DNA of 64,000 nucleotides from Diplonema japonicum (taxonomy: Eukaryota > Protista > Euglenozoa: Diplonemea). Location of the stretch: contig OZ025732.1 in assembly GCA_964019335.1 (NCBI GenBank), forward strand, positions 359,604 through 423,603, in the 5' to 3' direction. Numbering within the stretch: the stretch's first letter is position 1; every line of letters begins with the position of its first letter. The position numbers and the translations under genes were made by a program. The notes beneath the pieces were generated by a model. The model ran no database searches. It worked only from the letters and a program-made list of their open reading frames with translations, and was not told where the DNA came from. Positions 1 to 64,000 of the stretch are shown here, piece after piece.

Positions 1-59
1 CTTTTTTTAGCAGACCACCCGCCGATCACTCATAGGCCCGCTTGACGACCAGGACTTCC

Positions 60-275
60 TCACGGAGAAAGCAAGCCAATAGAATGCGATATCTCTTGGG
101 TCGCATCCAGAAGCCAGAAGAGTGCAGAGAAAGGGGGACGCACTGCTTTCCCTGCCAAAGCTAAGTCGAGGGTGCATACCTTGCGACATATGGGGGGCCC
201 GACGGCACACGGCTACGACAGGAGACCACTCTTCTCCTCGAGCCAAACAGCCCCTTACCTTCGCGACTCCATGTA
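60..275 (+). mobile_element. Degenerate 3' end of a non-LTR retrotransposon ORF related to the LINEs at 34854 and 39446
   Basis: Manual translation (one frameshift) gives FPAKAKSRVHTLRHMGGPTAHGYDRRPLFSSSQT*, which aligns with FPAEPCKRVHTLRSIGGTKAVIGWSRRAIFASTKT at the end of ORF 34854..37421. Confidence 0.7.
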
Positions 276-362
276 ATGTTCCTCGCCCAGATGCCGTCCA
301 TCTCATCGCGACAAACAGCCACCGCAGGCACCAGACAGCAACCGCAGAACGGTGACCGATTA

Positions 363-2715
363 GTGTGAAAGGATGATAAAAACAAGACTCAGCTATATGC
401 TGGAAGACCCCACATCGAACCTGCACAAACTCTGTCACACACAAGCCGGATTTCAAGCAGGCCGAACAACAATAGAACAGATTGCAGCCCTCACACAGAG
501 GCTAAAGGACGGCCAGAAAAAGAAGAAGATCACCTACTCTATATTCCTTGACTTCGAAAAAGCCTTCGACACGGTCCAGAAAACAAAGCTAATGGAGAAG
601 CTGACAACCATGAAACTCCCACCGCTATACTTGAACTGGATCGGCGCCTTTTTACAAAACAGACAAGCAGCTGTGAGCTTAGAAGGGGTGACAAGTGACA
701 GCCGCGAAAAAGAAGAAGGCGTACCGCAGGGAACGGTGCTCTCACCGCTGCTGTTCCTGTTCTACGTGGACAACATAGCGAAAGCCCTTGAGGAGGAAGG
801 ACAAGGGGTCTTTGCATCGCTGTACGCGGACGACATGGCAGCAGTGATCATCGCTGATAACCACGCTGAGGCACAAGAGAAGGCGCAAAAGGTACTAGAC
901 AAAATAGACACATGGGCCAAGGAGTGGGGCCTGAAGCTGTCCCGCAAAAAGACTTGCTACATGAGGACGGGCGGTAAGGCGAAAGGCGCACTGTACTTCA
1001 CAGACGGCACGCAAAAGACGGAGGTGCAGTACGAGAAAAACCCCATGTTCCTGGGAGTGAGGTTCGACGAAGAAGTGAACTTTAAGGCACACGTGGAACA
1101 CGTCATCATCCGACTTGATGAGAGAATCAGGGTGATGCGAGCGCTGGCAGGCACGGAGTGGGGGAGTATGGCGTCCACCCTCAGGGCGCTGTATCTGACG
1201 TACGCACTGCCAGTAGTGACATATGCGCTCGGGGTGTACGGACCTACACTAGGAAAGGAAGAAATCAAGGACCTGCAAGTGATGCACAACATAGCGGCCA
1301 GATGCATCACCGGATGCAAGCGAACGACCCCTGTCGAATCCCTATTAAGGGTAGCCCGGCTCTGGCCAATCGAAGACATGATAGGATATGAGACATCCAC
1401 ATGGTACGAACGGTTCCGGAGAATGGAAGGCACCAGCGGACAACTGGCGACGCAAGGTGAAGGAAAGGAAGAGCGGTCGTGGCTCCACAAGGCCCGAAAA
1501 CGAGAATGCCCACGAGCTCCACTGCACAGGAAGGCAGCCATCCCACCGTGGGAGTGGAACACGCTGGAAAATTTGTGCATTAGGACAGAAGGCGAGGGGA
1601 CAAAGAAGCTGGAAGTGACGAAACAGAGAACGGCTGCCCTCGAGATGATCGCCAAGCTCCCAAAAGCCGACATCACCGTCTACACCGATGGGTCAGTCGA
1701 AGAGGGCAAGGGCGGCGCAGGAATCGTGATTGAAAGGGCCGAGGGGACGGCGACAGAGATAAGCGTAGGCGTCTGCAACCTGTGTGACAGTTTTCAAGCA
1801 GAGATGAACGCCATCAACACGGCGCTAGCGAGGCTCGTGAAGGAGGACACGCAAGGGGCGCAGATCAACCTGCTGACAGACTCTATGGCGTGCCTGCAAA
1901 AGCTTAAGCAAGGTCCCGCAAAGCAACAAGAAGACATGGTGGTCGAGGCATGGCACAACATACACGCACTGACAACGAGAGGAAACCACCTCACATGCTG
2001 CTTTATCCCAGGCCACTGCGGAATAGAAGGAAACGAGAAGGCAGACCAACTCGCCAGCAACGGCAGAGACAAGGAAGCAACACAGAAGATCAGCATGGGT
2101 GCAGCGAAGAACTACATGAGAAAAACCGGAAAGCAGGAAATATTAGCAAGGCTAAATAAGGAAAAGACATACAATAAGTGGGCAGGTAGAACGGAAGCAC
2201 CCAAAAGGATGGAAGGGCTGAACAGGAAGGAAGAGGTGCTGATCAACCAGCTGAAGACTGGGCACCATGACCTGCTGAAGGTAGGATACGCCGAGCAGCG
2301 AATTTGCGTAAAGTGTGGCCCCAACACGAAGCGAACCCTCCAACATCTCTTCCTAGACTGTCCGTCATCCAAAGCAAGCAGGGACAAACACTTCGACACC
2401 CTGACGCTGAGACACATCCTTGCGGAGAACCCACGAAAAGCAATCCAATATCTCGAAGATACCGGGGACCTGCCCCCCTCCGCAACAACTCCACAACAAC
2501 CAACTAACCTGCCGAAGTAGCATGCCAATCAGAAGGCGGCTGAGGCACTTCTGATTCATTCAGAATCCCGAGATCCCATCCCAGATCCCCAATCCTGTTT
2601 CTCGCAGAAACAGAGAACACCACCAACCCCCCCACTACAGCAGCCGACGAGACAGACGTAGCAGTGAAAATAAAAAAGCCCCCCTGAACAAGTTTTCCCC
2701 CACCCCTATAACGTG

Positions 2716-2758
<43 letters not shown>

Positions 2759-2971
2759 ACTGAGGTCCGGCACCCGCAGTAGCCAAAAAAAAAAAAAAAA
2801 AAAAAAAAGTGTAAAGTGCCAAACAGCCAGCAAAGCTTGTGGAATGAGAACACCAGTACGGTCATGAGTACCCGGGCAACCGGGTGAGCGTCTCGTGACA
2901 CTTCCAACCCACTTAGTGGGTGCGGCCTTAGCAAGTCGAAGAGGAAGTGGAATTTAAAAAATAAAAAAAAA
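363..2971 (+). mobile_element. 5'-truncated LINE, family A (RT + RNase H, Ingi/I-group-like), with 3' UTR and A tail
   Basis: ORF 373..2520 followed by a 3' UTR with internal oligo(A) tracts ending GGAAGTGGAATTT(A)n; the same 3' end recurs at 42337-43067. Confidence 0.9.
373..2520 (+). CDS. LINE ORF: reverse transcriptase, RNase H, C-terminal CCHC zinc knuckle (N-terminus and endonuclease missing)
   Basis: RT motifs QAGF, FLDFEKAFD, GVPQGTVLSPLLF, YADD, FLG; RNase H motifs YTDGS, AEMNAI, TDS, PGHCGIEGNEKAD; CVKC...HLFLDC. Confidence 0.93.
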   Translation: MIKTRLSYMLEDPTSNLHKLCHTQAGFQAGRTTIEQIAALTQRLKDGQKKKKITYSIFLDFEKAFDTVQKTKLMEKLTTMKLPPLYLNWIGAFLQNRQAAVSLEGVTSDSREKEEGVPQGTVLSPLLFLFYVDNIAKALEEEGQGVFASLYADDMAAVIIADNHAEAQEKAQKVLDKIDTWAKEWGLKLSRKKTCYMRTGGKAKGALYFTDGTQKTEVQYEKNPMFLGVRFDEEVNFKAHVEHVIIRLDERIRVMRALAGTEWGSMASTLRALYLTYALPVVTYALGVYGPTLGKEEIKDLQVMHNIAARCITGCKRTTPVESLLRVARLWPIEDMIGYETSTWYERFRRMEGTSGQLATQGEGKEERSWLHKARKRECPRAPLHRKAAIPPWEWNTLENLCIRTEGEGTKKLEVTKQRTAALEMIAKLPKADITVYTDGSVEEGKGGAGIVIERAEGTATEISVGVCNLCDSFQAEMNAINTALARLVKEDTQGAQINLLTDSMACLQKLKQGPAKQQEDMVVEAWHNIHALTTRGNHLTCCFIPGHCGIEGNEKADQLASNGRDKEATQKISMGAAKNYMRKTGKQEILARLNKEKTYNKWAGRTEAPKRMEGLNRKEEVLINQLKTGHHDLLKVGYAEQRICVKCGPNTKRTLQHLFLDCPSSKASRDKHFDTLTLRHILAENPRKAIQYLEDTGDLPPSATTPQQPTNLPK

Positions 2972-3154
2972 GTGTGAATTTCTTCTTGAACAGTGAGCAC
3001 CCCCATGCACACTGAAACTTTATCGAATTTTTTGGAGATTCGTTCCAGTGTTTTGTTAGTTTCATTAGCTCTTTTGCTTTTGTATTTTCATTTTTATTTT
3101 TTTACTTATTCTCAATTATTAACTTTGCACAAATAAAAGGGATACCACATACCC

Positions 3155-3860
3155 ATGAGCGGGAACGAAGGACCACCGACAGTAACGCTGCAGGCGAGGC
3201 ATTGAGGCAGTGGCTTCGGAGGAGATGATGAAGGTGAAGGAGGGGATCGCGTCGATGGGATGGTTGGATGTGGACATCCTCACCCTCACCTTCGATGGGG
3301 TGGTGGTGGTGGCTGCTGGAGACGGCAGTAGGGACAGCTCGTCGGAGATCTTCCTTTTGAGGTAGAAGTATGCTTGAAGTGGTGTGCAAGAGGCAGGCGG
3401 CTCTGTTGAAGCTTTCTGAGATGGGGATCAAGGTGACTGAAATGGTTTTAAGTTAGGAAATAGATAAAAAGGGGTGGGAAAGAATAAATACTGCATACGA
3501 AAACAGAGAGTCGAGTAAAAAAGGGAAAAGGTGACTGACATCCTCAAGAGGAGCCTCCCACGTACCAGGAATTAAGCAGAGGTTGCTTCCATGGCCCGTA
3601 TCAGTCTATCGCCAGAAGAAATAATGAAAATAACATAACAAAGAGAAGGGGAGAAGAAACGGAAAAAGACGGCTTGGTCATCAGAGAGTGTTGACCCAAA
3701 TGCGTCGGCGGACGCAGTTTAACGTCATACCCGGGACGGAAACCATGTTGGGAAAGCAGAAGGGAAGTTAAAAGTCAAGAAGTGGAAAAGGAAAAGGTGG
3801 AAACTAAAATCATAGGGTGCGAGGTCTGTGAAGGTGAGAGGAAGGGATTTTGTTTAGTTT
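3155..3860 (+). pseudogene. Decayed Ubl head of a Ubl-ankyrin gene, split by an insertion
   Basis: Matches the 5' end of intact copies with deletions; resumes at 3831 after a minus-strand insert; paralogous to 30489-30818 including the downstream flank (3850-3995 vs 31137-31281). Confidence 0.8.
3437..3830 (-). mobile_element. 3'-end copy of PLE family 2, inverted, with 7-bp TSD
   Basis: Reverse complement matches 27960-28161 (ending ...AAAACCATTTCAG); flanked by AAGGTGA at 3430-3436 and 3831-3837. Confidence 0.75.
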
Positions 3861-4320
3861 TGTTTTTGAAAGAGAAGAACAAGAGATAAACGTGGGCATC
3901 ATTCATTCTATTATTCGTTGATCCTACTGTAGGTGGGGACGGCTTGCAATCCATTGAAAGAAGAAGAACGCTTACCAGCTTGCACAAGCAATCAGCCGAC
4001 TTTTTTAGCAAGCAGGATGTCTGATTTAAAGGAGGGGAAAGAATATATTAATGGGAATCGTGGCTACCGCACGGAAGATCTTCACTTGTTTCGTCATCAG
4101 TGGTCATCCATCATCGAACACTTCCTTCTGTATAGTGTCCAGCAGCCAAGGCTGCCAGCACATCCTTAAACACCGAAGGGCGATTCTGTTTCTTTCAGAG
4201 ACAGAAGACCTACCCACCACAGCAGCAGCCGGCCGGTTCTTGATTATCTCTTTTGCTTTTTTATTTTCACCTTTTGCTTCTTCTCCATAATTAACTTTGC
4301 ACAAATATAAAGGATACCAC

Positions 4321-5016
4321 ATGAACGATATGACGGTGTTCGTGAAGACGGGAGGCGGGGTTCACGATGTGGAAGTGTCGGGGAAGGAGACGGTGGGGGG
4401 CCTGTACAAGAAGGCGGGGTGTGCTGCTGGTTTACTCGAAGGCAGGTTCAGACTGGTTTGGGAGGGAGAGGCCCTGAGCAGGAGCAGGGGCGATGAGCTT
4501 CAGGAGGTTGGGCTCGTGGAGGGCTCCGTGGTCCATGCGGAGGAGAATACAAGAACCGTTCGTCTGGAGGAGCTGAAGGACAGGAGCTCAGGAGTTGTTT
4601 CTGAGCTTGAAGGGCTGGTGACAGCTGACCCGGAGCTAGTTCTGGTGGTGGAGGTGGGGGACTCTGTCGATGTATTGTCCATGAAGAAGGAGGACCTTCC
4701 TTCTGGACTTCGGTTCCTCGTTGTCACCGACTCCGCAGGCTGTGTTACACAAATAGGCAGTGGATTTCTTTATAAGTGCGACCTGACGTCTGTCGTTCTC
4801 ATCCTCCCCAATGTAACTTGCATTCAGAGTACCTTCTTGTCAGGTTGCAAGGAGCTAGAAATCGTCGACTTGGGTCCGATGACCCATGTTGATTTCATTG
4901 GTCCTGCATTTCTGCAGATATGCGCAAGGCTGAAGACCATCAACCACAGGTTATTGATTGAGGTACCGCTACTACGGCGGTACGCCTCACCCACCACCGA
5001 GTCCACACTGTCCTGA
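4321..5016 (+). CDS. Ubl + BspA-like leucine-rich-repeat protein, 3'-truncated (possibly a pseudogene)
   Basis: N-terminal MTVFVKT...VEV...ETVGGLYKK...FRLVWEGE.L Ubl pattern; LRR units of the xIGxxFLxxCxxLxxVDL type; paralogue of 19212..20030. Confidence 0.75.
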   Translation: MNDMTVFVKTGGGVHDVEVSGKETVGGLYKKAGCAAGLLEGRFRLVWEGEALSRSRGDELQEVGLVEGSVVHAEENTRTVRLEELKDRSSGVVSELEGLVTADPELVLVVEVGDSVDVLSMKKEDLPSGLRFLVVTDSAGCVTQIGSGFLYKCDLTSVVLILPNVTCIQSTFLSGCKELEIVDLGPMTHVDFIGPAFLQICARLKTINHRLLIEVPLLRRYASPTTESTLS

Positions 5017-5259
5017 GTAAAGAAGATTGAGATGATACCCCGCGTACAGCACTTCACCGGGCCACTTCTGGGGAGGTGGCGGCTGTTCTCTTGAGACACA
5101 AGGCAGACATCGAGGCAAAAGACGGAAGGGGAAGAACACCCCTTTTCTTGGCTGGTTTAGAGGTGGCTGAAGTACTTCTTGAGCACAATGCTGATGTGAA
5201 GGCAAGGGACAAGAGAGGGAACACGTGTCTGCACCACGCTGTTGAAAAGTTAGGATATA

Positions 5260-6748
5260 AAGGGGGGGCCCGAATAATTCCCTCCCAAATAATGTGTTTT
5301 TTCCCAAATAATTCTTTTTTTTTCGGGGATTTTTCCGCTCCAAATTTCCCAAATAATTCCCAACCCCCTTTCTTTTTTTTTTGGGGGACCGGGGTGGGGG
5401 GGTCACATGGTAGTCGTGCGACGGGCTTTTCTCAGTTACGCCTGTGCAGGGTACTAGCCGACCTAACCCATTATGACACCCCTTTTTTGACCAAAAAGTC
5501 GATTTTCGCCTGGTTTTTGGGCACTTACGAGCAATTCCTTTGCATTTTGAACAGGGACCACGGGGTTTGGCACCTGGGGGTTATTGTGGGGAACTATTTT
5601 TCTTAACGCAAGAAGCTAGCTGGTTCGTGATGAACGTTCAAAATTTCACGGAACCACTTAGTTCGAAGGCGCTTGTGGGTGGCCCGGGTGCTTCTGCGTT
5701 GCCGGAAGGGCACGTGGATTCATGTGTTGACAACTTATCTAGTATTTGCTTTGTTTCATGGCCCGCAATGTCAATATTCCATTCCTGAGCAAGATCCCAA
5801 AGTTGTGTCGTAGCCCACTGGCGGTATTGTGAGGCTGCTTACACAAGTAAGAGTGCTGGCCCAGCGAGCTATGAGGGCAAAAACCCCATTTTCTTCTAGA
5901 AGATGAGAAATATATTATAGTGCGACATGATCAGACTGGAACGGCCGCCCCGGGGCATCCTCTGCTCAACCCGGCGGACGTGGGAGGCCCTTCTTCGGAA
6001 GGTGCCAGTCGCTTGATCAGTGTCGTCGTGCGCGCTATATTTTATTAGTACAAATATAACAATCGATTGAAAAGGAAAAGTATGTATTGTGAGGCTGCTT
6101 CTCGCCATTTTGAGGGGTTAAGGGGGGCTGTGGCATGCCCCAAGCAGCCGAGGCGGGACGTTGATGACTGCAGCAGAGTGCCGAGTCAACGTGGCACTGT
6201 GGGTAGGGCAAGCACGTGAGAAAGGTCATGCAACTGCTCGACACCTTTAGCTATATGCGATCTCGCGGCTTCCAGGTAGTTCCGAGGAGACCATACAGCT
6301 AAGGGCACTTAGCGAAGTTTAGACAGTGCAGCACAGAACGTTGTCGCGGGTGTTACAATGGACACTGCACCTGATGAGACTCCAGCAGCCTCCCAAGCCC
6401 TTGCAGCTTCTCAAGCCCTGACAGTTTCTCAAGCCTCTTTCTCAGACCCCCACAACCTCCCAGCAACCACCTAACGCCAAAACCAGGCGGTTTGTCTGCA
6501 ACGTTTGTGGGTTCTCCACAGTCTGGGAGAAAAACTGCTAAAGTTTCCCTTGGAAAAAAAAAGCATGAAAAAAGTCTTGGCACGATTTGGCATGTTAAGA
6601 TTTCCGAAGTGCTCTAAGCCCCGCTCCCTGCTTTCCATGTGGCAGGCTCCCCAGCCCAAATAAGTGTATTCCAAATAATTCTTTTTTTTTGGAGCCCAAA
6701 CACCCCCCCTCCACTGCCCAAATAAAGGGATTATTCGGGGGGCCCCTT
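5260..6748. mobile_element. Non-autonomous TIR DNA transposon with TA target duplication (Tc1/mariner-type target)
   Basis: Imperfect TIRs AAGGGGGGGCCCGAATAATTCCCT and AGGGATTATTCGGGGGGCCCCTT; TA at 5258-5259 and 6749-6750; no transposase ORF recognised. Confidence 0.8.
5841..6083 (+). mobile_element. Short 3'-end insertion of PLE family 1, 17-bp TSD
   Basis: Near-identical to 17278-17520; flanked by GTATTGTGAGGCTGCTT at 5824-5840 and 6084-6100. Confidence 0.88.
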
Positions 6749-7272
6749 TAAATGGCTACTTATTTTTCTGAGACACAATGCAGATGTGATGGCAACGAAC
6801 GATGAAGGAAAGACGGCTCTCGATTGTCCCCTCTGTTGGTGATGACGATGATGACGATGGTTACAGAGGCATGGTCAAGGCGATACGACACCTGTTGCGG
6901 GAACATCAGTCTCGCTCATGATCTGGTTCAGACTGGTTTGGAAGGGAGAGGCCCCCTCCCGTGCGGCACGTGTCTGAAGTCCCTTGAAAGCCAGTGTGCG
7001 AGTTTAGCCCATTATATTTTGGCACTCGGTAGTCGTTGCAAGAGCGCCTGTAGGAGGTATTGGGCGATACAGCTAACGTAAGTATTGCCTGTCGGGATGA
7101 GGATTGGTGTCGTTGAACTGGTGATGGGACTAAGAATCTCTTTTTACTTCAGTCTTGTTTCTCAAGAGTTTTCTGCCCCCCTCAACCTTCTTTTATTCAT
7201 TGTCCTCTTTACGCACAACCTTATATCAGCAAACAACAGGATATTGAAGAAGAACAAGAAAAAGACAAGACC

Positions 7273-8487
7273 ATGAAAGGAAGCGAAGGACCACCGACAG
7301 TGACGCTGCAGGCGAGGCTCCCCACCTCTGAGACAATCAGCATTGAGGCAGTGGCTTCGGAGGAGATGATGAAGGTGAAGGAGAGGATCGCATCGATGGG
7401 AGGGTTGGATGTGGACATCTTCACCCTCACCTTCGATGGGGTGGTGGTGGCGGCGGCTGCTGACGACGGCGGTGGACAGCTTGTCGGAGATCTTCCTTTT
7501 GAGGATGGAAGCATTCTTGAAGTGGTGGTGTGCAAGAGGCAGGCGGCTCTGTTGAAGCTTTCTGGGATGGGGATCGAAGTGGAAGGAAGGGATTTTTGCG
7601 GGGTACTTGGTGATGACTGTTTGGGTTGGGACGAGAAGGACGAGAAGACGTGCGAGGTTATGAACCTTCTCCTGGATGCTGGGGTGAGTGGTGGGGAGGA
7701 GGAGGCATTTCACTTTGTGATCGAGCACGATCTTCCTTCTTGTGTGGAGGTCCTCTTGACTCGCACTTCTGTGGACGTGGATTCAGAAGTAGCTCTCCCT
7801 TTCGATTGGGTTCCGCGTACAGCACTTCACCGGGCCACTTCGGAGGAGGTGGTGGCTGTTCTCTTGAGACACAATGCAGATGTCAATGCAAGAGACTGTA
7901 GCGGTGTTCCTGTCATTCACGAAGCAGCATGTGATAAGAATTCTAGGGGCAAGCTTTCTCTACTTCTGAAACACAATGCAGATGTGAATGCAACGGACGG
8001 CGAAGGAAGGACGGCTCTTCATGGCTATGCTCACCCCTCTGCAGTTCACTTTCTTCTTGAACACAAGGCAGACATCGAGGCAAGGGACAATAAGGGAAGA
8101 ACACCCCTTTTCTTCGCTAGTTTATGGATGGCTGAAGCGCTTCTTGAGCACAATGCTGACGTGATGGCGAAGGACAATAGAGGGAACACGTGTCTGCACA
8201 CCGCTGTTGAAAGAGGTGATTTTATCGAAGTGTTGTTTGTTCTGCTGAGACACAATGCAGATGTGACGGCAGAGAACGATGAAGGGAAGACGGCTCTCGA
8301 TCTTGTTCCCTCTGATGATGATGATGATGATATTCAGGTTTTGAGTGCGATGCGATACCTGTTGCAGGACCCGAGTCTCGCTCAGGATGTGGAGCTGTTC
8401 GAAAGTATGAGAGAGCTGAGTGACGTCAGCAGGCTTCCTGTTGTTCATTTGCTTTCAGGGTATATTTGTGACAAAGTCGAGAGGTGA
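7273..8487 (+). CDS. Ubl-ankyrin repeat protein, copy 1
   Basis: Ubl-like N-terminus (VTLQARLPTSETISIE...VKERIA...LTFDG...DGSILEVV, no diglycine) followed by ankyrin repeats (GRTALH, GRTPLF, GNTCLH, GKTALD; LLxHNADVNA). Confidence 0.9.
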   Translation: MKGSEGPPTVTLQARLPTSETISIEAVASEEMMKVKERIASMGGLDVDIFTLTFDGVVVAAAADDGGGQLVGDLPFEDGSILEVVVCKRQAALLKLSGMGIEVEGRDFCGVLGDDCLGWDEKDEKTCEVMNLLLDAGVSGGEEEAFHFVIEHDLPSCVEVLLTRTSVDVDSEVALPFDWVPRTALHRATSEEVVAVLLRHNADVNARDCSGVPVIHEAACDKNSRGKLSLLLKHNADVNATDGEGRTALHGYAHPSAVHFLLEHKADIEARDNKGRTPLFFASLWMAEALLEHNADVMAKDNRGNTCLHTAVERGDFIEVLFVLLRHNADVTAENDEGKTALDLVPSDDDDDDIQVLSAMRYLLQDPSLAQDVELFESMRELSDVSRLPVVHLLSGYICDKVER

Positions 8488-8624
8488 CCATTCCACAATT
8501 CCTGGGGTATGGTTGTGGCATTGGCTTCGATTTCTTCTTTCGACCGATTCTTACCGACCGACATCGTTTGTTTGTAGAATGCCAGTATCCCCCCCCCCCC
8601 CCCCCCCCCCCTCATATATTCTAC

Positions 8625-9000
8625 CTAGACGCGAAGAAGTGCTAGTAAACCAGCTAAAGACTGGTCATCACCACCTGCTCAAAGAGGAGTACGCAACCCA
8701 ACGCACCTGCGAAAAATGTGACGGCACAACACAGAGAACACTACAACACCTCCTCCTAGAGTGCCCAGCGACCAAAGCGGCCAGAGACAAGCACTACGAC
8801 ATCCACACGCTGGAGCACATCCTCATAGACCCGAAGAGGGCAATCAAGTTCCTCGAGGACACAGAAGAGACTACCTACAAGCCCACCGGCAAGCCCCCCG
8901 ACGAGCCCACCGACTAACCCCCACCGACTAGCCGTCTACCTAGCAAGCTAGTCAAAAGGCAGCAGGAAGAAAACAAATCAAGTGTAAACAAATAGAAAAG

Positions 9001-9032
<32 letters not shown>

Positions 9033-9330
9033 AAGAAAGAAAAAATAACAAAAACCCCAACAACCCTCTTCCCCCATGTGCATCAACAAAAAAAAAAAAA
9101 AAAAAAAAAAGAAAAGAATCCCGAGGACTGGCAACCAAAGGAGAAAAAAAAAAAAAAAAAAAAAAAAAGCCATTAGCCAACTGTGGAAAGAGAATACCCA
9201 TGTCACAAAGGTGCTAGAACAATAACACAGGCCGACACGAAAGCACGAACGTCTCAACACACTTCCGTTGGCTCCACACAGCCCAGTCGGTCTGGCTAGA
9301 CCAAGAGGAGGTGGAATTTAAAAAAAAAAA
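8625..9330 (+). mobile_element. 3' fragment of LINE family B (zinc knuckle + 3' UTR + A tail)
   Basis: EEVLVNQLKTGHHHLLK...CEKC...HLLLECP is homologous to the end of 373..2520; the UTR is repeated at 47850-48266 and partly at 26982-27115. Confidence 0.85.
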
Positions 9331-9339
9331 TAAAATAAC

Positions 9340-9990
9340 AATCCCTGGGGCTTACGGTATGCACCCAGTCCGCCCATCAGGACATCGGGCTCGGGATTGA
9401 CACGCCGATGCCTCCCGGCATGGGACACGCGACACTCCAACCGGCGGTCAGCGTCCAAACACTGACCCTGGAGGCGCCCGTTGCCCGAACCGAGGGATTT
9501 GCCCCCCCTTGACCCTCCTCAAACAAGCGGCGCCCAAGAGGTGATCGATCTCACGCAGGACTCCCCGGACAAACCCTCGCGTAAGAAGAAGCACGACGGC
9601 ACTGCATACGAGCACGAAAGCCGTCGTGGTAAGAGTTCTACATCCACCGACGACGAAGGGCTTCTCATCCTCCGGCCGGAAGAACCCGGGACCTCACTTA
9701 GAACCAGACACTTCGCTTTGCGCCTCCTGCGCGATCTCTCGGCCCCGGCACAGCATCTCGAGCATGACCTCGTCACCGGAGTAGGCCTTCCGCCAAGCAC
9801 CAAGGACGACAGTGCTGTCGATACCCACGCGAAGCACCACGTTCGGGGACCCGACACCCGAAAGGCAAATTCCAACAGTTCCAGCAGGGCATACATCTCC
9901 AGTCGAGACGGCTCTCTACCACCCTAGTGACATATATGAGGACTTGCATCTGATGCGATAGGGTGGCTCTCTAGCGGGGGCTTGCCCTGT
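9340..9990 (+). mobile_element. Probable fragment of another PLE-related C-terminal region
   Basis: ORF 9481..9927 has EVIDLTQD...RKKKH and LLILRP...RHFAL, echoing VVIDLTGD...KKKRK and VLVIGPP...GHW of the PLE protein; ends not defined. Confidence 0.35.
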
Positions 9991-10150
9991 ACTTTGAGTT
10001 TCTTCTTAAAAGCCCACTTTCCCACCCCCGGTAACGCAATTAAAGAATGAAATATTTTCGAGTCTTTTTCTCCTTCTTCTTAATAGAATACTCTTCCCTT
10101 TTAAGGCCGTGCATACATTCAAAAGTAAATAAGGGATAGAAAACACAAAC

Positions 10151-11308
10151 ATGAGCCTCGCAGTGTTGATCAGGACTGTCGACGAGGATGTGGTGCACGA
10201 GGTGGAGCTGTCTGGGTTTGACAGGGTGAAGGACCTGTACAGGAAGGCGGCAGAGGCTTCTGCGGTGGAGGAGGGGATGTTCCTCTTGCACTTCGAAGGT
10301 GTTGTCTTGGATAATGATGGGACATCTGGCGGTGGTGGGGAGGAGCAGGAGATACAGCAGCTTGGGATGGGGCAGGGGAGCGAGCTTCTCTTGTGCGGTA
10401 TTCATAAAACACTTGATGTCAGTCATGTGGAACTCTCGAGTCGAAAAGAGGAGATTGCAAGGTGTCTTGAGGAGAATCCTGAGCTTCTTCTTTCGGTGGA
10501 TGTCACTGGTCTGGACTGTCTTGATGGAAGGCTCACAAGCAAGCTTCCCTCAGAGCTTCGGCACCTCAAGGTGTGGACCCTGGGCGACGGTGCGACCTCT
10601 ATTGGGGACTCCTTTTTGTCTGGCTCCTTACTCGTCACCTTGGACCTGACGGCCTTGCAGGGTCTTCAGTCCGTTGGGCACTATTTTCTCCGCGAGTGCA
10701 GCTCCCTAGCTACTGTTGATCTGAGTCCTTTGCAGAATGTTCAGTCCATTGGGAACTATTTTCTCTTTTTTTGCAGCTCTCTGAAGACTGTTGATCTGAG
10801 CCCCCTTCGCAATGTCACCACCGTCGGCACCTGTTTTCTCGCTGGCCTCAAGTCGTTGGCTTCTGTTGACCTGAGCCCCTTGCAGAATGTGACCAGCATG
10901 AACCACTGTTGTTTCATGACTTTTTGTTCTTCTTTAAGATCTATCGATCTGAGCCCCCTGCACAACACCTTTACCCATACATCCAGTGTGGCCTATATTC
11001 TCAAGGAATGCAAAGCTCTAACGACTGTGGATCTGGGTCCTTTGTGGAACGTTCAGTCAGTTGGCGATGGTTTTCTCCTCAACTGCGAGTCTTTGGAAAC
11101 AATTGATCTGAGCCCCCTTCGCAATGTCACCACCGTCGGCAGCTGTTTTCTTTCAGGGACCCCAGTGGAACACAGAGAGGATGTTGTGGAATTCCTCAGA
11201 CCACGGGTACAGAAGCGCCCCGAGCAACCAGCAAGGCCAATAAGGTTCCGGGGCCCTCCTGTGAGGCAAGCAACCTGTAAAAGTAAAGAGTGTTGCATCG
11301 TTTCCTGA
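10151..11308 (+). CDS. Ubl + BspA-like LRR protein, apparently intact; ends CCIVS
   Basis: Ubl-like N-terminus; about 8 repeats of SLxTVDLSPLxNVxxVGxxFLxxC. Confidence 0.88.
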   Translation: MSLAVLIRTVDEDVVHEVELSGFDRVKDLYRKAAEASAVEEGMFLLHFEGVVLDNDGTSGGGGEEQEIQQLGMGQGSELLLCGIHKTLDVSHVELSSRKEEIARCLEENPELLLSVDVTGLDCLDGRLTSKLPSELRHLKVWTLGDGATSIGDSFLSGSLLVTLDLTALQGLQSVGHYFLRECSSLATVDLSPLQNVQSIGNYFLFFCSSLKTVDLSPLRNVTTVGTCFLAGLKSLASVDLSPLQNVTSMNHCCFMTFCSSLRSIDLSPLHNTFTHTSSVAYILKECKALTTVDLGPLWNVQSVGDGFLLNCESLETIDLSPLRNVTTVGSCFLSGTPVEHREDVVEFLRPRVQKRPEQPARPIRFRGPPVRQATCKSKECCIVS

Positions 11309-11311
11309 TGA

Positions 11312-11530
11312 CTTCACGGGGCAGGAAGAGGGAACCATCTCACGTGCTGCTACGTCCCGGGCCACTGCGGACTGGAATGGAATGAGAAATCAGACGACCT
11401 AGCCGGTCGAGGCAGGGACGAAGAGGACAACCTCGAAGAATCAGCATGAGCGCAGCGAAGAACTACCTATTACAATCTGAGAAACGAGAGCTTCTAGCAG
11501 GCTTGGACAAAAGGAAGTGGAATTTATAAA
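11312..11530 (+). mobile_element. Degenerate LINE RNase H fragment joined to the LINE 3'-terminal motif
   Basis: RGNHLTCCYVPGHCGLEWNEKSDDLA matches RGNHLTCCFIPGHCGIEGNEKADQLA of 373..2520; ends GGAAGTGGAATTTATAAAA. Confidence 0.75.
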
Positions 11531-12404
11531 AAGAAAAAGAATTAGCAAATTAGCAACGTTGTTTGTTGCCCTCCCCCACCCCCTTTTTATCTTCTTCACT
11601 TTCTCATATCCTTTTCCCCTTTTTCCCATTCGCCCCCTCCCCCACCCCCTTCACCTACCACCCACCAGGGAAGAAAGAAAGTAGTATTTCTCGAACAAGA
11701 AGTCATCGGAATTTAGAAAAAAGAAGAGTTGCGTCTCGTATTCACACCTTTTATATTTCCTCCTTTGCAAGGTCACGTTCAAGCAGACAGAACACAACAA
11801 CAAAACAAGAAAAAGGAGAAGATGAACGACATGACGGTGTTCGTGAAGACGGGAGGCGGGGTTCACGATGTGGAAGTGTCGGGGAAGGAGACGGTGGGGA
11901 TCCTACAAGAAGGCGGGGTGTGCTGCTGGTTTACTCGAAGGCAGGTTCAAACTGGTTTGGGAGGGTGAGGTCCTTGACAGGAACGGCTGTGAAGAGCTTC
12001 AGCAACTTGGGCTTGTGGAGGGCTTCCATGGCACAAGATCTTCGGCGACCCAGCAGTCCGCACGGCATGCCCAAACCCGAAGATCTTGGACAGAGTTAGG
12101 GTTTGCAATCGACTTGGGAAGACTGTACGCTCCGCGGTGTGCAATGTCAGCCAGGTCAGCCTCGCTGGCGTAAGACCGAAAACGAGCGATGTTGACCCAT
12201 GCCCTTGCGCCAAGTGGAACTCCTCGCACCAGCACGAAGGACACACATGCGGTATCGCCTCGGAGCTGACAGACGACGAGCAACTGCTGAAGATCCTAAG
12301 CATGGGTATGAAGTTCCGCCTGTCAGTCGACGCGCTCACGAGCTCCGAAAACCTGGAACAAGACTTGGTCGGCTTCGTAAACCTTCACCCTCGCGTCTGA
12401 AAGA

Positions 12405-15179
12405 TTGACGTTCCTACGGGCTCTACACACCAAAGCAGAGGCTACTCTGAACAAAGAGCTCCAGCAGCCCGTCTTTGATCCTAAGGTCCCCGAGCAGCTT
12501 AAATCAAAGCTAAAAGAGTTGCAGAAGGCTTTCGTGTTCTTGCCAGTCGACAAAAGCGTCCACGACATCGGCATGGTCTGCAAGGCACACTACCTACAAC
12601 TGCTCCACGCCCAGCTCGACGGCGAGTGTTTTGCAGAGGTACAAGACATGGAGAGCACAAGGCATAGCATCACAGAAGAGACTGAATCGTTCGGTATCAA
12701 GATCAAGTCGACAAAGATGCCATACCTTTACGGGGCCATCAAGTTACACAAAGAACAAGTAGGCTTCCGGTGGATTTCTGGCGTGTCGTCCCGAGACCCC
12801 CCTGCGACGGAGGAAGGCACCAACCCACAAGCACAATCAACGCAGTCCATAATGGAACGACTGCTAGCTGCAGGTTCCAACGGTGAGCGCGACGACGCCT
12901 TCAAGGCCGCCGCCCCAACGAACGCAGCAAGACCGGTTGCAGCGATGACAGGAGCGCACAAAGAGCTCTCGAGCCTCCTAAAAGCTGTACAACGCACCCT
13001 GCACGAGAAGGACCTGGAGTTCCGAAGCAAGGAGGTGAATCCGGGCCTCAGCGGAGTACGCCGCTTCTGGATCGTGGAATCAGCTGAGCAGGTCGCGGCT
13101 GAGATCAAGCAGCGGTACACGTTTTTCAAGTCGAAGGTCCCTGCCACCTACGACTTTAAAACGATGTACTCCAACCTGGACCAGGGACTCCTTCGAAAGG
13201 GCCTGGGCAGAGCAATCCGCGAAGCCTTCGAGCACGCCGGGAAGGAGCTGGTGATAAACAAGAGCGGAAGTAGCTTCGCGGATGCAGAAGACGACGACAA
13301 AGTGTACTCCCTCTCGATGGTGGAGGAACTAGTCGAATTCGTCGTTGACAACGCGTACGTCGAGCAAGGCGGCCGTGCTCTGCGCCAGGTGCGGGGCATA
13401 CCGATGGGCGGCAACGCGTCTCCGGATATAGCGAACCTATACTGCTATTCCGTCGAAGCCGACTACATCGACGGCTTGATCGAGAACAAGGACTGGGGCC
13501 GTCTCAAGGAGTTATGCTCAGCCGCCCGCTACATCGACGACTTTTTGGTTTGGGACACGACCCCCCCACCCGAAGAGCTGTACGGGATGTCCTACGCCAA
13601 GACGTCGGACAACGACGACGACGTTCCGTTCATCGGCATGCGGATCAGGACCGAACGGCACGAAACGCCGAAAAACAACTGGGTACGCTTGTCAGTCTAT
13701 GACAAGGCTGCGAACTGGAAGTTCAAGCCCACGCGTTTCACACACGGGCACACAGCAGCTCCCTCAACACAGGGCCCAGGTATCCTGAAGGGCATGATGC
13801 AGCAAGCGCTTTGCCTCACCAACAGCTCACCGGACTTCAAGAGGCAAATTGCAAAGACATACTTCAGTTTGCGCGATCGAGGGCACGAGCACAAACTCCT
13901 GAACCGAGCATTCCACGAGTTCCTTTGTGAGCGCGTCAACAAGAACTACGGCTGGGAGAAAGGGGAGCTCCAAAGTTTCTTTACCGAAGCAGGGAAGAAC
14001 TACAGAGCAGGGCGCGAACTTAACGAATGCTACCCGGATCTCGCGTATGTGGGACGTAAGGACCCCCGAAAGAGCACAGCCCTCCCCTCCGAACCGACGC
14101 AGACAACACAAGAGTCCACCTCCACCGCTGACACGAGCTCGCAAAAGGAACCACCTCCACAACAGCCGTTCTTAACGGAAACGACACCAATGGAGACACC
14201 TACATCGGAATACCCCACGTCGCTACACCAGGAAAGTGGCGAAGGACGCGTAGGCCTCGAGTGTGGTTGGGCCGTGGTGAACTGGATCGCAGACTACGCA
14301 GAGCTGGCACGCATGCCGTTCGCAGAGATGCAGACAATCCAACACCACCTCTGTACCTCGGAGCTCGCCCTGCACACCGAGGGGCATGCGAAGGAGTACC
14401 AGCCGAACGAGAAAGGCGACTTCTCCCAAGATACCCTGTCCCTTGCCTGCAAAAAGATCCTTGGCGAAGAGGCCTCGCTGCAGAGCGTGGTCAAGAGCGG
14501 ACGGTACCCAGTTCTGGTAATCGGCCCGCCGAAAGGCTCCAGGACGGGCCACTGGACTACAGCCATCAAAACCGGCAGGTCGTGGTACACCGTGATGGAC
14601 ACAGACAAGGAAGAACACCGTGTCAATGGACTGAGGCAGGTCCTACGTATGTATGACGAACAGAACATCCTGGGTATCACCGAAGAAAGCTGGGCCAGAG
14701 CAAGGACCATAAGGGAGCAGAACGGCGGCAGACCAAAAGCGTTCGACGTCCACGCTTGCATCAAGGGAGCGCAGGACGAGGTAATGCCACCGGTTTCAGG
14801 CCCCTGTTTGAGCCAGACCCCTGCAGCTAGCCTCACCCCCAATGATGACCCGGTCCCTTCACCTGGTCCGGACTCAGACGCTAATCCGTTCCACAGCATT
14901 GACCCGACCCCCGTTGCAGACCCGGTCCATACATCTGGCCCGGTCTCCGTCACGGACCCGGCCCCAACGGCTAATCCGGTCGCGGACTCGGTCCCCGCGA
15001 CTAAACCGGTCGCGAACACGGCCCCCGTCACGAACCCGGTCCCCGCGACTAGCCCAATCGCTGACCCGGTCCTCATCACAGACCCAGTTACCGCAGCTAG
15101 CCCGATCACGGACCCGGTCCCCGTCACAGACACGGCCCCCCGTCGCAGACCCGGTCCCCACAACCAGCCCAGTCGCTGA
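12405..15179 (+). CDS. PLE polyprotein, main segment: reverse transcriptase + Josephin-like protease + start of Pro-rich repeats (frameshift-joined to 12026-12400 and to about 15140-17205)
   Basis: RT motifs as above, YIDD at 13530-13541; Josephin-like Cys 14262, His 14550, Asp 14598. Confidence 0.85.
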   Translation: MTFLRALHTKAEATLNKELQQPVFDPKVPEQLKSKLKELQKAFVFLPVDKSVHDIGMVCKAHYLQLLHAQLDGECFAEVQDMESTRHSITEETESFGIKIKSTKMPYLYGAIKLHKEQVGFRWISGVSSRDPPATEEGTNPQAQSTQSIMERLLAAGSNGERDDAFKAAAPTNAARPVAAMTGAHKELSSLLKAVQRTLHEKDLEFRSKEVNPGLSGVRRFWIVESAEQVAAEIKQRYTFFKSKVPATYDFKTMYSNLDQGLLRKGLGRAIREAFEHAGKELVINKSGSSFADAEDDDKVYSLSMVEELVEFVVDNAYVEQGGRALRQVRGIPMGGNASPDIANLYCYSVEADYIDGLIENKDWGRLKELCSAARYIDDFLVWDTTPPPEELYGMSYAKTSDNDDDVPFIGMRIRTERHETPKNNWVRLSVYDKAANWKFKPTRFTHGHTAAPSTQGPGILKGMMQQALCLTNSSPDFKRQIAKTYFSLRDRGHEHKLLNRAFHEFLCERVNKNYGWEKGELQSFFTEAGKNYRAGRELNECYPDLAYVGRKDPRKSTALPSEPTQTTQESTSTADTSSQKEPPPQQPFLTETTPMETPTSEYPTSLHQESGEGRVGLECGWAVVNWIADYAELARMPFAEMQTIQHHLCTSELALHTEGHAKEYQPNEKGDFSQDTLSLACKKILGEEASLQSVVKSGRYPVLVIGPPKGSRTGHWTTAIKTGRSWYTVMDTDKEEHRVNGLRQVLRMYDEQNILGITEESWARARTIREQNGGRPKAFDVHACIKGAQDEVMPPVSGPCLSQTPAASLTPNDDPVPSPGPDSDANPFHSIDPTPVADPVHTSGPVSVTDPAPTANPVADSVPATKPVANTAPVTNPVPATSPIADPVLITDPVTAASPITDPVPVTDTAPRRRPGPHNQPSR

Positions 15180-15870
15180 CCCGGTCCCCGTCACGGACCC
15201 GGTCCCCGCATCTGGCCCGGTCGCAGACACGACCCACATCACAGACGCGATCCCCGAAACCAGCTTAGTCGTTGACCCGGTCCCTGCAAGTAACCCAGTC
15301 GCTGACCCGGTCCTCACCACAGACCCGGTCTCCACGACTAACCCGGTCGCAGACACGGCCCCTGCCACAGATCCAGTCCCCGCAACCAGCCCAGTCGCTG
15401 ACCCGGTCCCCGTCACAGACCCGGTCCCCGCAGCTAACCCGGTCCCTGTAACGGACCCGGCCCCCACAACCAACCCGGTTGGAGACACGGCCCCCATCAC
15501 AGACCCGGTCCCCGCAGCCAGCCCAGTCGCTGACCCGGTCCCTGCAGCCAGCCCAGTCGCTGACCCGGTCCCCGTCACGGATCCGGTCCCCGCATCTGGC
15601 CCGGTCTCGATAGTCCCTGACGACCCAGTGCCCACAACTGGCCCAGTCTACGTCACGGACCTAGTCAGTTCGCCTGGCCCGATCTCTGTCACGGACGCAG
15701 TCCCCACCACAGGCCCGGTCCACGCTTCTAGTCTGATCCCCTCCGCAGACCCGGTTCCAACACCAGGCGCAGCCTCCACCAGAGACCCGGTCCCCGCGTC
15801 TGACCCGGTCCTCGCCTCGGACCCGTTACCCGAAGTTGATGCCCTCCCCGTTACAGACCCAGTCCCCGTG
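14845..15870 (+). repeat. Coding minisatellite: degenerate tandem GACCCGGTCCCC-core units encoding PVADPVPVTDPVPAT-like repeats
   Basis: Dozens of GACCCGGTC/CCAGTCGCT units visible; Pro/Val/Thr/Asp-rich translation. Confidence 0.92.
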
Positions 15871-17205
15871 CAGATGGACCTGTCTGAACCTCTGGGGCAG
15901 CATGGATCGACGACATGGGTGCAACCCGAGCCCTCAACGAAGGCGGTCGCCTCACCACCCCTCTTGACGACAGCGGAGCCCTGGGTGCCGTTAGCTCTGA
16001 CGACGATGTCGCAACGACAGATGCAAAGCAGTAGCAGGACTGCGTTAGGACGGGGCACTTCTACTTCTCCTCCTTCTTTTTCTGCTTCTTCTTCTTTTAC
16101 GCGAACAACGACGACTGTCCATCAGAGTCTGCTGTGGTCCGATGTCCCGGGGCACCAACGAGGTCGTGGGGGCATCACGAGAGGTCGCACGTCAAGCCCC
16201 GGATCACAACCGAGACGCGCACACAGCGCAACGACCGCGTGTTTCCCTCGCACCCCAGAACGATTCTCACCCCTGGCCGGTCTGTCGGCTACAGACGACC
16301 TGTACATGCCGGAGCTGACACAGCACAGCAGAGACATGTACATGCTGGAGCCACCCGCGGATTTGACTGCTGCGACGGAACCTCCTCCTCCCCCACAGGG
16401 GGACATGTACATGCTGGAGCCACCACCCACGGAGTCGACGCAAACAGACGACGACCCCCATCCTCAGTCAGCGAGACCTGCCCCACGGGGGACCGATGAG
16501 GCACAGAGAAATCTGAAGGTGGTCATAGACCTGACTGGCGACGACGACGACAAAGTCTCTGCCCCGACCTCGACCCCGCCATCGGAAACGGCGGAACCTG
16601 CGCCACGGACGGAGGAGCTGGAACTGGCATGCCTCACTACCCACGACGGCGACGAAGCCCTGGCCCCACACTCAGCCCCAGCCCCGGCCCCGGCCCCGCC
16701 CCTCGCAAGCCACCACAAGAAGAAGCGAAAGGGAGGCGCATGCCCGGACGTGTACCTTGGCCACGACACCAAGCTGGTAAGGACCAGCACAGATCGTGCA
16801 CCAGAGCCACCTCTGCTCGTCAAATGGCGGTCCAAGAGCGCGAAGCGCGGGCAGTTGTGCGACGGACAAGCGGAGCCCGCAAAGAAGAAAGACCGCTTGG
16901 ACCTCCTCAGGGCGAACCGACGGTCGGGCAAGGCCGCCGTTCACGCCCTGGCTGAAGAACATCGAGCGGGTCTGGAAGATAAGCTCTCCCACACGAAACT
17001 GGCGACGGCCGGGATCGTCGAAGCGGAAGGGGAGTGGACGCCAGAAGCCATGATACGGGTCTGCAAACACGTGCTCGGCGAAGAGCCTAAAACCGCGAAG
17101 GAACTCGGGATTCACATGAAGTTTGTCCGGTTCGCCCTCATCCTGGACTTTGACAAGACGTGGATCATGGCCAGGTATGACTCGGAAGGCCTTCGTGGCC
17201 ACTGA
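15140..17205 (+). CDS. C-terminal segment of the PLE polyprotein (Pro-rich repeats, VVIDLT motif, KKKRK basic patch, second degenerate Josephin-like segment)
   Basis: ORF 14842..17205 takes over the repeat frame at the C6 run near 15136-15141; EGEWTPEAMIRVCKHVLGEE resembles KGDFSQDTLSLACKKILGEE. Confidence 0.7.
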
Positions 17206-18139
17206 CTGGCTTTTCTTCACCACGCTGCAGTGGCATAATGTGGGACAGCGCCACCCCCCAAGAACCACGAAGACCTTACGCAAGTAAGAGTGCTGGCCCG
17301 GCGAGCTACGAGGGCAAAAAACCTCATTTCTCCTTGGAGATGAGAACATATATTATAGTGCGACATGATCAGACTGGAACGGCCGCCCCGGGGCATCCTC
17401 TGCTCAACCCGGCGGACGTGGGAGGCCCTTCTTCGGAAGGTGCCAGTCGCTTGATCAGTGCCGTCGAATGCGCGCTATATTTTATATTTTATAAGTACAT
17501 ATAACAATCGATTGAAAGAAGAAGAACGTTTACCAAGGGCTTGTGGAGGGCTGTGTGGTCCATGTGGAGAACAAGAGGAGAACCGTTCGTCTGGAGGAGC
17601 TAAAGGACGAGAACTCAGGAATGGTTTCGGAGCTTGAGGAGCTTTTGTCAGCTGACCCTGAGCTTGTTCTGGTGGTGGAGGTGGGGAATATCGAAGTCTT
17701 GTCCATGAAGAAGGAGGACCTTCCTTCTGGACTTCAGTTCCTCGTTGTCACCGACCCAACAGGCTGTGTTACAAGGATAGACGAGGCGTTTCTAAACGAC
17801 CCTCATCCTCCCCAATGTTTCTACCATTGGCCATCAGTTTTTGATATCGTGCAAAGGATTAGAAGCCATCGACTTGAATGCGATGACCAAATCTTAAGTC
17901 CATTGGTAATAGCTTCTTCGACTTGAGTTCTATGGCAAATGTTTCTTCTATTTCTAAAAAAGAAAAAAACCTTTTTCCCATTCACTTTTTCCTTTAATTT
18001 TATCTTTCGCCAATAACAAGAGTTAGTTATATGTGTTTTCATACGTCAACATGTAAACAATAAACCTTATATCATCAAAAGGGAAACCTTACAAACTTTC
18101 TAAACTAAAATTGATTAGTTTACAAGTATTAGTCCGAAA

Positions 18140-18318
18140 ACCTACCCCCCAAACCCACCACAGCAACCGACTATCCCGCCGACGTAGCAAAGCCGATCAA
18201 GGCAGCTGAGCGAATTGAAAGAGTGAAAAAAAAAAAAAAGCCCCCCCACAAACCCACCCCAATGTATTTGAAAAGAAAAAAAAAAAAGAAATGCCAAACA
18301 ACCAGCAAAGCTTGTGGG
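18140..18318 (+). mobile_element. Diverged 3' UTR fragment related to LINE family A
   Basis: A-tracts plus TGCCAAACAACCAGCAAAGCTTGTGG as at 2817-2842. Confidence 0.6.
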
Positions 18319-19211
18319 TCTTACTTTCGCCTTTTTTGCCCTGTCGTTTTTACAGAGGCTGACTTTTTTGACCAGAGGAACAAACACGAGTACATTATTT
18401 TATTGTGTAAGATTTACATTTTTAAGGTTGACTGCGATACGACTAAAAAAACAGGGTGTGCAGCTAACCCTTCCCACTATACTTCTTGAAGTATACAATG
18501 TCTTGGGAACGTAACAGCTTGTCAGACAGAATTTTATAAACTAAATCCCCCCTTACTACTTTCTTACACAATTGAATAAATACCAACGTTACATCGCCTT
18601 TCCCCCATATTTTTATCCATTTTTTGTTACGTATCTGGTCAACACTTACGTTCTGGTTCGAAAGGTTTTTATTTTATTCCCTTTTCCGTTGGAAGAAATC
18701 TTTACCACCTGTTCTGTGTTCGGTGGACCTTATCTACACCGCTCCTGATCTACAACCTACAACCCGGGTTAACATGTTCCCCCCCCCCGGACCCCAGCTG
18801 AGGGGTGTCCCCCGAGAGGGACAGGCGCAGTAAGGCGGCGAACTTTGGCCTGGGAGCTAGCGATCTCGCGACCGTACAGTCATAGTCCCGGCTGTAAGGG
18901 TGACAAAAAAGACTTCAACATCAGAAGAAGAAGAATACATCCTGAGCTGAACACCCCGGTGCAGCAACAGTGGTGGTCGGATTTCTTCGCCCAAGGCGGA
19001 TGGAAACACCCGCTCTTTGGCTCCGAGACCCCAGGAGGCGATAAAACTAGACCTCCGGCCCCCCTGGTCGCAATCCCCCTCGACACACGGGCAGCCTTTG
19101 GCGCTGTTGCCTCACCTGTTTTGTTATCAGCGGCTGTCTTTTTTTTGTTTAATAAGGGCTTGCTCAAGTCTGACACTCACAGGGTTTGGGGTGGAACAGA
19201 AGCACAAGAGA

Positions 19212-20030
19212 ATGAACGATATAACAGTGTTCGTGAAGACGGGAGGCGGGGTTCACGATGTGGAGGTGTCGGGGAAGGAGACGGTGGGGATCCTGTACAA
19301 GAAGGCGGGGTGTGCTGCTGGTTTACTCAAGGGCAAGTTCAAACTGGTTTGGGAGGGAGATGTTTTGGACAGGAACGGCTGTGAAGAGCTTCAGCAACTT
19401 GGATTCGTGGATGGCTGCGTGGTCCATGTGGAGCCGGGTGTAACCGTTCGGCTGGATGCACTGAAGGATAAGGGTTCAGGAGTAGTTTTGGAACTGGAGG
19501 GGCTTGTGTCAGATGACCCTGAGCTGGTTCTGGTGGTGGAGGTGGCGTGTGTCGATGTGTTGTCCATGAAGAAGGAGGACCTTCCTTCTGGACTTCGGTT
19601 CCTCGTTGTCACCGACTCCACAGGCTGTGTTACAAGTATAGACGATTGGTTTCTTTATGAGTGCGACCACCTGTCATCTGTCTCACTCATCCTCCCCCAT
19701 GTTACTTCGATTGGTTCTGAATTCTTGTCGGGGTGCGAGAACCTAGAAACCATCGACTTGAATGCGATGGTTAACGTTTGCTCTCTTGGTCATTCCTTTT
19801 TGTCGATGTGCAAAAGACTAGGTGGCATCGACTTGAGTTCGATGTCCGGTATTCGTACCATTGGTGATTCTTTCTTGTCAGGGTGCGAGAGACTAGAGGC
19901 CATCGACTTAACTGCGATGGAGGAGGTTTCTTCCATTTCTCATCACTTCTTGTCGGGGTGCGAAAGACTAGTAACCGTCAGGTTGAGTGCGATGGCCAGG
20001 ACTTCTGCTGACGCAGGGATAATTCCATAG
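19212..20030 (+). CDS. Ubl + BspA-like LRR protein (3' end probably truncated near 20000)
   Basis: Same Ubl head as 4321 and 11822; LRR units IGxxFLSGCExLExIDLxAM. Confidence 0.82.
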   Translation: MNDITVFVKTGGGVHDVEVSGKETVGILYKKAGCAAGLLKGKFKLVWEGDVLDRNGCEELQQLGFVDGCVVHVEPGVTVRLDALKDKGSGVVLELEGLVSDDPELVLVVEVACVDVLSMKKEDLPSGLRFLVVTDSTGCVTSIDDWFLYECDHLSSVSLILPHVTSIGSEFLSGCENLETIDLNAMVNVCSLGHSFLSMCKRLGGIDLSSMSGIRTIGDSFLSGCERLEAIDLTAMEEVSSISHHFLSGCERLVTVRLSAMARTSADAGIIP

Positions 20031-20298
20031 CAGGACCGGGGGGGGGGAGTGTCAATGGGGAGCAAGCCTAGGGGGGGGGTAAAGCAGGGTTCCTTTTTCT
20101 TTTAGAGACCTTCGACTACCGCCCGTCGGCTTTGAGTAACGGCCCGTTCGAGGGGCCATGTTTCTTCCATTGGGTTATTACATAACTGATATAGTGATAG
20201 TTGGTGTCCTTTTTATAGCACGTGTTCTTCCCTTCCCTCTTTCTCTTAGAAAAGGGGGAGCACGTCTGCTGAGCTGCTTTAATGGGTTTTTTTTTTAA

Positions 20299-22104
20299 CC
20301 ATCTACCAACGGACCATTTTTGCCCACCAGGGGGTAAATTTTCAAAACTTCAAAAAAAGCTATTCTAGCGCAACGCCGGGGCTATATGCCCCCGGAAATG
20401 CCTCCAGATGTCCCAATTCTAGAGAGAGGGTGCCCACAGCAGGGCCCACCCTCACAACATTGTCAAAAATATCGTTCCTAAAGTGCCCGAGAGGGGGTAC
20501 AAAAAACAAGTCAAAAAAAATCGACTGTAAAATTCTGTAAAAAGCTATTTAAGGCCTTCTTGACGCGGTTCGTACGTGCCCCAGGGCTGGGGGACTTCTT
20601 TTTTGACCCCGAGAGGGGTTTCTGGGGGGTATCCCCGGCAAGGTGGTAGTCTTTGAAGCACGGAGTCACGCAAAGTTGTACCAAGCAGGTTGAACACTGG
20701 AACTGGGGTCATTTCGACTTGCCATGCTTACACCGCACGTTGCGCTACTTTTTCGGGGAAATGGTCCCAGAACGTACTGTCGCGGCGCATTGGGGTCTCA
20801 GGGCACTCGTTCTGTGTTTCGGGGCATGGTATTGGGGCAGCCTGCTCTGTAGTTGACTTTATCTGTTGTTTAGACAGCCTCCCTAGTAGCCCTTCGATGA
20901 CTGCCTCTTTGAAAGGCATGAATCCACTGTCGTTCATACTCAGGGTGTTGGGGGGCAATGCTTCTTTCCAAACAAGCCAAGCATTTGCCAGAGATTTATC
21001 TAACACGTACGAAAATACTTTCAGGGGCCACTTCGAGTCATAAGGGAGCGTTTATGGCGTTTTGTCACAGCATCACCCAGCGTCGGTTCCGCCCATTGCG
21101 GTGTTGTAAATATGCACTTGGTGGGGAGTGGGATGTCCTTTCCGGCTTTCATTCTCTTTTGGCCGACACGTCAAATTTGACTTCACCAGAACATCCAACG
21201 TCGACAGAAAGCGTACAGGCTTGATGTCATGCCACGTTGTGGTGCAAAGGATGCTCACGTGCTGGTGGAACTGGGTGTCGCCACAGGATGCGTGTCCTTG
21301 GGCTTGCGGCCTCGCTTCTTTGGGGCATCCGTGATCTCCGGGAGGCCTTTGCGATAGGTAGAAGTCAGCACGCTTGTTTGTTTCGCTGTGGAAACACAGA
21401 TTTCCCAGAATAGTCAAAAAGCGGTCTCTTGACATGACGGTGGCGTACCCAGGGGTGTGGTTGAGAGACGTGGAGCCAGTGTGCCAGTAGTCAGAATAAT
21501 CTGGCTTGATATCCAAGTCCATCGACAAAAGGGCACCTAGGAAGGTACGCAAAGAAGCAGCATTGAGATCCAGGGAAACACCTTTTTTAGCCGCATTTGC
21601 CACATTGTTCGAAATTATGACCCAAATAACGTTTGGGGCGAGCATTTGGGAGAATATATGGAATGGCGTTGAGCCTCTGATGTCAAAACAGGGTCCACAA
21701 GGATTCCGATCTTCACGAAACCGGATGCCTTCCAACTGCTTCGGCTTTGCCGTCCAATCACCCTGCTGTGACTCGGTATCAGTCGAATTCGTATCAGAAT
21801 CACTGTCCGTACCAAAATTGCATAATAGGGATGAGCCATCAGTGCTACCATCACTCATAATGTCCTCTTCCGGCCTCTTTCTGGGTGCCCTTTTTTGAAG
21901 TGATTTTTAAGGGTAAATTTGGGCTGGCGTTTTTTTTTCTTTTTTCTTTTTCTTGTTAAGTTAGGGCAGCATTTAGTTTATATTTTTCATATTTTCCGCG
22001 CAGGACCCCGGATGCGAGAAGTGGCCGGGCTGTATTGCATTGAAAGCCCTTTGCGCAAAAGATTTTTTTTCAAATCGTCTCTAAAGACGCTCGTTGGTAG
22101 ATGG
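20299..22104 (-). mobile_element. Internally deleted piggyBac transposon
   Basis: Perfect 13-bp TIR CCATCTACCAACG with TTAA at 20295-20298 and 22105-22108; transposase remnants MSRDRFLTIL, YNTAMGGTD and C-terminal CSTCLVQLCVTPCFKDYH (about 20643-20705). Confidence 0.93.
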
Positions 22105-22243
22105 TTAAATAGGTTTACATGTTTCTCGAGTGTTTTCAGCCCCCCCTCCCTGACCCGCTCCTCTACATATTCCTTTTCGTATGCGCCTGACCACAAAGAT
22201 AACACACAGGAGACGGAAGAAGATAAGGGGGTACCACATAACC

Positions 22244-23365
22244 ATGAAAGGAAGCGAAGGACCATCGGCAGTGACGCTGCAGGCGAGGCTCCCCACCTCT
22301 GAGACCATCAGCATTGAGGCAGTGGCTTCGGAGGAGATGAAGAAGGTGAAGGAGAGGATCGCATCGATGGGAGGGTTTGATGTGGACATCTTCACCCTCA
22401 CCTTCGATGGGGTGGTGGTGGCGGCGGCTGCTGACGACGGCGGTGGACAGCTTGTCGGAGATCTTCCTTTTGAGGATGGAAGCATTCTTGAAGTGGTGGT
22501 GTGCAAGAGGCAGGCGGCTCTGTTGAAGCTTTCTGAGTTGGGTATCGAGGTGGAAGGATACGATTTACTTGGTGATGCCTTTTCAGATTTGATAAACGAG
22601 GAGGACAAAATAGCAGACGAGAGGATTTGCGAGGTTGTGAGCCTTCTCCTGGATGCTGGGGTGAGTGGTGGGGAGGAAGTGGCCCTTCACAGGGCGGCCA
22701 ACCTCAATCTTCCTTCTTGTGTGGAGGTCCTCTTGACTCGTACTTCTGTGGACGTGAATTCAGAGGTTTTTCTTCCTGAGGAGTGGTGTGATTCGTGTAC
22801 AGCACTTCACCGGGCCACTTCGGAGGAGGTGGTGGCTATTCTCTTGAGACACAATGCAGATGTCAACGCAAAGGACAGTGGCGGTGAGCCTGTCATTCAC
22901 TATGCAGCACGTTGGAGTCCGGTGGGCACGCTTTCTGTACTTCTGGAGCACAATGCCGATGTAAATGCGAGAGGCAGGAGAGGAAGGACGGCTCTTCATG
23001 TCTCCTCTGAAATTGAGCACCGGCCGCCAAAGGTTCACCTGCTTCTTGAACACAAGGCAGACATCGAAGCAAAAGACAACGAGGGAAGAACACCCCTTTT
23101 CACGACTAATAGTTTAAAGGTGGCTGAAGCACTTCTTGAGCACAATGCTGATGTGAAGGCAAGGGACAATAGAGGGAACACGTGTCTGCACAACGCTGTT
23201 GAAAGAGGTTGGTACAAAGTGTTACCTGTTCTGCTGAGACACAATGCAGATGTGACGGTAATGAACGATGAAGGGAAGACGGCTCTCGATCTTGTCCCCT
23301 CTGATGACAGCGACAAGGTCAAGGCGATGCGGTACCTGTTGCAGGAACCTCAGTCTCGCTCATGA
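22244..23365 (+). CDS. Ubl-ankyrin repeat protein, copy 2 (C-terminal tail altered by indels)
   Basis: Family motifs; ATG follows the shared TACCACATAACC leader. Confidence 0.88.
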   Translation: MKGSEGPSAVTLQARLPTSETISIEAVASEEMKKVKERIASMGGFDVDIFTLTFDGVVVAAAADDGGGQLVGDLPFEDGSILEVVVCKRQAALLKLSELGIEVEGYDLLGDAFSDLINEEDKIADERICEVVSLLLDAGVSGGEEVALHRAANLNLPSCVEVLLTRTSVDVNSEVFLPEEWCDSCTALHRATSEEVVAILLRHNADVNAKDSGGEPVIHYAARWSPVGTLSVLLEHNADVNARGRRGRTALHVSSEIEHRPPKVHLLLEHKADIEAKDNEGRTPLFTTNSLKVAEALLEHNADVKARDNRGNTCLHNAVERGWYKVLPVLLRHNADVTVMNDEGKTALDLVPSDDSDKVKAMRYLLQEPQSRS

Positions 23366-23529
23366 TCGGAGCGACAGCTGACCGACGTCAGCAGGCTTCC
23401 TGTTGTTGGGCTGATTTCAAAGAGTATGTTTAGTCGTCACCGCCATTTCGGTTGTGCCTCCCGCTCATTTTTCTTTGGTCATTGCCGGTCATTTTTACTC
23501 ACTGCCCCCCTCCGCAAAAGCTCCACAAA

Positions 23530-23935
23530 AGCCCGTCATCCAAAGCAAGCAGGGACAAACACTTCGACACCCTGACGCTGAGACACATTCTTGTGGAGAA
23601 CCCACGAAAAGCAATCAAATATCTTGAGACACCGCCGATCCCCAAGAGAGTGTACAATCCTGTTTCTCACGGAAAAACAGAGAACTTATCTATCCCCCAC
23701 CAGCACCGGTCAGTCACCTTTATTCTTTTTTATTCGACTCTCTGTTTTCGTATGCAGTATTTATCCTTCCTTACCACTTTTATTTTACTTTTTCGTTTCT
23801 TTATTCCCACTTGCAATAACATTTCAACTACCTACCCCCCACCAGCAGCCGACCAATCAGATGCAGCAGAAAAGGATACTGAGGTGCGGCACCCACAGTA
23901 GCCAAAAGAAAAAAAAGAAAAAGAGAAAGAAAATG
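23530..23935 (+). mobile_element. Rearranged 3' fragment of LINE family A with a nested PLE family 2 piece
   Basis: PSSKASRDKHFDTLTLRHILVENPRKAIKYLE; GGATACTGAGGTGCGGCACCCACAGTAGCC; TATTCGACTCTCTGTTTTCGTATGCAGTATT at about 23731-23761. Confidence 0.75.
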
Positions 23936-24094
23936 AAAAGAAAGAGGTCAGATGAAGGAATGAACGATATGACAGTGTTCGTGAAGACGGGAGGCGGGGT
24001 TCACGATGTGGAAGTGTTGGGAAAGGACCTGCACAAGAAGGTAGGGTGTGCTGCTAGTTTAATCGTTGAAAGAAAACAAGAAAAAGACAAAACC

Positions 24095-25348
24095 ATGAAA
24101 GGAAGCGAAGGACCATCGGCAGTGACGCTGCAGGCGAGGCTCCCCACCTCTGAGACCATCAGCATTGAGGCAGTGGCTTCGGAGGAGATGAAGAAGGTGA
24201 AGGAGAGGATCGCATCGATGGGAGGGTTGGATGTGGACATCTTCACCCTCACCTTCGATGGGGTGATGGTGGCGGCGGCAGCGGCTGCTGACGACGGCGG
24301 TGGACAGCTTGTCGGAGATCTTCCTTTTGAGGATGGAAGCATTCTTGAGGTGGTGGTGTGCAAGAGGCAGGCGGCTCTGTTGAAGCTTTCTGAGTTGGGT
24401 ATCGAGGTGGAAGGATGGGATTTACTTGGTGATGCCTTTTCAGATTTGATAAACGAGAAGAACAAAATAGCAGACGAGAGGATTTGCGAGGTTGTGAGCC
24501 TTCTCCTGGATGCTGGGGTGAGTGGTGGGGAGGAAGTGGCCCTTCACAGGGCGGCCAACCTCAATCTTCCTTCTTGTGTGGAGGTCCTCTTGACTCGCAC
24601 TTCTGTGGACGTGAATTCAGTGGTTTTTCTTCCTGAGGAGTGGTGTGATCCGTGTACAGCACTTCACCGGGCCACTTCGGAGGTGGCGGCTGTTCTCTTG
24701 AGACACAATGCAGATGTCAACGCAAGAGACGGTGACGGTGTTCCTGTCATTCACGAAGCAGCATGTGGGAAGCAATCTGGGGGCAGGCTTTCTGTACTTC
24801 TGAGGTACAATGCAGATGTGAATGCAAGAGACAGGGAAGGAAAGACTGCTCTTCATGACGGCCGGTTCAGTCCTCACCCCTCTGCTGTACGACTGCTTCT
24901 TGAGCACGGGGCAGACACCGAGACAAGAGACGACCGGGGAAGAACACCTCTTTTCTTGGCTGGTTTAGAGGTGGCTGAGGCACTTCTTGATCACGGTGCT
25001 GATGTGAAGGCAAGAGACAATAGAGGGAACACGTGTCTGCACCACCCTGTTGAAAGAGGCTTGTTCGAGGTGTTACCTGTTCTGCTGAGGCACAATGCAG
25101 ATGTGACGGCAAGGAACGATGAAGGGAAGACGGCTCTCGATCTTGTCTACTCTGACAACAGGAACAGGTTGAGGGCGACAGTGCTCTACGGGGGGGACTT
25201 GTTCAAGGCGGTGCGACACCTGTTGCAGGACCCGAGTCTCGCTCATGATCTGGAGCTATTCGAAAATGGGAGGGAGCTGAGCGACGTCAACAGGCTTCCT
25301 GTTGTTCAACTGATATCTAGAGAGATCGGTAAGAGAAGGAGCCGCTGA
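24095..25348 (+). CDS. Ubl-ankyrin repeat protein, copy 3 (mosaic of copies 2 and 4)
   Basis: Family motifs; preceded in frame by a short Ubl-LRR-type start fragment (about 23960-24060). Confidence 0.9.
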   Translation: MKGSEGPSAVTLQARLPTSETISIEAVASEEMKKVKERIASMGGLDVDIFTLTFDGVMVAAAAAADDGGGQLVGDLPFEDGSILEVVVCKRQAALLKLSELGIEVEGWDLLGDAFSDLINEKNKIADERICEVVSLLLDAGVSGGEEVALHRAANLNLPSCVEVLLTRTSVDVNSVVFLPEEWCDPCTALHRATSEVAAVLLRHNADVNARDGDGVPVIHEAACGKQSGGRLSVLLRYNADVNARDREGKTALHDGRFSPHPSAVRLLLEHGADTETRDDRGRTPLFLAGLEVAEALLDHGADVKARDNRGNTCLHHPVERGLFEVLPVLLRHNADVTARNDEGKTALDLVYSDNRNRLRATVLYGGDLFKAVRHLLQDPSLAHDLELFENGRELSDVNRLPVVQLISREIGKRRSR

Positions 25349-25571
25349 ATGGTACAGGTAGTGGATGAGAACAAGGGTGATTTCAAAGGGTACCTTCCTT
25401 ATTTTTTGGGGCCTTCTTCCAGCATAGCCGGCCCCAGAAGTTCTTTTTTTGGAGATTCGTTCCAGTGTTTTGTTAGTTTCATTAGCTCTTTTGCTTTTGT
25501 ATTTTCATTTTTATTTTTTTACTTCTTCTCAATTATTAACTTTGCACAAATATAAGGGATACCACATAACC

Positions 25572-26804
25572 ATGAGCGGGAACGAAGGACCACCGACAGT
25601 AACGCTGCAGGCGAGGCTCCCCACCTCTGAGACCATCAGCATTGAGGCAGTGGCTTCGGAAGAGATGAAGAAGGTGAAGGAGAGGATCGCATCGATGGGA
25701 GGGTTGGATGTAGACAGCTTCACCCTCACCTTCGATGGGGTGGTGGTGGCGGCGGCTTCTGATGACGGCGGTGGACAGCTCGTCGGAGATCTTCCTTTTG
25801 AGGATGGAAGCATGCTTGAGGTGGTGGTGTGCAAGAGGCAGGTGGCTCTGTTGAAGCTTTCTGAGATGGGGATCGAAGTGAAAGGAAGGGACTTGTTCGA
25901 GGTAATTGATGAAAGGCAAGGGCGCAACAGAGAGGGGGTCTGTGAGGTTGTGAACCTTCTCCTGGATGCTGGGGTGAGTGGCAGGGAGGAGGAGTCCCTT
26001 CACAGGGCGGCCGAGCACAATCTTCCTTCTTGTGTGGAGGTCCTCTTGACTCGCACTTCTGTGGACGTGAATTCAAAAGTGTCTTTACCTGGCGATTGGA
26101 GGAGTACGTGCACAGCACTTCACCGGGCAACTTCGGAGGTGGTGGCTGTTCTCTTGAGACACAATGCAGATGTCAACGCAAGAGACGGTGACGGTGTTCC
26201 TGTCATTCACGAAGCAGCATGTGGGAAGCAGCCTGGGGGCAAGCTATCTGTACTTCTGAGGTACAATGCAGATGTGAATGCAAGAAACAGGGAAGGAAAG
26301 ACTGCTCTTCATGACGGCCGGTTCAGTCCTCACCCCTCTGCTGTACGACTGCTTCTTGAGCACGGGGCAGACACCGAGACAAGAGACGACCGGGGAAGAA
26401 CACCTCTTTTCTTGGCTGGTTTAGAGGTGGCTGAGGCACTTCTTGATCACGGTGCTGATGTGAAGGCAAGAGACAATAGAGGGAACACGTGTCTGCACCA
26501 CCCTGTTGAAAGAGGCTTGTTCGAGGTGTTACCTGTTCTGCTGAGGCACAATGCAGATGTGACGGCAAGGAACGATGAAGGGAAGACGGCTCTCGATCTT
26601 GTCTACTCTGACAACAGGGACAGGTTGAGGGCGATAGTGTTCTACGGGGAGGACTTGTTCAAGGCGGCGCGACACCTGTTGCAGGACCCGAGTCTCGCTC
26701 ATGATCTGGAGCTATTCGAAAATGGGAGGGAGCTGAGCGACGTCAACAGGCTTCCTGTTGTTCAACTGATATCTAGAGAGATCGGTAAGAGAAGGAGCCG
26801 CTGA
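25572..26804 (+). CDS. Ubl-ankyrin repeat protein, copy 4
   Basis: Family motifs, intact ORF. Confidence 0.9.
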   Translation: MSGNEGPPTVTLQARLPTSETISIEAVASEEMKKVKERIASMGGLDVDSFTLTFDGVVVAAASDDGGGQLVGDLPFEDGSMLEVVVCKRQVALLKLSEMGIEVKGRDLFEVIDERQGRNREGVCEVVNLLLDAGVSGREEESLHRAAEHNLPSCVEVLLTRTSVDVNSKVSLPGDWRSTCTALHRATSEVVAVLLRHNADVNARDGDGVPVIHEAACGKQPGGKLSVLLRYNADVNARNREGKTALHDGRFSPHPSAVRLLLEHGADTETRDDRGRTPLFLAGLEVAEALLDHGADVKARDNRGNTCLHHPVERGLFEVLPVLLRHNADVTARNDEGKTALDLVYSDNRDRLRAIVFYGEDLFKAARHLLQDPSLAHDLELFENGRELSDVNRLPVVQLISREIGKRRSR

Positions 26805-27114
26805 ATGGTACAGGTAGTGGATGAGAACAAGGGTGATTTCAAAGAGGTTTGCCGGTTTTAGTATTTCGAGGTATGATCACTCCACACGTGCCTCTCGTCA
26901 CTCCCGGCAGCCTCTGGTCTCTGGCGCTGTTTCTTCATTTGTTTCGTCATCAGCGGCCATCTATCAGTTCCTCCTAGTGTAGACAAGCACTACGACATCC
27001 ACACGCTGGAGCACATCCTCATCAAAGACCCGAAGAGGGCAATCAGGTTCATCGAGAACACCGAAGAGACCACCAGGAAGCCCACCGACTAACCCCCACC
27101 GACTAGCCGTCTAC

Positions 27115-28161
27115 CGTGGCAGCCACTGGATTATCGCTCTCCTTACAAACGGACGGTACGTCGTTAAAGACACCGACAAAAAGTTAAGGACCCAGCGTGT
27201 CCACCAGCTTTGCACGACCTACCGCGAGCACAACATCCTCTGCATCACAGACAAGACGTGGGCCGAGACAGCCCCGGGCAGGAAACACATTACTCGTGTT
27301 CTTGACCCTGAGGCAGAGCGCCGCGAGTTAGAGCCGGTCGTCACCCCGGCGGCACGGCAGGCGAGCTACTCGAATCCAGAAACGGCTGAGGGTGCTGTCA
27401 ACACCCCCGATGACCGCACCCTCCTTATCTACGTCGCCAAGGCCGCAGCCGTAGCTGCACATGCCACACGCGTCAGACGGTCTGACACGACAGCCGCCGC
27501 TCCATCTATGACTACACACACCGCTCACATCGAGCGTCCCGTCGCCATAACCTTCGTGGCCCTAGTTGCCGCTGTGGCCGCCCGGGCCGTACACACCGGA
27601 TGCTCTGTCGCCACCACATCTGCGGCGAGCCAGACAGACTTAGTGGGGACGATCCCACTTTTCCCGAAGGTCGCAAGTTTGTGGAAGTCTGCGCCACAGA
27701 TAGCAGTCGCAGCCTGTCAGACGGACCCGACCGCAACACCTGTGCTGTTCTCGTCTTTTCCGTAGCCCCCTCTTAGTAGCAAGCTGTCCCCAAAATACGC
27801 GGAATTGAGGACGCCCGTGGCCGCGCCGATCAAGCTTTTCACGAAGTCGGCAGAACTGCAGACACCCGTTTCACCAGAGGTCAGGCTATTCACAAGGTTT
27901 ATAGAACTGAGGACGCCTGCGATTTTCTCTTTTCCTTTTTCACTTCGTTCCGTTTTCATTATTCTTTCTGGCGATAGACTGATACGGGCCATGGAAGCAA
28001 CCTCTGCTTAATTCCTGGTACGTGGGAGGCTCCTCTTGAGGATGTCAGTCACCTTTTTCCTTTTTTATTCGACTCTCTGTTTTCGTATGCAGTATTTATT
28101 CTTTTCCACCCCTTTTTATCTCATTTCTTCGCTTCTCTATTCTAACTTTAAATCATTTCAG
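27115..28161 (+). mobile_element. 5'-truncated PLE family 2 copy beginning inside its Josephin-like domain
   Basis: Open frame 27115-27765 reads GSHWIIALLTNGRYVVKDTDKK...YREHNILCITDKTWA, homologous to GHWTTAIKTGRSWYTVMDTDKE...YDEQNILGITEESWA; the 3' end ...AAATCATTTCAG is repeated many times in the window. Confidence 0.78.
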
Positions 28162-28310
28162 TAGCTTCTTCTGCGTTCCGCGTCGTGTCCTTAATGTGCG
28201 CGGTGTACAGCTCAACCCCAGCCGGGGCGGTGATGACCGACGACGAGGTCAGCAGCGAACAACACATCTGATGTTGTTCTTATATTTTCATGTTATCCCC
28301 ACCACCTGAG
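28162..28310 (-). mobile_element. Deleted copy of the SINE-like element
   Basis: Reverse complement matches parts of 30820-31136. Confidence 0.75.
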
Positions 28311-28440
28311 TTCCTAAGGGGTTTTGGCATAGAGCCTTTTGATTCGTTCGGCTTCAGCTTTCCCCAGTGTTTTATTATTTCATTGTTTTACTTCTTTTCA
28401 ATTTCTAACTTTGCACAAACAGGAAGGATACCACATAACC

Positions 28441-29547
28441 ATGAAGGGAGGCGAAGGACCATCGGCAGTGACGCTGCAGGCGAGGCTCCCCACCTCTGAG
28501 ACCATCAGCATTGAGGCAGTGGCTTCGGAGGAGATGATGAAGGTGAAGGAGAGGATCGCATCGATGGGAGGGTTGGATGTGGACATCTTCACCCTCACCT
28601 TCGATGGGGTGGTGGTGGCGGCGGCTGCTGACGACGGCGGTGGACAGCTCGTCGGAGATCTTCCTTTTGAGGATGGAAGCATTCTTGAAGTGGTGGTGTG
28701 CAAGAGGCAGGCGGCTCTGTTGAGACTCTCTGGGATGGGGGTCAAGGTGAAAGGAAAGGATTTGTTCGGAGCACATGCGGACTTTTCAGGTTTTTTCGTG
28801 AGCAACAAGGCCGAAATAGAGGAGGACAAGATGTGCGAGGTTGTGAACCTTCTCCTGGATGCTGGGGTGAGTGGTTGGGAGAAGAAGGCCCTTCACGTGG
28901 CGGCCAAGCTCAGCTTTCTTTCTTGTGTGGAGGTCCTCTTGACTCGCACTTCTGTGGACGTGAATTCAGAAGTAGGTTTTCCTGACGAGTGGATGCATCT
29001 GCGTACGGCACTTCACCGGGCCACTTCGGAGGAGGTGGTGGCTCTTCTCTTGAGACACAATGCAGATGTGAATGCGAGAAACGGGAATGGAGGGACCGTT
29101 CTTCATCGCTATTTTCACCCTTCTGTAGTACACCTTCTTCTTGAACACAGGGCGGACACCGAGGCAAAGGACAGGGAGGGAAGAACACCCCTTTTCATGG
29201 CTAATTTAGAGGTGGCTGAGGCACTTCTTGAGCACAATGCTGATGTGAAGGCGAGGGACAATAGAGGGAACACGTGTCTGCACCACGCTGTTGAAAGAGG
29301 TGATTTCAATGTGTTACCTATTCTGCTGAGACACAATGCAGATGTGACGGCAAGAAACGATGAGGGGAAGACGGCTCTCGATCTTGTTCCCTCTGATAGC
29401 AGGTACTTGAGTGCGATGCGATACCTGTTGGAGGACCCGAGTCTCGCTCATGATCTGGAGCTGTTCGAAAGTGGGAGGGAGCTGAGCGACGTCAGCAGGC
29501 TTCCTGTTGTTCAACTGATTTCAGGGAGTATTTCCCCGTCAGGTTGA
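28441..29547 (+). CDS. Ubl-ankyrin repeat protein, copy 5 (one ankyrin repeat fewer)
   Basis: Family motifs; lacks the GxPVIHxAA repeat. Confidence 0.9.
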   Translation: MKGGEGPSAVTLQARLPTSETISIEAVASEEMMKVKERIASMGGLDVDIFTLTFDGVVVAAAADDGGGQLVGDLPFEDGSILEVVVCKRQAALLRLSGMGVKVKGKDLFGAHADFSGFFVSNKAEIEEDKMCEVVNLLLDAGVSGWEKKALHVAAKLSFLSCVEVLLTRTSVDVNSEVGFPDEWMHLRTALHRATSEEVVALLLRHNADVNARNGNGGTVLHRYFHPSVVHLLLEHRADTEAKDREGRTPLFMANLEVAEALLEHNADVKARDNRGNTCLHHAVERGDFNVLPILLRHNADVTARNDEGKTALDLVPSDSRYLSAMRYLLEDPSLAHDLELFESGRELSDVSRLPVVQLISGSISPSG

Positions 29548-29558
29548 AGATTAGTGTT

Positions 29559-29881
29559 AAGGTGGTGGGGATAACATGGGGACATGGTGTTGTTCGCTGT
29601 TGACCTCCTCGTCAGTCATCACCGGTAGCGTCCGAGTGGGAGAACATAATGCAGATGCTCAGGGTGACGAACGAAAGAACGCATACCAAGGGTGACGAAC
29701 AGGCAGCAAACTGCACGAATCTTGGTTACCCGGGACGCCCCGGATAGGGTTTAGCTGTACACCGCACGACACGGCGCGGAACGCAGAGGAAGCTACAACT
29801 CGGCCACGGTGCGCCCCCTGTAATCAAGTAGACAGTTCTTGTGCTGGGCGCCGCCAACACCGGCCTCCTTTAACTCATTTA
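29559..29881 (+). mobile_element. SINE-like non-autonomous retroposon, 7-bp TSD
   Basis: TAGTGTT at 29552-29558 and 29882-29888; similar to 30820-31136; ends CTCCTTTAACTCAT. Confidence 0.8.
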
Positions 29882-30267
29882 TAGTGTTGTTGGGTTGATT
29901 TTAGAGGTAAGAATAGGTGTTCAGGGTTGATGCAGATCTTGTGTAACGAGAACACCAGAAGCATGCTCAATCTCAAAGCAGATCAGCAGCTCCATAACAA
30001 CTACCTAACCTGCCGAAGTAGCATGCTGATCAGAAGGAGACGCTGAGGCACACATGCACCATCCCTGATCCTCAGACAGTGTTTAAACGAGAAAGGTAAC
30101 AAGGTAGAATAAGCATGTATCCAATGCAGCTAAGGACCTTTCTTCTATATGAGCTCGTTAACTAAAAGGTTTTCCCCCACCCCATGAGAACCCCCATGCA
30201 CTTTCCACCCCCTTCCCCCCCCTTCTTCTCTTATAAGGTAGTTTTCCAAGCCTCTGTTTACAGGTAG

Positions 30268-30439
30268 CAATGGAAGCAACCTCTGCTTAATTCCTGGTAC
30301 GTGGGAGGCTCCTCTTGAGGATGTCAGTCACCTTTTTCATTTTTTATTCGACTCTTTGTTTTCGTATGCAGTATTTATCCTTTTCCACCCCTTTTTATCC
30401 ATTTTTTCGCTTCTCTATTCTGACTTAAAATCATTTCAG
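30268..30439 (+). mobile_element. Short 3'-end insertion of PLE family 2, 20-bp TSD
   Basis: AAGCCTCTGTTTACAGGTAG at 30248-30267 and 30440-30459; matches 27991-28161. Confidence 0.88.
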
Positions 30440-30488
30440 AAGCCTCTGTTTACAGGTAGAAAAAGAAAGGACGAAAAGAGACGGAGCC

Positions 30489-30818
30489 ATGAATGGAAGC
30501 GAAGAACCATCGGCAGTGATGCTGCAGGCGAGGCTCCCCACCTCTGAGACCATCAGCATTGAGGCAGTGGCTTCGGAGGAGATGATGAAGGTGAAGGAGA
30601 GGATCGCGTCGATGGGAGGGTTGGATGTGAACATCCTCACCCTCACCTTCGATGGGGAGGTGGTGGCGGCTGCTGGAGACGGCAGTAGTGGACAGCTCGT
30701 CGGAGATCTTCCTTTTGAGGATGGAAGCATGCTTGAAGTGGTGGTGTGCAAGAGGCAGGCGGCTCTGTTGAAGCTTTCTGAGATGGGGATCAAGGTGAGA
30801 GGAAGGGATTTTGTTTAG
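30489..30818 (+). pseudogene. Ubl-only truncated copy of the Ubl-ANK family (copy 6)
   Basis: Ubl head intact, stop right after GRDFV, no ankyrin sequence follows. Confidence 0.8.
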
Positions 30819-30819
30819 T

Positions 30820-31136
30820 CAGGTGGTGGGGATAACATGGAAATATAAAGAAGTACATCAGATGTGTTGTTCGCTGTTGACCTCCTCGTCGGTCATCACC
30901 GGTAGCGCCCAAGTGGAAGAAGCAGATGCTCTGGGTGGCGAACAGGCAGCAAACTACACGGGCTCAGAATCTTGGTTACCCGGGGCGCCCCGGCTGGGGT
31001 TGAGCTGCACACCGCACGCATTAAGGACACGACGCGGAACGCAGAAGAAGCTACAGCTAGGCCGAGGTGCGCCCCCTGTAATCAAGTAAATGGTGCTTGT
31101 GCAGGGTGCCCCCACCGGCTTCCTTTAAATCATCGA
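30820..31136 (+). mobile_element. SINE-like non-autonomous retroposon, 7-bp TSD
   Basis: GTTTAGT at 30813-30819 and 31137-31143; empty site visible in the paralogous region near 3852. Confidence 0.85.
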
Positions 31137-31584
31137 GTTTAGTTTTGTTTTTGAAAGAGAAGAACAAGAGATAAACGTGGGCATCATTCATTCTATTATT
31201 CGTTGATCCTACTGTAGGTGGGGACGGCTTGCAATCCATTGAAAGAAGAAGAACGCTTACCAGCTTGCACAAGCAATCAGCTTTTGACTGTCTGATTCCA
31301 TTTTAGGCCAGCCCTGCCGGTTTCAATAAGACATAACTTTTAGAGGAAGACCACCTGATACGGGCCAGCACTTCTGCTTAATTCCTGGTACGTGGGAGGC
31401 TCGAGAGGCGTAGGAAGGACGGGGTGGGCCTTTACTTCAGGGGCAGTGTCTGGCAAGTAGCCTGTTCCCCGATAATGTGAAAAGAAAAGGATTTAAAAAA
31501 AGGGAACCCACAAACCCGCCCCCACAACCCGTCAGAGGAATCCCTTACCGCAAAAGGTTTGTTTCATATCGTCTATAGTATATT

Positions 31585-31610
31585 ATAGGCGCTCGTTGGT
31601 AGAAGGTTAA
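31585..31610. repeat. Solo piggyBac terminus
   Basis: CGCTCGTTGGTAGAAGG-TTAA matches 22088-22108; no partner TIR found. Confidence 0.7.
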
Positions 31611-31722
31611 AGAAGCATTAGGAATACCTTCTTTTATTCTCTGTCATCTCTTTTAATATCAGCATCCCCCCTTATTTTCAACAAACAACACAGGATATTG
31701 AAACAAGAAAAGAGACAAGACC

Positions 31723-32816
31723 ATGAAGGGAAGCGAGGGACCATCGACAGTGACGCTGCAGGCGAGGCTCCCCACCTCTGAGACCATCAGCATTGAGGCA
31801 GTGGCTTCGGAGGAGATGATGAAGGTGAAGGAGAGGATCGCATCGATGGGAGGGTTGGATGTGGACATCTTCACCCTCACCTTCGATGGGGTGGTGGTGG
31901 CGGCGGCTGCTGACGACGGCGGTGGACAGCTTGTCGGAGATCTTCCTTTTGAGGATGGAAGCATGCTTGAAGTGGTGGTGTGCAAGAGGCAGGCGGCTCT
32001 GTTGAAGCTTTCTGGGATGGGGATCAAGGTGAGAGGAAGGGATTTGTACGAGATGTTTGGAAGCTATTCAGGTTTGGACGAGAACAAGATGTGCGAGGTT
32101 ATGAACCTTCTCCTGGATGCTGGGTGAGTGGCAGGGAGGAGGAGGCCCTTCACAAAGCGGCCAAGCTCGATCTTCCTTCTTGTGTGGAGGTCCTCTTGAT
32201 TCGCACTTCTGTGGACGTGAATTCAGTAGTGTCTCTTCCTGGCGGTTGCAGGGAGGATTCGGACACAGCACTTCACCGGGCCACTTCGGAGGAGGTGGTG
32301 GCTCTTCTCTTGAGACACAATGCAGATGTGAATGCGAGGAACAGCGAAGGAAAGACGGCTCTTCATAGCTACCATGCTCACCCCTCTGTAGTACACCTTC
32401 TTCTTGAACACAAGGCAGACATCGAAGCGAAGGACAACGAGGGAAGAACACCCCTTTTCTTGGCTAGTTTATGGGTGGCTGGAGCGCTTCTTGAGCACAA
32501 TGCTGATGTGAGGGCAAGGGACAATAGAGAGAACACGTGTCTGCACCACGCCGTTAATAGTGGTAGTTTAGAAGAGGTACTTATTCTTCTGAGACACAAT
32601 GCAGATGTTACGGCGAGGAATGATGAAGGGAAGACGGCTCTCGATCTTGTCCCTTCTGATGATGATGATAGCGACCCGTGTCCGATGCGGTACCTGTTGC
32701 AGGACCCGAGTATCGCTCATGATCTGGAGCTGTTCGAAAGTGGGAGGGAGCTGAGCGACAGCAGCAGGCTTCCTGTTGTTCAACTGATTTCAAAGAGTAT
32801 TCGGGGTGAAGATTAG
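31723..32816 (+). pseudogene. Ubl-ankyrin copy 7 with a single -1 frameshift near 32123 (pseudogene or sequencing error)
   Basis: GATGCTGGGTGAGT here versus GATGCTGGGGTGAGT in paralogues; ORFs 31723..32127 and 31980..32816 join into a full protein. Confidence 0.85.
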
Positions 32817-33191
32817 TGTTGTTGATCTGATTTCTTACTTTTCTTACTTTTTGCTTCTCCTTTCTACCTTCTTTCCCTTTCAAACAGCATTTCTGAGACC
32901 ATGATGAGGTTTCAGATGGCATAGCGCAGGTTTTCAGAATTTTATCATTCCATTTTATGTGATATGCCTACTTTTTTTGCTTCTACGGAAGCAGTTGGTT
33001 GTAATTTGGGTTTCTTCACCCTCCTTCTGCCGCCTCCCCTTTTCCGCGCACAGGTTCTTCTTTGGTGTGGTGGGCTGGGAGGTCCTTCGAGTGTGCCAGA
33101 TTTCCTCAGTGTTTTGTTATTTTACTTATGTACTTTTTGCTTTCTTCTTCCATAGCTAACTTTGCACAAATAAGAAGGATACCACATAACC

Positions 33192-34568
33192 ATGAGCGGG
33201 AACGAAGGACCATCGGCAGTGACGCTGCAGGCGAGGCTCCCCACCTCTGAGACCATCAGCATTGAGGCAGTGGCTTCGGAGGAGATGAAGAAGGTGAAGG
33301 AGAGGATCGCATCGATGGGGGGGTTGGATGTGGACAGCTTCACCCTCACCTTCGATGGGGAGGTGGTGGCGGCGGCTGCTGACGACGGCTGTGGACAGCT
33401 CGTCGGAGATCTTCCTTTTGAGGATGGAAGCATGCTTGAAGTGGTGGTGTGCAAGAGGCAGGCGGCTCTGTTGAAGCTTTCTGGGATGGGGATCGAAGTG
33501 AAAGGAAAGGACTTGTTCGAGGAGATTGATGAAGGGCAAGGTTGGTACAACGGAGAGGGGCAGGTCTGCGAGGTTTTGAACCTTCTCCTGGATGCTGGAG
33601 TGAGTGGTGGGGAGGAGGAGGCCCTTCACATGGCGGCCCAGTGCGATCTTCCTTCTTGTGTGGAGGTCCTCTTGGCTCGCACTTCTGTGGACGTGAATTC
33701 AGATGTGTGTCTTCCTGACGATTGGATCGATAGGTTCAATTCAGCACTTCAACGGGCCCATTCGGAGGAGGTGGTGGCTGTTCTCTTGAGGCACAATGCA
33801 GATGTCAACGCAAGAGACTGTGATGGTGTTCCTATCATTCACCATGCAGTACGCTGGGGGCATACTGGAAGGCTTTCTGTACTTCTGGAGCACAATGCAG
33901 ATGTGAATGCGAGAGACGAGAAAGGAAAGACGGCTCTTCATGGCCATCGTGTTCACCCCTCTGCTGTACACCTTCTTCTTGAACACAAGGCAGACATCGA
34001 GGCAAAGGACAACGAGGGAAGGACACCCCTTTTCTTCGCTGATTTGGAGCTGGCGGAAGCACTTGTTGAGCACAATGCTGATGTCAACGCAAGAGACCGT
34101 GATGGTGTTCCTGTCATTCACTATGCAGAGGGGAGCGTGCTTTCTCTACTTCTGAAGCACAACGCTGATGTAAATGCGAGAGGCAGCCGAGGGGAGACGG
34201 CTCTTCATGGCCTTCATGCTCACCCCTCTGTACAACTGCTTCTTGAGCACAAGGCAGACATCGAGGCAAAAGACAACGAGGGAAGAACACCCCTTTCCTT
34301 GGCTAATAATTTAGGGGTGGTTGAAGCACTTCTTGAGCACAATGCTGATGTGAAGGCAAGGGATAATAGAGGGAACACGTGTCTGCACCATGCTGTTGAA
34401 AGACGTTTCTTCCATGTGTTACCTATTCTGCTGAGACACAATGCAGATGTGATGGCAACGAACGATGAAGGGAAGACGGCTCTCGATCTTGTTCCCTCTG
34501 ATGATGATGATGGTGAAGTCGACTCGTGTGCGATGCGATACCTGTTGCAGGACCCGAGTCGCTCATGA
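33192..34568 (+). CDS. Ubl-ankyrin repeat protein, copy 8 (extra ankyrin repeats, frameshifted tail)
   Basis: The VIH/TALH/TPL three-repeat block occurs twice; 2-bp deletion near 34560. Confidence 0.87.
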   Translation: MSGNEGPSAVTLQARLPTSETISIEAVASEEMKKVKERIASMGGLDVDSFTLTFDGEVVAAAADDGCGQLVGDLPFEDGSMLEVVVCKRQAALLKLSGMGIEVKGKDLFEEIDEGQGWYNGEGQVCEVLNLLLDAGVSGGEEEALHMAAQCDLPSCVEVLLARTSVDVNSDVCLPDDWIDRFNSALQRAHSEEVVAVLLRHNADVNARDCDGVPIIHHAVRWGHTGRLSVLLEHNADVNARDEKGKTALHGHRVHPSAVHLLLEHKADIEAKDNEGRTPLFFADLELAEALVEHNADVNARDRDGVPVIHYAEGSVLSLLLKHNADVNARGSRGETALHGLHAHPSVQLLLEHKADIEAKDNEGRTPLSLANNLGVVEALLEHNADVKARDNRGNTCLHHAVERRFFHVLPILLRHNADVMATNDEGKTALDLVPSDDDDGEVDSCAMRYLLQDPSRS

Positions 34569-34645
34569 TCTGGAGCTGTTCGGAAGTGGGAGGGAGCTGA
34601 GCGACGTCAGGCTTCCTGTTGTTCAACTAATTTCAGAGTTTTATC

Positions 34646-37478
34646 GTGACGGGTCCACATCCCCCCTCGTGGGAACGGCAAGTTGAATCGGGAGTGGGGT
34701 TTAGAAAAGGAGAGAGAAGGGACGAGGTCTGGACGAGTACCAGTGACGTGTCTTCATTCTGTGCCTATAGCACCGCCGTGTCGCCCCAGTTGTTGTCGAC
34801 GGCTTGTTGCAGTACTGGTGAAGACCTAGAGGAGCGTCTACATTTAAAGGAGGATGCTGGAGCTACGCAAACTACCAGAGTCGGTGTTGGACGCCTGGGC
34901 TCAGCTCTTCCAAGCGATCGAAGCAACCGGGAGATGGCCAGAGGCCGTGAAGACGGCGCTGGTCACACTCGTACCAAAATGCGACGACGCGGGACCGCTG
35001 GAGCACAGACCCATCACGGTGACATCAGCGGTGTACAGACTTTGGGCATGCACGCGACTGGCAGACATCCTTCTCTGGCAGGAGAAGTGGGTACACGACA
35101 AGCAGTACGGATTCCGCACAGGCTTCGGGACAGAGGACGCGCTAATGGACCTCGCCCTGGACATCGAGGAATCTCTACTCGAAGGGAAACCGCTGGTCGG
35201 GGTGGCACTTGACTTTGCGAAGTGTTTCGACAGCGTACCGCAGCAACTAGTGATGGAGCTGGTGGAGGACATGGGCATGGAGACGGGCATTCTAAGGGCG
35301 CTGAAGGGGATGTACGCGGGCATGCGGAGACGTTTCAGGTACGCCACGGGCGTTGGAGAGGAGTTCCACACGACAAATGGAATCCTACAAGGGTGCCCCA
35401 TATCTGTGGTACTCATCAACGCGTTACTGGCAGTGCTGATGAAACAGGTGGAGGACGGCACGGGGGTCCGCTCGCTGTCAAACGCTGACGACGCGTACCT
35501 TCTGTCACAACTCGCGGCAGCACTGCAGAAGGGGGTGGAGGCGGTGGAGGACTTCTGCAAAATGGTTGGCATGAAGCTAAACGTAAAGAAAACCAAAACC
35601 TTTACGACAGGCGCCAAGGCACCGGAAGTGAAGGTGGACGGTGAAGTGCTGCAGGCAGTGCGGACAGTGGAGGTGCTGGGAGCCAAGCTGCGGACGGACG
35701 GCCAGCAGCAATACAACAACGACAGGGCCAAGGAAGCGATGAAGACGTTGAGCGGGCTGGGGGCGACCCCGCTGTCCTTCCAGCAGAAGGCGCGGATCAT
35801 CAGCTCCACACTGCTGCCAAGCTGCCTGTACGACGCCCCCTTCTCACCGCCAAGGACGGGGATGATGGAACTCCTGGTGATGGAGACGACATACACGCTG
35901 TGGGGCCAGAGGTATCGCACGCGGAGCCCCGGCGCAGTACTCTCCGTGACACTACCAGGGCACACACACCACCCGAAGATGACAGCAGCCTACAAAGCAC
36001 TGATGCTCATGTACAGGGCATGCAGGAAGGACGACCAACTGTGGGCACGCTGCAACGACATCGCAAAGCTGTACCGGGAAGGGAAGAAGGCGCTGGGCCT
36101 GGTGGGAAACCTGAAGCAGAGGTGGCTACCCATGGTGCAAGCAACCTGGGACCAGCTGAAGGACACCATGGCCATGGAGAAGGAGCGGTTCCGACACTAC
36201 ATCAGAGACAAGCTCAGGCGTGGTGAAGCGGAGGCCATCATGGGAAAACGGAGCTCCATGAAAGGAATGGCGACGGCAGCCGCTGTCGAGACAAACGAGC
36301 TATGGGGGAAGCTGGCGTCGTCGGACCCCATCGCAGCAAGGAACCTACGCAGGGTGATCACAGGCGCGGTTTTCTACATCCACCCACGGGGATGGCGGAC
36401 GGACGCAGTGGCACACATCCCACCGACGGAGGATGAGGTGGACGAAGAAGATTCCCGAGACGACTCAGAAGACGAAGAAGAAAGAGAGGCGGGAGGAGAA
36501 GGGGAAGTCGCGGAGCTGGAGCGCATGCTGCTGGCGGAGCAGAGGCAGCAGGACGAACCCGCAACGGCACGCTGCGACGTATGCGGTCAGATGCAACAGG
36601 TATCCAACATCCTGGAGCATGCACTGTGGGAGTGCGAACTGGCTGTCGAAGTAGGGCAACGGGAGGCACATGCAGGCACGACACGAACAGGCCTAGAACC
36701 GTGCATGAGGCTCCATGGCATCCTCCCGAGGGAAGCGGCCAAGGAGGACAAGGACAGGCTCGAGAAGACCCAGCGTTACCTGCTGGCTGTGGTGGGGGAA
36801 CGCGACGCAGCCTTGCAGGCAAAGAGGCAGCAGATCTACCGGACACACCAATGGCTGGAGATCACGGAGGGGGAGGCACACCCAGCACCAACAGAGGAGG
36901 AGTTCGCGAGGCTGCAGACCGGCAACACCCTGAAGGAGTACACGAAACCGGTGCTGAAATGGCTCAAGCAGCTGCGCTGGTATGGAGGGAACAGAAGCAC
37001 GGCAGTGTCGACGGTGGAGCTGGCGCTGGATTTCGAAAACGTGACCCAGAAATCCCTTGGAGGGAAGCTAGGGGAGTTGGCAGAGGTGCGACAGAAGGCC
37101 AGGAGACTGCACACGGTGATGAAGAAGGTGTGGAACACATGGGAACTAGGGAGACTGCAGAAGAAGGTGAAAGGAAGGAGGGCCTTCCCTGCTGAACCAT
37201 GCAAGAGAGTACATACGCTGCGATCAATCGGAGGGACGAAGGCGGTGATCGGGTGGAGTAGAAGAGCAATCTTTGCATCAACGAAGACCAAGTACGACCT
37301 GGAGGAGCTGGGGAAGCAATGGGCAAAGGAAAGAAGGGAAAAAGTAGCCAAGCTGGGGAGGAGGCCGGCACGACCACCGAAGAAGGAGAAACCGCTGCTG
37401 AAGGGGGATAGGTGCAGGTAGAGCATGAGAACAAGGGGGCGTCTCACAAAGACTTCCTTTAACTCATATATATATTTA
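34646..37478 (+). mobile_element. 5'-truncated LINE (group D, clade not assigned) with an inverted 5' segment and TA-rich tail
   Basis: ORF 34854..37421; tail CTTCCTTTAACTCATATATATA; 34740-34850 read on the minus strand matches the endonuclease-like fragment at 60078-60160. Confidence 0.85.
34854..37421 (+). CDS. LINE reverse transcriptase + C-terminal CCHC region; catalytic motif reads NADD
   Basis: RPITVTS, QYGFR, LDFAKCFD, GILQGCPIS, NADD, CDVC...EHALWEC. Confidence 0.88.
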   Translation: MLELRKLPESVLDAWAQLFQAIEATGRWPEAVKTALVTLVPKCDDAGPLEHRPITVTSAVYRLWACTRLADILLWQEKWVHDKQYGFRTGFGTEDALMDLALDIEESLLEGKPLVGVALDFAKCFDSVPQQLVMELVEDMGMETGILRALKGMYAGMRRRFRYATGVGEEFHTTNGILQGCPISVVLINALLAVLMKQVEDGTGVRSLSNADDAYLLSQLAAALQKGVEAVEDFCKMVGMKLNVKKTKTFTTGAKAPEVKVDGEVLQAVRTVEVLGAKLRTDGQQQYNNDRAKEAMKTLSGLGATPLSFQQKARIISSTLLPSCLYDAPFSPPRTGMMELLVMETTYTLWGQRYRTRSPGAVLSVTLPGHTHHPKMTAAYKALMLMYRACRKDDQLWARCNDIAKLYREGKKALGLVGNLKQRWLPMVQATWDQLKDTMAMEKERFRHYIRDKLRRGEAEAIMGKRSSMKGMATAAAVETNELWGKLASSDPIAARNLRRVITGAVFYIHPRGWRTDAVAHIPPTEDEVDEEDSRDDSEDEEEREAGGEGEVAELERMLLAEQRQQDEPATARCDVCGQMQQVSNILEHALWECELAVEVGQREAHAGTTRTGLEPCMRLHGILPREAAKEDKDRLEKTQRYLLAVVGERDAALQAKRQQIYRTHQWLEITEGEAHPAPTEEEFARLQTGNTLKEYTKPVLKWLKQLRWYGGNRSTAVSTVELALDFENVTQKSLGGKLGELAEVRQKARRLHTVMKKVWNTWELGRLQKKVKGRRAFPAEPCKRVHTLRSIGGTKAVIGWSRRAIFASTKTKYDLEELGKQWAKERREKVAKLGRRPARPPKKEKPLLKGDRCR

Positions 37479-38309
37479 AATTATCTATTGTGTCCTCGCA
37501 TTTTATCATCTTCTTAGTTTGAGGCCAGTTCTTCAGTTCCTCCCTCCCCAGCACAATTGCTTTTTTTTTGTAGGTTTTCTTTCCACTTCTTTCGACGCAT
37601 GTTTCCCCAGTGTTTTGTTATTTTCATTTACTTTTTGCCTCTTCTTCCTCCCTTGACTAACTTGCAAGCCATCGGCAATGACGCTGCAGGCGAGGCTCCC
37701 CACCTCTGAGACCATCAGCATTGAGGCAGTGGCTTCGGAGGAGATGATGATGTAGTACATTGGGCCGGATGTTGGGATGATGACCATGTGTGCTAACATT
37801 GCCGCTTCGCAGATAACGCCTTTCGAGGCCATGTCTGGGTGATTTCAATGTGTTACCTTTTTATCTATTCCTTCGCTTCTCTATTCTAACTTAAAATCAT
37901 TTCAGTTACCTTTAACACCTTGAGCCTTCAAACGAGGAAAGTCGAAATAGTGGTTGATCCCACAAGATGCCATCCCAAAGTCCCACAGACCGTTCGATAA
38001 GACGACGAAGGAAGCCTTCCTAAGGGACGGAAGGTAGCTCTACTTAAGCATAGGTCTGGCCGCGGAGATGGGCTCCATACAAGCTTTCGAACTGTATTTG
38101 AATACTTTGTTTCCAGTAAGGGAACTTCCTCTTAGCCCGGATGAACTCGATAGACATCAACTTGTGGAGCGCCTCTGCCAGGGAGTCAGATGCTGTGGCC
38201 TGCAGGTCTCAGGCACCCACTCCTTCTTTACAAGCTTTCCTGGGTACACGTGCCATCTCCCGGCATATTGGTAGATCCTTCCTATCCAGGTCGCGACCTT
38301 TTGACCCTT

Positions 38310-38700
38310 TGTTCTGCTGGGACACAATGCAGGTGACGGCAGTGAACGATGAAGGGATCTCGATCTTGTTCCCTCTGATGACAGGGACTTGAGTGCGACA
38401 TGATCAGACTGGAACGGCCGCCCCTGGGCATCCTGCTCAACCTGGCAGACGTGGGAGGCCCTTCTTCGGAAGGTGCCAGTCGCTTGATCAGTGTCGTCGA
38501 ATGCGCGCTAAATTTCATAAATACGCATATAACAGCCGATTGGAAAGGGAAAGAACGAATACCAATTGAGTGCGATGCGATACCTGTTGCGGGACCCGAG
38601 TCTCGCTCATGATCTGGAGCTGTTCGAAAGTGGGAGGGAGCTGAGCGACGTCAGCAGGCTTCCTGTTGTTCAGCTGAGGGAGTATTTCCCCGTCGGGGTG
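38310..38700 (+). pseudogene. 3' remnant of a Ubl-ANK gene (a 5' remnant lies at 37668-37751)
   Basis: DLVPSDDRDLSAMRYLLRDPSLAHDLELFESGRELSDVSRLPVVQL after removing the insert. Confidence 0.8.
38399..38565 (+). mobile_element. Short 3'-end insertion of PLE family 1, 10-bp TSD
   Basis: TTGAGTGCGA at 38389-38398 and 38566-38575; matches 17364-17536. Confidence 0.85.
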
Positions 38701-39445
38701 AAGATTAGTGTTGTTGGTTTGATATCAGAAGTAAGAATAAGTGTCAGGATTTATGCAAGGCTTGTGGACCAGAAGGTCACGAGTTGCCAGGGCGCCATGG
38801 TAAAGCGTCTCAAGGCAGCTCCATAACAACCCCGCTACAAGCACCTAACCTGCCGAAGTAGCATGCTGATCAGAAGGAGATGCTGAGGCCCACATGATTT
38901 TATCAGAATCCCCATGGCACCATCCTGATCCCCGGAAGTAAGACAGTGTTTAAACGAGAAAAGGAACAAGGTAGAATAGAAGTGACGCTTTCTTTTATTG
39001 GGTGGGTAAGTAGGGACAAGGGGGACGTTCCAAAACAGGCGTGCAACCATAGGAGGATGACATATATGGTGTACCTGTTGCCGCTCTTTCAATTGCGATG
39101 CTTGTTTTTGCCATGGGAGTGGCAGGGTTTGCAGCCGACTGCCCCCGGGGGCCATTCTAAAGACATGTTTTTGCACGCGCATTTTAAGAATAGGACAAAC
39201 GGCGAGCATTTTGACCTCTATGGTGATCAGGCTTAGGCCGCATTCTGCACACAAAGTGGTGTCGGACTGCTTTTCTACTTTTGCGGGGGTTTTTTGCTAT
39301 CTAGTAGGTTCATTTATTGACATTTTTTTCATGACGAGCTCATATAATTTTTTCGCCCACTCTCTGTTTTTCGCCCACTTTTTTATTCGACTCTCTGTTT
39401 TCGTATGCAGTATTTATTCTTTTTCACCCCTTTTTATTTTATGTA

Positions 39446-40672
39446 GTGCGAGAAAAGCTAAGGTCGGGACGTGCGGAACACATACAGGACAGAAGACGCT
39501 CGATGGAGGGGTTAGACCGGGGCGCAGACCCACGCACGAACGACCTGTGGCGAGAGCTGATGAGACTCGGACCACAAGGAGCAATGGCAGCGAGAGACCT
39601 CCGGAGGATCGTGGCGGGAGGGGTTTTCTACACCCACCCAAAGGCGTGGTACCAGGACAAAATCACCAGACGGGTACCACCCCCAGAGGGCGAGCAGAGC
39701 GAAAGCGAGGACAGCTCGGAAGAGGAAGGGGACGAGACACACGAGCGTGTGAACAAGAGACCAACAACAGACGAAGTCACATGCGACGCGTGCGGTGCGG
39801 AGGAGGACGAGAGCAACATGCTGCGACACGCATTATGGGAATGCAGTGTGGCGAAGGAGGTGCAACAGAAGGAAGTACATGCAGAAGTAGTGGCCAACAA
39901 GACGGAAATGCCAATCTGCATGCAGCTACATGGAACGCTCCCGCGTGGTCACCGAACACACCAACACCGGCTGAGGAAGACGCAATACTACCTGCTGGAA
40001 GTGGTGGCAAAACGGGACCAGCTTCTCCAGGACAAGAGAAAGCTAGAAACGTACACGACGCACCCCTGGGAACAGATAACGGAAGGAAACGCTCATGCGC
40101 CACCTGAATGGAAGGAGCTGAGGAAGCATGTGAGCGGGAGCCTGATGATGAAGCACGGTGAAGACATCGTCAAGTGGCTCAAAAAGCTGAAGTGGTACGA
40201 TGGACCGAGGAAGACGACAGTCACCACAATGGAACTCGTACTAGACTTCGAGAACACGCTGGGCGTCGAGCCGATCACGGGGAAGAAGGGTGATCTAGAC
40301 ATGATACAGAAGAAAGCGCGGAGTTTCCACGGCCTCCTGGAAAGAATCCAAGAAGGGTGGGACACAGCACGCATACAGAAGAAGGTCAGAGGCAAACGGA
40401 TCTTCCCAGCGGAGAGCAAGAAGAACCACGCGCTTAGAACCATAGGTGCGAAGAAGAGTCTGGGATGGAACAGAAGGCCAGTTTTTGCATCAGAGAAAAC
40501 CAAGAAGGGCCTTAAGAAACTGGGCAGAAAGTGGCAAGAAGAAAGGGAGGATACTTTGAGGAAGGCAACACAGCCAAAAAAGAAAGAAAGGCCGAGGCCC
40601 CAGAAGGGAGAAAGGGGTAGATAAGTAGAGACAAGGGGGACGTTCCAAAACAGGAACCTCCTTTATCTCATC
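39446..40672 (+). mobile_element. 3' part of a second group-D LINE subfamily
   Basis: ORF 39446..40624 aligns with the C-terminal ~390 aa of 34854..37421 (CDAC...RHALWEC, ELVLDFEN, FPAE); similar tail ACAAGGGGG...CTCCTTTATCTCAT. Confidence 0.85.
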
Positions 40673-40881
40673 TCTTATTTTACTTTTTCGCTTCTTTATT
40701 ATAACTTACAATCATTTCAGCCACCCCATGCACTCGAGCTTATCGAGTTCTTTCCCCCCCTTCTCCTCTAAATAAAGTAGTTTTCTCTTTTAGGGCCGCT
40801 GTTTTAAGTCCACAGGTAGAAGAAGAAGGGGAGACACAAACAATACAGGATATTGGAAAGGAGAGCTGAGAGGCAAAGGCC

Positions 40882-42108
40882 ATGAAGGGAAGCAAAGGAC
40901 CATCGGCAGTGACGCTGCAGGCGAGGCTCCCCACCTCTGAGACCATCGTCATTGAGGCAGTGGCTTCGGAGGAGATGAAAAAGGTGAAGGCGAGGATCGC
41001 ATCGATGGGAGGGTTGGATGTGGACATCTTCACCCTCACCTTCGATGGGGAGGTGGTTGCGGCGGCTGCTGACGGCGGCGGTGGACAGCTCGTCGGAGAT
41101 CTTCCTTTTGAGGATGGAAGCATGCTTGAGGTGGTGGTGTGCAAGAGGCAGGCGGCTCTGTTGAATCTCTCTGAGATGGGAGTCAATGTGAAAGGAAGGG
41201 ACCTGTTCGGAGTCTTATGTGAACTTTCAGAAATTGACGAGGTGGGCATCATAGAAGACGAGGTTGAAGCTTGTACTGTAGGCCTTCTCCTGGATGCTGG
41301 GGTGAGTGGCAGGGAGGAGGAGGCCCTTCACAAGGCGGCCAGGCACAATCTTCCTTCTTGTGTGGAGGTCCTCTTGACTCGCACTTCTGTGGACGTGAAT
41401 TTACAACTACGTTATCCTACCGATTGGGAGGATTCGTGCACAGCACTTCATCGGGCCACTTCGGAGGAGGTGGCGGCTATTCTCTTGAGACACAATGCAG
41501 ATGTTAACGCGAGAGACAGTGGCGATGTTCCTGTCATTCACTATGCAGCACGTAAAGAACATCCTGCGGGTTTGCTTTCTGTACTTCTGAGACACAATGC
41601 TGATGTGAATGCGAGGGACAGGGAAGGGAAGACGGCTCTTCATGATGCTGAACCATCAGCGGTACACCTTCTTCTTGAGCACAAGGCAGACATCGAGGCA
41701 AAGGACAACGAGGGAAGAACACCCCTTTTCTTGTCTAGTTATGGGGCGGCACTTACTCGTTTAAGGGTAGCAAAGGTACTTCTTGAGAACAATGCTGATG
41801 TGGATGCGAGGGATATTAGAGGGAACACGTGTCTGCACCACGCTGTTAGTAGAGATTGGTTCGAAGTGTTACCTATTCTGCTGAGACACAATGCAGATGT
41901 GACAACTACGAACGATGACGGGAAGACGGCTCTCGATCTTGTCCCTTCTGATGATGATAGCGACTCGTGTCCAAGGCGATACCTGTTGGAGGACCCGAGT
42001 CTCGCTCGTGATCTGGAGCTGTTCGGAAGTGGGAGGGAGCTGAGCGACGTCAGCAGGCTTCCTGTTGTTCAACGGATTTCAGATTTTATTCGTTGGAATC
42101 TTTTATGA
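40882..42108 (+). CDS. Ubl-ankyrin repeat protein, copy 9
   Basis: Family motifs, intact ORF. Confidence 0.9.
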   Translation: MKGSKGPSAVTLQARLPTSETIVIEAVASEEMKKVKARIASMGGLDVDIFTLTFDGEVVAAAADGGGGQLVGDLPFEDGSMLEVVVCKRQAALLNLSEMGVNVKGRDLFGVLCELSEIDEVGIIEDEVEACTVGLLLDAGVSGREEEALHKAARHNLPSCVEVLLTRTSVDVNLQLRYPTDWEDSCTALHRATSEEVAAILLRHNADVNARDSGDVPVIHYAARKEHPAGLLSVLLRHNADVNARDREGKTALHDAEPSAVHLLLEHKADIEAKDNEGRTPLFLSSYGAALTRLRVAKVLLENNADVDARDIRGNTCLHHAVSRDWFEVLPILLRHNADVTTTNDDGKTALDLVPSDDDSDSCPRRYLLEDPSLARDLELFGSGRELSDVSRLPVVQRISDFIRWNLL

Positions 42109-42336
42109 TGATCACTCCACATGCCCCCTGAGCCTTGTAAGTTCGAAGGGTTTTTTGTTTTGGTTATTTGGGCAAGGACAACGGGCAGATTTCCAGGGAG
42201 ACAACAGGAGGAAGGTACCCACGCGGCCCAGCAGGTGTTAGCAACACATCCCAACGCCACCCCAACGAGCTGGGGGGCGACAGATAGATGCCCCCTCCCC
42301 GGTCGTCCGATGGGTGCGGCACGCCATGTCTGAAAT

Positions 42337-43067
42337 CATCCAAAGCAAGCAGGGACAAACACTTCGACACCCTGACGCTGAGACACATCCTTGTGGAGAA
42401 CCCACGAAAAGCAATCAAATACCTCAAAGACACCGGGGACCTGCCCCCCTCCGCAACAACTCCACAACAACCAACTAACCTGCCGAAGTAGCAAGCCAAT
42501 CAGAAGGCGGCTGAGGCACTTAAGATTCATTCAGAATCCCGAGATCCCATCCCTGATCCCCAATCCTGTTTCTCGCAGAAACAGAGAGCACTACCAACCC
42601 CCCACCACAGCAGCCGACGAGACAGACGCAGCAGTGAAAATAAAAAAGCCCCCCTGAACAAGTTTTACCCCACCCCTATAACGTGATAATAAAAAAATAA
42701 ACTCGATGATTTATCACCCAGAGCATCTGCTTCTTCGCTACCGGTGATGACCGACGAGGAGGTCAACAGCGAACAACACATCTGATGTACTTCTTTATAT
42801 TTCCATGTTATCCCCACCACCTGAATAAAAAAAAATAAAAAAAAAAAGGATACTGAGGTCCGGCACCCGCAGTAGCCAAAAAAAAAAAAAAAAAAAAAAA
42901 GAAAGTGTAAAGTGCCAAACAACCAGCAAAGCTTGTGGAATGAGAACACCAGTACGGTCATGAGTACCCGGGCAACCGGGTGAGCGTCTCGAGACACTTC
43001 CAACCCACCTAGTGGGTGCGACTTTAGCAAGTCGAAAAGGAAGTGGAATTTAAAAAAAAAAAAAAAC
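42337..43067 (+). mobile_element. 3' end of LINE family A with an inverted SINE-like copy nested in its first A tract (about 42701-42824)
   Basis: Near-identical to 2365-2971. Confidence 0.9.
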
Positions 43068-43220
43068 CCTTGAAGCTCACACTGGTGAGATAGTTTAGCC
43101 CATTTTATTTTGGCACGTTGGCGATGGCTGTGGTGGTCGTTGCAGGAGCGCCTATAGGAGGTATTGGACCATACAGTTAGTAAGTAGTGTTGAACTGGTA
43201 GGACTAAGAATCTCTTTTTT

Positions 43221-43670
43221 ATTGGGGACCAATGTTTCCAACCTCCCTGTGGTGGTTCCTGGTAATTGTGGTTTGGAGAAACACAAGCGAAAGGGAAACT
43301 CTCGTTCTAAAGCCGTACACGTGGGGAAACCTGGACGGGGGTGGAGAGCCCACCCTACGCGTGGCGCCAGTTAGCATCGCCCTCAACGGAGAGTCCCTTA
43401 TCCCATTACATCGAACAAGGAGGTGGCTTCACCAGGTCAGGCAAGTAGCCTCCCCGCGGCATCGTGCCAGTGAAGCAAGCCTCCCACAACTCTCTAGTTG
43501 GTGTTTAATTGCTTCTGTGGCCCCTCTCCCTATTTCAATTTCCAAGCTTTCTTTACCTCTCCACTCTTACTTTCTACGGGACCACAGGGGACTTGGGAGG
43601 CTTCGGGGCGAAGTTTCACAAGGGTGGCCGCTGTGTCACATACTGCATGGCACCACTAAAATCGAGACAA
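43221..43670. mobile_element. Unclassified ~450-bp insertion
   Basis: Absent from the paralogous upstream region at 7130-7160; flanked by CTTTTTTA on both sides. Confidence 0.55.
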
Positions 43671-43830
43671 CTTTTTTACTTCAGTCACGTTTCTCAGGGT
43701 TTTCTGCCCCCCCCCCCCCCCCCCAGCCTTCTTTTATTCTTTGTCCTCTTTTAGTATCAATACGCACAACCTTATATCAGCAAGCAACATAGGATATTGA
43801 GAAAGACAAGAAAAGAGATACCACATAACC

Positions 43831-45057
43831 ATGAAAGGAAGCGAGGTCATGAAGGGAAGCAAAGGACCATCGGCAGTGACGCTGCAGGCGAGGCTCCCCA
43901 CCTCTGAGACCATCAGCATTGAGGCAGTGGCTTCGGAGGAGATGATGAAGGTGAAGGAGAGGATCGCATCGATGGGAGGGTTGGATGTGGACTTCTTCAC
44001 CCTCACCTTCGATGGGGTGGTGGTTGCGGCGGCTGCTGACGGCGGCGGTGGACAGCTTGTCGGAGATCTTCCTTTTGAGGATGGAAGCATGCTTGAGGTG
44101 GTGGTGTGCAAGAGGCAGGCGGCTCTGTTGAAGCTTTCTTGGATGGGGATCGAAGTGAAAGGAAGAGATTTTTACGGGGTACTTGGTGATGGCTGTTTGG
44201 GTTGGGACAAGAAGGAGGACAAGAAGATCTGCGAGGTTATGAACCTTCTCCTGGATGCTGGAGTGAGTGGTGGGGAGGAGGTGTCCCTTCACGTGGCGGC
44301 CGAGCACAATCTTCTTTCTTGTGTGGAGGTCCTCTTGACTCGCACTTCTGTGGACGTGAATTCAGAAGTAGGTTTTCCTATCGATTTGAGGGGTTCGTGC
44401 ACAGCACTTCACCGGGCAACTTCGGAGGAGGTGGTGGCTGTTCTCTTGAGACACAATGCAGATGTCAACGCAAGAGACAGTGACGGTGTTCCTATCATCC
44501 ACTGTGCAGCATGTGAGAAGAATTCTAGGGGCAAGCTTTCTGTACTTCTGGAGCACAATGCAGATGTGAATGCGAGAGACAGGGAAGGAAGGACGGCTCT
44601 TCATGGGTATGCTGACCCCTCTGCAGTACACCTTCTTCTTGAGCACAAGGCAGACATCGAGGCAAGGGACAACGAGGGAAGAACACCCCTTTTCTTGGCT
44701 ACTTTATGGGTAGCTGAGGCACTTCTTGGGCACAATGCTGATGTGAAGGCAAGAGACAATAGAGGGAACACGTGTCTGCACCACGCTGTTGAAGGTGATT
44801 TGATCGAAGTGTTGTTTGTTCTGCTGAGACACAATGCAGATGTGAAGGCAGAGAACGATGAAGGGAAGACGGCTCTCGATCTTGTTCCCTCTGATGATAT
44901 TTGGGTTTTGTGTGCGATGAGGTACCTGTTGCAAGACCCGAGTCTCGCTCAGGATGTGGAGCTGTTCGAAAGTATGAGAGAGCTGAGTGACGTCAGCAGG
45001 CTTCCTGTTGTTCATTTGCTTTCAGGGTATATTTGTGACAAACGTGTCGAGAGGTGA
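43831..45057 (+). CDS. Ubl-ankyrin repeat protein, copy 10 (closest to copy 1; alternative ATG 43849)
   Basis: Family motifs; shares CxKNSRGKLS, the HLLSGYICDK tail and both flanks with copy 1. Confidence 0.9.
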   Translation: MKGSEVMKGSKGPSAVTLQARLPTSETISIEAVASEEMMKVKERIASMGGLDVDFFTLTFDGVVVAAAADGGGGQLVGDLPFEDGSMLEVVVCKRQAALLKLSWMGIEVKGRDFYGVLGDGCLGWDKKEDKKICEVMNLLLDAGVSGGEEVSLHVAAEHNLLSCVEVLLTRTSVDVNSEVGFPIDLRGSCTALHRATSEEVVAVLLRHNADVNARDSDGVPIIHCAACEKNSRGKLSVLLEHNADVNARDREGRTALHGYADPSAVHLLLEHKADIEARDNEGRTPLFLATLWVAEALLGHNADVKARDNRGNTCLHHAVEGDLIEVLFVLLRHNADVKAENDEGKTALDLVPSDDIWVLCAMRYLLQDPSLAQDVELFESMRELSDVSRLPVVHLLSGYICDKRVER

Positions 45058-45227
45058 TCATTCCGCAATTCCAGGGGTATGGTTGTGGCATTGGCTTCTA
45101 TTTCTTCTTTCGATATCGTTTGTTATACGTAGAATGCCGGAACCGCCCCCCCCCCCCCCCTGAGGGCCCCCCTCATATTTTCTTTTTCGAAGGTTCGACT
45201 TCAGCTTTCCTTAGTGTTTTGTTATTA

Positions 45228-46607
45228 CTGTAAAACAAAAATCACAAGAAGATAAAATGTCCGGAAGCTCGGGCGGTCCGGATATTTTTTCTTCCGGACA
45301 TTTTTTTCCTGGGACCCCCCTTTATTAAAGGGCTGGACCCGAAAACAGATGAAACTAGTTTCTATAGCAAGAGAAAATCAAACAAAAATCAGAGAATTGA
45401 ATTACGGACTTTTCCAAGAACTAAAAGACACCTCAGATCCTGATTGTTTGCTTCTACCACAAGCTTGTTGAACCAAACCACTTCTTGTGCTTGCTTTAGG
45501 GTTGTTCTTATTTTTTGCGGGTTTGCGTCATGGAGCCAATGTCCAGTATATCAGACTGGAAGCACCGCTTTGGTAGCTCCAAGGTCGATCCCCCTGCCGC
45601 ACCCGTTACTGCGGGTCGCAAGCCTCTTCTGAACTAGGAAGAAACAACAAGGCTCTTTGTTTGGATCCAGATGCAGAACGGAAGGGGGGTGCCGGTAGCA
45701 GCGTCGGACATCTGCCTGTATGCAGAGGGCCAACCAGCTGTGCCCCAAGCATGGCATCACAAGCCGCCGCCCAACAATAGGGAAGTCTAGCAGCCCCAAA
45801 GACACCCAAGCAGCGAGGAGGTTCACAAAGATCAGGCCGGTTGACCTGGAACATGGACCAGCTGCTGCCGCTGGGAAGAAGACGAAAAGGTGTCCCAAGG
45901 TTGTCAAGGTTAGGGATTTGGGACAAGCGCGCCGTCACCGGACAGTTTTGCGTTTCCCTGACTGGTGGCAAACTGCACCCGCAGTTAATTTACACGGGAA
46001 AAACAGAACCAGCTCGCGGCAGGAAATACCTCGGGTCCGTCCCTCGTGTTGCACACCCCCCAAAAGGCTGGAGTTTAACAGCTTCGAAATCTCACTGGGC
46101 CACCCAGGAAACGCTTCGGCTCTGGGTAAAAGATTTGTTTCTCCCCTTTACTACAACCTCATCGAGTCATCGGGCTGAGCACCCACCGAGCCCATCCTAC
46201 TCATCCTTGATGACTACAATGTCCACACTACGCAGGCTTTTGTGAACTTGTTTTCAGAAACAAACGTTCACTTAGCGTTTGTCCCCCCAGACCTCACCTA
46301 TTTGTGCCATTAAGGCCGAGGCCAGGCGCACTGCCAAGGCTGCGAAGGCAGCAAACAAGACGGCCAGACGTGCGGACAGGTAAGATGCTGCCCTTTCCTC
46401 GCCCCCTTGGTTCTATTGTCGGGAAAAGTACTCTCCAACAGAAATATAAGTTTTCCAGACAGAGGGGGCAGTGCGTAGGTCAGGCTAGGTACCCCCTTAG
46501 AAAAGTGCCCAAAAGAATGTCCGGAAGATAAAATGTCCGGAAGAAAAAATCACCGGATGTTTCGGCGGTCCGGATATTTTATCTTCCGGTGGATTCTTGT
46601 TTTACAG
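45228..46607 (+). mobile_element. Degenerate pogo/Tigger-like (DDE_1) DNA transposon
   Basis: TIR CTGTAAAACAA(A/G)AATC with subterminal TCCGGA repeats, TA on both sides; transposase remnants DKRAVT...KLHPQLIYTGKT, SHWATQET, LLILDDYNVH, FVPPDLT. Confidence 0.85.
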
Positions 46608-46662
46608 TATTTATTTTTGTTTCTTCTTCCATAACTAACTTTGCAGGAAGGGCCACTTAACG

Positions 46663-47877
46663 ATGAATGGAAGCGAAGGACCATCGACAGTGACGCTGCA
46701 GGCGAGGCTCCCCACCTCTGAGACCATCAGCATTGAGGCAGTGGCTTCGGAGGAGATGAAAAAGGTGAAGGAGAGGATCGCATCGATGGGAGAGTTGGAT
46801 GTGGACATCTTCACCCTCACCTTCGATGGGGTGGTGGTGGCGGCGGCTGCTGACGACGGCTGTGGACAGCTTGTCGGAGATCTTCCTTTTGAGGATGGAA
46901 GCATGCTTGAGGTGGTGGTGTGCAAGAGGCAGGCGGCTCTGTTGAAGCTTTTTGGGATGGGGATCGAAGTGGAAGGAAGGGATTTGTACGAGGTAATTGA
47001 TGATAGCTTTTCAGATTGGGATGAGAAGGACGAGGAGATCTGCGAGGTTATGAACCTTCTCCTGGATGCTGGGGTGAGTGGTGGGGAGGAGGGGACCTTT
47101 CACATAGCTGCCGATCACAATCTTCCTTCTTGTGTGGAAGTCCTCTTGACTCGCACTTCTGTGGACGTGAATTCAAAGTTGTTTCTTCCTACCGATTGGG
47201 TAAGTTCATGTACGGCACTTCACCGGGCCACTTCTGGGGAGGTGGCGGCTGTTCTCTTGAGACACAATGCAGATGTCAACGCAAGAAACGGTGACGGTAA
47301 TCCTGTCATCCACGAAGTAGCATGTAGGAAGTATCCTGGTAGAAAGCTTTCTGTACTTCTGAGGCACAACGCAGATGTGAATGCAAGAAGCAGGCAGGGA
47401 AGGACGGCTCTTCATTATGCTCACCCCTCTGCTGTACACCTTCTTCTTGAGCACAAGGCAGACATCGAGGCGAGAGACAACGAGGGAAGAACACCCCTTT
47501 CCTTGGCTAATAGTTTAGAGGTGGCTGAGGCACTTCTTGGGCACAATGCTGATGTGAAGGCGAGGGACAATAGAGGGAACACGTGTCTGCACCATGCTGT
47601 TAACAGAGGCTTGTTCGAGGTGTTACCAGTTCTGCTGAGACACAATGCAAATGTGACGGCAAGGAACGATGAAGGGAAGACGGCTCTCGATCTTGTCCCC
47701 TCTGATGGCAGGGACAGGGTCAAGGCGATGCGATACCTGTTGCAGGACCCGAGTCTCGCTCATGATCTGGAGCTGTTCGAAAGTGGGAGGGAGCTGAGCG
47801 ACGTCAGCAGGCTTCCTGTTGTCCAACTGATTTCAAGGAGTATCCCGACGAGCCTACCGACTAACCCCACCGACTAG
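46663..47877 (+). CDS. Ubl-ankyrin repeat protein, copy 11 (last residues and stop supplied by a LINE-B 3' fragment)
   Basis: Family motifs; ends SIPTSLPTNPTD*. Confidence 0.9.
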   Translation: MNGSEGPSTVTLQARLPTSETISIEAVASEEMKKVKERIASMGELDVDIFTLTFDGVVVAAAADDGCGQLVGDLPFEDGSMLEVVVCKRQAALLKLFGMGIEVEGRDLYEVIDDSFSDWDEKDEEICEVMNLLLDAGVSGGEEGTFHIAADHNLPSCVEVLLTRTSVDVNSKLFLPTDWVSSCTALHRATSGEVAAVLLRHNADVNARNGDGNPVIHEVACRKYPGRKLSVLLRHNADVNARSRQGRTALHYAHPSAVHLLLEHKADIEARDNEGRTPLSLANSLEVAEALLGHNADVKARDNRGNTCLHHAVNRGLFEVLPVLLRHNANVTARNDEGKTALDLVPSDGRDRVKAMRYLLQDPSLAHDLELFESGRELSDVSRLPVVQLISRSIPTSLPTNPTD

Positions 47878-48266
47878 CCGTCTACCTAGCAAGCTAGTCA
47901 AGGCAGCAGGAAGAAGCCAAATCAAGTGTAAACAAATAGAAAAAGAGAAAAAAGGAAAGAAAAAATAACATAAACCCCAACAACCCTCTTCCCCCATGTG
48001 CACCAATAAAAAAAGAAAAAAGGAAAAAAAAAAAAAAAGAATCCCGAGGACTGGCAACCAAAGGAGAAAAAAAGAAAAAAAGAAAAAGAAAAAAAGCCAT
48101 TAGCCAACTGTGGAAAGAATACCCATGTCACAAAGGTGCTAGAACAATAACACAGGCCGACACGAAAGCACGAACGTCTCAACACTTCCGTTGGCTCCAC
48201 ACAGCCCAGCTGGGTGGGGTCGGTCTGGCTAGACCAAGAGGAGGTGGAATTTAAAAAGAAAAAAAG
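47846..48266 (+). mobile_element. 3' UTR of LINE family B
   Basis: Near-identical to 8898-9330. Confidence 0.88.
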
Positions 48267-49297
48267 TATTGCCAGTTTTTAGTTCATTCTGATTTCGAGT
48301 CATTAGTGACACGTGTCGGGTTGTGATCACTCCACACATACCTAGTTCTCATTTACTTTTTTGCTTCTTCAAATAACTACCTAACGTTGCAAGAGGGCCT
48401 CATAACGGTGGAAGGAAGCGACAGTGACGCTGCGGGCTAGGTTCCCCACATCTCTATTCTAACTTAAAATCATTTCAGCCACCTCTGAGACCATCAGCAT
48501 CCTGGGAGAGAGCTTTCTGTACTTCTGAGGCAGACACAAGCAGATGTGAATGCAAAAAGCACGGAGGACGCTACAGCACCTCCTAACAAGTTAGAAACCA
48601 TCGTTTTGAGAGGAGGCACTGATACTTTTCAGTGGCTTTTAAAGGCTAAGGTGCCACCAGGGGTAAGTTTTTCAGATGACACCCCAACCCCTGCACCTCG
48701 TGCCGAAAAGGAGGAAGACTTATCGAAGCTGCTTCTTATTAAACAAGACTGAGATCTACTGTGAAAATAAAGTGAAGCGTGAAATAAAGTGAAATATACC
48801 GCACCCTCCTTTTTTTTATTCGACTCTCTGTTTTCGTATGCAGTATTTATCATTCTTCACCGACGCGTCTGAACCAGCACTTCCTGGCGAACAGGCCGTC
48901 TTTTCTCTTTTCCTTTCTCACTTCGTTCCGTTATTTTCATTATTCTTTTCCCTCCCACCCCACAAGCACACAGGGGGGTAAACTAGGGTGAGGGAGGTGG
49001 TAAGCGACAGCTGCAGTAGGCGTGGGTGTGACGAGGTATGTATCCCTATCCCGCTAGCCTCCCCAGCCAATACGATTTTCTTCTTCTTTTACGTTTCCTT
49101 CTTTTAATTTGGAGATTAGTTTCTGATACAAATATGCGTTTGGCTTACCTTTTACTTTTTTACTTTTTGCGGGTGTTTTCCAAGGGGAGCTTGTTCCCTT
49201 GTCACTTATGGGGTCCGTGCCAGCACTACCTCTTATATTTCTTTTCGATTCGGCTTTTGTCACCACGCACCAACTCATTCCAGGGAACTCATTTCAC

Positions 49298-52200
49298 ATG
49301 TTCAATGACGGTAAGAGCCACCCTTTGGGTGAACAGATGATATCGGGTATAAATGACGAACCAGCTGGTGACCGCGATCCTCTGACGTACTATGAAGCGC
49401 CTCGTCCCGTGGACGTGGAGTTGGAACTTAATACTACACCCCTTACCGGCAGCCCCGCACTGAGCTACCATAGTGACCACCACCATTTGAACGAGAACGA
49501 CGAGAAGCTGGAAGGCAAGATCGATTTTGCGTGGAATGTCGTATCACACCATCCGAAGAAGGCTTACTGTGTCACCTGCGGGTCCTTCTGCAGCTTCTTC
49601 ATCCTCTTCGTCGTGTTTCTGATCACCTGGGGGTCTACTTTCTTCCCTTACTCTTCGGAGGTCCCACTCTACCTGCGAGGGCATGTCACCAAGCAGCGTT
49701 CAGACGCCATCGGGGAAGGGAAGGATATTGCCGACTACACTTTGCACGCGCCTGACGTTCAGCTTCGGCAGTCTGTCGATACGCTTGGCGGTGAGCGAGA
49801 GGACCTCACCCTTGTGATCATGTACTTCCCTGAGTTCGGTGACGTGCTTGAGACCAATATCCTTAAGAAGATGTTTGAGTTCGAGCAGCGTGTGATGGCC
49901 CGTGGCGAATTCGCAGACCACTGCCTCGTTGACTACAACAGCACGGAGGTCTCCTTTGAGAGAAGCAACAACGTAGACATGATAACAACGATCAACTCGC
50001 TGTCCCACAACTGCTCCGTGCACCACACCATCGTGTGGGCTTGCGACCCTTCCCTTGGCATTCCTTGCTCTCAGCTGGCTTCCACTCCTGTTGGTCTCAT
50101 GGACTGCAACAAGTCCACGGTTTGCTCTCCCTCCGAGATGGTCATTGAGGAGGACTTCAAGGTTAGCAAGGTTCACACCTATGCAGACTCCATCCCCGAC
50201 AGGAACACTGTTGAGGGGTTGAACAGTTGGAACTTCCTGAAGCTTGTCGACTCGAGTTTCGGAGCAGGTAACCAGATCGCAAAGGCTGTGAAGACGGAGT
50301 TCATCTTCGGTGCCCCTCTGAAAGGGTACAAGACTGTCAACGACGACCCCGATGGGCAGAGCAAAGACCTTTCAAAGTGGTTGTACGATGAGTACCACAG
50401 CTGGCTGAGCGACGGACAGATCGGCGGTGGGGGGGTATCGTATATTTACAACGGGCACGGAATGCTCAGTCTCTACATCCAGGAGACCCTCATCAAGGAC
50501 GCTATGTTCGCCATCGCTAGCATGTTCTTCGTCCTTGTCTACATCGCCTTCATGACCTCCTCATGGTGGCTCTCTATTATGGGTATAAGCCAGATCCTGA
50601 TGTCTTTCCCTGTTGCCTATTTCCTGTATTTCGGGGTGTTTCAGCAGAGGTACTTCGGTGTCTTCAACATGCTGTCCATCTTCATCATCCTCGGGGTCGG
50701 CGCCGATGATATCTTTGTGTTCCTTGACACGTGGGAGCAGTCGTCTCACAAGCTCAGAGGCCTTGGGAAGAGGATGTCGTATACATGGAAGCACGCAGGG
50801 AAGGCCATGCTTGTCACCAGCTTGAGTACGATGATTTCCTTTCTGTCCAACGCGAACTCATCGTTCCCGGCGATCCAGACCTTTGGGATCTTCGCCGCGA
50901 TGCTGGTTCTCGTGAACTACTGTGCGGTGATGGTGTTTTACCCGACGGTGGTCTTCATGTTTGCGACGCACTTCGAGGAGTGGAAATTCTGCTTTGGTGT
51001 TCCGAAGAAGTTTGCAGTGTACGTGAAGCAGGGGTTAAGTCCCAAGTCCTTAAATGGGAATAACGCGAAGGAGGCGACCGTGTCTGAGCCTGCTGTGAGC
51101 CGGTGGTTCAGGGAGTCGTACTCGTCAGGCATCATTGGCGCGAAGATCGGGATCATCATTGCGTTCATCGTGCTCATCGTCGCGCTTGGGATCCAGGCGG
51201 GGAAGCTGGAGCCGGACCCGAAGAACCCCCAGTTCCTGCCTGCGACGAACAACTACCAGAGGTTTCTCAATGAGAACCCGAAGCAATTTGCACGAGGTGG
51301 GTCTGTGAGCGCGGTGAGGGTGGTCTTCGCATGGGGGATCGACAAGGAGAACCCCATCGACAGGTCGGGCACGCGGGCCACGGATGTAGACGACCCTGGA
51401 AAGCCGGTGTGGGACCCGAACTTTAATCTCCCGATTGCGGCGCAGTGCATGCTGTCGATATGTGAAAAGGCTCAAATGAAGTCCGACGAGAGGAAGACAG
51501 GCGGGTACCCGGACTTTCCAATCGACTGCTTTTTAATCGACTTCAAGAAGCACATCGACGCAAACGACACAGCGCTCTGGCCCGCGGTGACGGGACCGGG
51601 TGCGGATGGTGACCAGTTCTTCAGCCTCTTAATACAGTGGCTCGAGGACCCGAAGGTGCTTTCTGATTGGAAGCCTTACATCCATGCTGAGCACGTCGAC
51701 GGCACCACAGTGTTAAGGTTCATCTCGACACAGCTGAAGCTGACCGTGGAGTCCTCGAACATCGACACCAAGGACGGCAAGGCCCTGTGGAGCACATGGG
51801 AGGACTGGTTCAACAGCCAGTACGACTCTGAGCCGTGTAAAAGCGTTGCAGCGCAGGCAGGAGGTTTCCAGTCGTCCTTGGGCTTCGTGTACGTCAGGGC
51901 AACCCTAGTCGAAGAGGCACTGAGCGGGATCTTTCTCTCTGTGGGGTTGGCCTTTGCCGTCCTGACCTTTGCGACTACAAACGTTTTGGTAGCGTTTTAC
52001 GCTGTTGTGGTCATCGCCTGCGTCGTTGTCTGCACCATGGGTATGACTGTGGTAGTGGGTTGGAAGCTTGGTGTCCTTGAGAGCATTGGGCTTGTGATGG
52101 TCCCTGGTCTCTCGGTTGACTTCGTGGCGCATCTTGCAGAGGCGTACATCGATTCTTCGTGTACTGACCGGGAGGGAAGGGTCCGCGACATGCTCGCCCG

Positions 52201-52447
52201 TGTGGGGATCTCTGTTGTGTCGGGTGCTGTGTCCACCCTTGGGGCTTCTCTTTTCCTCTTCTTCCCTGAGATCGTTTTTTTCAACAAGTTCGGTACCATG
52301 ATCTTTATGACGATTGGATTCAGCCTGTTCTGGGCACTGCTCTTCTTCCCAGCCTTTATGTCAACCCCCCTTGGACCGGAGGGGAACGTGGGCAACTGGT
52401 TCTACTATGCAAAGCTGATGTACTCCCGTTTCAGGGGCACCGCATAG
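49298..52447 (+). CDS. Dispatched/Patched-like RND-superfamily membrane protein with sterol-sensing domain
   Basis: Two units of 1 TM + large luminal loop + 5 TM; ILGVGADDIFVF (GxxxDD) and PGLSVDFVAH motifs; ATG 49298 chosen because it follows a pyrimidine tract and TTCCAG. Confidence 0.88.
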   Translation: MFNDGKSHPLGEQMISGINDEPAGDRDPLTYYEAPRPVDVELELNTTPLTGSPALSYHSDHHHLNENDEKLEGKIDFAWNVVSHHPKKAYCVTCGSFCSFFILFVVFLITWGSTFFPYSSEVPLYLRGHVTKQRSDAIGEGKDIADYTLHAPDVQLRQSVDTLGGEREDLTLVIMYFPEFGDVLETNILKKMFEFEQRVMARGEFADHCLVDYNSTEVSFERSNNVDMITTINSLSHNCSVHHTIVWACDPSLGIPCSQLASTPVGLMDCNKSTVCSPSEMVIEEDFKVSKVHTYADSIPDRNTVEGLNSWNFLKLVDSSFGAGNQIAKAVKTEFIFGAPLKGYKTVNDDPDGQSKDLSKWLYDEYHSWLSDGQIGGGGVSYIYNGHGMLSLYIQETLIKDAMFAIASMFFVLVYIAFMTSSWWLSIMGISQILMSFPVAYFLYFGVFQQRYFGVFNMLSIFIILGVGADDIFVFLDTWEQSSHKLRGLGKRMSYTWKHAGKAMLVTSLSTMISFLSNANSSFPAIQTFGIFAAMLVLVNYCAVMVFYPTVVFMFATHFEEWKFCFGVPKKFAVYVKQGLSPKSLNGNNAKEATVSEPAVSRWFRESYSSGIIGAKIGIIIAFIVLIVALGIQAGKLEPDPKNPQFLPATNNYQRFLNENPKQFARGGSVSAVRVVFAWGIDKENPIDRSGTRATDVDDPGKPVWDPNFNLPIAAQCMLSICEKAQMKSDERKTGGYPDFPIDCFLIDFKKHIDANDTALWPAVTGPGADGDQFFSLLIQWLEDPKVLSDWKPYIHAEHVDGTTVLRFISTQLKLTVESSNIDTKDGKALWSTWEDWFNSQYDSEPCKSVAAQAGGFQSSLGFVYVRATLVEEALSGIFLSVGLAFAVLTFATTNVLVAFYAVVVIACVVVCTMGMTVVVGWKLGVLESIGLVMVPGLSVDFVAHLAEAYIDSSCTDREGRVRDMLARVGISVVSGAVSTLGASLFLFFPEIVFFNKFGTMIFMTIGFSLFWALLFFPAFMSTPLGPEGNVGNWFYYAKLMYSRFRGTA

Positions 52448-53090
52448 TACGCATAGTACCCAGGGTTTGCTTTTTTTTTCCCTCTTTTTTTACAACACGG
52501 TGAGCACCCACCCGCACACCGAGATTTATCAGGTTTTTTTTTGCCTGCACTTTGAGAGTTTTTTTTTTTTCGTTCGATTCGTTTTCTAGAAAACAAGTTG
52601 AGATTTTTTAATTTTTCTTTTTTTGGCGATTTGCTCGGAGGGGTTTTTTTTTGGGGGAGTCGCTCAATTCGCTTTTTTACTACTGTTTTGTTGTAGTGTT
52701 TCTTTTTCACCTCCCTAGCATCGCCCATCTAACATTTTTGGTGCAGGTCAGATAATAAGAAATAATAAAGAAAGGGAGAGAGTGTAGTCAAGGCTCGTGG
52801 AAAGCTCCATGCCAAGGTCTTGAGGTTATTCTTAAAGAAGTTCATAGGGGGGAAGATATTTCATAAGAAGAAACCCGAAAGAGTACCCATTTTCTTTTTC
52901 AAAGTTAAAAAAAAGAAAGAAGAAAGTCTTTTTTTTAAGGTATCTCTTCAGCTCGCGGCATCTCATCCCGAGCTGGGAGGGGGGGGGGGGGGGGGGGGGG
53001 GTATGTAGCGCGGACTTTTGAAATCTTTCCATTCCATTTTTTTTCTTTCTGAAAGCCGACTCAAGCATTGGTTTGAATAGGCCAGAGAAA

Positions 53091-53148
53091 ACACTTCCAA
53101 CCCACCTAGTGGGTGCGGCCTGAGTGTCTAAAGGAGGTGGAATTTAAA
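53091..53148 (+). repeat. Solo LINE 3'-terminal structured motif
   Basis: ACACTTCCAACCCACCTAGTGGGTGCGGCC...GGAGGTGGAATTTAAA as at 2898-2960 and 42994-43067. Confidence 0.8.
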
Positions 53149-54550
53149 GGGTCCCACACATTAGCCCGCTTCTACAGAAGCAGGTGGGCGCATAAAAGAG
53201 AAGGGAGTAGGAAGGAAAGGGAGGCAGAAACAGTGTTTCCCCTTTTTTTGGGGTGGGGAGCAACCTTTTTCGCCTTATGTTTCTCTCTTTATTTGTCTTG
53301 TTCTTTTTCTCCTCCCCTTATTTACGCGAAGAGAGGCAGGAGCTGGCACGACTCAGACTGCGGAGCTCTGCCATTATTCTCAGAACGGGGTTTTCGAGTT
53401 TATATGGTGGTATTTTCTTTCATTAGGCAGATCACCCATTGCAAGCAGGCACTCTTGCAGCCACTCCTTCCTCCTTCAGTGGAGCATGGCGTGTCGAGCA
53501 GCAAGCCCAAGAGAGCACGTTTCTCCGAAGAGAATATTCGCTCCGAATGAGATTTGAGCTTTTTTTTTTTCTTTCCGATAGTTAATCAACTGTTTTCCCT
53601 TTTTTTTTTTATGTGTTTCTTTTTATTCAAGTGCAATATGGTTAAGAGAATGATAACAAGCTTGTTTTTTCTTTGTGGCTGAGTAGTTGGAATTTACCTC
53701 CGCAGGTTTTTTTCTTTTGATTAATGAAAGGCAATATAATATGTTGATAGTGAATAGTTATTGCGTGAGAGGAGTAATGGTAGCATTGTTGGGCTTATCC
53801 TACAGGTTGGGCTGTGGCACAGACGATAATCAATTGACTTTCTTTTTTTTAGGCCTTTTGCTTTTTTCCCCTACTCGAGCGAAAAAACCAAAACGACAAA
53901 TCTTAACCATATTTTTACCCTCCTCCCTTTTTATGTTCTTTTCGTGTATTTTTTTCTTTTTTCTTTGGAAGGGGTTTTTTTCTTTTTACAGTGGGCGCCC
54001 CTCCCCTGCACACAGGCCTCCGTTCAATGCATTTCCGACGCCAGATCACTGGCAGGCGTTTTCTTCCCCTTTTCCCTTTGTGTTACTCCCCTTGGCACAA
54101 TCTTGTGTCTTTTTCTTCTTTTCACTTCTTTTGAATCATATGCACTGATACTCTTTAAGGGCTTAGAAAGATTTACAGACATAGGTCTTTCGCCATTGTT
54201 GCAGGAAAGGGCATGGCTACCTATGGGGGGCATTTTTCCTTTTACTTCAAGGGCAGCCTGGCTCTTTTCTGCTAAGTATTAGCAGCGGAGATATTAATGA
54301 CCGAACAGAACAGAACTACGGTATTAGCAACAGAGACGGTGTCCGGCTCACGTGGCAGGGGGGTGAGCTGAGGCGGGAATAAGTATCACCGTTGCTGGGC
54401 CGGAAGCATCTTAGGAGCTTTCCGAAGAAAGAACTAGTGTTGTCTTGCCTTTCTTCCCTCCCCTTTCCTTCAGGTAGTCCTTAGAGTACTTTGCTTTTCT
54501 TTCATTTTATTCCACCCAGGCTGGAGGGGAGAAAGTGGGGGGGCTTATCA

Positions 54551-57500
54551 ATGTCGTTGGTTGTCTCAGATGCAGGGACAACACCTGGGGCCCCGCGGCC
54601 AAGGGCAAGCTTTGCTCAGAAGGGAGCTGAAAACAGGAAGCGGTCCGTCCGAGGGTCCATGATACGCAGCCCCGGGCCTGCTCCAAAGACGCCGAAGGAC
54701 AGGCTGGTACAGGCGGCGGAGATTGCTGCTCAGGCCAAACTTGAGCACAAGGAAACAGGAAAAGGCGCGAGTGCTGATTTAGGTATGTGGCCGGACGTGT
54801 CGCCATGGAGGATGTCTGTGAGGAGGGTTTTTATCGAATCGACGGTGTTGGACAAGGTGGTCATGTTTATGATCTTCGCAAACAGCATCGCGCTCGCACT
54901 GGAGGACCCGGCACCCGGTGCGAGCAACCCCAAGATCCTTGAGGTCTTGGACATCGTCTTCTACGTCTTCTATGTCTTCGAGCTGACCGTGAAGATCGCT
55001 GCCCTCGGACCATGGGGGCATCCTAAATCATACTTCGGGTACTCTAAGACCCTCCCCTCTAAGAATGCCTCCTCTCGGCCGGTTAAAACAATAAAGATAT
55101 CGTGGTGGGGCATTCTCGACCTCACAGTTGTGATCAGCGGGACTCTGACGCTGCTCCTGCCACTGCTTCTGGGGAACGGATCGGGCGGGGAGTCGGGTCC
55201 CTTAGCAGCGCTGCGTAGCTTCCGGTTGCTACGGCCGTTGAAGGCAGTGTCCGTTCTGTCTGAAATGCGGGTCCTGATGAAGTCCATCCTCCAATCGCTC
55301 CCTAGGCTCGGCGACATGCTCCTTCTCTTCACCATGTTCCTCACCATGTTTGGCATCATGGCGGTCCAGCTCTTCAAGGGCATCATGCACAACAGATGCT
55401 ACCCGAACACATCTTTGTTCGGGCCCTCCCCCGCTTTGCACCATGTCAGGCCGTCTTCCGGTGAGGTGTCACGGGTGTGCTCTAACGCTACTGACACGAT
55501 AAAGGGCTTTTACTGCTCGTGGGGGTTGACGTGTGTGAGCGGGTCTGACAACATCGAAGGGAGGGGGAAGTCGCATTTCGACAACCTCGGTGCAAGCGTG
55601 CTCAGCCTCACCGTGTCCGTGACCAAGGAAGGTTGGACCACAATGATGTACGGTACAATGGACGGCACCAACCAGTTCGCCTCGGTGTTCTTCGTCGTTG
55701 TGACCTTCGTCGGCGCCTTCTGCATCATCAATCTCACCATCGTCATCGTGAACAACGTTTTCGACTACAACGTGGCGTACGAGGAGGCCAAGCGGAAGCT
55801 GACTGATGCGAGCGCAAGGCCGCTGCCTGAAACCTTCTACCCAGTTGGTGAGACCCCCTTGGACACCATAGTGTGGCCAGCTTCCCGAGACGCCACCGCC
55901 CTCTCTAGAGCGCAACGAAAGCTGATCCACATTGTAACGTCGCAGACCTATGAGATCCTGCTTCTCATCGTTATCCTTGGTAACGTCTTCAGCCTAGCAT
56001 TGTGGCACCACGGTATGTCGGACAACCTCTTGGACGCTGTGTTGTGGTTGAACCTCTTGTTCGCCATCTGTTTCATCCTCGATGTTTCGTTGAAGATGGC
56101 GCTTCTTGGTATCAGGCCGTACCTCTCTGTGAACTGGAACATCTTCGATATGACGATCGCGTTGATCGGGGTGGTGCATGTGGGGTTTGAAAATCCGTTT
56201 TACCATTCGGGGTCCGGGTCTGTGAAGGTCTTGCAGGTCATCAGGTCGCTACAGGTGATGCGGGTTTTGAAGGTCGTTGTTCAGTTTCCAAGGCTGAAGC
56301 GGTGGGCGAGAGTCTTCATGGAGTCATTGCGAAGCGCATTCACGCTCACTGCATTGCTGTCGCTGATCATATTTATCTACGCCCTTGTTGGAATGCAGCT
56401 ATTTGCAGGAAGGTTTTGCGACCTTCCTTACGAGGATGCAAGCGATCCTGCAACCATGCCTGGCATCCCGGGCTGGTCATACTACACGTCCTCAAAGAAC
56501 GCCACGGCACCTACGACGCTTGCTACGAAGAAGAAGGTCTGCATGCGGGCCTCCTTTGACAACGTGTTCACCGCAGCACTGTCCCTTTTCCAAATTCTAT
56601 CGGGGGAGGACTGGCAGTTGATTATGTACAATGGCATGGCTGCACGCGGCGACTACGCGGCATTGTATTTCCTCTCCTGGTATTTTATAGGAAACAGCTT
56701 GCTGCTGAACCTCTTCGTGTCGATCCTCATCAGCAGAGTGACGTCGATCAAGGAGGAGGACAACGGCATCACGCGCATCGCTGCGGAGTGGCGGGAGGAA
56801 CGACAGGCAGCATTGGAAACAACGGGCAAGCCACTGTCCACGTTTGCGAAGGCGAAGGGGGCACTGCTCAACGGATACAATAGGGCCAAGGAGGCGACAG
56901 ACAAACTCACGGAGTCGAGTAAGATCCTACCACTCAGAGAACGAATGAGGCGTGTCGTGTCAAGCACTGCAATGGAGATAGTAGTTGTTCTGGTCATCGT
57001 GCTGTCCTGTATTGTTCTCATGCTTGGTGACCCTCTACTTGCACCCGACGCGGAGCTATCTGTCACGCTGGGAAAGATCGATCTTGCGAACACCATCGTC
57101 TTCTGCGTCGAGGCGCTGATGAAAGTGCTAGCGTACGGGTTTATTCTGGGCCCCGACACCTACCTGAGAAGGGACGGCTGGAACATCTTGGACTTCATCA
57201 TCGCCGTCACGTCTCTGCTGTCGGTGGTCTTCGCGAGCACGTTGTCAAACCTCAAGATCCTCCGTGCGGTGAGGGTGCTGCGCCCTTTGCGATTCATCAA
57301 TAAGTTCTCGGGTTTGAAGCTCGTCCTAGCGTCTTTATGGCTTGCCATCCCTGCGTTAGGGATGGTGATGGTTCTGGGCGCGCTTGGCTGGCTCGTCTTC
57401 GCTATCCTCGGTGTGCAGCTTTTTTCCGGTTCGTTCTACGCCTGCACGAAGGATTCGTGGGGCGATCTGACGTCGTTCTACCCGAACAAAACAGCATGCC

Positions 57501-59611
57501 TCCTGGCGCAGGACCCCGCCACTGGGCTCCCCAGGTGGATCGCGGCTGACACCAACTTCGACAACATTTTCCACGCGTTCCTGTCGCTGTTTGAAATAGC
57601 ATCCCTTGAAGGGTGGGTCGAGATAATGTACATGGGAATGGACAGCGTTTCGCACACGGAAGCGCCTCGTGAGAACGCCCGCCCGATGGTGGCGCTGTAT
57701 TTTGTGTGGTTCGTACTTCTCGGAGCGTATTTCGTCGTGAACCTGTTCATCTCTGCATTGGTCGATGCGTTCCAAGAGCAGCGGCAGCATGAAAACGAGG
57801 GCGGTCCGTCGTTAATGTCCGAGGAGCAGAAAGGATGGGTCGCCATACAGCAGGCTTTGATGCGGCACGTCCGCACCCCGATTCAGAAGTCGGGGCTTCA
57901 GGGCGTCAGGTTGTTGTGTACAAGGGTCGTCACGTCCAAGGCCTTCGAGATGTTCATCAACTGCTGCATATTTCTGAACGTGGCGGTGCTCGGCGCGGAG
58001 CATTACGGGGAACCAGGGTGGTGGTCGGAGTTCTCGGAGGTCTGCAATTATCTTCTGGTGGGGATCTTCTGCGTTGAAGCCGGCATGAAGATCAAGAGCT
58101 ACACCGCTGCTTCGTACTTCAGGAGCACCTTGAACAGGTTCGACTTTTTCATCTGCGCTACCTCCATCATCGGTATCATTATAACCGCCGCGTCTTCGTC
58201 GTCAGTGGGCGGCATAGCTTCCGTGTTTCGCGCGCTTCGTCTCCTCCGTCTTTTACGCCTCGTCCACGCAGCGAAGGGCGTGCAGTCCCTGATTCAAACC
58301 TTGTTCCTGACCATCCCGACCATTGTAAATATCATGTCCGTGATGCTCCTTATCTTCTTCTGCTACGCTGTTCTGGGGGTGTTCTTGTTTGGGAAGGTGA
58401 AAGAGGGCAACACCCTGAACGGCAGGGCAACGTTTCGAGACTTTCCGTCTGCACTGTTACTGCTGCTTCGGATCGCGACGGGCGAGGCGTGGCCTGGGCT
58501 AATGCATGACACGGCAGTGCGCCCGCCGTTTTGCACGGACAGGATAGATGACTGCGGGAGCGTGGTGTACTCGTACTTGTATTTCACAAGCTTCGTCATT
58601 GTTGAGACTTATGTCATTCTGAATCTGTTCATCGCGGTTCTGTTGGACAGCTTTGAAGATGTCGTAGCCAACGATGTCATCGACCAGCACCTCTCTGGGA
58701 ATGACCTTGACAACTTCTTCGAGGTCTGGCGGGAGTACGACCCGCTCCAGTCGTGCCTCCTTCCCGTTGAAGACGTTCCATCGTTCATCAAAGACCTAGG
58801 CCCGCCGCTAGGAGCGGAGTCCCGCGAAGAGTCCACCTACCACATCGTGAAACGCTACCTTGCTCCGATGCAGGAGGCTGAAATCTCCAACGGGATGATC
58901 TCACAGGAGGGTCTGCTGACGCACCTCTGTCTTCTCAGCTACGAAAAAACGACCGGTGTCGTCCTCGATGCGAAGATGAAGAGGGACATGGCGGCAAGGC
59001 TCTCTGAGTCGTACAAATTGGGCAAGAAGCAGGGACCAGCTGTTGAGACGTCACATCTGAAGGACAACACTGTCGTTCTGAACCAGGCGGCCATGATGGT
59101 GCAGACCATGTGGAGGGGGAGGGTTGCTCGGGCTCGGTTCCGAAGGTTGATTCACAACGAAGCCGAGAAACAAGCGCTTTCCCTCACCGATCCAGACGAT
59201 ATCAAGACGCCAGTGAAGCAAACGCCTTCAAACCCTTCAAATCCCTTAAGTGCGAAATACAAACGTGACGACAACCCGCTGTCACCAAGCTCGACTAATG
59301 CGTTAGACGAGGCCATCTCCTTGGCGTCTATTGGGAGCTTGGACCCTTCGGACTATCTTCTATTCCAGCCAGCCGACAAGCCGAAACCCCGTTTTCCAGT
59401 CCACCGGCCTATGAGGCCCCCAAGGACGAGGCGGACCCCACGGTCACTTTCCGGGTCCTCTTCATTCGGGGTGGGTTCTTCAGTGAACCTCACGCCTGTC
59501 TCTCCAACATCTAACCCCTTGGTCCTCGCTATAAAGGATCCTGTGAATGGCGGTGCACCGGAGCTTCGCAATACGATTATCACTGACGAGGAGCTGGTGT
59601 CTTTGTTGTAA
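54551..59611 (+). CDS. Four-domain voltage-gated cation channel alpha subunit, Cav-like (EEEE filter)
   Basis: Four S4 segments (RSFRLLRPLK; RSLQVMRVLK; KILRAVRVLRPLR; RALRLLRLLR); pore loops TKEGW, SGEDW, SLEGW, TGEAW; EF-hand-like WREYDP and IQ-like VQTMWRGRVAR. Confidence 0.95.
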   Translation: MSLVVSDAGTTPGAPRPRASFAQKGAENRKRSVRGSMIRSPGPAPKTPKDRLVQAAEIAAQAKLEHKETGKGASADLGMWPDVSPWRMSVRRVFIESTVLDKVVMFMIFANSIALALEDPAPGASNPKILEVLDIVFYVFYVFELTVKIAALGPWGHPKSYFGYSKTLPSKNASSRPVKTIKISWWGILDLTVVISGTLTLLLPLLLGNGSGGESGPLAALRSFRLLRPLKAVSVLSEMRVLMKSILQSLPRLGDMLLLFTMFLTMFGIMAVQLFKGIMHNRCYPNTSLFGPSPALHHVRPSSGEVSRVCSNATDTIKGFYCSWGLTCVSGSDNIEGRGKSHFDNLGASVLSLTVSVTKEGWTTMMYGTMDGTNQFASVFFVVVTFVGAFCIINLTIVIVNNVFDYNVAYEEAKRKLTDASARPLPETFYPVGETPLDTIVWPASRDATALSRAQRKLIHIVTSQTYEILLLIVILGNVFSLALWHHGMSDNLLDAVLWLNLLFAICFILDVSLKMALLGIRPYLSVNWNIFDMTIALIGVVHVGFENPFYHSGSGSVKVLQVIRSLQVMRVLKVVVQFPRLKRWARVFMESLRSAFTLTALLSLIIFIYALVGMQLFAGRFCDLPYEDASDPATMPGIPGWSYYTSSKNATAPTTLATKKKVCMRASFDNVFTAALSLFQILSGEDWQLIMYNGMAARGDYAALYFLSWYFIGNSLLLNLFVSILISRVTSIKEEDNGITRIAAEWREERQAALETTGKPLSTFAKAKGALLNGYNRAKEATDKLTESSKILPLRERMRRVVSSTAMEIVVVLVIVLSCIVLMLGDPLLAPDAELSVTLGKIDLANTIVFCVEALMKVLAYGFILGPDTYLRRDGWNILDFIIAVTSLLSVVFASTLSNLKILRAVRVLRPLRFINKFSGLKLVLASLWLAIPALGMVMVLGALGWLVFAILGVQLFSGSFYACTKDSWGDLTSFYPNKTACLLAQDPATGLPRWIAADTNFDNIFHAFLSLFEIASLEGWVEIMYMGMDSVSHTEAPRENARPMVALYFVWFVLLGAYFVVNLFISALVDAFQEQRQHENEGGPSLMSEEQKGWVAIQQALMRHVRTPIQKSGLQGVRLLCTRVVTSKAFEMFINCCIFLNVAVLGAEHYGEPGWWSEFSEVCNYLLVGIFCVEAGMKIKSYTAASYFRSTLNRFDFFICATSIIGIIITAASSSSVGGIASVFRALRLLRLLRLVHAAKGVQSLIQTLFLTIPTIVNIMSVMLLIFFCYAVLGVFLFGKVKEGNTLNGRATFRDFPSALLLLLRIATGEAWPGLMHDTAVRPPFCTDRIDDCGSVVYSYLYFTSFVIVETYVILNLFIAVLLDSFEDVVANDVIDQHLSGNDLDNFFEVWREYDPLQSCLLPVEDVPSFIKDLGPPLGAESREESTYHIVKRYLAPMQEAEISNGMISQEGLLTHLCLLSYEKTTGVVLDAKMKRDMAARLSESYKLGKKQGPAVETSHLKDNTVVLNQAAMMVQTMWRGRVARARFRRLIHNEAEKQALSLTDPDDIKTPVKQTPSNPSNPLSAKYKRDDNPLSPSSTNALDEAISLASIGSLDPSDYLLFQPADKPKPRFPVHRPMRPPRTRRTPRSLSGSSSFGVGSSVNLTPVSPTSNPLVLAIKDPVNGGAPELRNTIITDEELVSLL

Positions 59612-59910
59612 GGAACGGGACAAGATAAAGTATAGAAAAGAAGAGAGCGCTCCTCGCACATGAGGCGTAGCTCCCCCCCTTTTTTTTGATAGACTGTTTT
59701 CATGTTTAAAAGAATAATTAAAACTTGTGGGTTTTGTGTTTTTCTCTCGAGTAAGGGGAAGTGGCAGGCAGAAGACCTGTTGGGGCGGATCCTTACTCGG
59801 CACAGAGATACAGGTTTATTATCATTTTTTAACCATATTGCATTTGGAAACGGGGAAGGGGAAAAGTAAAAGGCTGGAGGGACAGAAGAGGAAAAAGAAA
59901 AAACAAGAAA

Positions 59911-60430
59911 ATGGACATGCAGTTTGCGATGAAGGTGTTGAAGGCGTTCACAGAAGATGTGCACAGGAAGGACGTGAAGGAGGTGCACATGCTGGAGCTG
60001 AAGCACAGGAACCTGGTTCCTTGTACCTGAGGCTTCTCTTTTTGCAGTAACTGCATTTAACCGGGGCTTGTGATGTAGAGGCTTCAGGCTCAAGACCAGT
60101 ACTGCAGTAAGCTGTCGCCAACAACTGGGTCGACGCGGCGGAGACAAGATGAAGACAAGTACAAGCAACGAGTACGCACGAGGGTTGACTACATCCTGCT
60201 CAGTCCGATAGCAGCCGGTCTCGACAAATGGGGTCAGCCATCTCCTTTCAAAGACTCTTTCTTTACGTATCGCATCGATGCCCAAGCCCCTACACGAACT
60301 GATTCACCATGTCTTTTACACCACCTTGTGGTTGTGCTGGAAGCCTCATTGACCCTCCTGCGCAGGATCATCGCTCAAGAATTCAGCAAACAGGTTGGCC
60401 AATACTACCACAAGAACACGTGATTATCTT
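59911..60430 (+). pseudogene. Decayed protein kinase fragment interrupted by a LINE endonuclease remnant (about 60060-60240)
   Basis: FAMKVLK...EVHMLELKHRNLV (subdomains II-IV), later CAGSLID and FSKQV..YYHKN; the insert contains TRVDYILLSP. Confidence 0.55.
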
Positions 60431-60692
60431 TTTGAAGAAACGCATAGTTGTTGGGAGCACATAGGATTGCTTCATGGAACATCGCATGAGCAGAATAGGA
60501 CCCTCCCGAATGATCGGGATCAACATATTGAAGAGTTTGACTACAACACCCACCACTTCGTGGAGCCGACTGTGGTGGTCGTGCAGCGCCGACTTGGCAC
60601 CTTACCACGTTTTCTTTTTTACTATAGTTGGCGATGATTTTTGTTTCACCTTGATCTTATAAGATCCACCATTTAGATTAGGTAGTTTAAGA

Positions 60693-61949
60693 ATGAAGTC
60701 TCAGACTGCCATCATGATGCTCGTGGTTTGCAGTCTCATTGCGGTGACACGGCGGAAGTTCGAGAATGATAGGGAACTGGCGCTTTTGATGGAGGTTGAT
60801 AGTGGGAATGCGACAGAGCCACACGGCAGCCCTGCGCAGAGCACGACGAAGGCCTCTACTACCGCTGAGACAGACGAGACGGGGGGGATGGCGTTGTACC
60901 ATCGCTGTGTCGACGCGATAATGCACAACGGGAATGTCACAGGGTGCCCTCGGGAGCCTGTGAAACCGACACGGCTCCTGCTGCTCATTGGGGACAGCAC
61001 GGCGCGTGAGTTGGGGCGAGGCATGGACAGCGCCTACACAACAGAGACGTATACTGTTGGGGTGCGTGTTACAAAGCTCCTGCTGTTCAAACGCAAGCTT
61101 GTGACATATGAGGACGGGGTGAAGGTCACTACTACCATAGTGCTGATCGGACTGTGCAAGATCGACGACATCCGCGCTCAGCTGCTGAGGTCCGTGGAAA
61201 AGGTTCTGGAGGAGTACGGCGATCCCGATGTAGTGTACATATCAACGGGAGGGCTCCACGAGTGCACGTGGCCATGGAGGAACTCGGACCCTCTGTACGC
61301 GTCGGTGATGCAGAGAAAGATCCCTGACACCTACAAACAGGACTGGGTAGGGAGGCAGAAGGGGTTCGCAAACCAGCCCATCCTTTCCGTGGCGGTAGAC
61401 GAATATGTTGAGATTCAGAGTCCTTGCTTCATGGAGACGATTAGAAAGACGAGGCTTATGATGCCGAAGGCAGTGATGGTGTGGCGGCCATTTATCAACG
61501 CGACGGTCCTCCGCACAGGCGGTCTCGTGAGGTCGCAGCGCTTCACCCCAACGTTCTGTAAGAGGAACCAATTCTGGTCGGAGTATCGCCTGCACGTCTG
61601 TGGCCTCGTCCATGAAAGGCACAAGGGCTTCGCGAAAACCGTCCGTGGGATGGGGATCGCCATCTTGGACAACACAGCATACTACCCAGAGCATTGCACC
61701 TCAGGAGACTCCCTCCATCTCGGCCACGACTGCCAGCGCATAATCGGAAGCTTCGTGACAGACATTCAAAGGCTTGGGCAGCAGGTTATTCCCACCGCGA
61801 TAGAGGCAGATGAGAAGGCCGTGTGCACACCTGGCTATTTTAGTGAAAAGCTGAAGGCAGTCAAGCCCCTCCGCCCTTCAGAACGCCCCCCTGCAGAGGA
61901 TATAGACGGCAGCATCGAACAGTGCCGCAGGCTACGCAGCTCTGGGTGA
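60693..61949 (+). CDS. SGNH/GDSL-fold protein with N-terminal signal or anchor (PC-esterase / O-acetyltransferase-like)
   Basis: Hydrophobic N-terminus, LLLIGDSTAREL nucleophile block, GDSLH (DxxH). Confidence 0.7.
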   Translation: MKSQTAIMMLVVCSLIAVTRRKFENDRELALLMEVDSGNATEPHGSPAQSTTKASTTAETDETGGMALYHRCVDAIMHNGNVTGCPREPVKPTRLLLLIGDSTARELGRGMDSAYTTETYTVGVRVTKLLLFKRKLVTYEDGVKVTTTIVLIGLCKIDDIRAQLLRSVEKVLEEYGDPDVVYISTGGLHECTWPWRNSDPLYASVMQRKIPDTYKQDWVGRQKGFANQPILSVAVDEYVEIQSPCFMETIRKTRLMMPKAVMVWRPFINATVLRTGGLVRSQRFTPTFCKRNQFWSEYRLHVCGLVHERHKGFAKTVRGMGIAILDNTAYYPEHCTSGDSLHLGHDCQRIIGSFVTDIQRLGQQVIPTAIEADEKAVCTPGYFSEKLKAVKPLRPSERPPAEDIDGSIEQCRRLRSSG

Positions 61950-63329
61950 GTGAGGCTGTAGGACTCAAGCACACAGGCTATGTCAAGGACCTTCACTCTT
62001 TGCTTCTTTCTCCTTCCATTATTCGCCACACTTCCCACCCCTACCCGGTTACCGACGCATTAGTATGGCGCAGAAGCTGAAGAGGCTAGGCCGAGGTGCA
62101 TAATCAGGTGGACCGGGTGCTTGTGCAGGATACCGGCTTCCTTTATCTATCTTATTTTATCTTGGTCCCCTCCCCCATTTTCTTTCCCGCTCATTTTTTG
62201 TTTTATGTCATTCGCAATATCAAATCTTACATTGTGCCCAAGAGGTTACTGCTATTTTTGCGTCCTCTTTTCTTTTTAAGTCTAAACAGGAAGAAGGTGG
62301 CATTCAGTACTTATCTCAGCAATTGTTCCGTACGCAGACAAGTGCAATGATAGGTTCACCCTTTTTTTGTAACGATGGTACACTAAAGATCATTCGTTCA
62401 TTCGTGGCAGCACAGTTAGTTAGTTTGTTTCTAATTAACACACTCCGTGCTGCAGCTATAAAGTCCGATAGTGTTGTTTTCAGGCGTCTTGAATGACCTG
62501 CCTGCTACCCAAGGCCAAGGGGGTAACACAGGCCTCAGAACCTCCAGGCAGTTTTTTTCTTTTTTCTTTCTTATAAAAACTTTGCCTGTGCGAATAATAT
62601 GATGCTGAGAATTCGCTTGTGACAGCTTGTTTCACTCTGCTTAATGCAGATTCCAAGGTGTTTGTGTTGATATTCTTGACTTGGGTTTTCGTTTCGGTTA
62701 AAGAAGAAATAAATAAGTTACCTTTTCTTCTTTTGTTTTAGGGGCAGCAAGACCTTTTGGCCGGGTCAAGGTGCGTAGCGACACCTCCCCAAGCGAGTCA
62801 TTTTTGGAAAGTCTGTGCCAGGATGAGCCAAGCCTTGGCCGGCTGTCGTCAGCTGTTGCGCAACCTAACGGCAGAGCAACCGTCTCCGAACAAGGTCGCA
62901 TTGCTTCGGCAGAAAACGAAAGAAAGAGATGCCCCTCTACCTTAATTCAGCTTGACGTTATACTAATCTTTTTTGTTTCCAGGAAGTAAGAAAAAGACAG
63001 TTAAGTAAGGGCAGGACGAGGGAAAGATAAAGGAATAGAACTGTATTCGATTCATCGATAGGAATAGGGTTATACGAGCTCCATGCCAGGGGCGGCACTT
63101 CAGAAGTAGTATTCTCTTGTGCTGATGTGCTTTTTTTTATAGTTGGATGGTTCGTGTTTCCTTTTTTTTCCTCTCAGAGAAGGAGAAGGAAGCTAGTCCC
63201 GCCCGTCGTGGCTTGTTTTCATTCATACTACAGCAGGCCGACGAGTGCCAATCAGTTGTCCTCACCTTATCAACAGAAAGAATGGTGGACAGCTGCTCCG
63301 TCGATGACCCCTTTCCGGTGAGGATAAAG

Positions 63330-63460
63330 AGGTACATGTGTACTTGTTCGCTGTTGACCTCGTCGGTCACAATAACACTAGTGCTGGGCTGAGCTGCATA
63401 CCGCATTAAGACACGACGCAGAATGCAGAAGAAGCTACAGCTCGCGCCCCTGTAATCAAA
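63330..63460 (+). mobile_element. Degenerate SINE-like copy (another 3' piece at about 62068-62150)
   Basis: TTGTTCGCTGTTGACCTCGTCGGTCA...GCAGAAGAAGCTACAGCT...CCCCTGTAATCAA matches 30860-31086. Confidence 0.7.
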
Positions 63461-64000
63461 TAGTTTTTTTTTATTTTTTTGCACATCAGTTTAAGGGGCT
63501 CATCGGAATATTTCCGATCCATGTCCATGGGAGATCTTTCCCCGTTTCCCCTCTTTTTGCTCTCTCCTTTTATGCCCTACCATAGGAAGGACACTGAAGC
63601 CTTACCGTTCCTTTTTCCTCATTCATAGCAAACTTTGAACAAGGCTGTTTGCAAAAGAGTAGAGACACTCTCTAGTTTTTCTACTACTTTCTTCCTCTCG
63701 TGACCCTTGCTTTCATGCGCTCATTTTCTTTTTCGTTCTCGTCCCAGAGCACGGATGCTTTCTTTTACGACAGCGGTTCTGCATTGTCACATTGTCACAC
63801 AGGGTGAACTATGAGCGAACTATGTCCCGTATGCAGTATTCCTTCTTCTTTATTTTTATTACTGTAAAGCCGGAAGGAAGAATGCTGTGATTTTCCGGCA
63901 GCTTTTCGTTTCCCCCCCATATCACTTCAGCAACCTGCACACATCAGCCGTCGGTACTTCAAGGGTACGATCAAGGGAAGCGCCTCGGGTCCGGCGGACA

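Follow-up and report, generated by a model that had tools for sequence, protein, structure and literature searches.

The window analysed here, 64,000 nucleotides of the forward strand of Diplonema japonicum contig OZ025732.1 (assembly GCA_964019335.1, positions 359,604 to 423,603), carries between positions 7273 and 47877 a tandem array of ten near-complete paralogous genes, each combining a ubiquitin-like (Ubl) head with ankyrin repeats (Ubl-ANK). A BLASTN search with the copy at 7273 as the query recovered ten near-full-length copies at about 80–91% DNA identity, together with five fragments, in agreement with the initial annotation, which had proposed about ten near-complete paralogues. Seven copies are full-length, two are frameshifted in the tail and one has a mid-gene frameshift, and the array is interspersed with Ubl-ANK fragments, Ubl-LRR genes and retroelements. 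The features are as follows:

3155..3435, + strand: decayed Ubl-ANK head fragment, upstream of the 7273–47877 range
4321..5016, + strand: truncated Ubl-LRR (BspA type) gene with a different but homologous Ubl head
5040..6926, + strand: ankyrin and tail fragments (5040–5247 and 6760–6926) with an insertion between them
7273..8487, + strand: Ubl-ANK copy 1, intact, 404 aa; Ubl (residues 9–86), helical linker, about 7 ankyrin units, 3-helix tail
7297..7530, + strand: predicted ubiquitin-derived beta-grasp head (residues 9–86); acidic, no di-Gly, F-D-G and P-F-E-D-G-S conserved
7786..7818, + strand: hypervariable extended hairpin after SVDV (residues 172–182); strongest candidate selected sites 174, 177 and 180
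10151..11308, + strand: Ubl-LRR (BspA type) gene, 385 aa
11822..17885, + strand: Ubl-LRR gene interrupted by a retroelement of ~5.5 kb; 16-bp duplicated target word at 12009 and 17537
19212..20030, + strand: Ubl-LRR gene, 272 aa
22244..23365, + strand: Ubl-ANK copy, frameshift in the tail, short C-terminus
23960..24064, + strand: Ubl-LRR head fragment, in frame, directly upstream of copy 24095
24095..25348, + strand: Ubl-ANK copy, intact; chimera with an N-half resembling copy 22244 and a C-half resembling copy 25572
25572..26804, + strand: Ubl-ANK copy, intact
28441..29547, + strand: Ubl-ANK copy, intact, one ankyrin unit missing
30489..30818, + strand: truncated head-only Ubl-ANK copy, 109 open codons
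31723..32816, + strand: Ubl-ANK copy, probable pseudogene; one-base frameshift near 32125, one unit missing
33192..34568, + strand: Ubl-ANK copy; 267-bp internal duplication equal to three extra units, tail frameshifted
37669..38672, + strand: shattered Ubl-ANK copy, one head piece and several tail pieces
40882..42108, + strand: Ubl-ANK copy, intact, the most diverged
43849..45057, + strand: Ubl-ANK copy, intact; upstream in-frame ATG at 43831
46663..47877, + strand: Ubl-ANK copy, intact
48411..48555, + strand: short decayed Ubl-ANK remnants, just beyond the 47877 end

The number of ankyrin units differs, two copies being one unit short and one having three extra. Pseudogenes, fragments and a chimera are all present, and the cluster undergoes birth-and-death turnover, as the initial annotation had suggested and as is seen in diversifying adaptor families. 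The Ubl heads of the LRR genes are homologous to the Ubl-ANK head (hhalign 95%), and the Ubl-LRR gene at 4321..5016 has a 5' leader that also occurs in Ubl-ANK copies.

Contigs of independent public runs agree with copy-specific stretches at every letter (e.g., 41372–41691 in X3 and X4); therefore, the variation in those stretches is no assembly artefact. In X3 and X4, single head contigs are about 20–25x deeper than copy-specific contigs, which hints at further copies elsewhere, depth not being copy number. Contig depth in run X6 was uneven, and the contigs carry no information on expression; the 15 runs listed included no RNA data set. All DNA-level tests described below concern the ten copies of the window.

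The acidic, ubiquitin-derived head

A structure model of the head built on a 37-row alignment reached a pLDDT of 91 (an earlier 10-row model had left it at about 30) and superimposed on ISG15, SUMO and ubiquitin with Z of 11–12 and an rmsd of 1.2–1.9 Å over 72–79 residues. Fold scores are tied and cannot separate SUMO, SLD2, ISG15 and ubiquitin; the head profile matches ubiquitin at E of about 1e-10, and each of the 60 best solved matches is ubiquitin or a ubiquitin variant. No di-glycine follows the last strand in any of the 37 rows, and in the model a helix takes its place. The head is thus predicted to be an integral beta-grasp Ubl, as first proposed, rather than a conjugatable modifier with a C-terminal di-glycine. 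A head homodimer prediction scored 0.02 and was not counted as evidence.

Among 35 distant relatives of the head, 31 have ankyrin repeats and two have TPR downstream; the 18 that could be traced to their source are all D. japonicum transcriptome proteins. Together with the homologous Ubl on LRRs in the array, this distribution suggests a modular head. In 34 relatives, conservation peaks in the Ubl (38% identity versus 18–29% downstream), whose median net charge is −8. D or E stands at the Ala46 position in 32 of them, D at the Lys63 position in 33 and P at the Asn60 position in 30, although this motif conservation looks higher than it really is because the profile with which the relatives were collected already contained the motif. 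A word-index search of longer proteins gave 11 EukProt proteins among the 7993 candidates scored. Outside diplonemids, narrow pattern searches found no head relatives among 39 viral-contig, 588 metagenome-contig and 443 prokaryote-genome matches, which is weak evidence.

The equivalents of Leu8, Ile44 and His68 are Pro, a variable polar residue and a variable residue, and those of Lys48 and Gln49 are mostly Glu. The window copies have Pro, Thr and Val at the L8, I44 and V70 equivalents; in the 34 relatives, that of L8 is Pro in 29 and hydrophobic in one, those of I44 and V70 are hydrophobic in 8 and 17, respectively, and that of K48 is D or E in 25. The Leu8/Ile44/His68 docking patch has thus been lost, and an acidic face (F-D/E-G-E-E, P-F-E-D) is conserved in its place. 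A UFD-type degron was set aside, the Lys48 and Lys63 equivalents not being lysine.

These residues bear on the proteasome delivery suggested by the initial annotation, in which the Ubl would attach straight to the 26S particle, in the manner of shuttle factors or midnolin, and bring proteins held by the ankyrin repeats to their degradation. An N-terminal ubiquitin-derived Ubl without di-Gly would suit such a role, and the midnolin Ubl, which has little identity to ubiquitin, engages RPN11 and works with a C-terminal helix on RPN1, according to PMC12088389; Ubl-ANK proteins likewise end in a helical tail. However, that tail is dispensable in some copies, being lost in two of ten and absent from P0001, and midnolin requires an extended segment ending in Gly105, whereas in the Ubl-ANK model a helix follows the Ubl directly. 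Moreover, Rpn1 binds ubiquitin via L8/I44/V70 (PMC8405992), a patch absent from the Ubl-ANK head. Canonical docking is weakened because neither the Leu8/Ile44/His68 patch nor the Lys48/Gln49 equivalents are kept, and proteasome docking seems to us quite unlikely. Neither the Leu8/Ile44/Val70 patch of a Rad23/Dsk2-type shuttle nor, in Pfam scans at E up to 0.1, a UBA or other ubiquitin-binding domain was detected. Ubl-ANK proteins resemble Rad23, Dsk2 and midnolin in joining an N-terminal integral Ubl, not used for conjugation, to a target-binding part, but differ in the strongly acidic head without a hydrophobic patch, in having no UBA or Catch domain, and in being multi-copy and diversifying.

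Alternatively, the acidic head could mimic SUMO or SLD2, bind the back of Ubc9 and promote SUMOylation of ankyrin-bound targets. Weak Rad60-SLD matches (E 0.002–0.09 on window copies) point in this direction, and SLD2 domains contact Ubc9 through the acidic residues Smt3 D68, Rad60 E380 and NFATC2IP D394 (PMC7849368 and PMC11065178). Rad60, Esc2 and NFATC2IP likewise use a non-conjugatable acidic beta-grasp domain as a protein handle, but their SLDs are C-terminal, tandem and SUMO-derived, while the Ubl-ANK head is N-terminal and ubiquitin-derived. The three contact residues presumably correspond to the conserved D/E at the Ala46 position of the head; the second acidic site of SUMO, however, is Ser in Ubl-ANK. 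Given also that the sequence is closest to ubiquitin and the fold scores are tied, a role as a SUMO-E2 cofactor is very unlikely.

Variation and selection in the ankyrin body

Pfam Ank scored above the cut-off in all seven copies scanned, and Foldseek matched DARPins and ankyrins; the copies are accordingly predicted ankyrin repeat proteins. Compared with Pfam, the tail gave no hit at E up to 10 in any of the four copies tested, and no cullin-linking motif (F-box, BTB, SOCS box) was found by Pfam in whole proteins or tails. A SOCS-box likeness of the tail noticed by eye gained no support from Pfam.

Averaged over pairs of the ten copies, amino acid identity falls from 0.94 for the Ubl to 0.27 for the linker following MGIEV and 0.37 for the segment following SVDV; the ankyrin scaffold stands at 0.78–0.80, the pre-tail loop at 0.46 and the tail at 0.83. 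All nine variable post-SVDV motifs listed initially were found in their copies on the + strand, and a tenth variant occurs in the tenth copy, at 24095. The scaffold, first called invariant, is nearly but not strictly so: LLEHKADIEA is altered in three of ten copies and DNRGNTCLH in two. The head described as almost invariant is indeed near-constant among copies, but this is in part a matter of recent DNA homogenisation, also reflected in the chimera, since its silent sites are about 2.5-fold less diverged too (four-fold sites 0.052 versus 0.133) and distant relatives are far less alike in the Ubl. In the DNA alignment, 33 of 41 distinct gap runs are multiples of 3; by inspection, the other eight comprise two compensating pairs (4), three frameshifts (3) and one run in a dead tail.

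Codon site models gave an M1a/M2a LRT of 80.2 for the ankyrin body (omega2 4.4, 15% of sites) and an M8a/M8 LRT of 79.5, compared with 2.3 for the head, where power is low. Allowing multi-nucleotide changes gave a body LRT of 44.6, modelling rate variation among sites gave 22.0, and combining the two gave 13.2 (p = 0.0014); with only the 6 full-length non-chimeric copies and F61 frequencies it was 46.2. The strictest model cuts the signal six-fold. Neutral mosaic-genealogy simulations yielded LRTs of 0.4–49.5, none of 36 reaching 80; the plain M1a/M2a test is inflated by recombination.

A dN/dS at or below 1 at the variable sites had been named as evidence against diversification; the binding-face class has an omega of 1.62, reached by 10 of 268 neutral simulations, versus 0.70 for the framework, this class having been set after the site list was seen and taking in the visibly variable hairpin. 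Sites with a posterior >0.8 make up 11/40 binding-face positions versus 4/158 framework positions (6/31 versus 4/158 without the hairpin), their concentration on one surface being judged by repeat register and not by model coordinates. We take the selected positions to be the register randomised in DARPins. Binding positions also show more silent divergence (1.40 versus 0.83, LRT 4.6), and purifying selection is weak, with an omega of 0.70 in the framework, an M0 value of 0.49 in the head and 47–64% of body sites near omega 1. Overall, the codon models support likely positive selection on the body, modestly enriched at predicted binding-face positions, and argue with moderate strength that selection acts on the binding domain and spares the handle, where power is low.

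Relaxed or neutral amplification in a transposon-rich region could in principle mimic this signal, if conversion homogenised heads and scaffolds while the variable segments escaped, and there would then be no receptor library. The homogenised silent sites of the head, the higher silent divergence of the binding class, the neutral LRTs of up to 49.5, the framework omega, and the frameshifts, fragments and retroelements between copies all fit such a scenario. On the other hand, the observed LRT lies above all 36 simulations and survives the rate-variation and multi-base models, the selected sites track the ankyrin binding register, indels preserve the frame, and the head motif persists in dozens of distant relatives, of which those traced belong to a D. 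japonicum transcriptome. We therefore consider neutral amplification unlikely.

A possible library of target adaptors

The reading we favour, with a probability of about 0.42, is that these tandem diversifying paralogues form a target-adaptor library with one common, probably basic, head partner in the ubiquitin/SUMO system. In this view, the ankyrin stacks would each hold their own target and pass it, by way of the shared acidic head, to the common partner, which would be distinct from the usual Ile44-reading proteasome sites. The proteins would probably be cytosolic, no hydrophobic signal being evident, and their targets foreign: symbiont effectors, viral or transposon proteins. Diversity comes from point substitutions and in-frame indels, from the shuffling of repeat units and from unequal exchange, with gene conversion helping to hold the heads alike. 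Frameshifts in three of ten copies count against an adaptor role.

Alternatively, the proteins might act alone as decoys or sensors that bind and block symbiont or viral effectors, with the Ubl either tagging them for stability or serving as bait to enzymes acting on ubiquitin-like folds. Diversification is limited to the body, and the cytoplasmic bacteria that D. japonicum harbours possess secretion systems and LRR proteins (10.1101/719211). Yet a bait under foreign attack should itself diversify, and the head is without a selection signal (at low power), while the conservation of one surface in relatives so distant speaks for a host partner; a decoy function thus appears decidedly improbable.

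The putative adaptor library has its closest parallel in the nematode F-box and MATH-BTB ubiquitin-ligase adaptors, for which birth-and-death, positive selection only in the binding part and a proposed defence role are described (Thomas 2006, as summarised in PMC4334554). Both systems combine a constant handle with a variable binding domain, birth-and-death and, in Ubl-ANK probably, selection in the binding part, but the nematode handle is an F-box or BTB and that of Ubl-ANK a ubiquitin-like domain, no F-box or BTB Pfam domain having been found in Ubl-ANK. ANKUB1, which also unites a ubiquitin domain and ankyrin repeats in one protein, is the nearest Atlas cluster (scores 0.83 and 0.76, under 0.9 and leads only) and was not among the 35 head relatives (18 traced, all D. 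japonicum). It is single-copy, ANKRD60 is similar to it, and we know of no expanded, diversifying ANKUB1 array. Ankyrin-SOCS-box (ASB) and poxviral ANK/F-box proteins have substrate-binding ankyrin stacks and a helical C-terminal tail; the Ubl-ANK tail, in contrast, has no Pfam match in the four copies tested and is dispensable in some copies. A literature search found no paper on a Ubl-ankyrin family, although supplementary gene-family tables could still list the expansion; the words "ankyrin" and "ubiquitin" are absent from the main text of each of three papers, PMC10161547, 10.64898/2026.01.29.702485 and PMC13598402.

One could hypothesise further, and with considerable doubt, a Diplonema-specific class of substrate adaptors, the "Ubl-box", in which an acidic ubiquitin-derived head would play the F-box role on interchangeable ankyrin, TPR and LRR scaffolds diversifying in an arms race. 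A free-living protist would thereby possess immunity inside its cell, directed at proteins of endosymbionts, viruses or transposons and acting through a partner surface unused by known ubiquitin-like domains.

To our knowledge, intracellular immunity in free-living protists has barely been described. Diplonemids are an abundant marine group, some species of which harbour cytoplasmic bacteria, and the Ubl-ANK family bears the evolutionary signature of F-box/BTB arms-race adaptors with a different handle. The array is also a compact natural case of ankyrin diversification at positions that protein engineers randomise, and the head partner, if new, would be an additional route into the ubiquitin system. 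The constant head offers a single pull-down bait and the selected positions a direct route to targets; therefore, the policing of symbionts or viruses by a protist becomes testable.

Organisation of the array and its surroundings

The DNA of the window is eukaryotic, with few introns and many retroelements, and the following features were recognised.

Features of the window (coordinates in the window)
about 4290–4323 (Ubl-LRR), 25545–25574, 28414–28443 and 33165–33194 (Ubl-ankyrin): common 5′ leader
364–2520: frame of a non-LTR retroelement, matching RT, RNase H and, weakly, a zinc finger
4321–5016, 10151–11308, 11822–17885, 19212–20030 and 23960–24064: Ubl plus BspA-type LRR genes or remnants, interleaved with the ankyrin copies
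7273 to 47877, plus strand: ten near-complete Ubl-ankyrin copies, accompanied by five fragments (BLASTN)
12025–17536: insertion of a retroelement of about 5.5 kb into a Ubl-LRR gene, accompanied by duplication of a 16-bp word
34848–37421 and 39335–40624: second non-LTR family, RT frame of 857 aa and related 3′ fragment
49127–52447: intronless Dispatched/Patched-family sterol-sensing membrane protein
54485–59611: intronless four-domain voltage-gated cation channel (four Ion_trans, GPHH)
60663–61949: 428-codon frame with a hydrophobic N-terminal stretch

Of the Ubl-ankyrin copies, named here by their start positions, seven are open over their full length; a frameshift affects the tail in two and the middle of the gene in one. 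Copy-specific stretches have exact matches in public contigs, and all nine motifs quoted in the initial annotation for the variable stretch following SVDV (the post-SVDV window) were found. Interspersed in the array, and overlooked in that annotation, are three to five genes or remnants of the Ubl-LRR type. Two additional types of Ubl head occur among them, and their Ubl differs from the Ubl-ankyrin head, yet is homologous to it (probability 95%). The near-identical 5′ leader (a pyrimidine tract plus about 30 bases before the ATG) of one Ubl-LRR gene and three Ubl-ankyrin copies suggests exchange between the two subfamilies.

Short 3′ pieces of the first non-LTR element are scattered through the array (e.g., 8630–8900, 23530–23630, and 42330–42650). 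The RT of the 5.5-kb retroelement (12381–15179), which we take to resemble Penelope-like enzymes, has a weak RVT_1 match (E 0.0013), and a long frame of Pro/Thr/Asp/Val repeats comes after it (14812–17205); similar end sequence occurs near 5843–6080 and 38400–38550. Each piece of the second non-LTR family has a Ubl-ankyrin copy or remnant within a few hundred bases downstream. Judged by eye, the segments 20657–21906 and 45200–46600 are DNA transposon-like; the latter has similar inverted ends at its flanks, and its depth in public contigs far exceeds that of unique DNA. The Dispatched-like gene next to the array shows identities of 80% to a Diplonema japonicum protein, 63% to D. ambulator, and 50% to D. 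papillatum, from which the source was placed as a Diplonema species close to, but distinct from, D. japonicum. No Pfam match at E 0.1 was obtained for the 428-codon frame.

Probable selection on the body and probable exchange in the head

Pairs of copies share an identity of 0.94 over the Ubl and of about 0.8 over the ankyrin scaffold, falling to 0.37 in the post-SVDV window and 0.27 in the linker after MGIEV. Selection was tested with codon models that we implemented ourselves, in which branch lengths were fixed to scale and posteriors came from naive empirical Bayes. They were applied to an alignment assembled unit by unit, from which 75 of 438 columns, rich in indels, were taken out, with separate trees for four regions. 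The likelihood ratio (LRT) for the body was 80.2 for M1a/M2a and 79.5 for M8a/M8, against 2.3 for the head in both comparisons. The M1a/M2a value was 44.6 with multi-base changes, 22.0 with site rate variation, and 13.2 with both (p = 0.0014), and six full-length non-chimeric copies alone gave 46.2. Neutral simulations in which the genealogy changed every 15 codons produced values of 0.4–49.5 (36 runs); recombination therefore inflates the plain LRT, yet falls short of the observed value.

Omega in the binding register, a class chosen post hoc, was 1.62 on its own silent rate (p = 0.03) and 2.5 on a shared rate, versus 0.70 in the framework, and 10 of 268 neutral simulations reached at least 1.62. 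Posteriors above 0.8 were assigned to 11/40 binding-register and 4/158 framework sites, the binding class having been defined after the site list was seen and including the variable hairpin, without which 6/31 pass. Silent divergence is likewise higher in the binding class (1.40 versus 0.83), and the scaffold is under weak purifying selection. The strongest selected sites are residues 148, 174, 177, 180, 317 and, near the C-terminus, 397 (copy 7273 numbering). Positive selection of moderate strength on the ankyrin body is thus likely.

The almost invariant head described in the initial annotation is real as regards identity, but much of its constancy is likely due to exchange between copies, since silent divergence is also low in the head (0.31 versus 0.60–0.96 in the body; four-fold sites 0.052 versus 0.133, with non-overlapping intervals), copy 24095 combines parts of 22244 and 25572 in a mosaic, and nearest neighbours change along most copies. 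Constraint on the head is nevertheless evident at depth: 29 ankyrin-bearing relatives share 38% identity in the Ubl versus 18–29% downstream.

Fold and relatives of the head

In the model of residues 1–200 (37-row alignment, pLDDT 91), a short helical linker joins a beta-grasp domain to ankyrin repeats. The head scored Z 11–12 against ISG15, SUMO, and ubiquitin, all tied, with ubiquitin closest by sequence, and no di-glycine was found in it, which agrees with the earlier expectation of a beta-grasp Ubl devoid of this motif. The body is predicted with high confidence as a standard ankyrin stack with three helices at its end. In sequence, the post-SVDV window immediately precedes the TALH helix, at the usual site of the ankyrin hairpin, and exceeds the consensus in length.

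A search of 1.84 billion representatives with the head profile gave 161 matches; from the 150 listed, 35 relatives with one N-terminal match were kept, and multi-stretch matches, which were ubiquitin repeats in all three scanned, were removed. Among the matches listed, the kept relatives carry ankyrins (31), TPRs (2), or nothing more (2). All 18 looked up, out of the 35, are D. japonicum transcriptome proteins, so relatives of the head are transcribed in this species. On the tree, the three heads from the window that were placed group in a single shallow clade next to one relative (P0001) inside a deep radiation, and the array is therefore a recent burst within an older expansion. In two D. 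japonicum relatives (P0057 and P0115), TPR repeats are joined to the same P-F-E-D head, and the linker helix of the ankyrin members is absent.

Possible partners and function

Thirty-four relatives were compared in ubiquitin numbering. The Leu8 position is mostly Pro, that of Ile44 is hydrophobic in 8/34, and that of His68 is variable; acidic residues occupy the positions of Lys48 (25/34) and Gln49 (22/34), with a median net charge of −8. The residues that are conserved instead comprise D/E at Ala46 (32/34), Pro at Asn60 (30/34), Asp at Lys63 (33/34), Ser65 (31/34), and Glu at Gln62 (acidic in 25/34), this conservation being partly inherent in the profile search that retrieved the relatives. 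In the ubiquitin structure, these five positions cluster on one face.

Ubiquitin is described as contacting Rpn1 via L8/I44/V70 (PMC8405992), and canonical docking at the proteasome, to which the initial annotation pointed, is therefore unlikely. The divergent Ubl of midnolin still engages RPN11, through a Gly-ended extension (PMC12088389), whereas the Ubl-ankyrin head is predicted to run directly into a helix. Non-canonical partners have precedent, since SUMO-like domains bind Ubc9 via acidic residues (PMC7849368, PMC11065178) and the atypical Ubl of yeast Ddi1 binds ubiquitin (PMC4962041). Among the alternatives, all of them less probable than the adaptor reading given below, neutral mosaic amplification ranks first, followed by direct proteasome docking, a decoy or sensor role, and, as the least probable, a role as cofactor of Ubc9 specifically.

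With a probability of about 0.4, we favour Ubl-ankyrin proteins as adaptors with a shared partner in the ubiquitin/SUMO system: the variable ankyrin faces would grip changing targets, and the acidic head would pass them to this one common partner. The selection pattern is what suggests that the targets may be foreign. Holosporales bacteria are reported from D. japonicum and D. aggregatum (10.64898/2026.01.29.702485), and carry secretion systems and LRR proteins (10.1101/719211). The Ubl plus ankyrin architecture is already known from ANKUB1 (PMC7284028). Searches of the literature outside most subscription journals, and word searches in the main texts of diplonemid genome papers, found no family that is both expanded and diversifying and that mounts a Ubl handle on ANK, TPR and LRR scaffolds. 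The same evolutionary pattern is described for nematode F-box and MATH-BTB adaptors (PMC4334554, citing Thomas 2006), and the family might, more doubtfully, represent a dedicated 'Ubl-box' class of immune adaptors.
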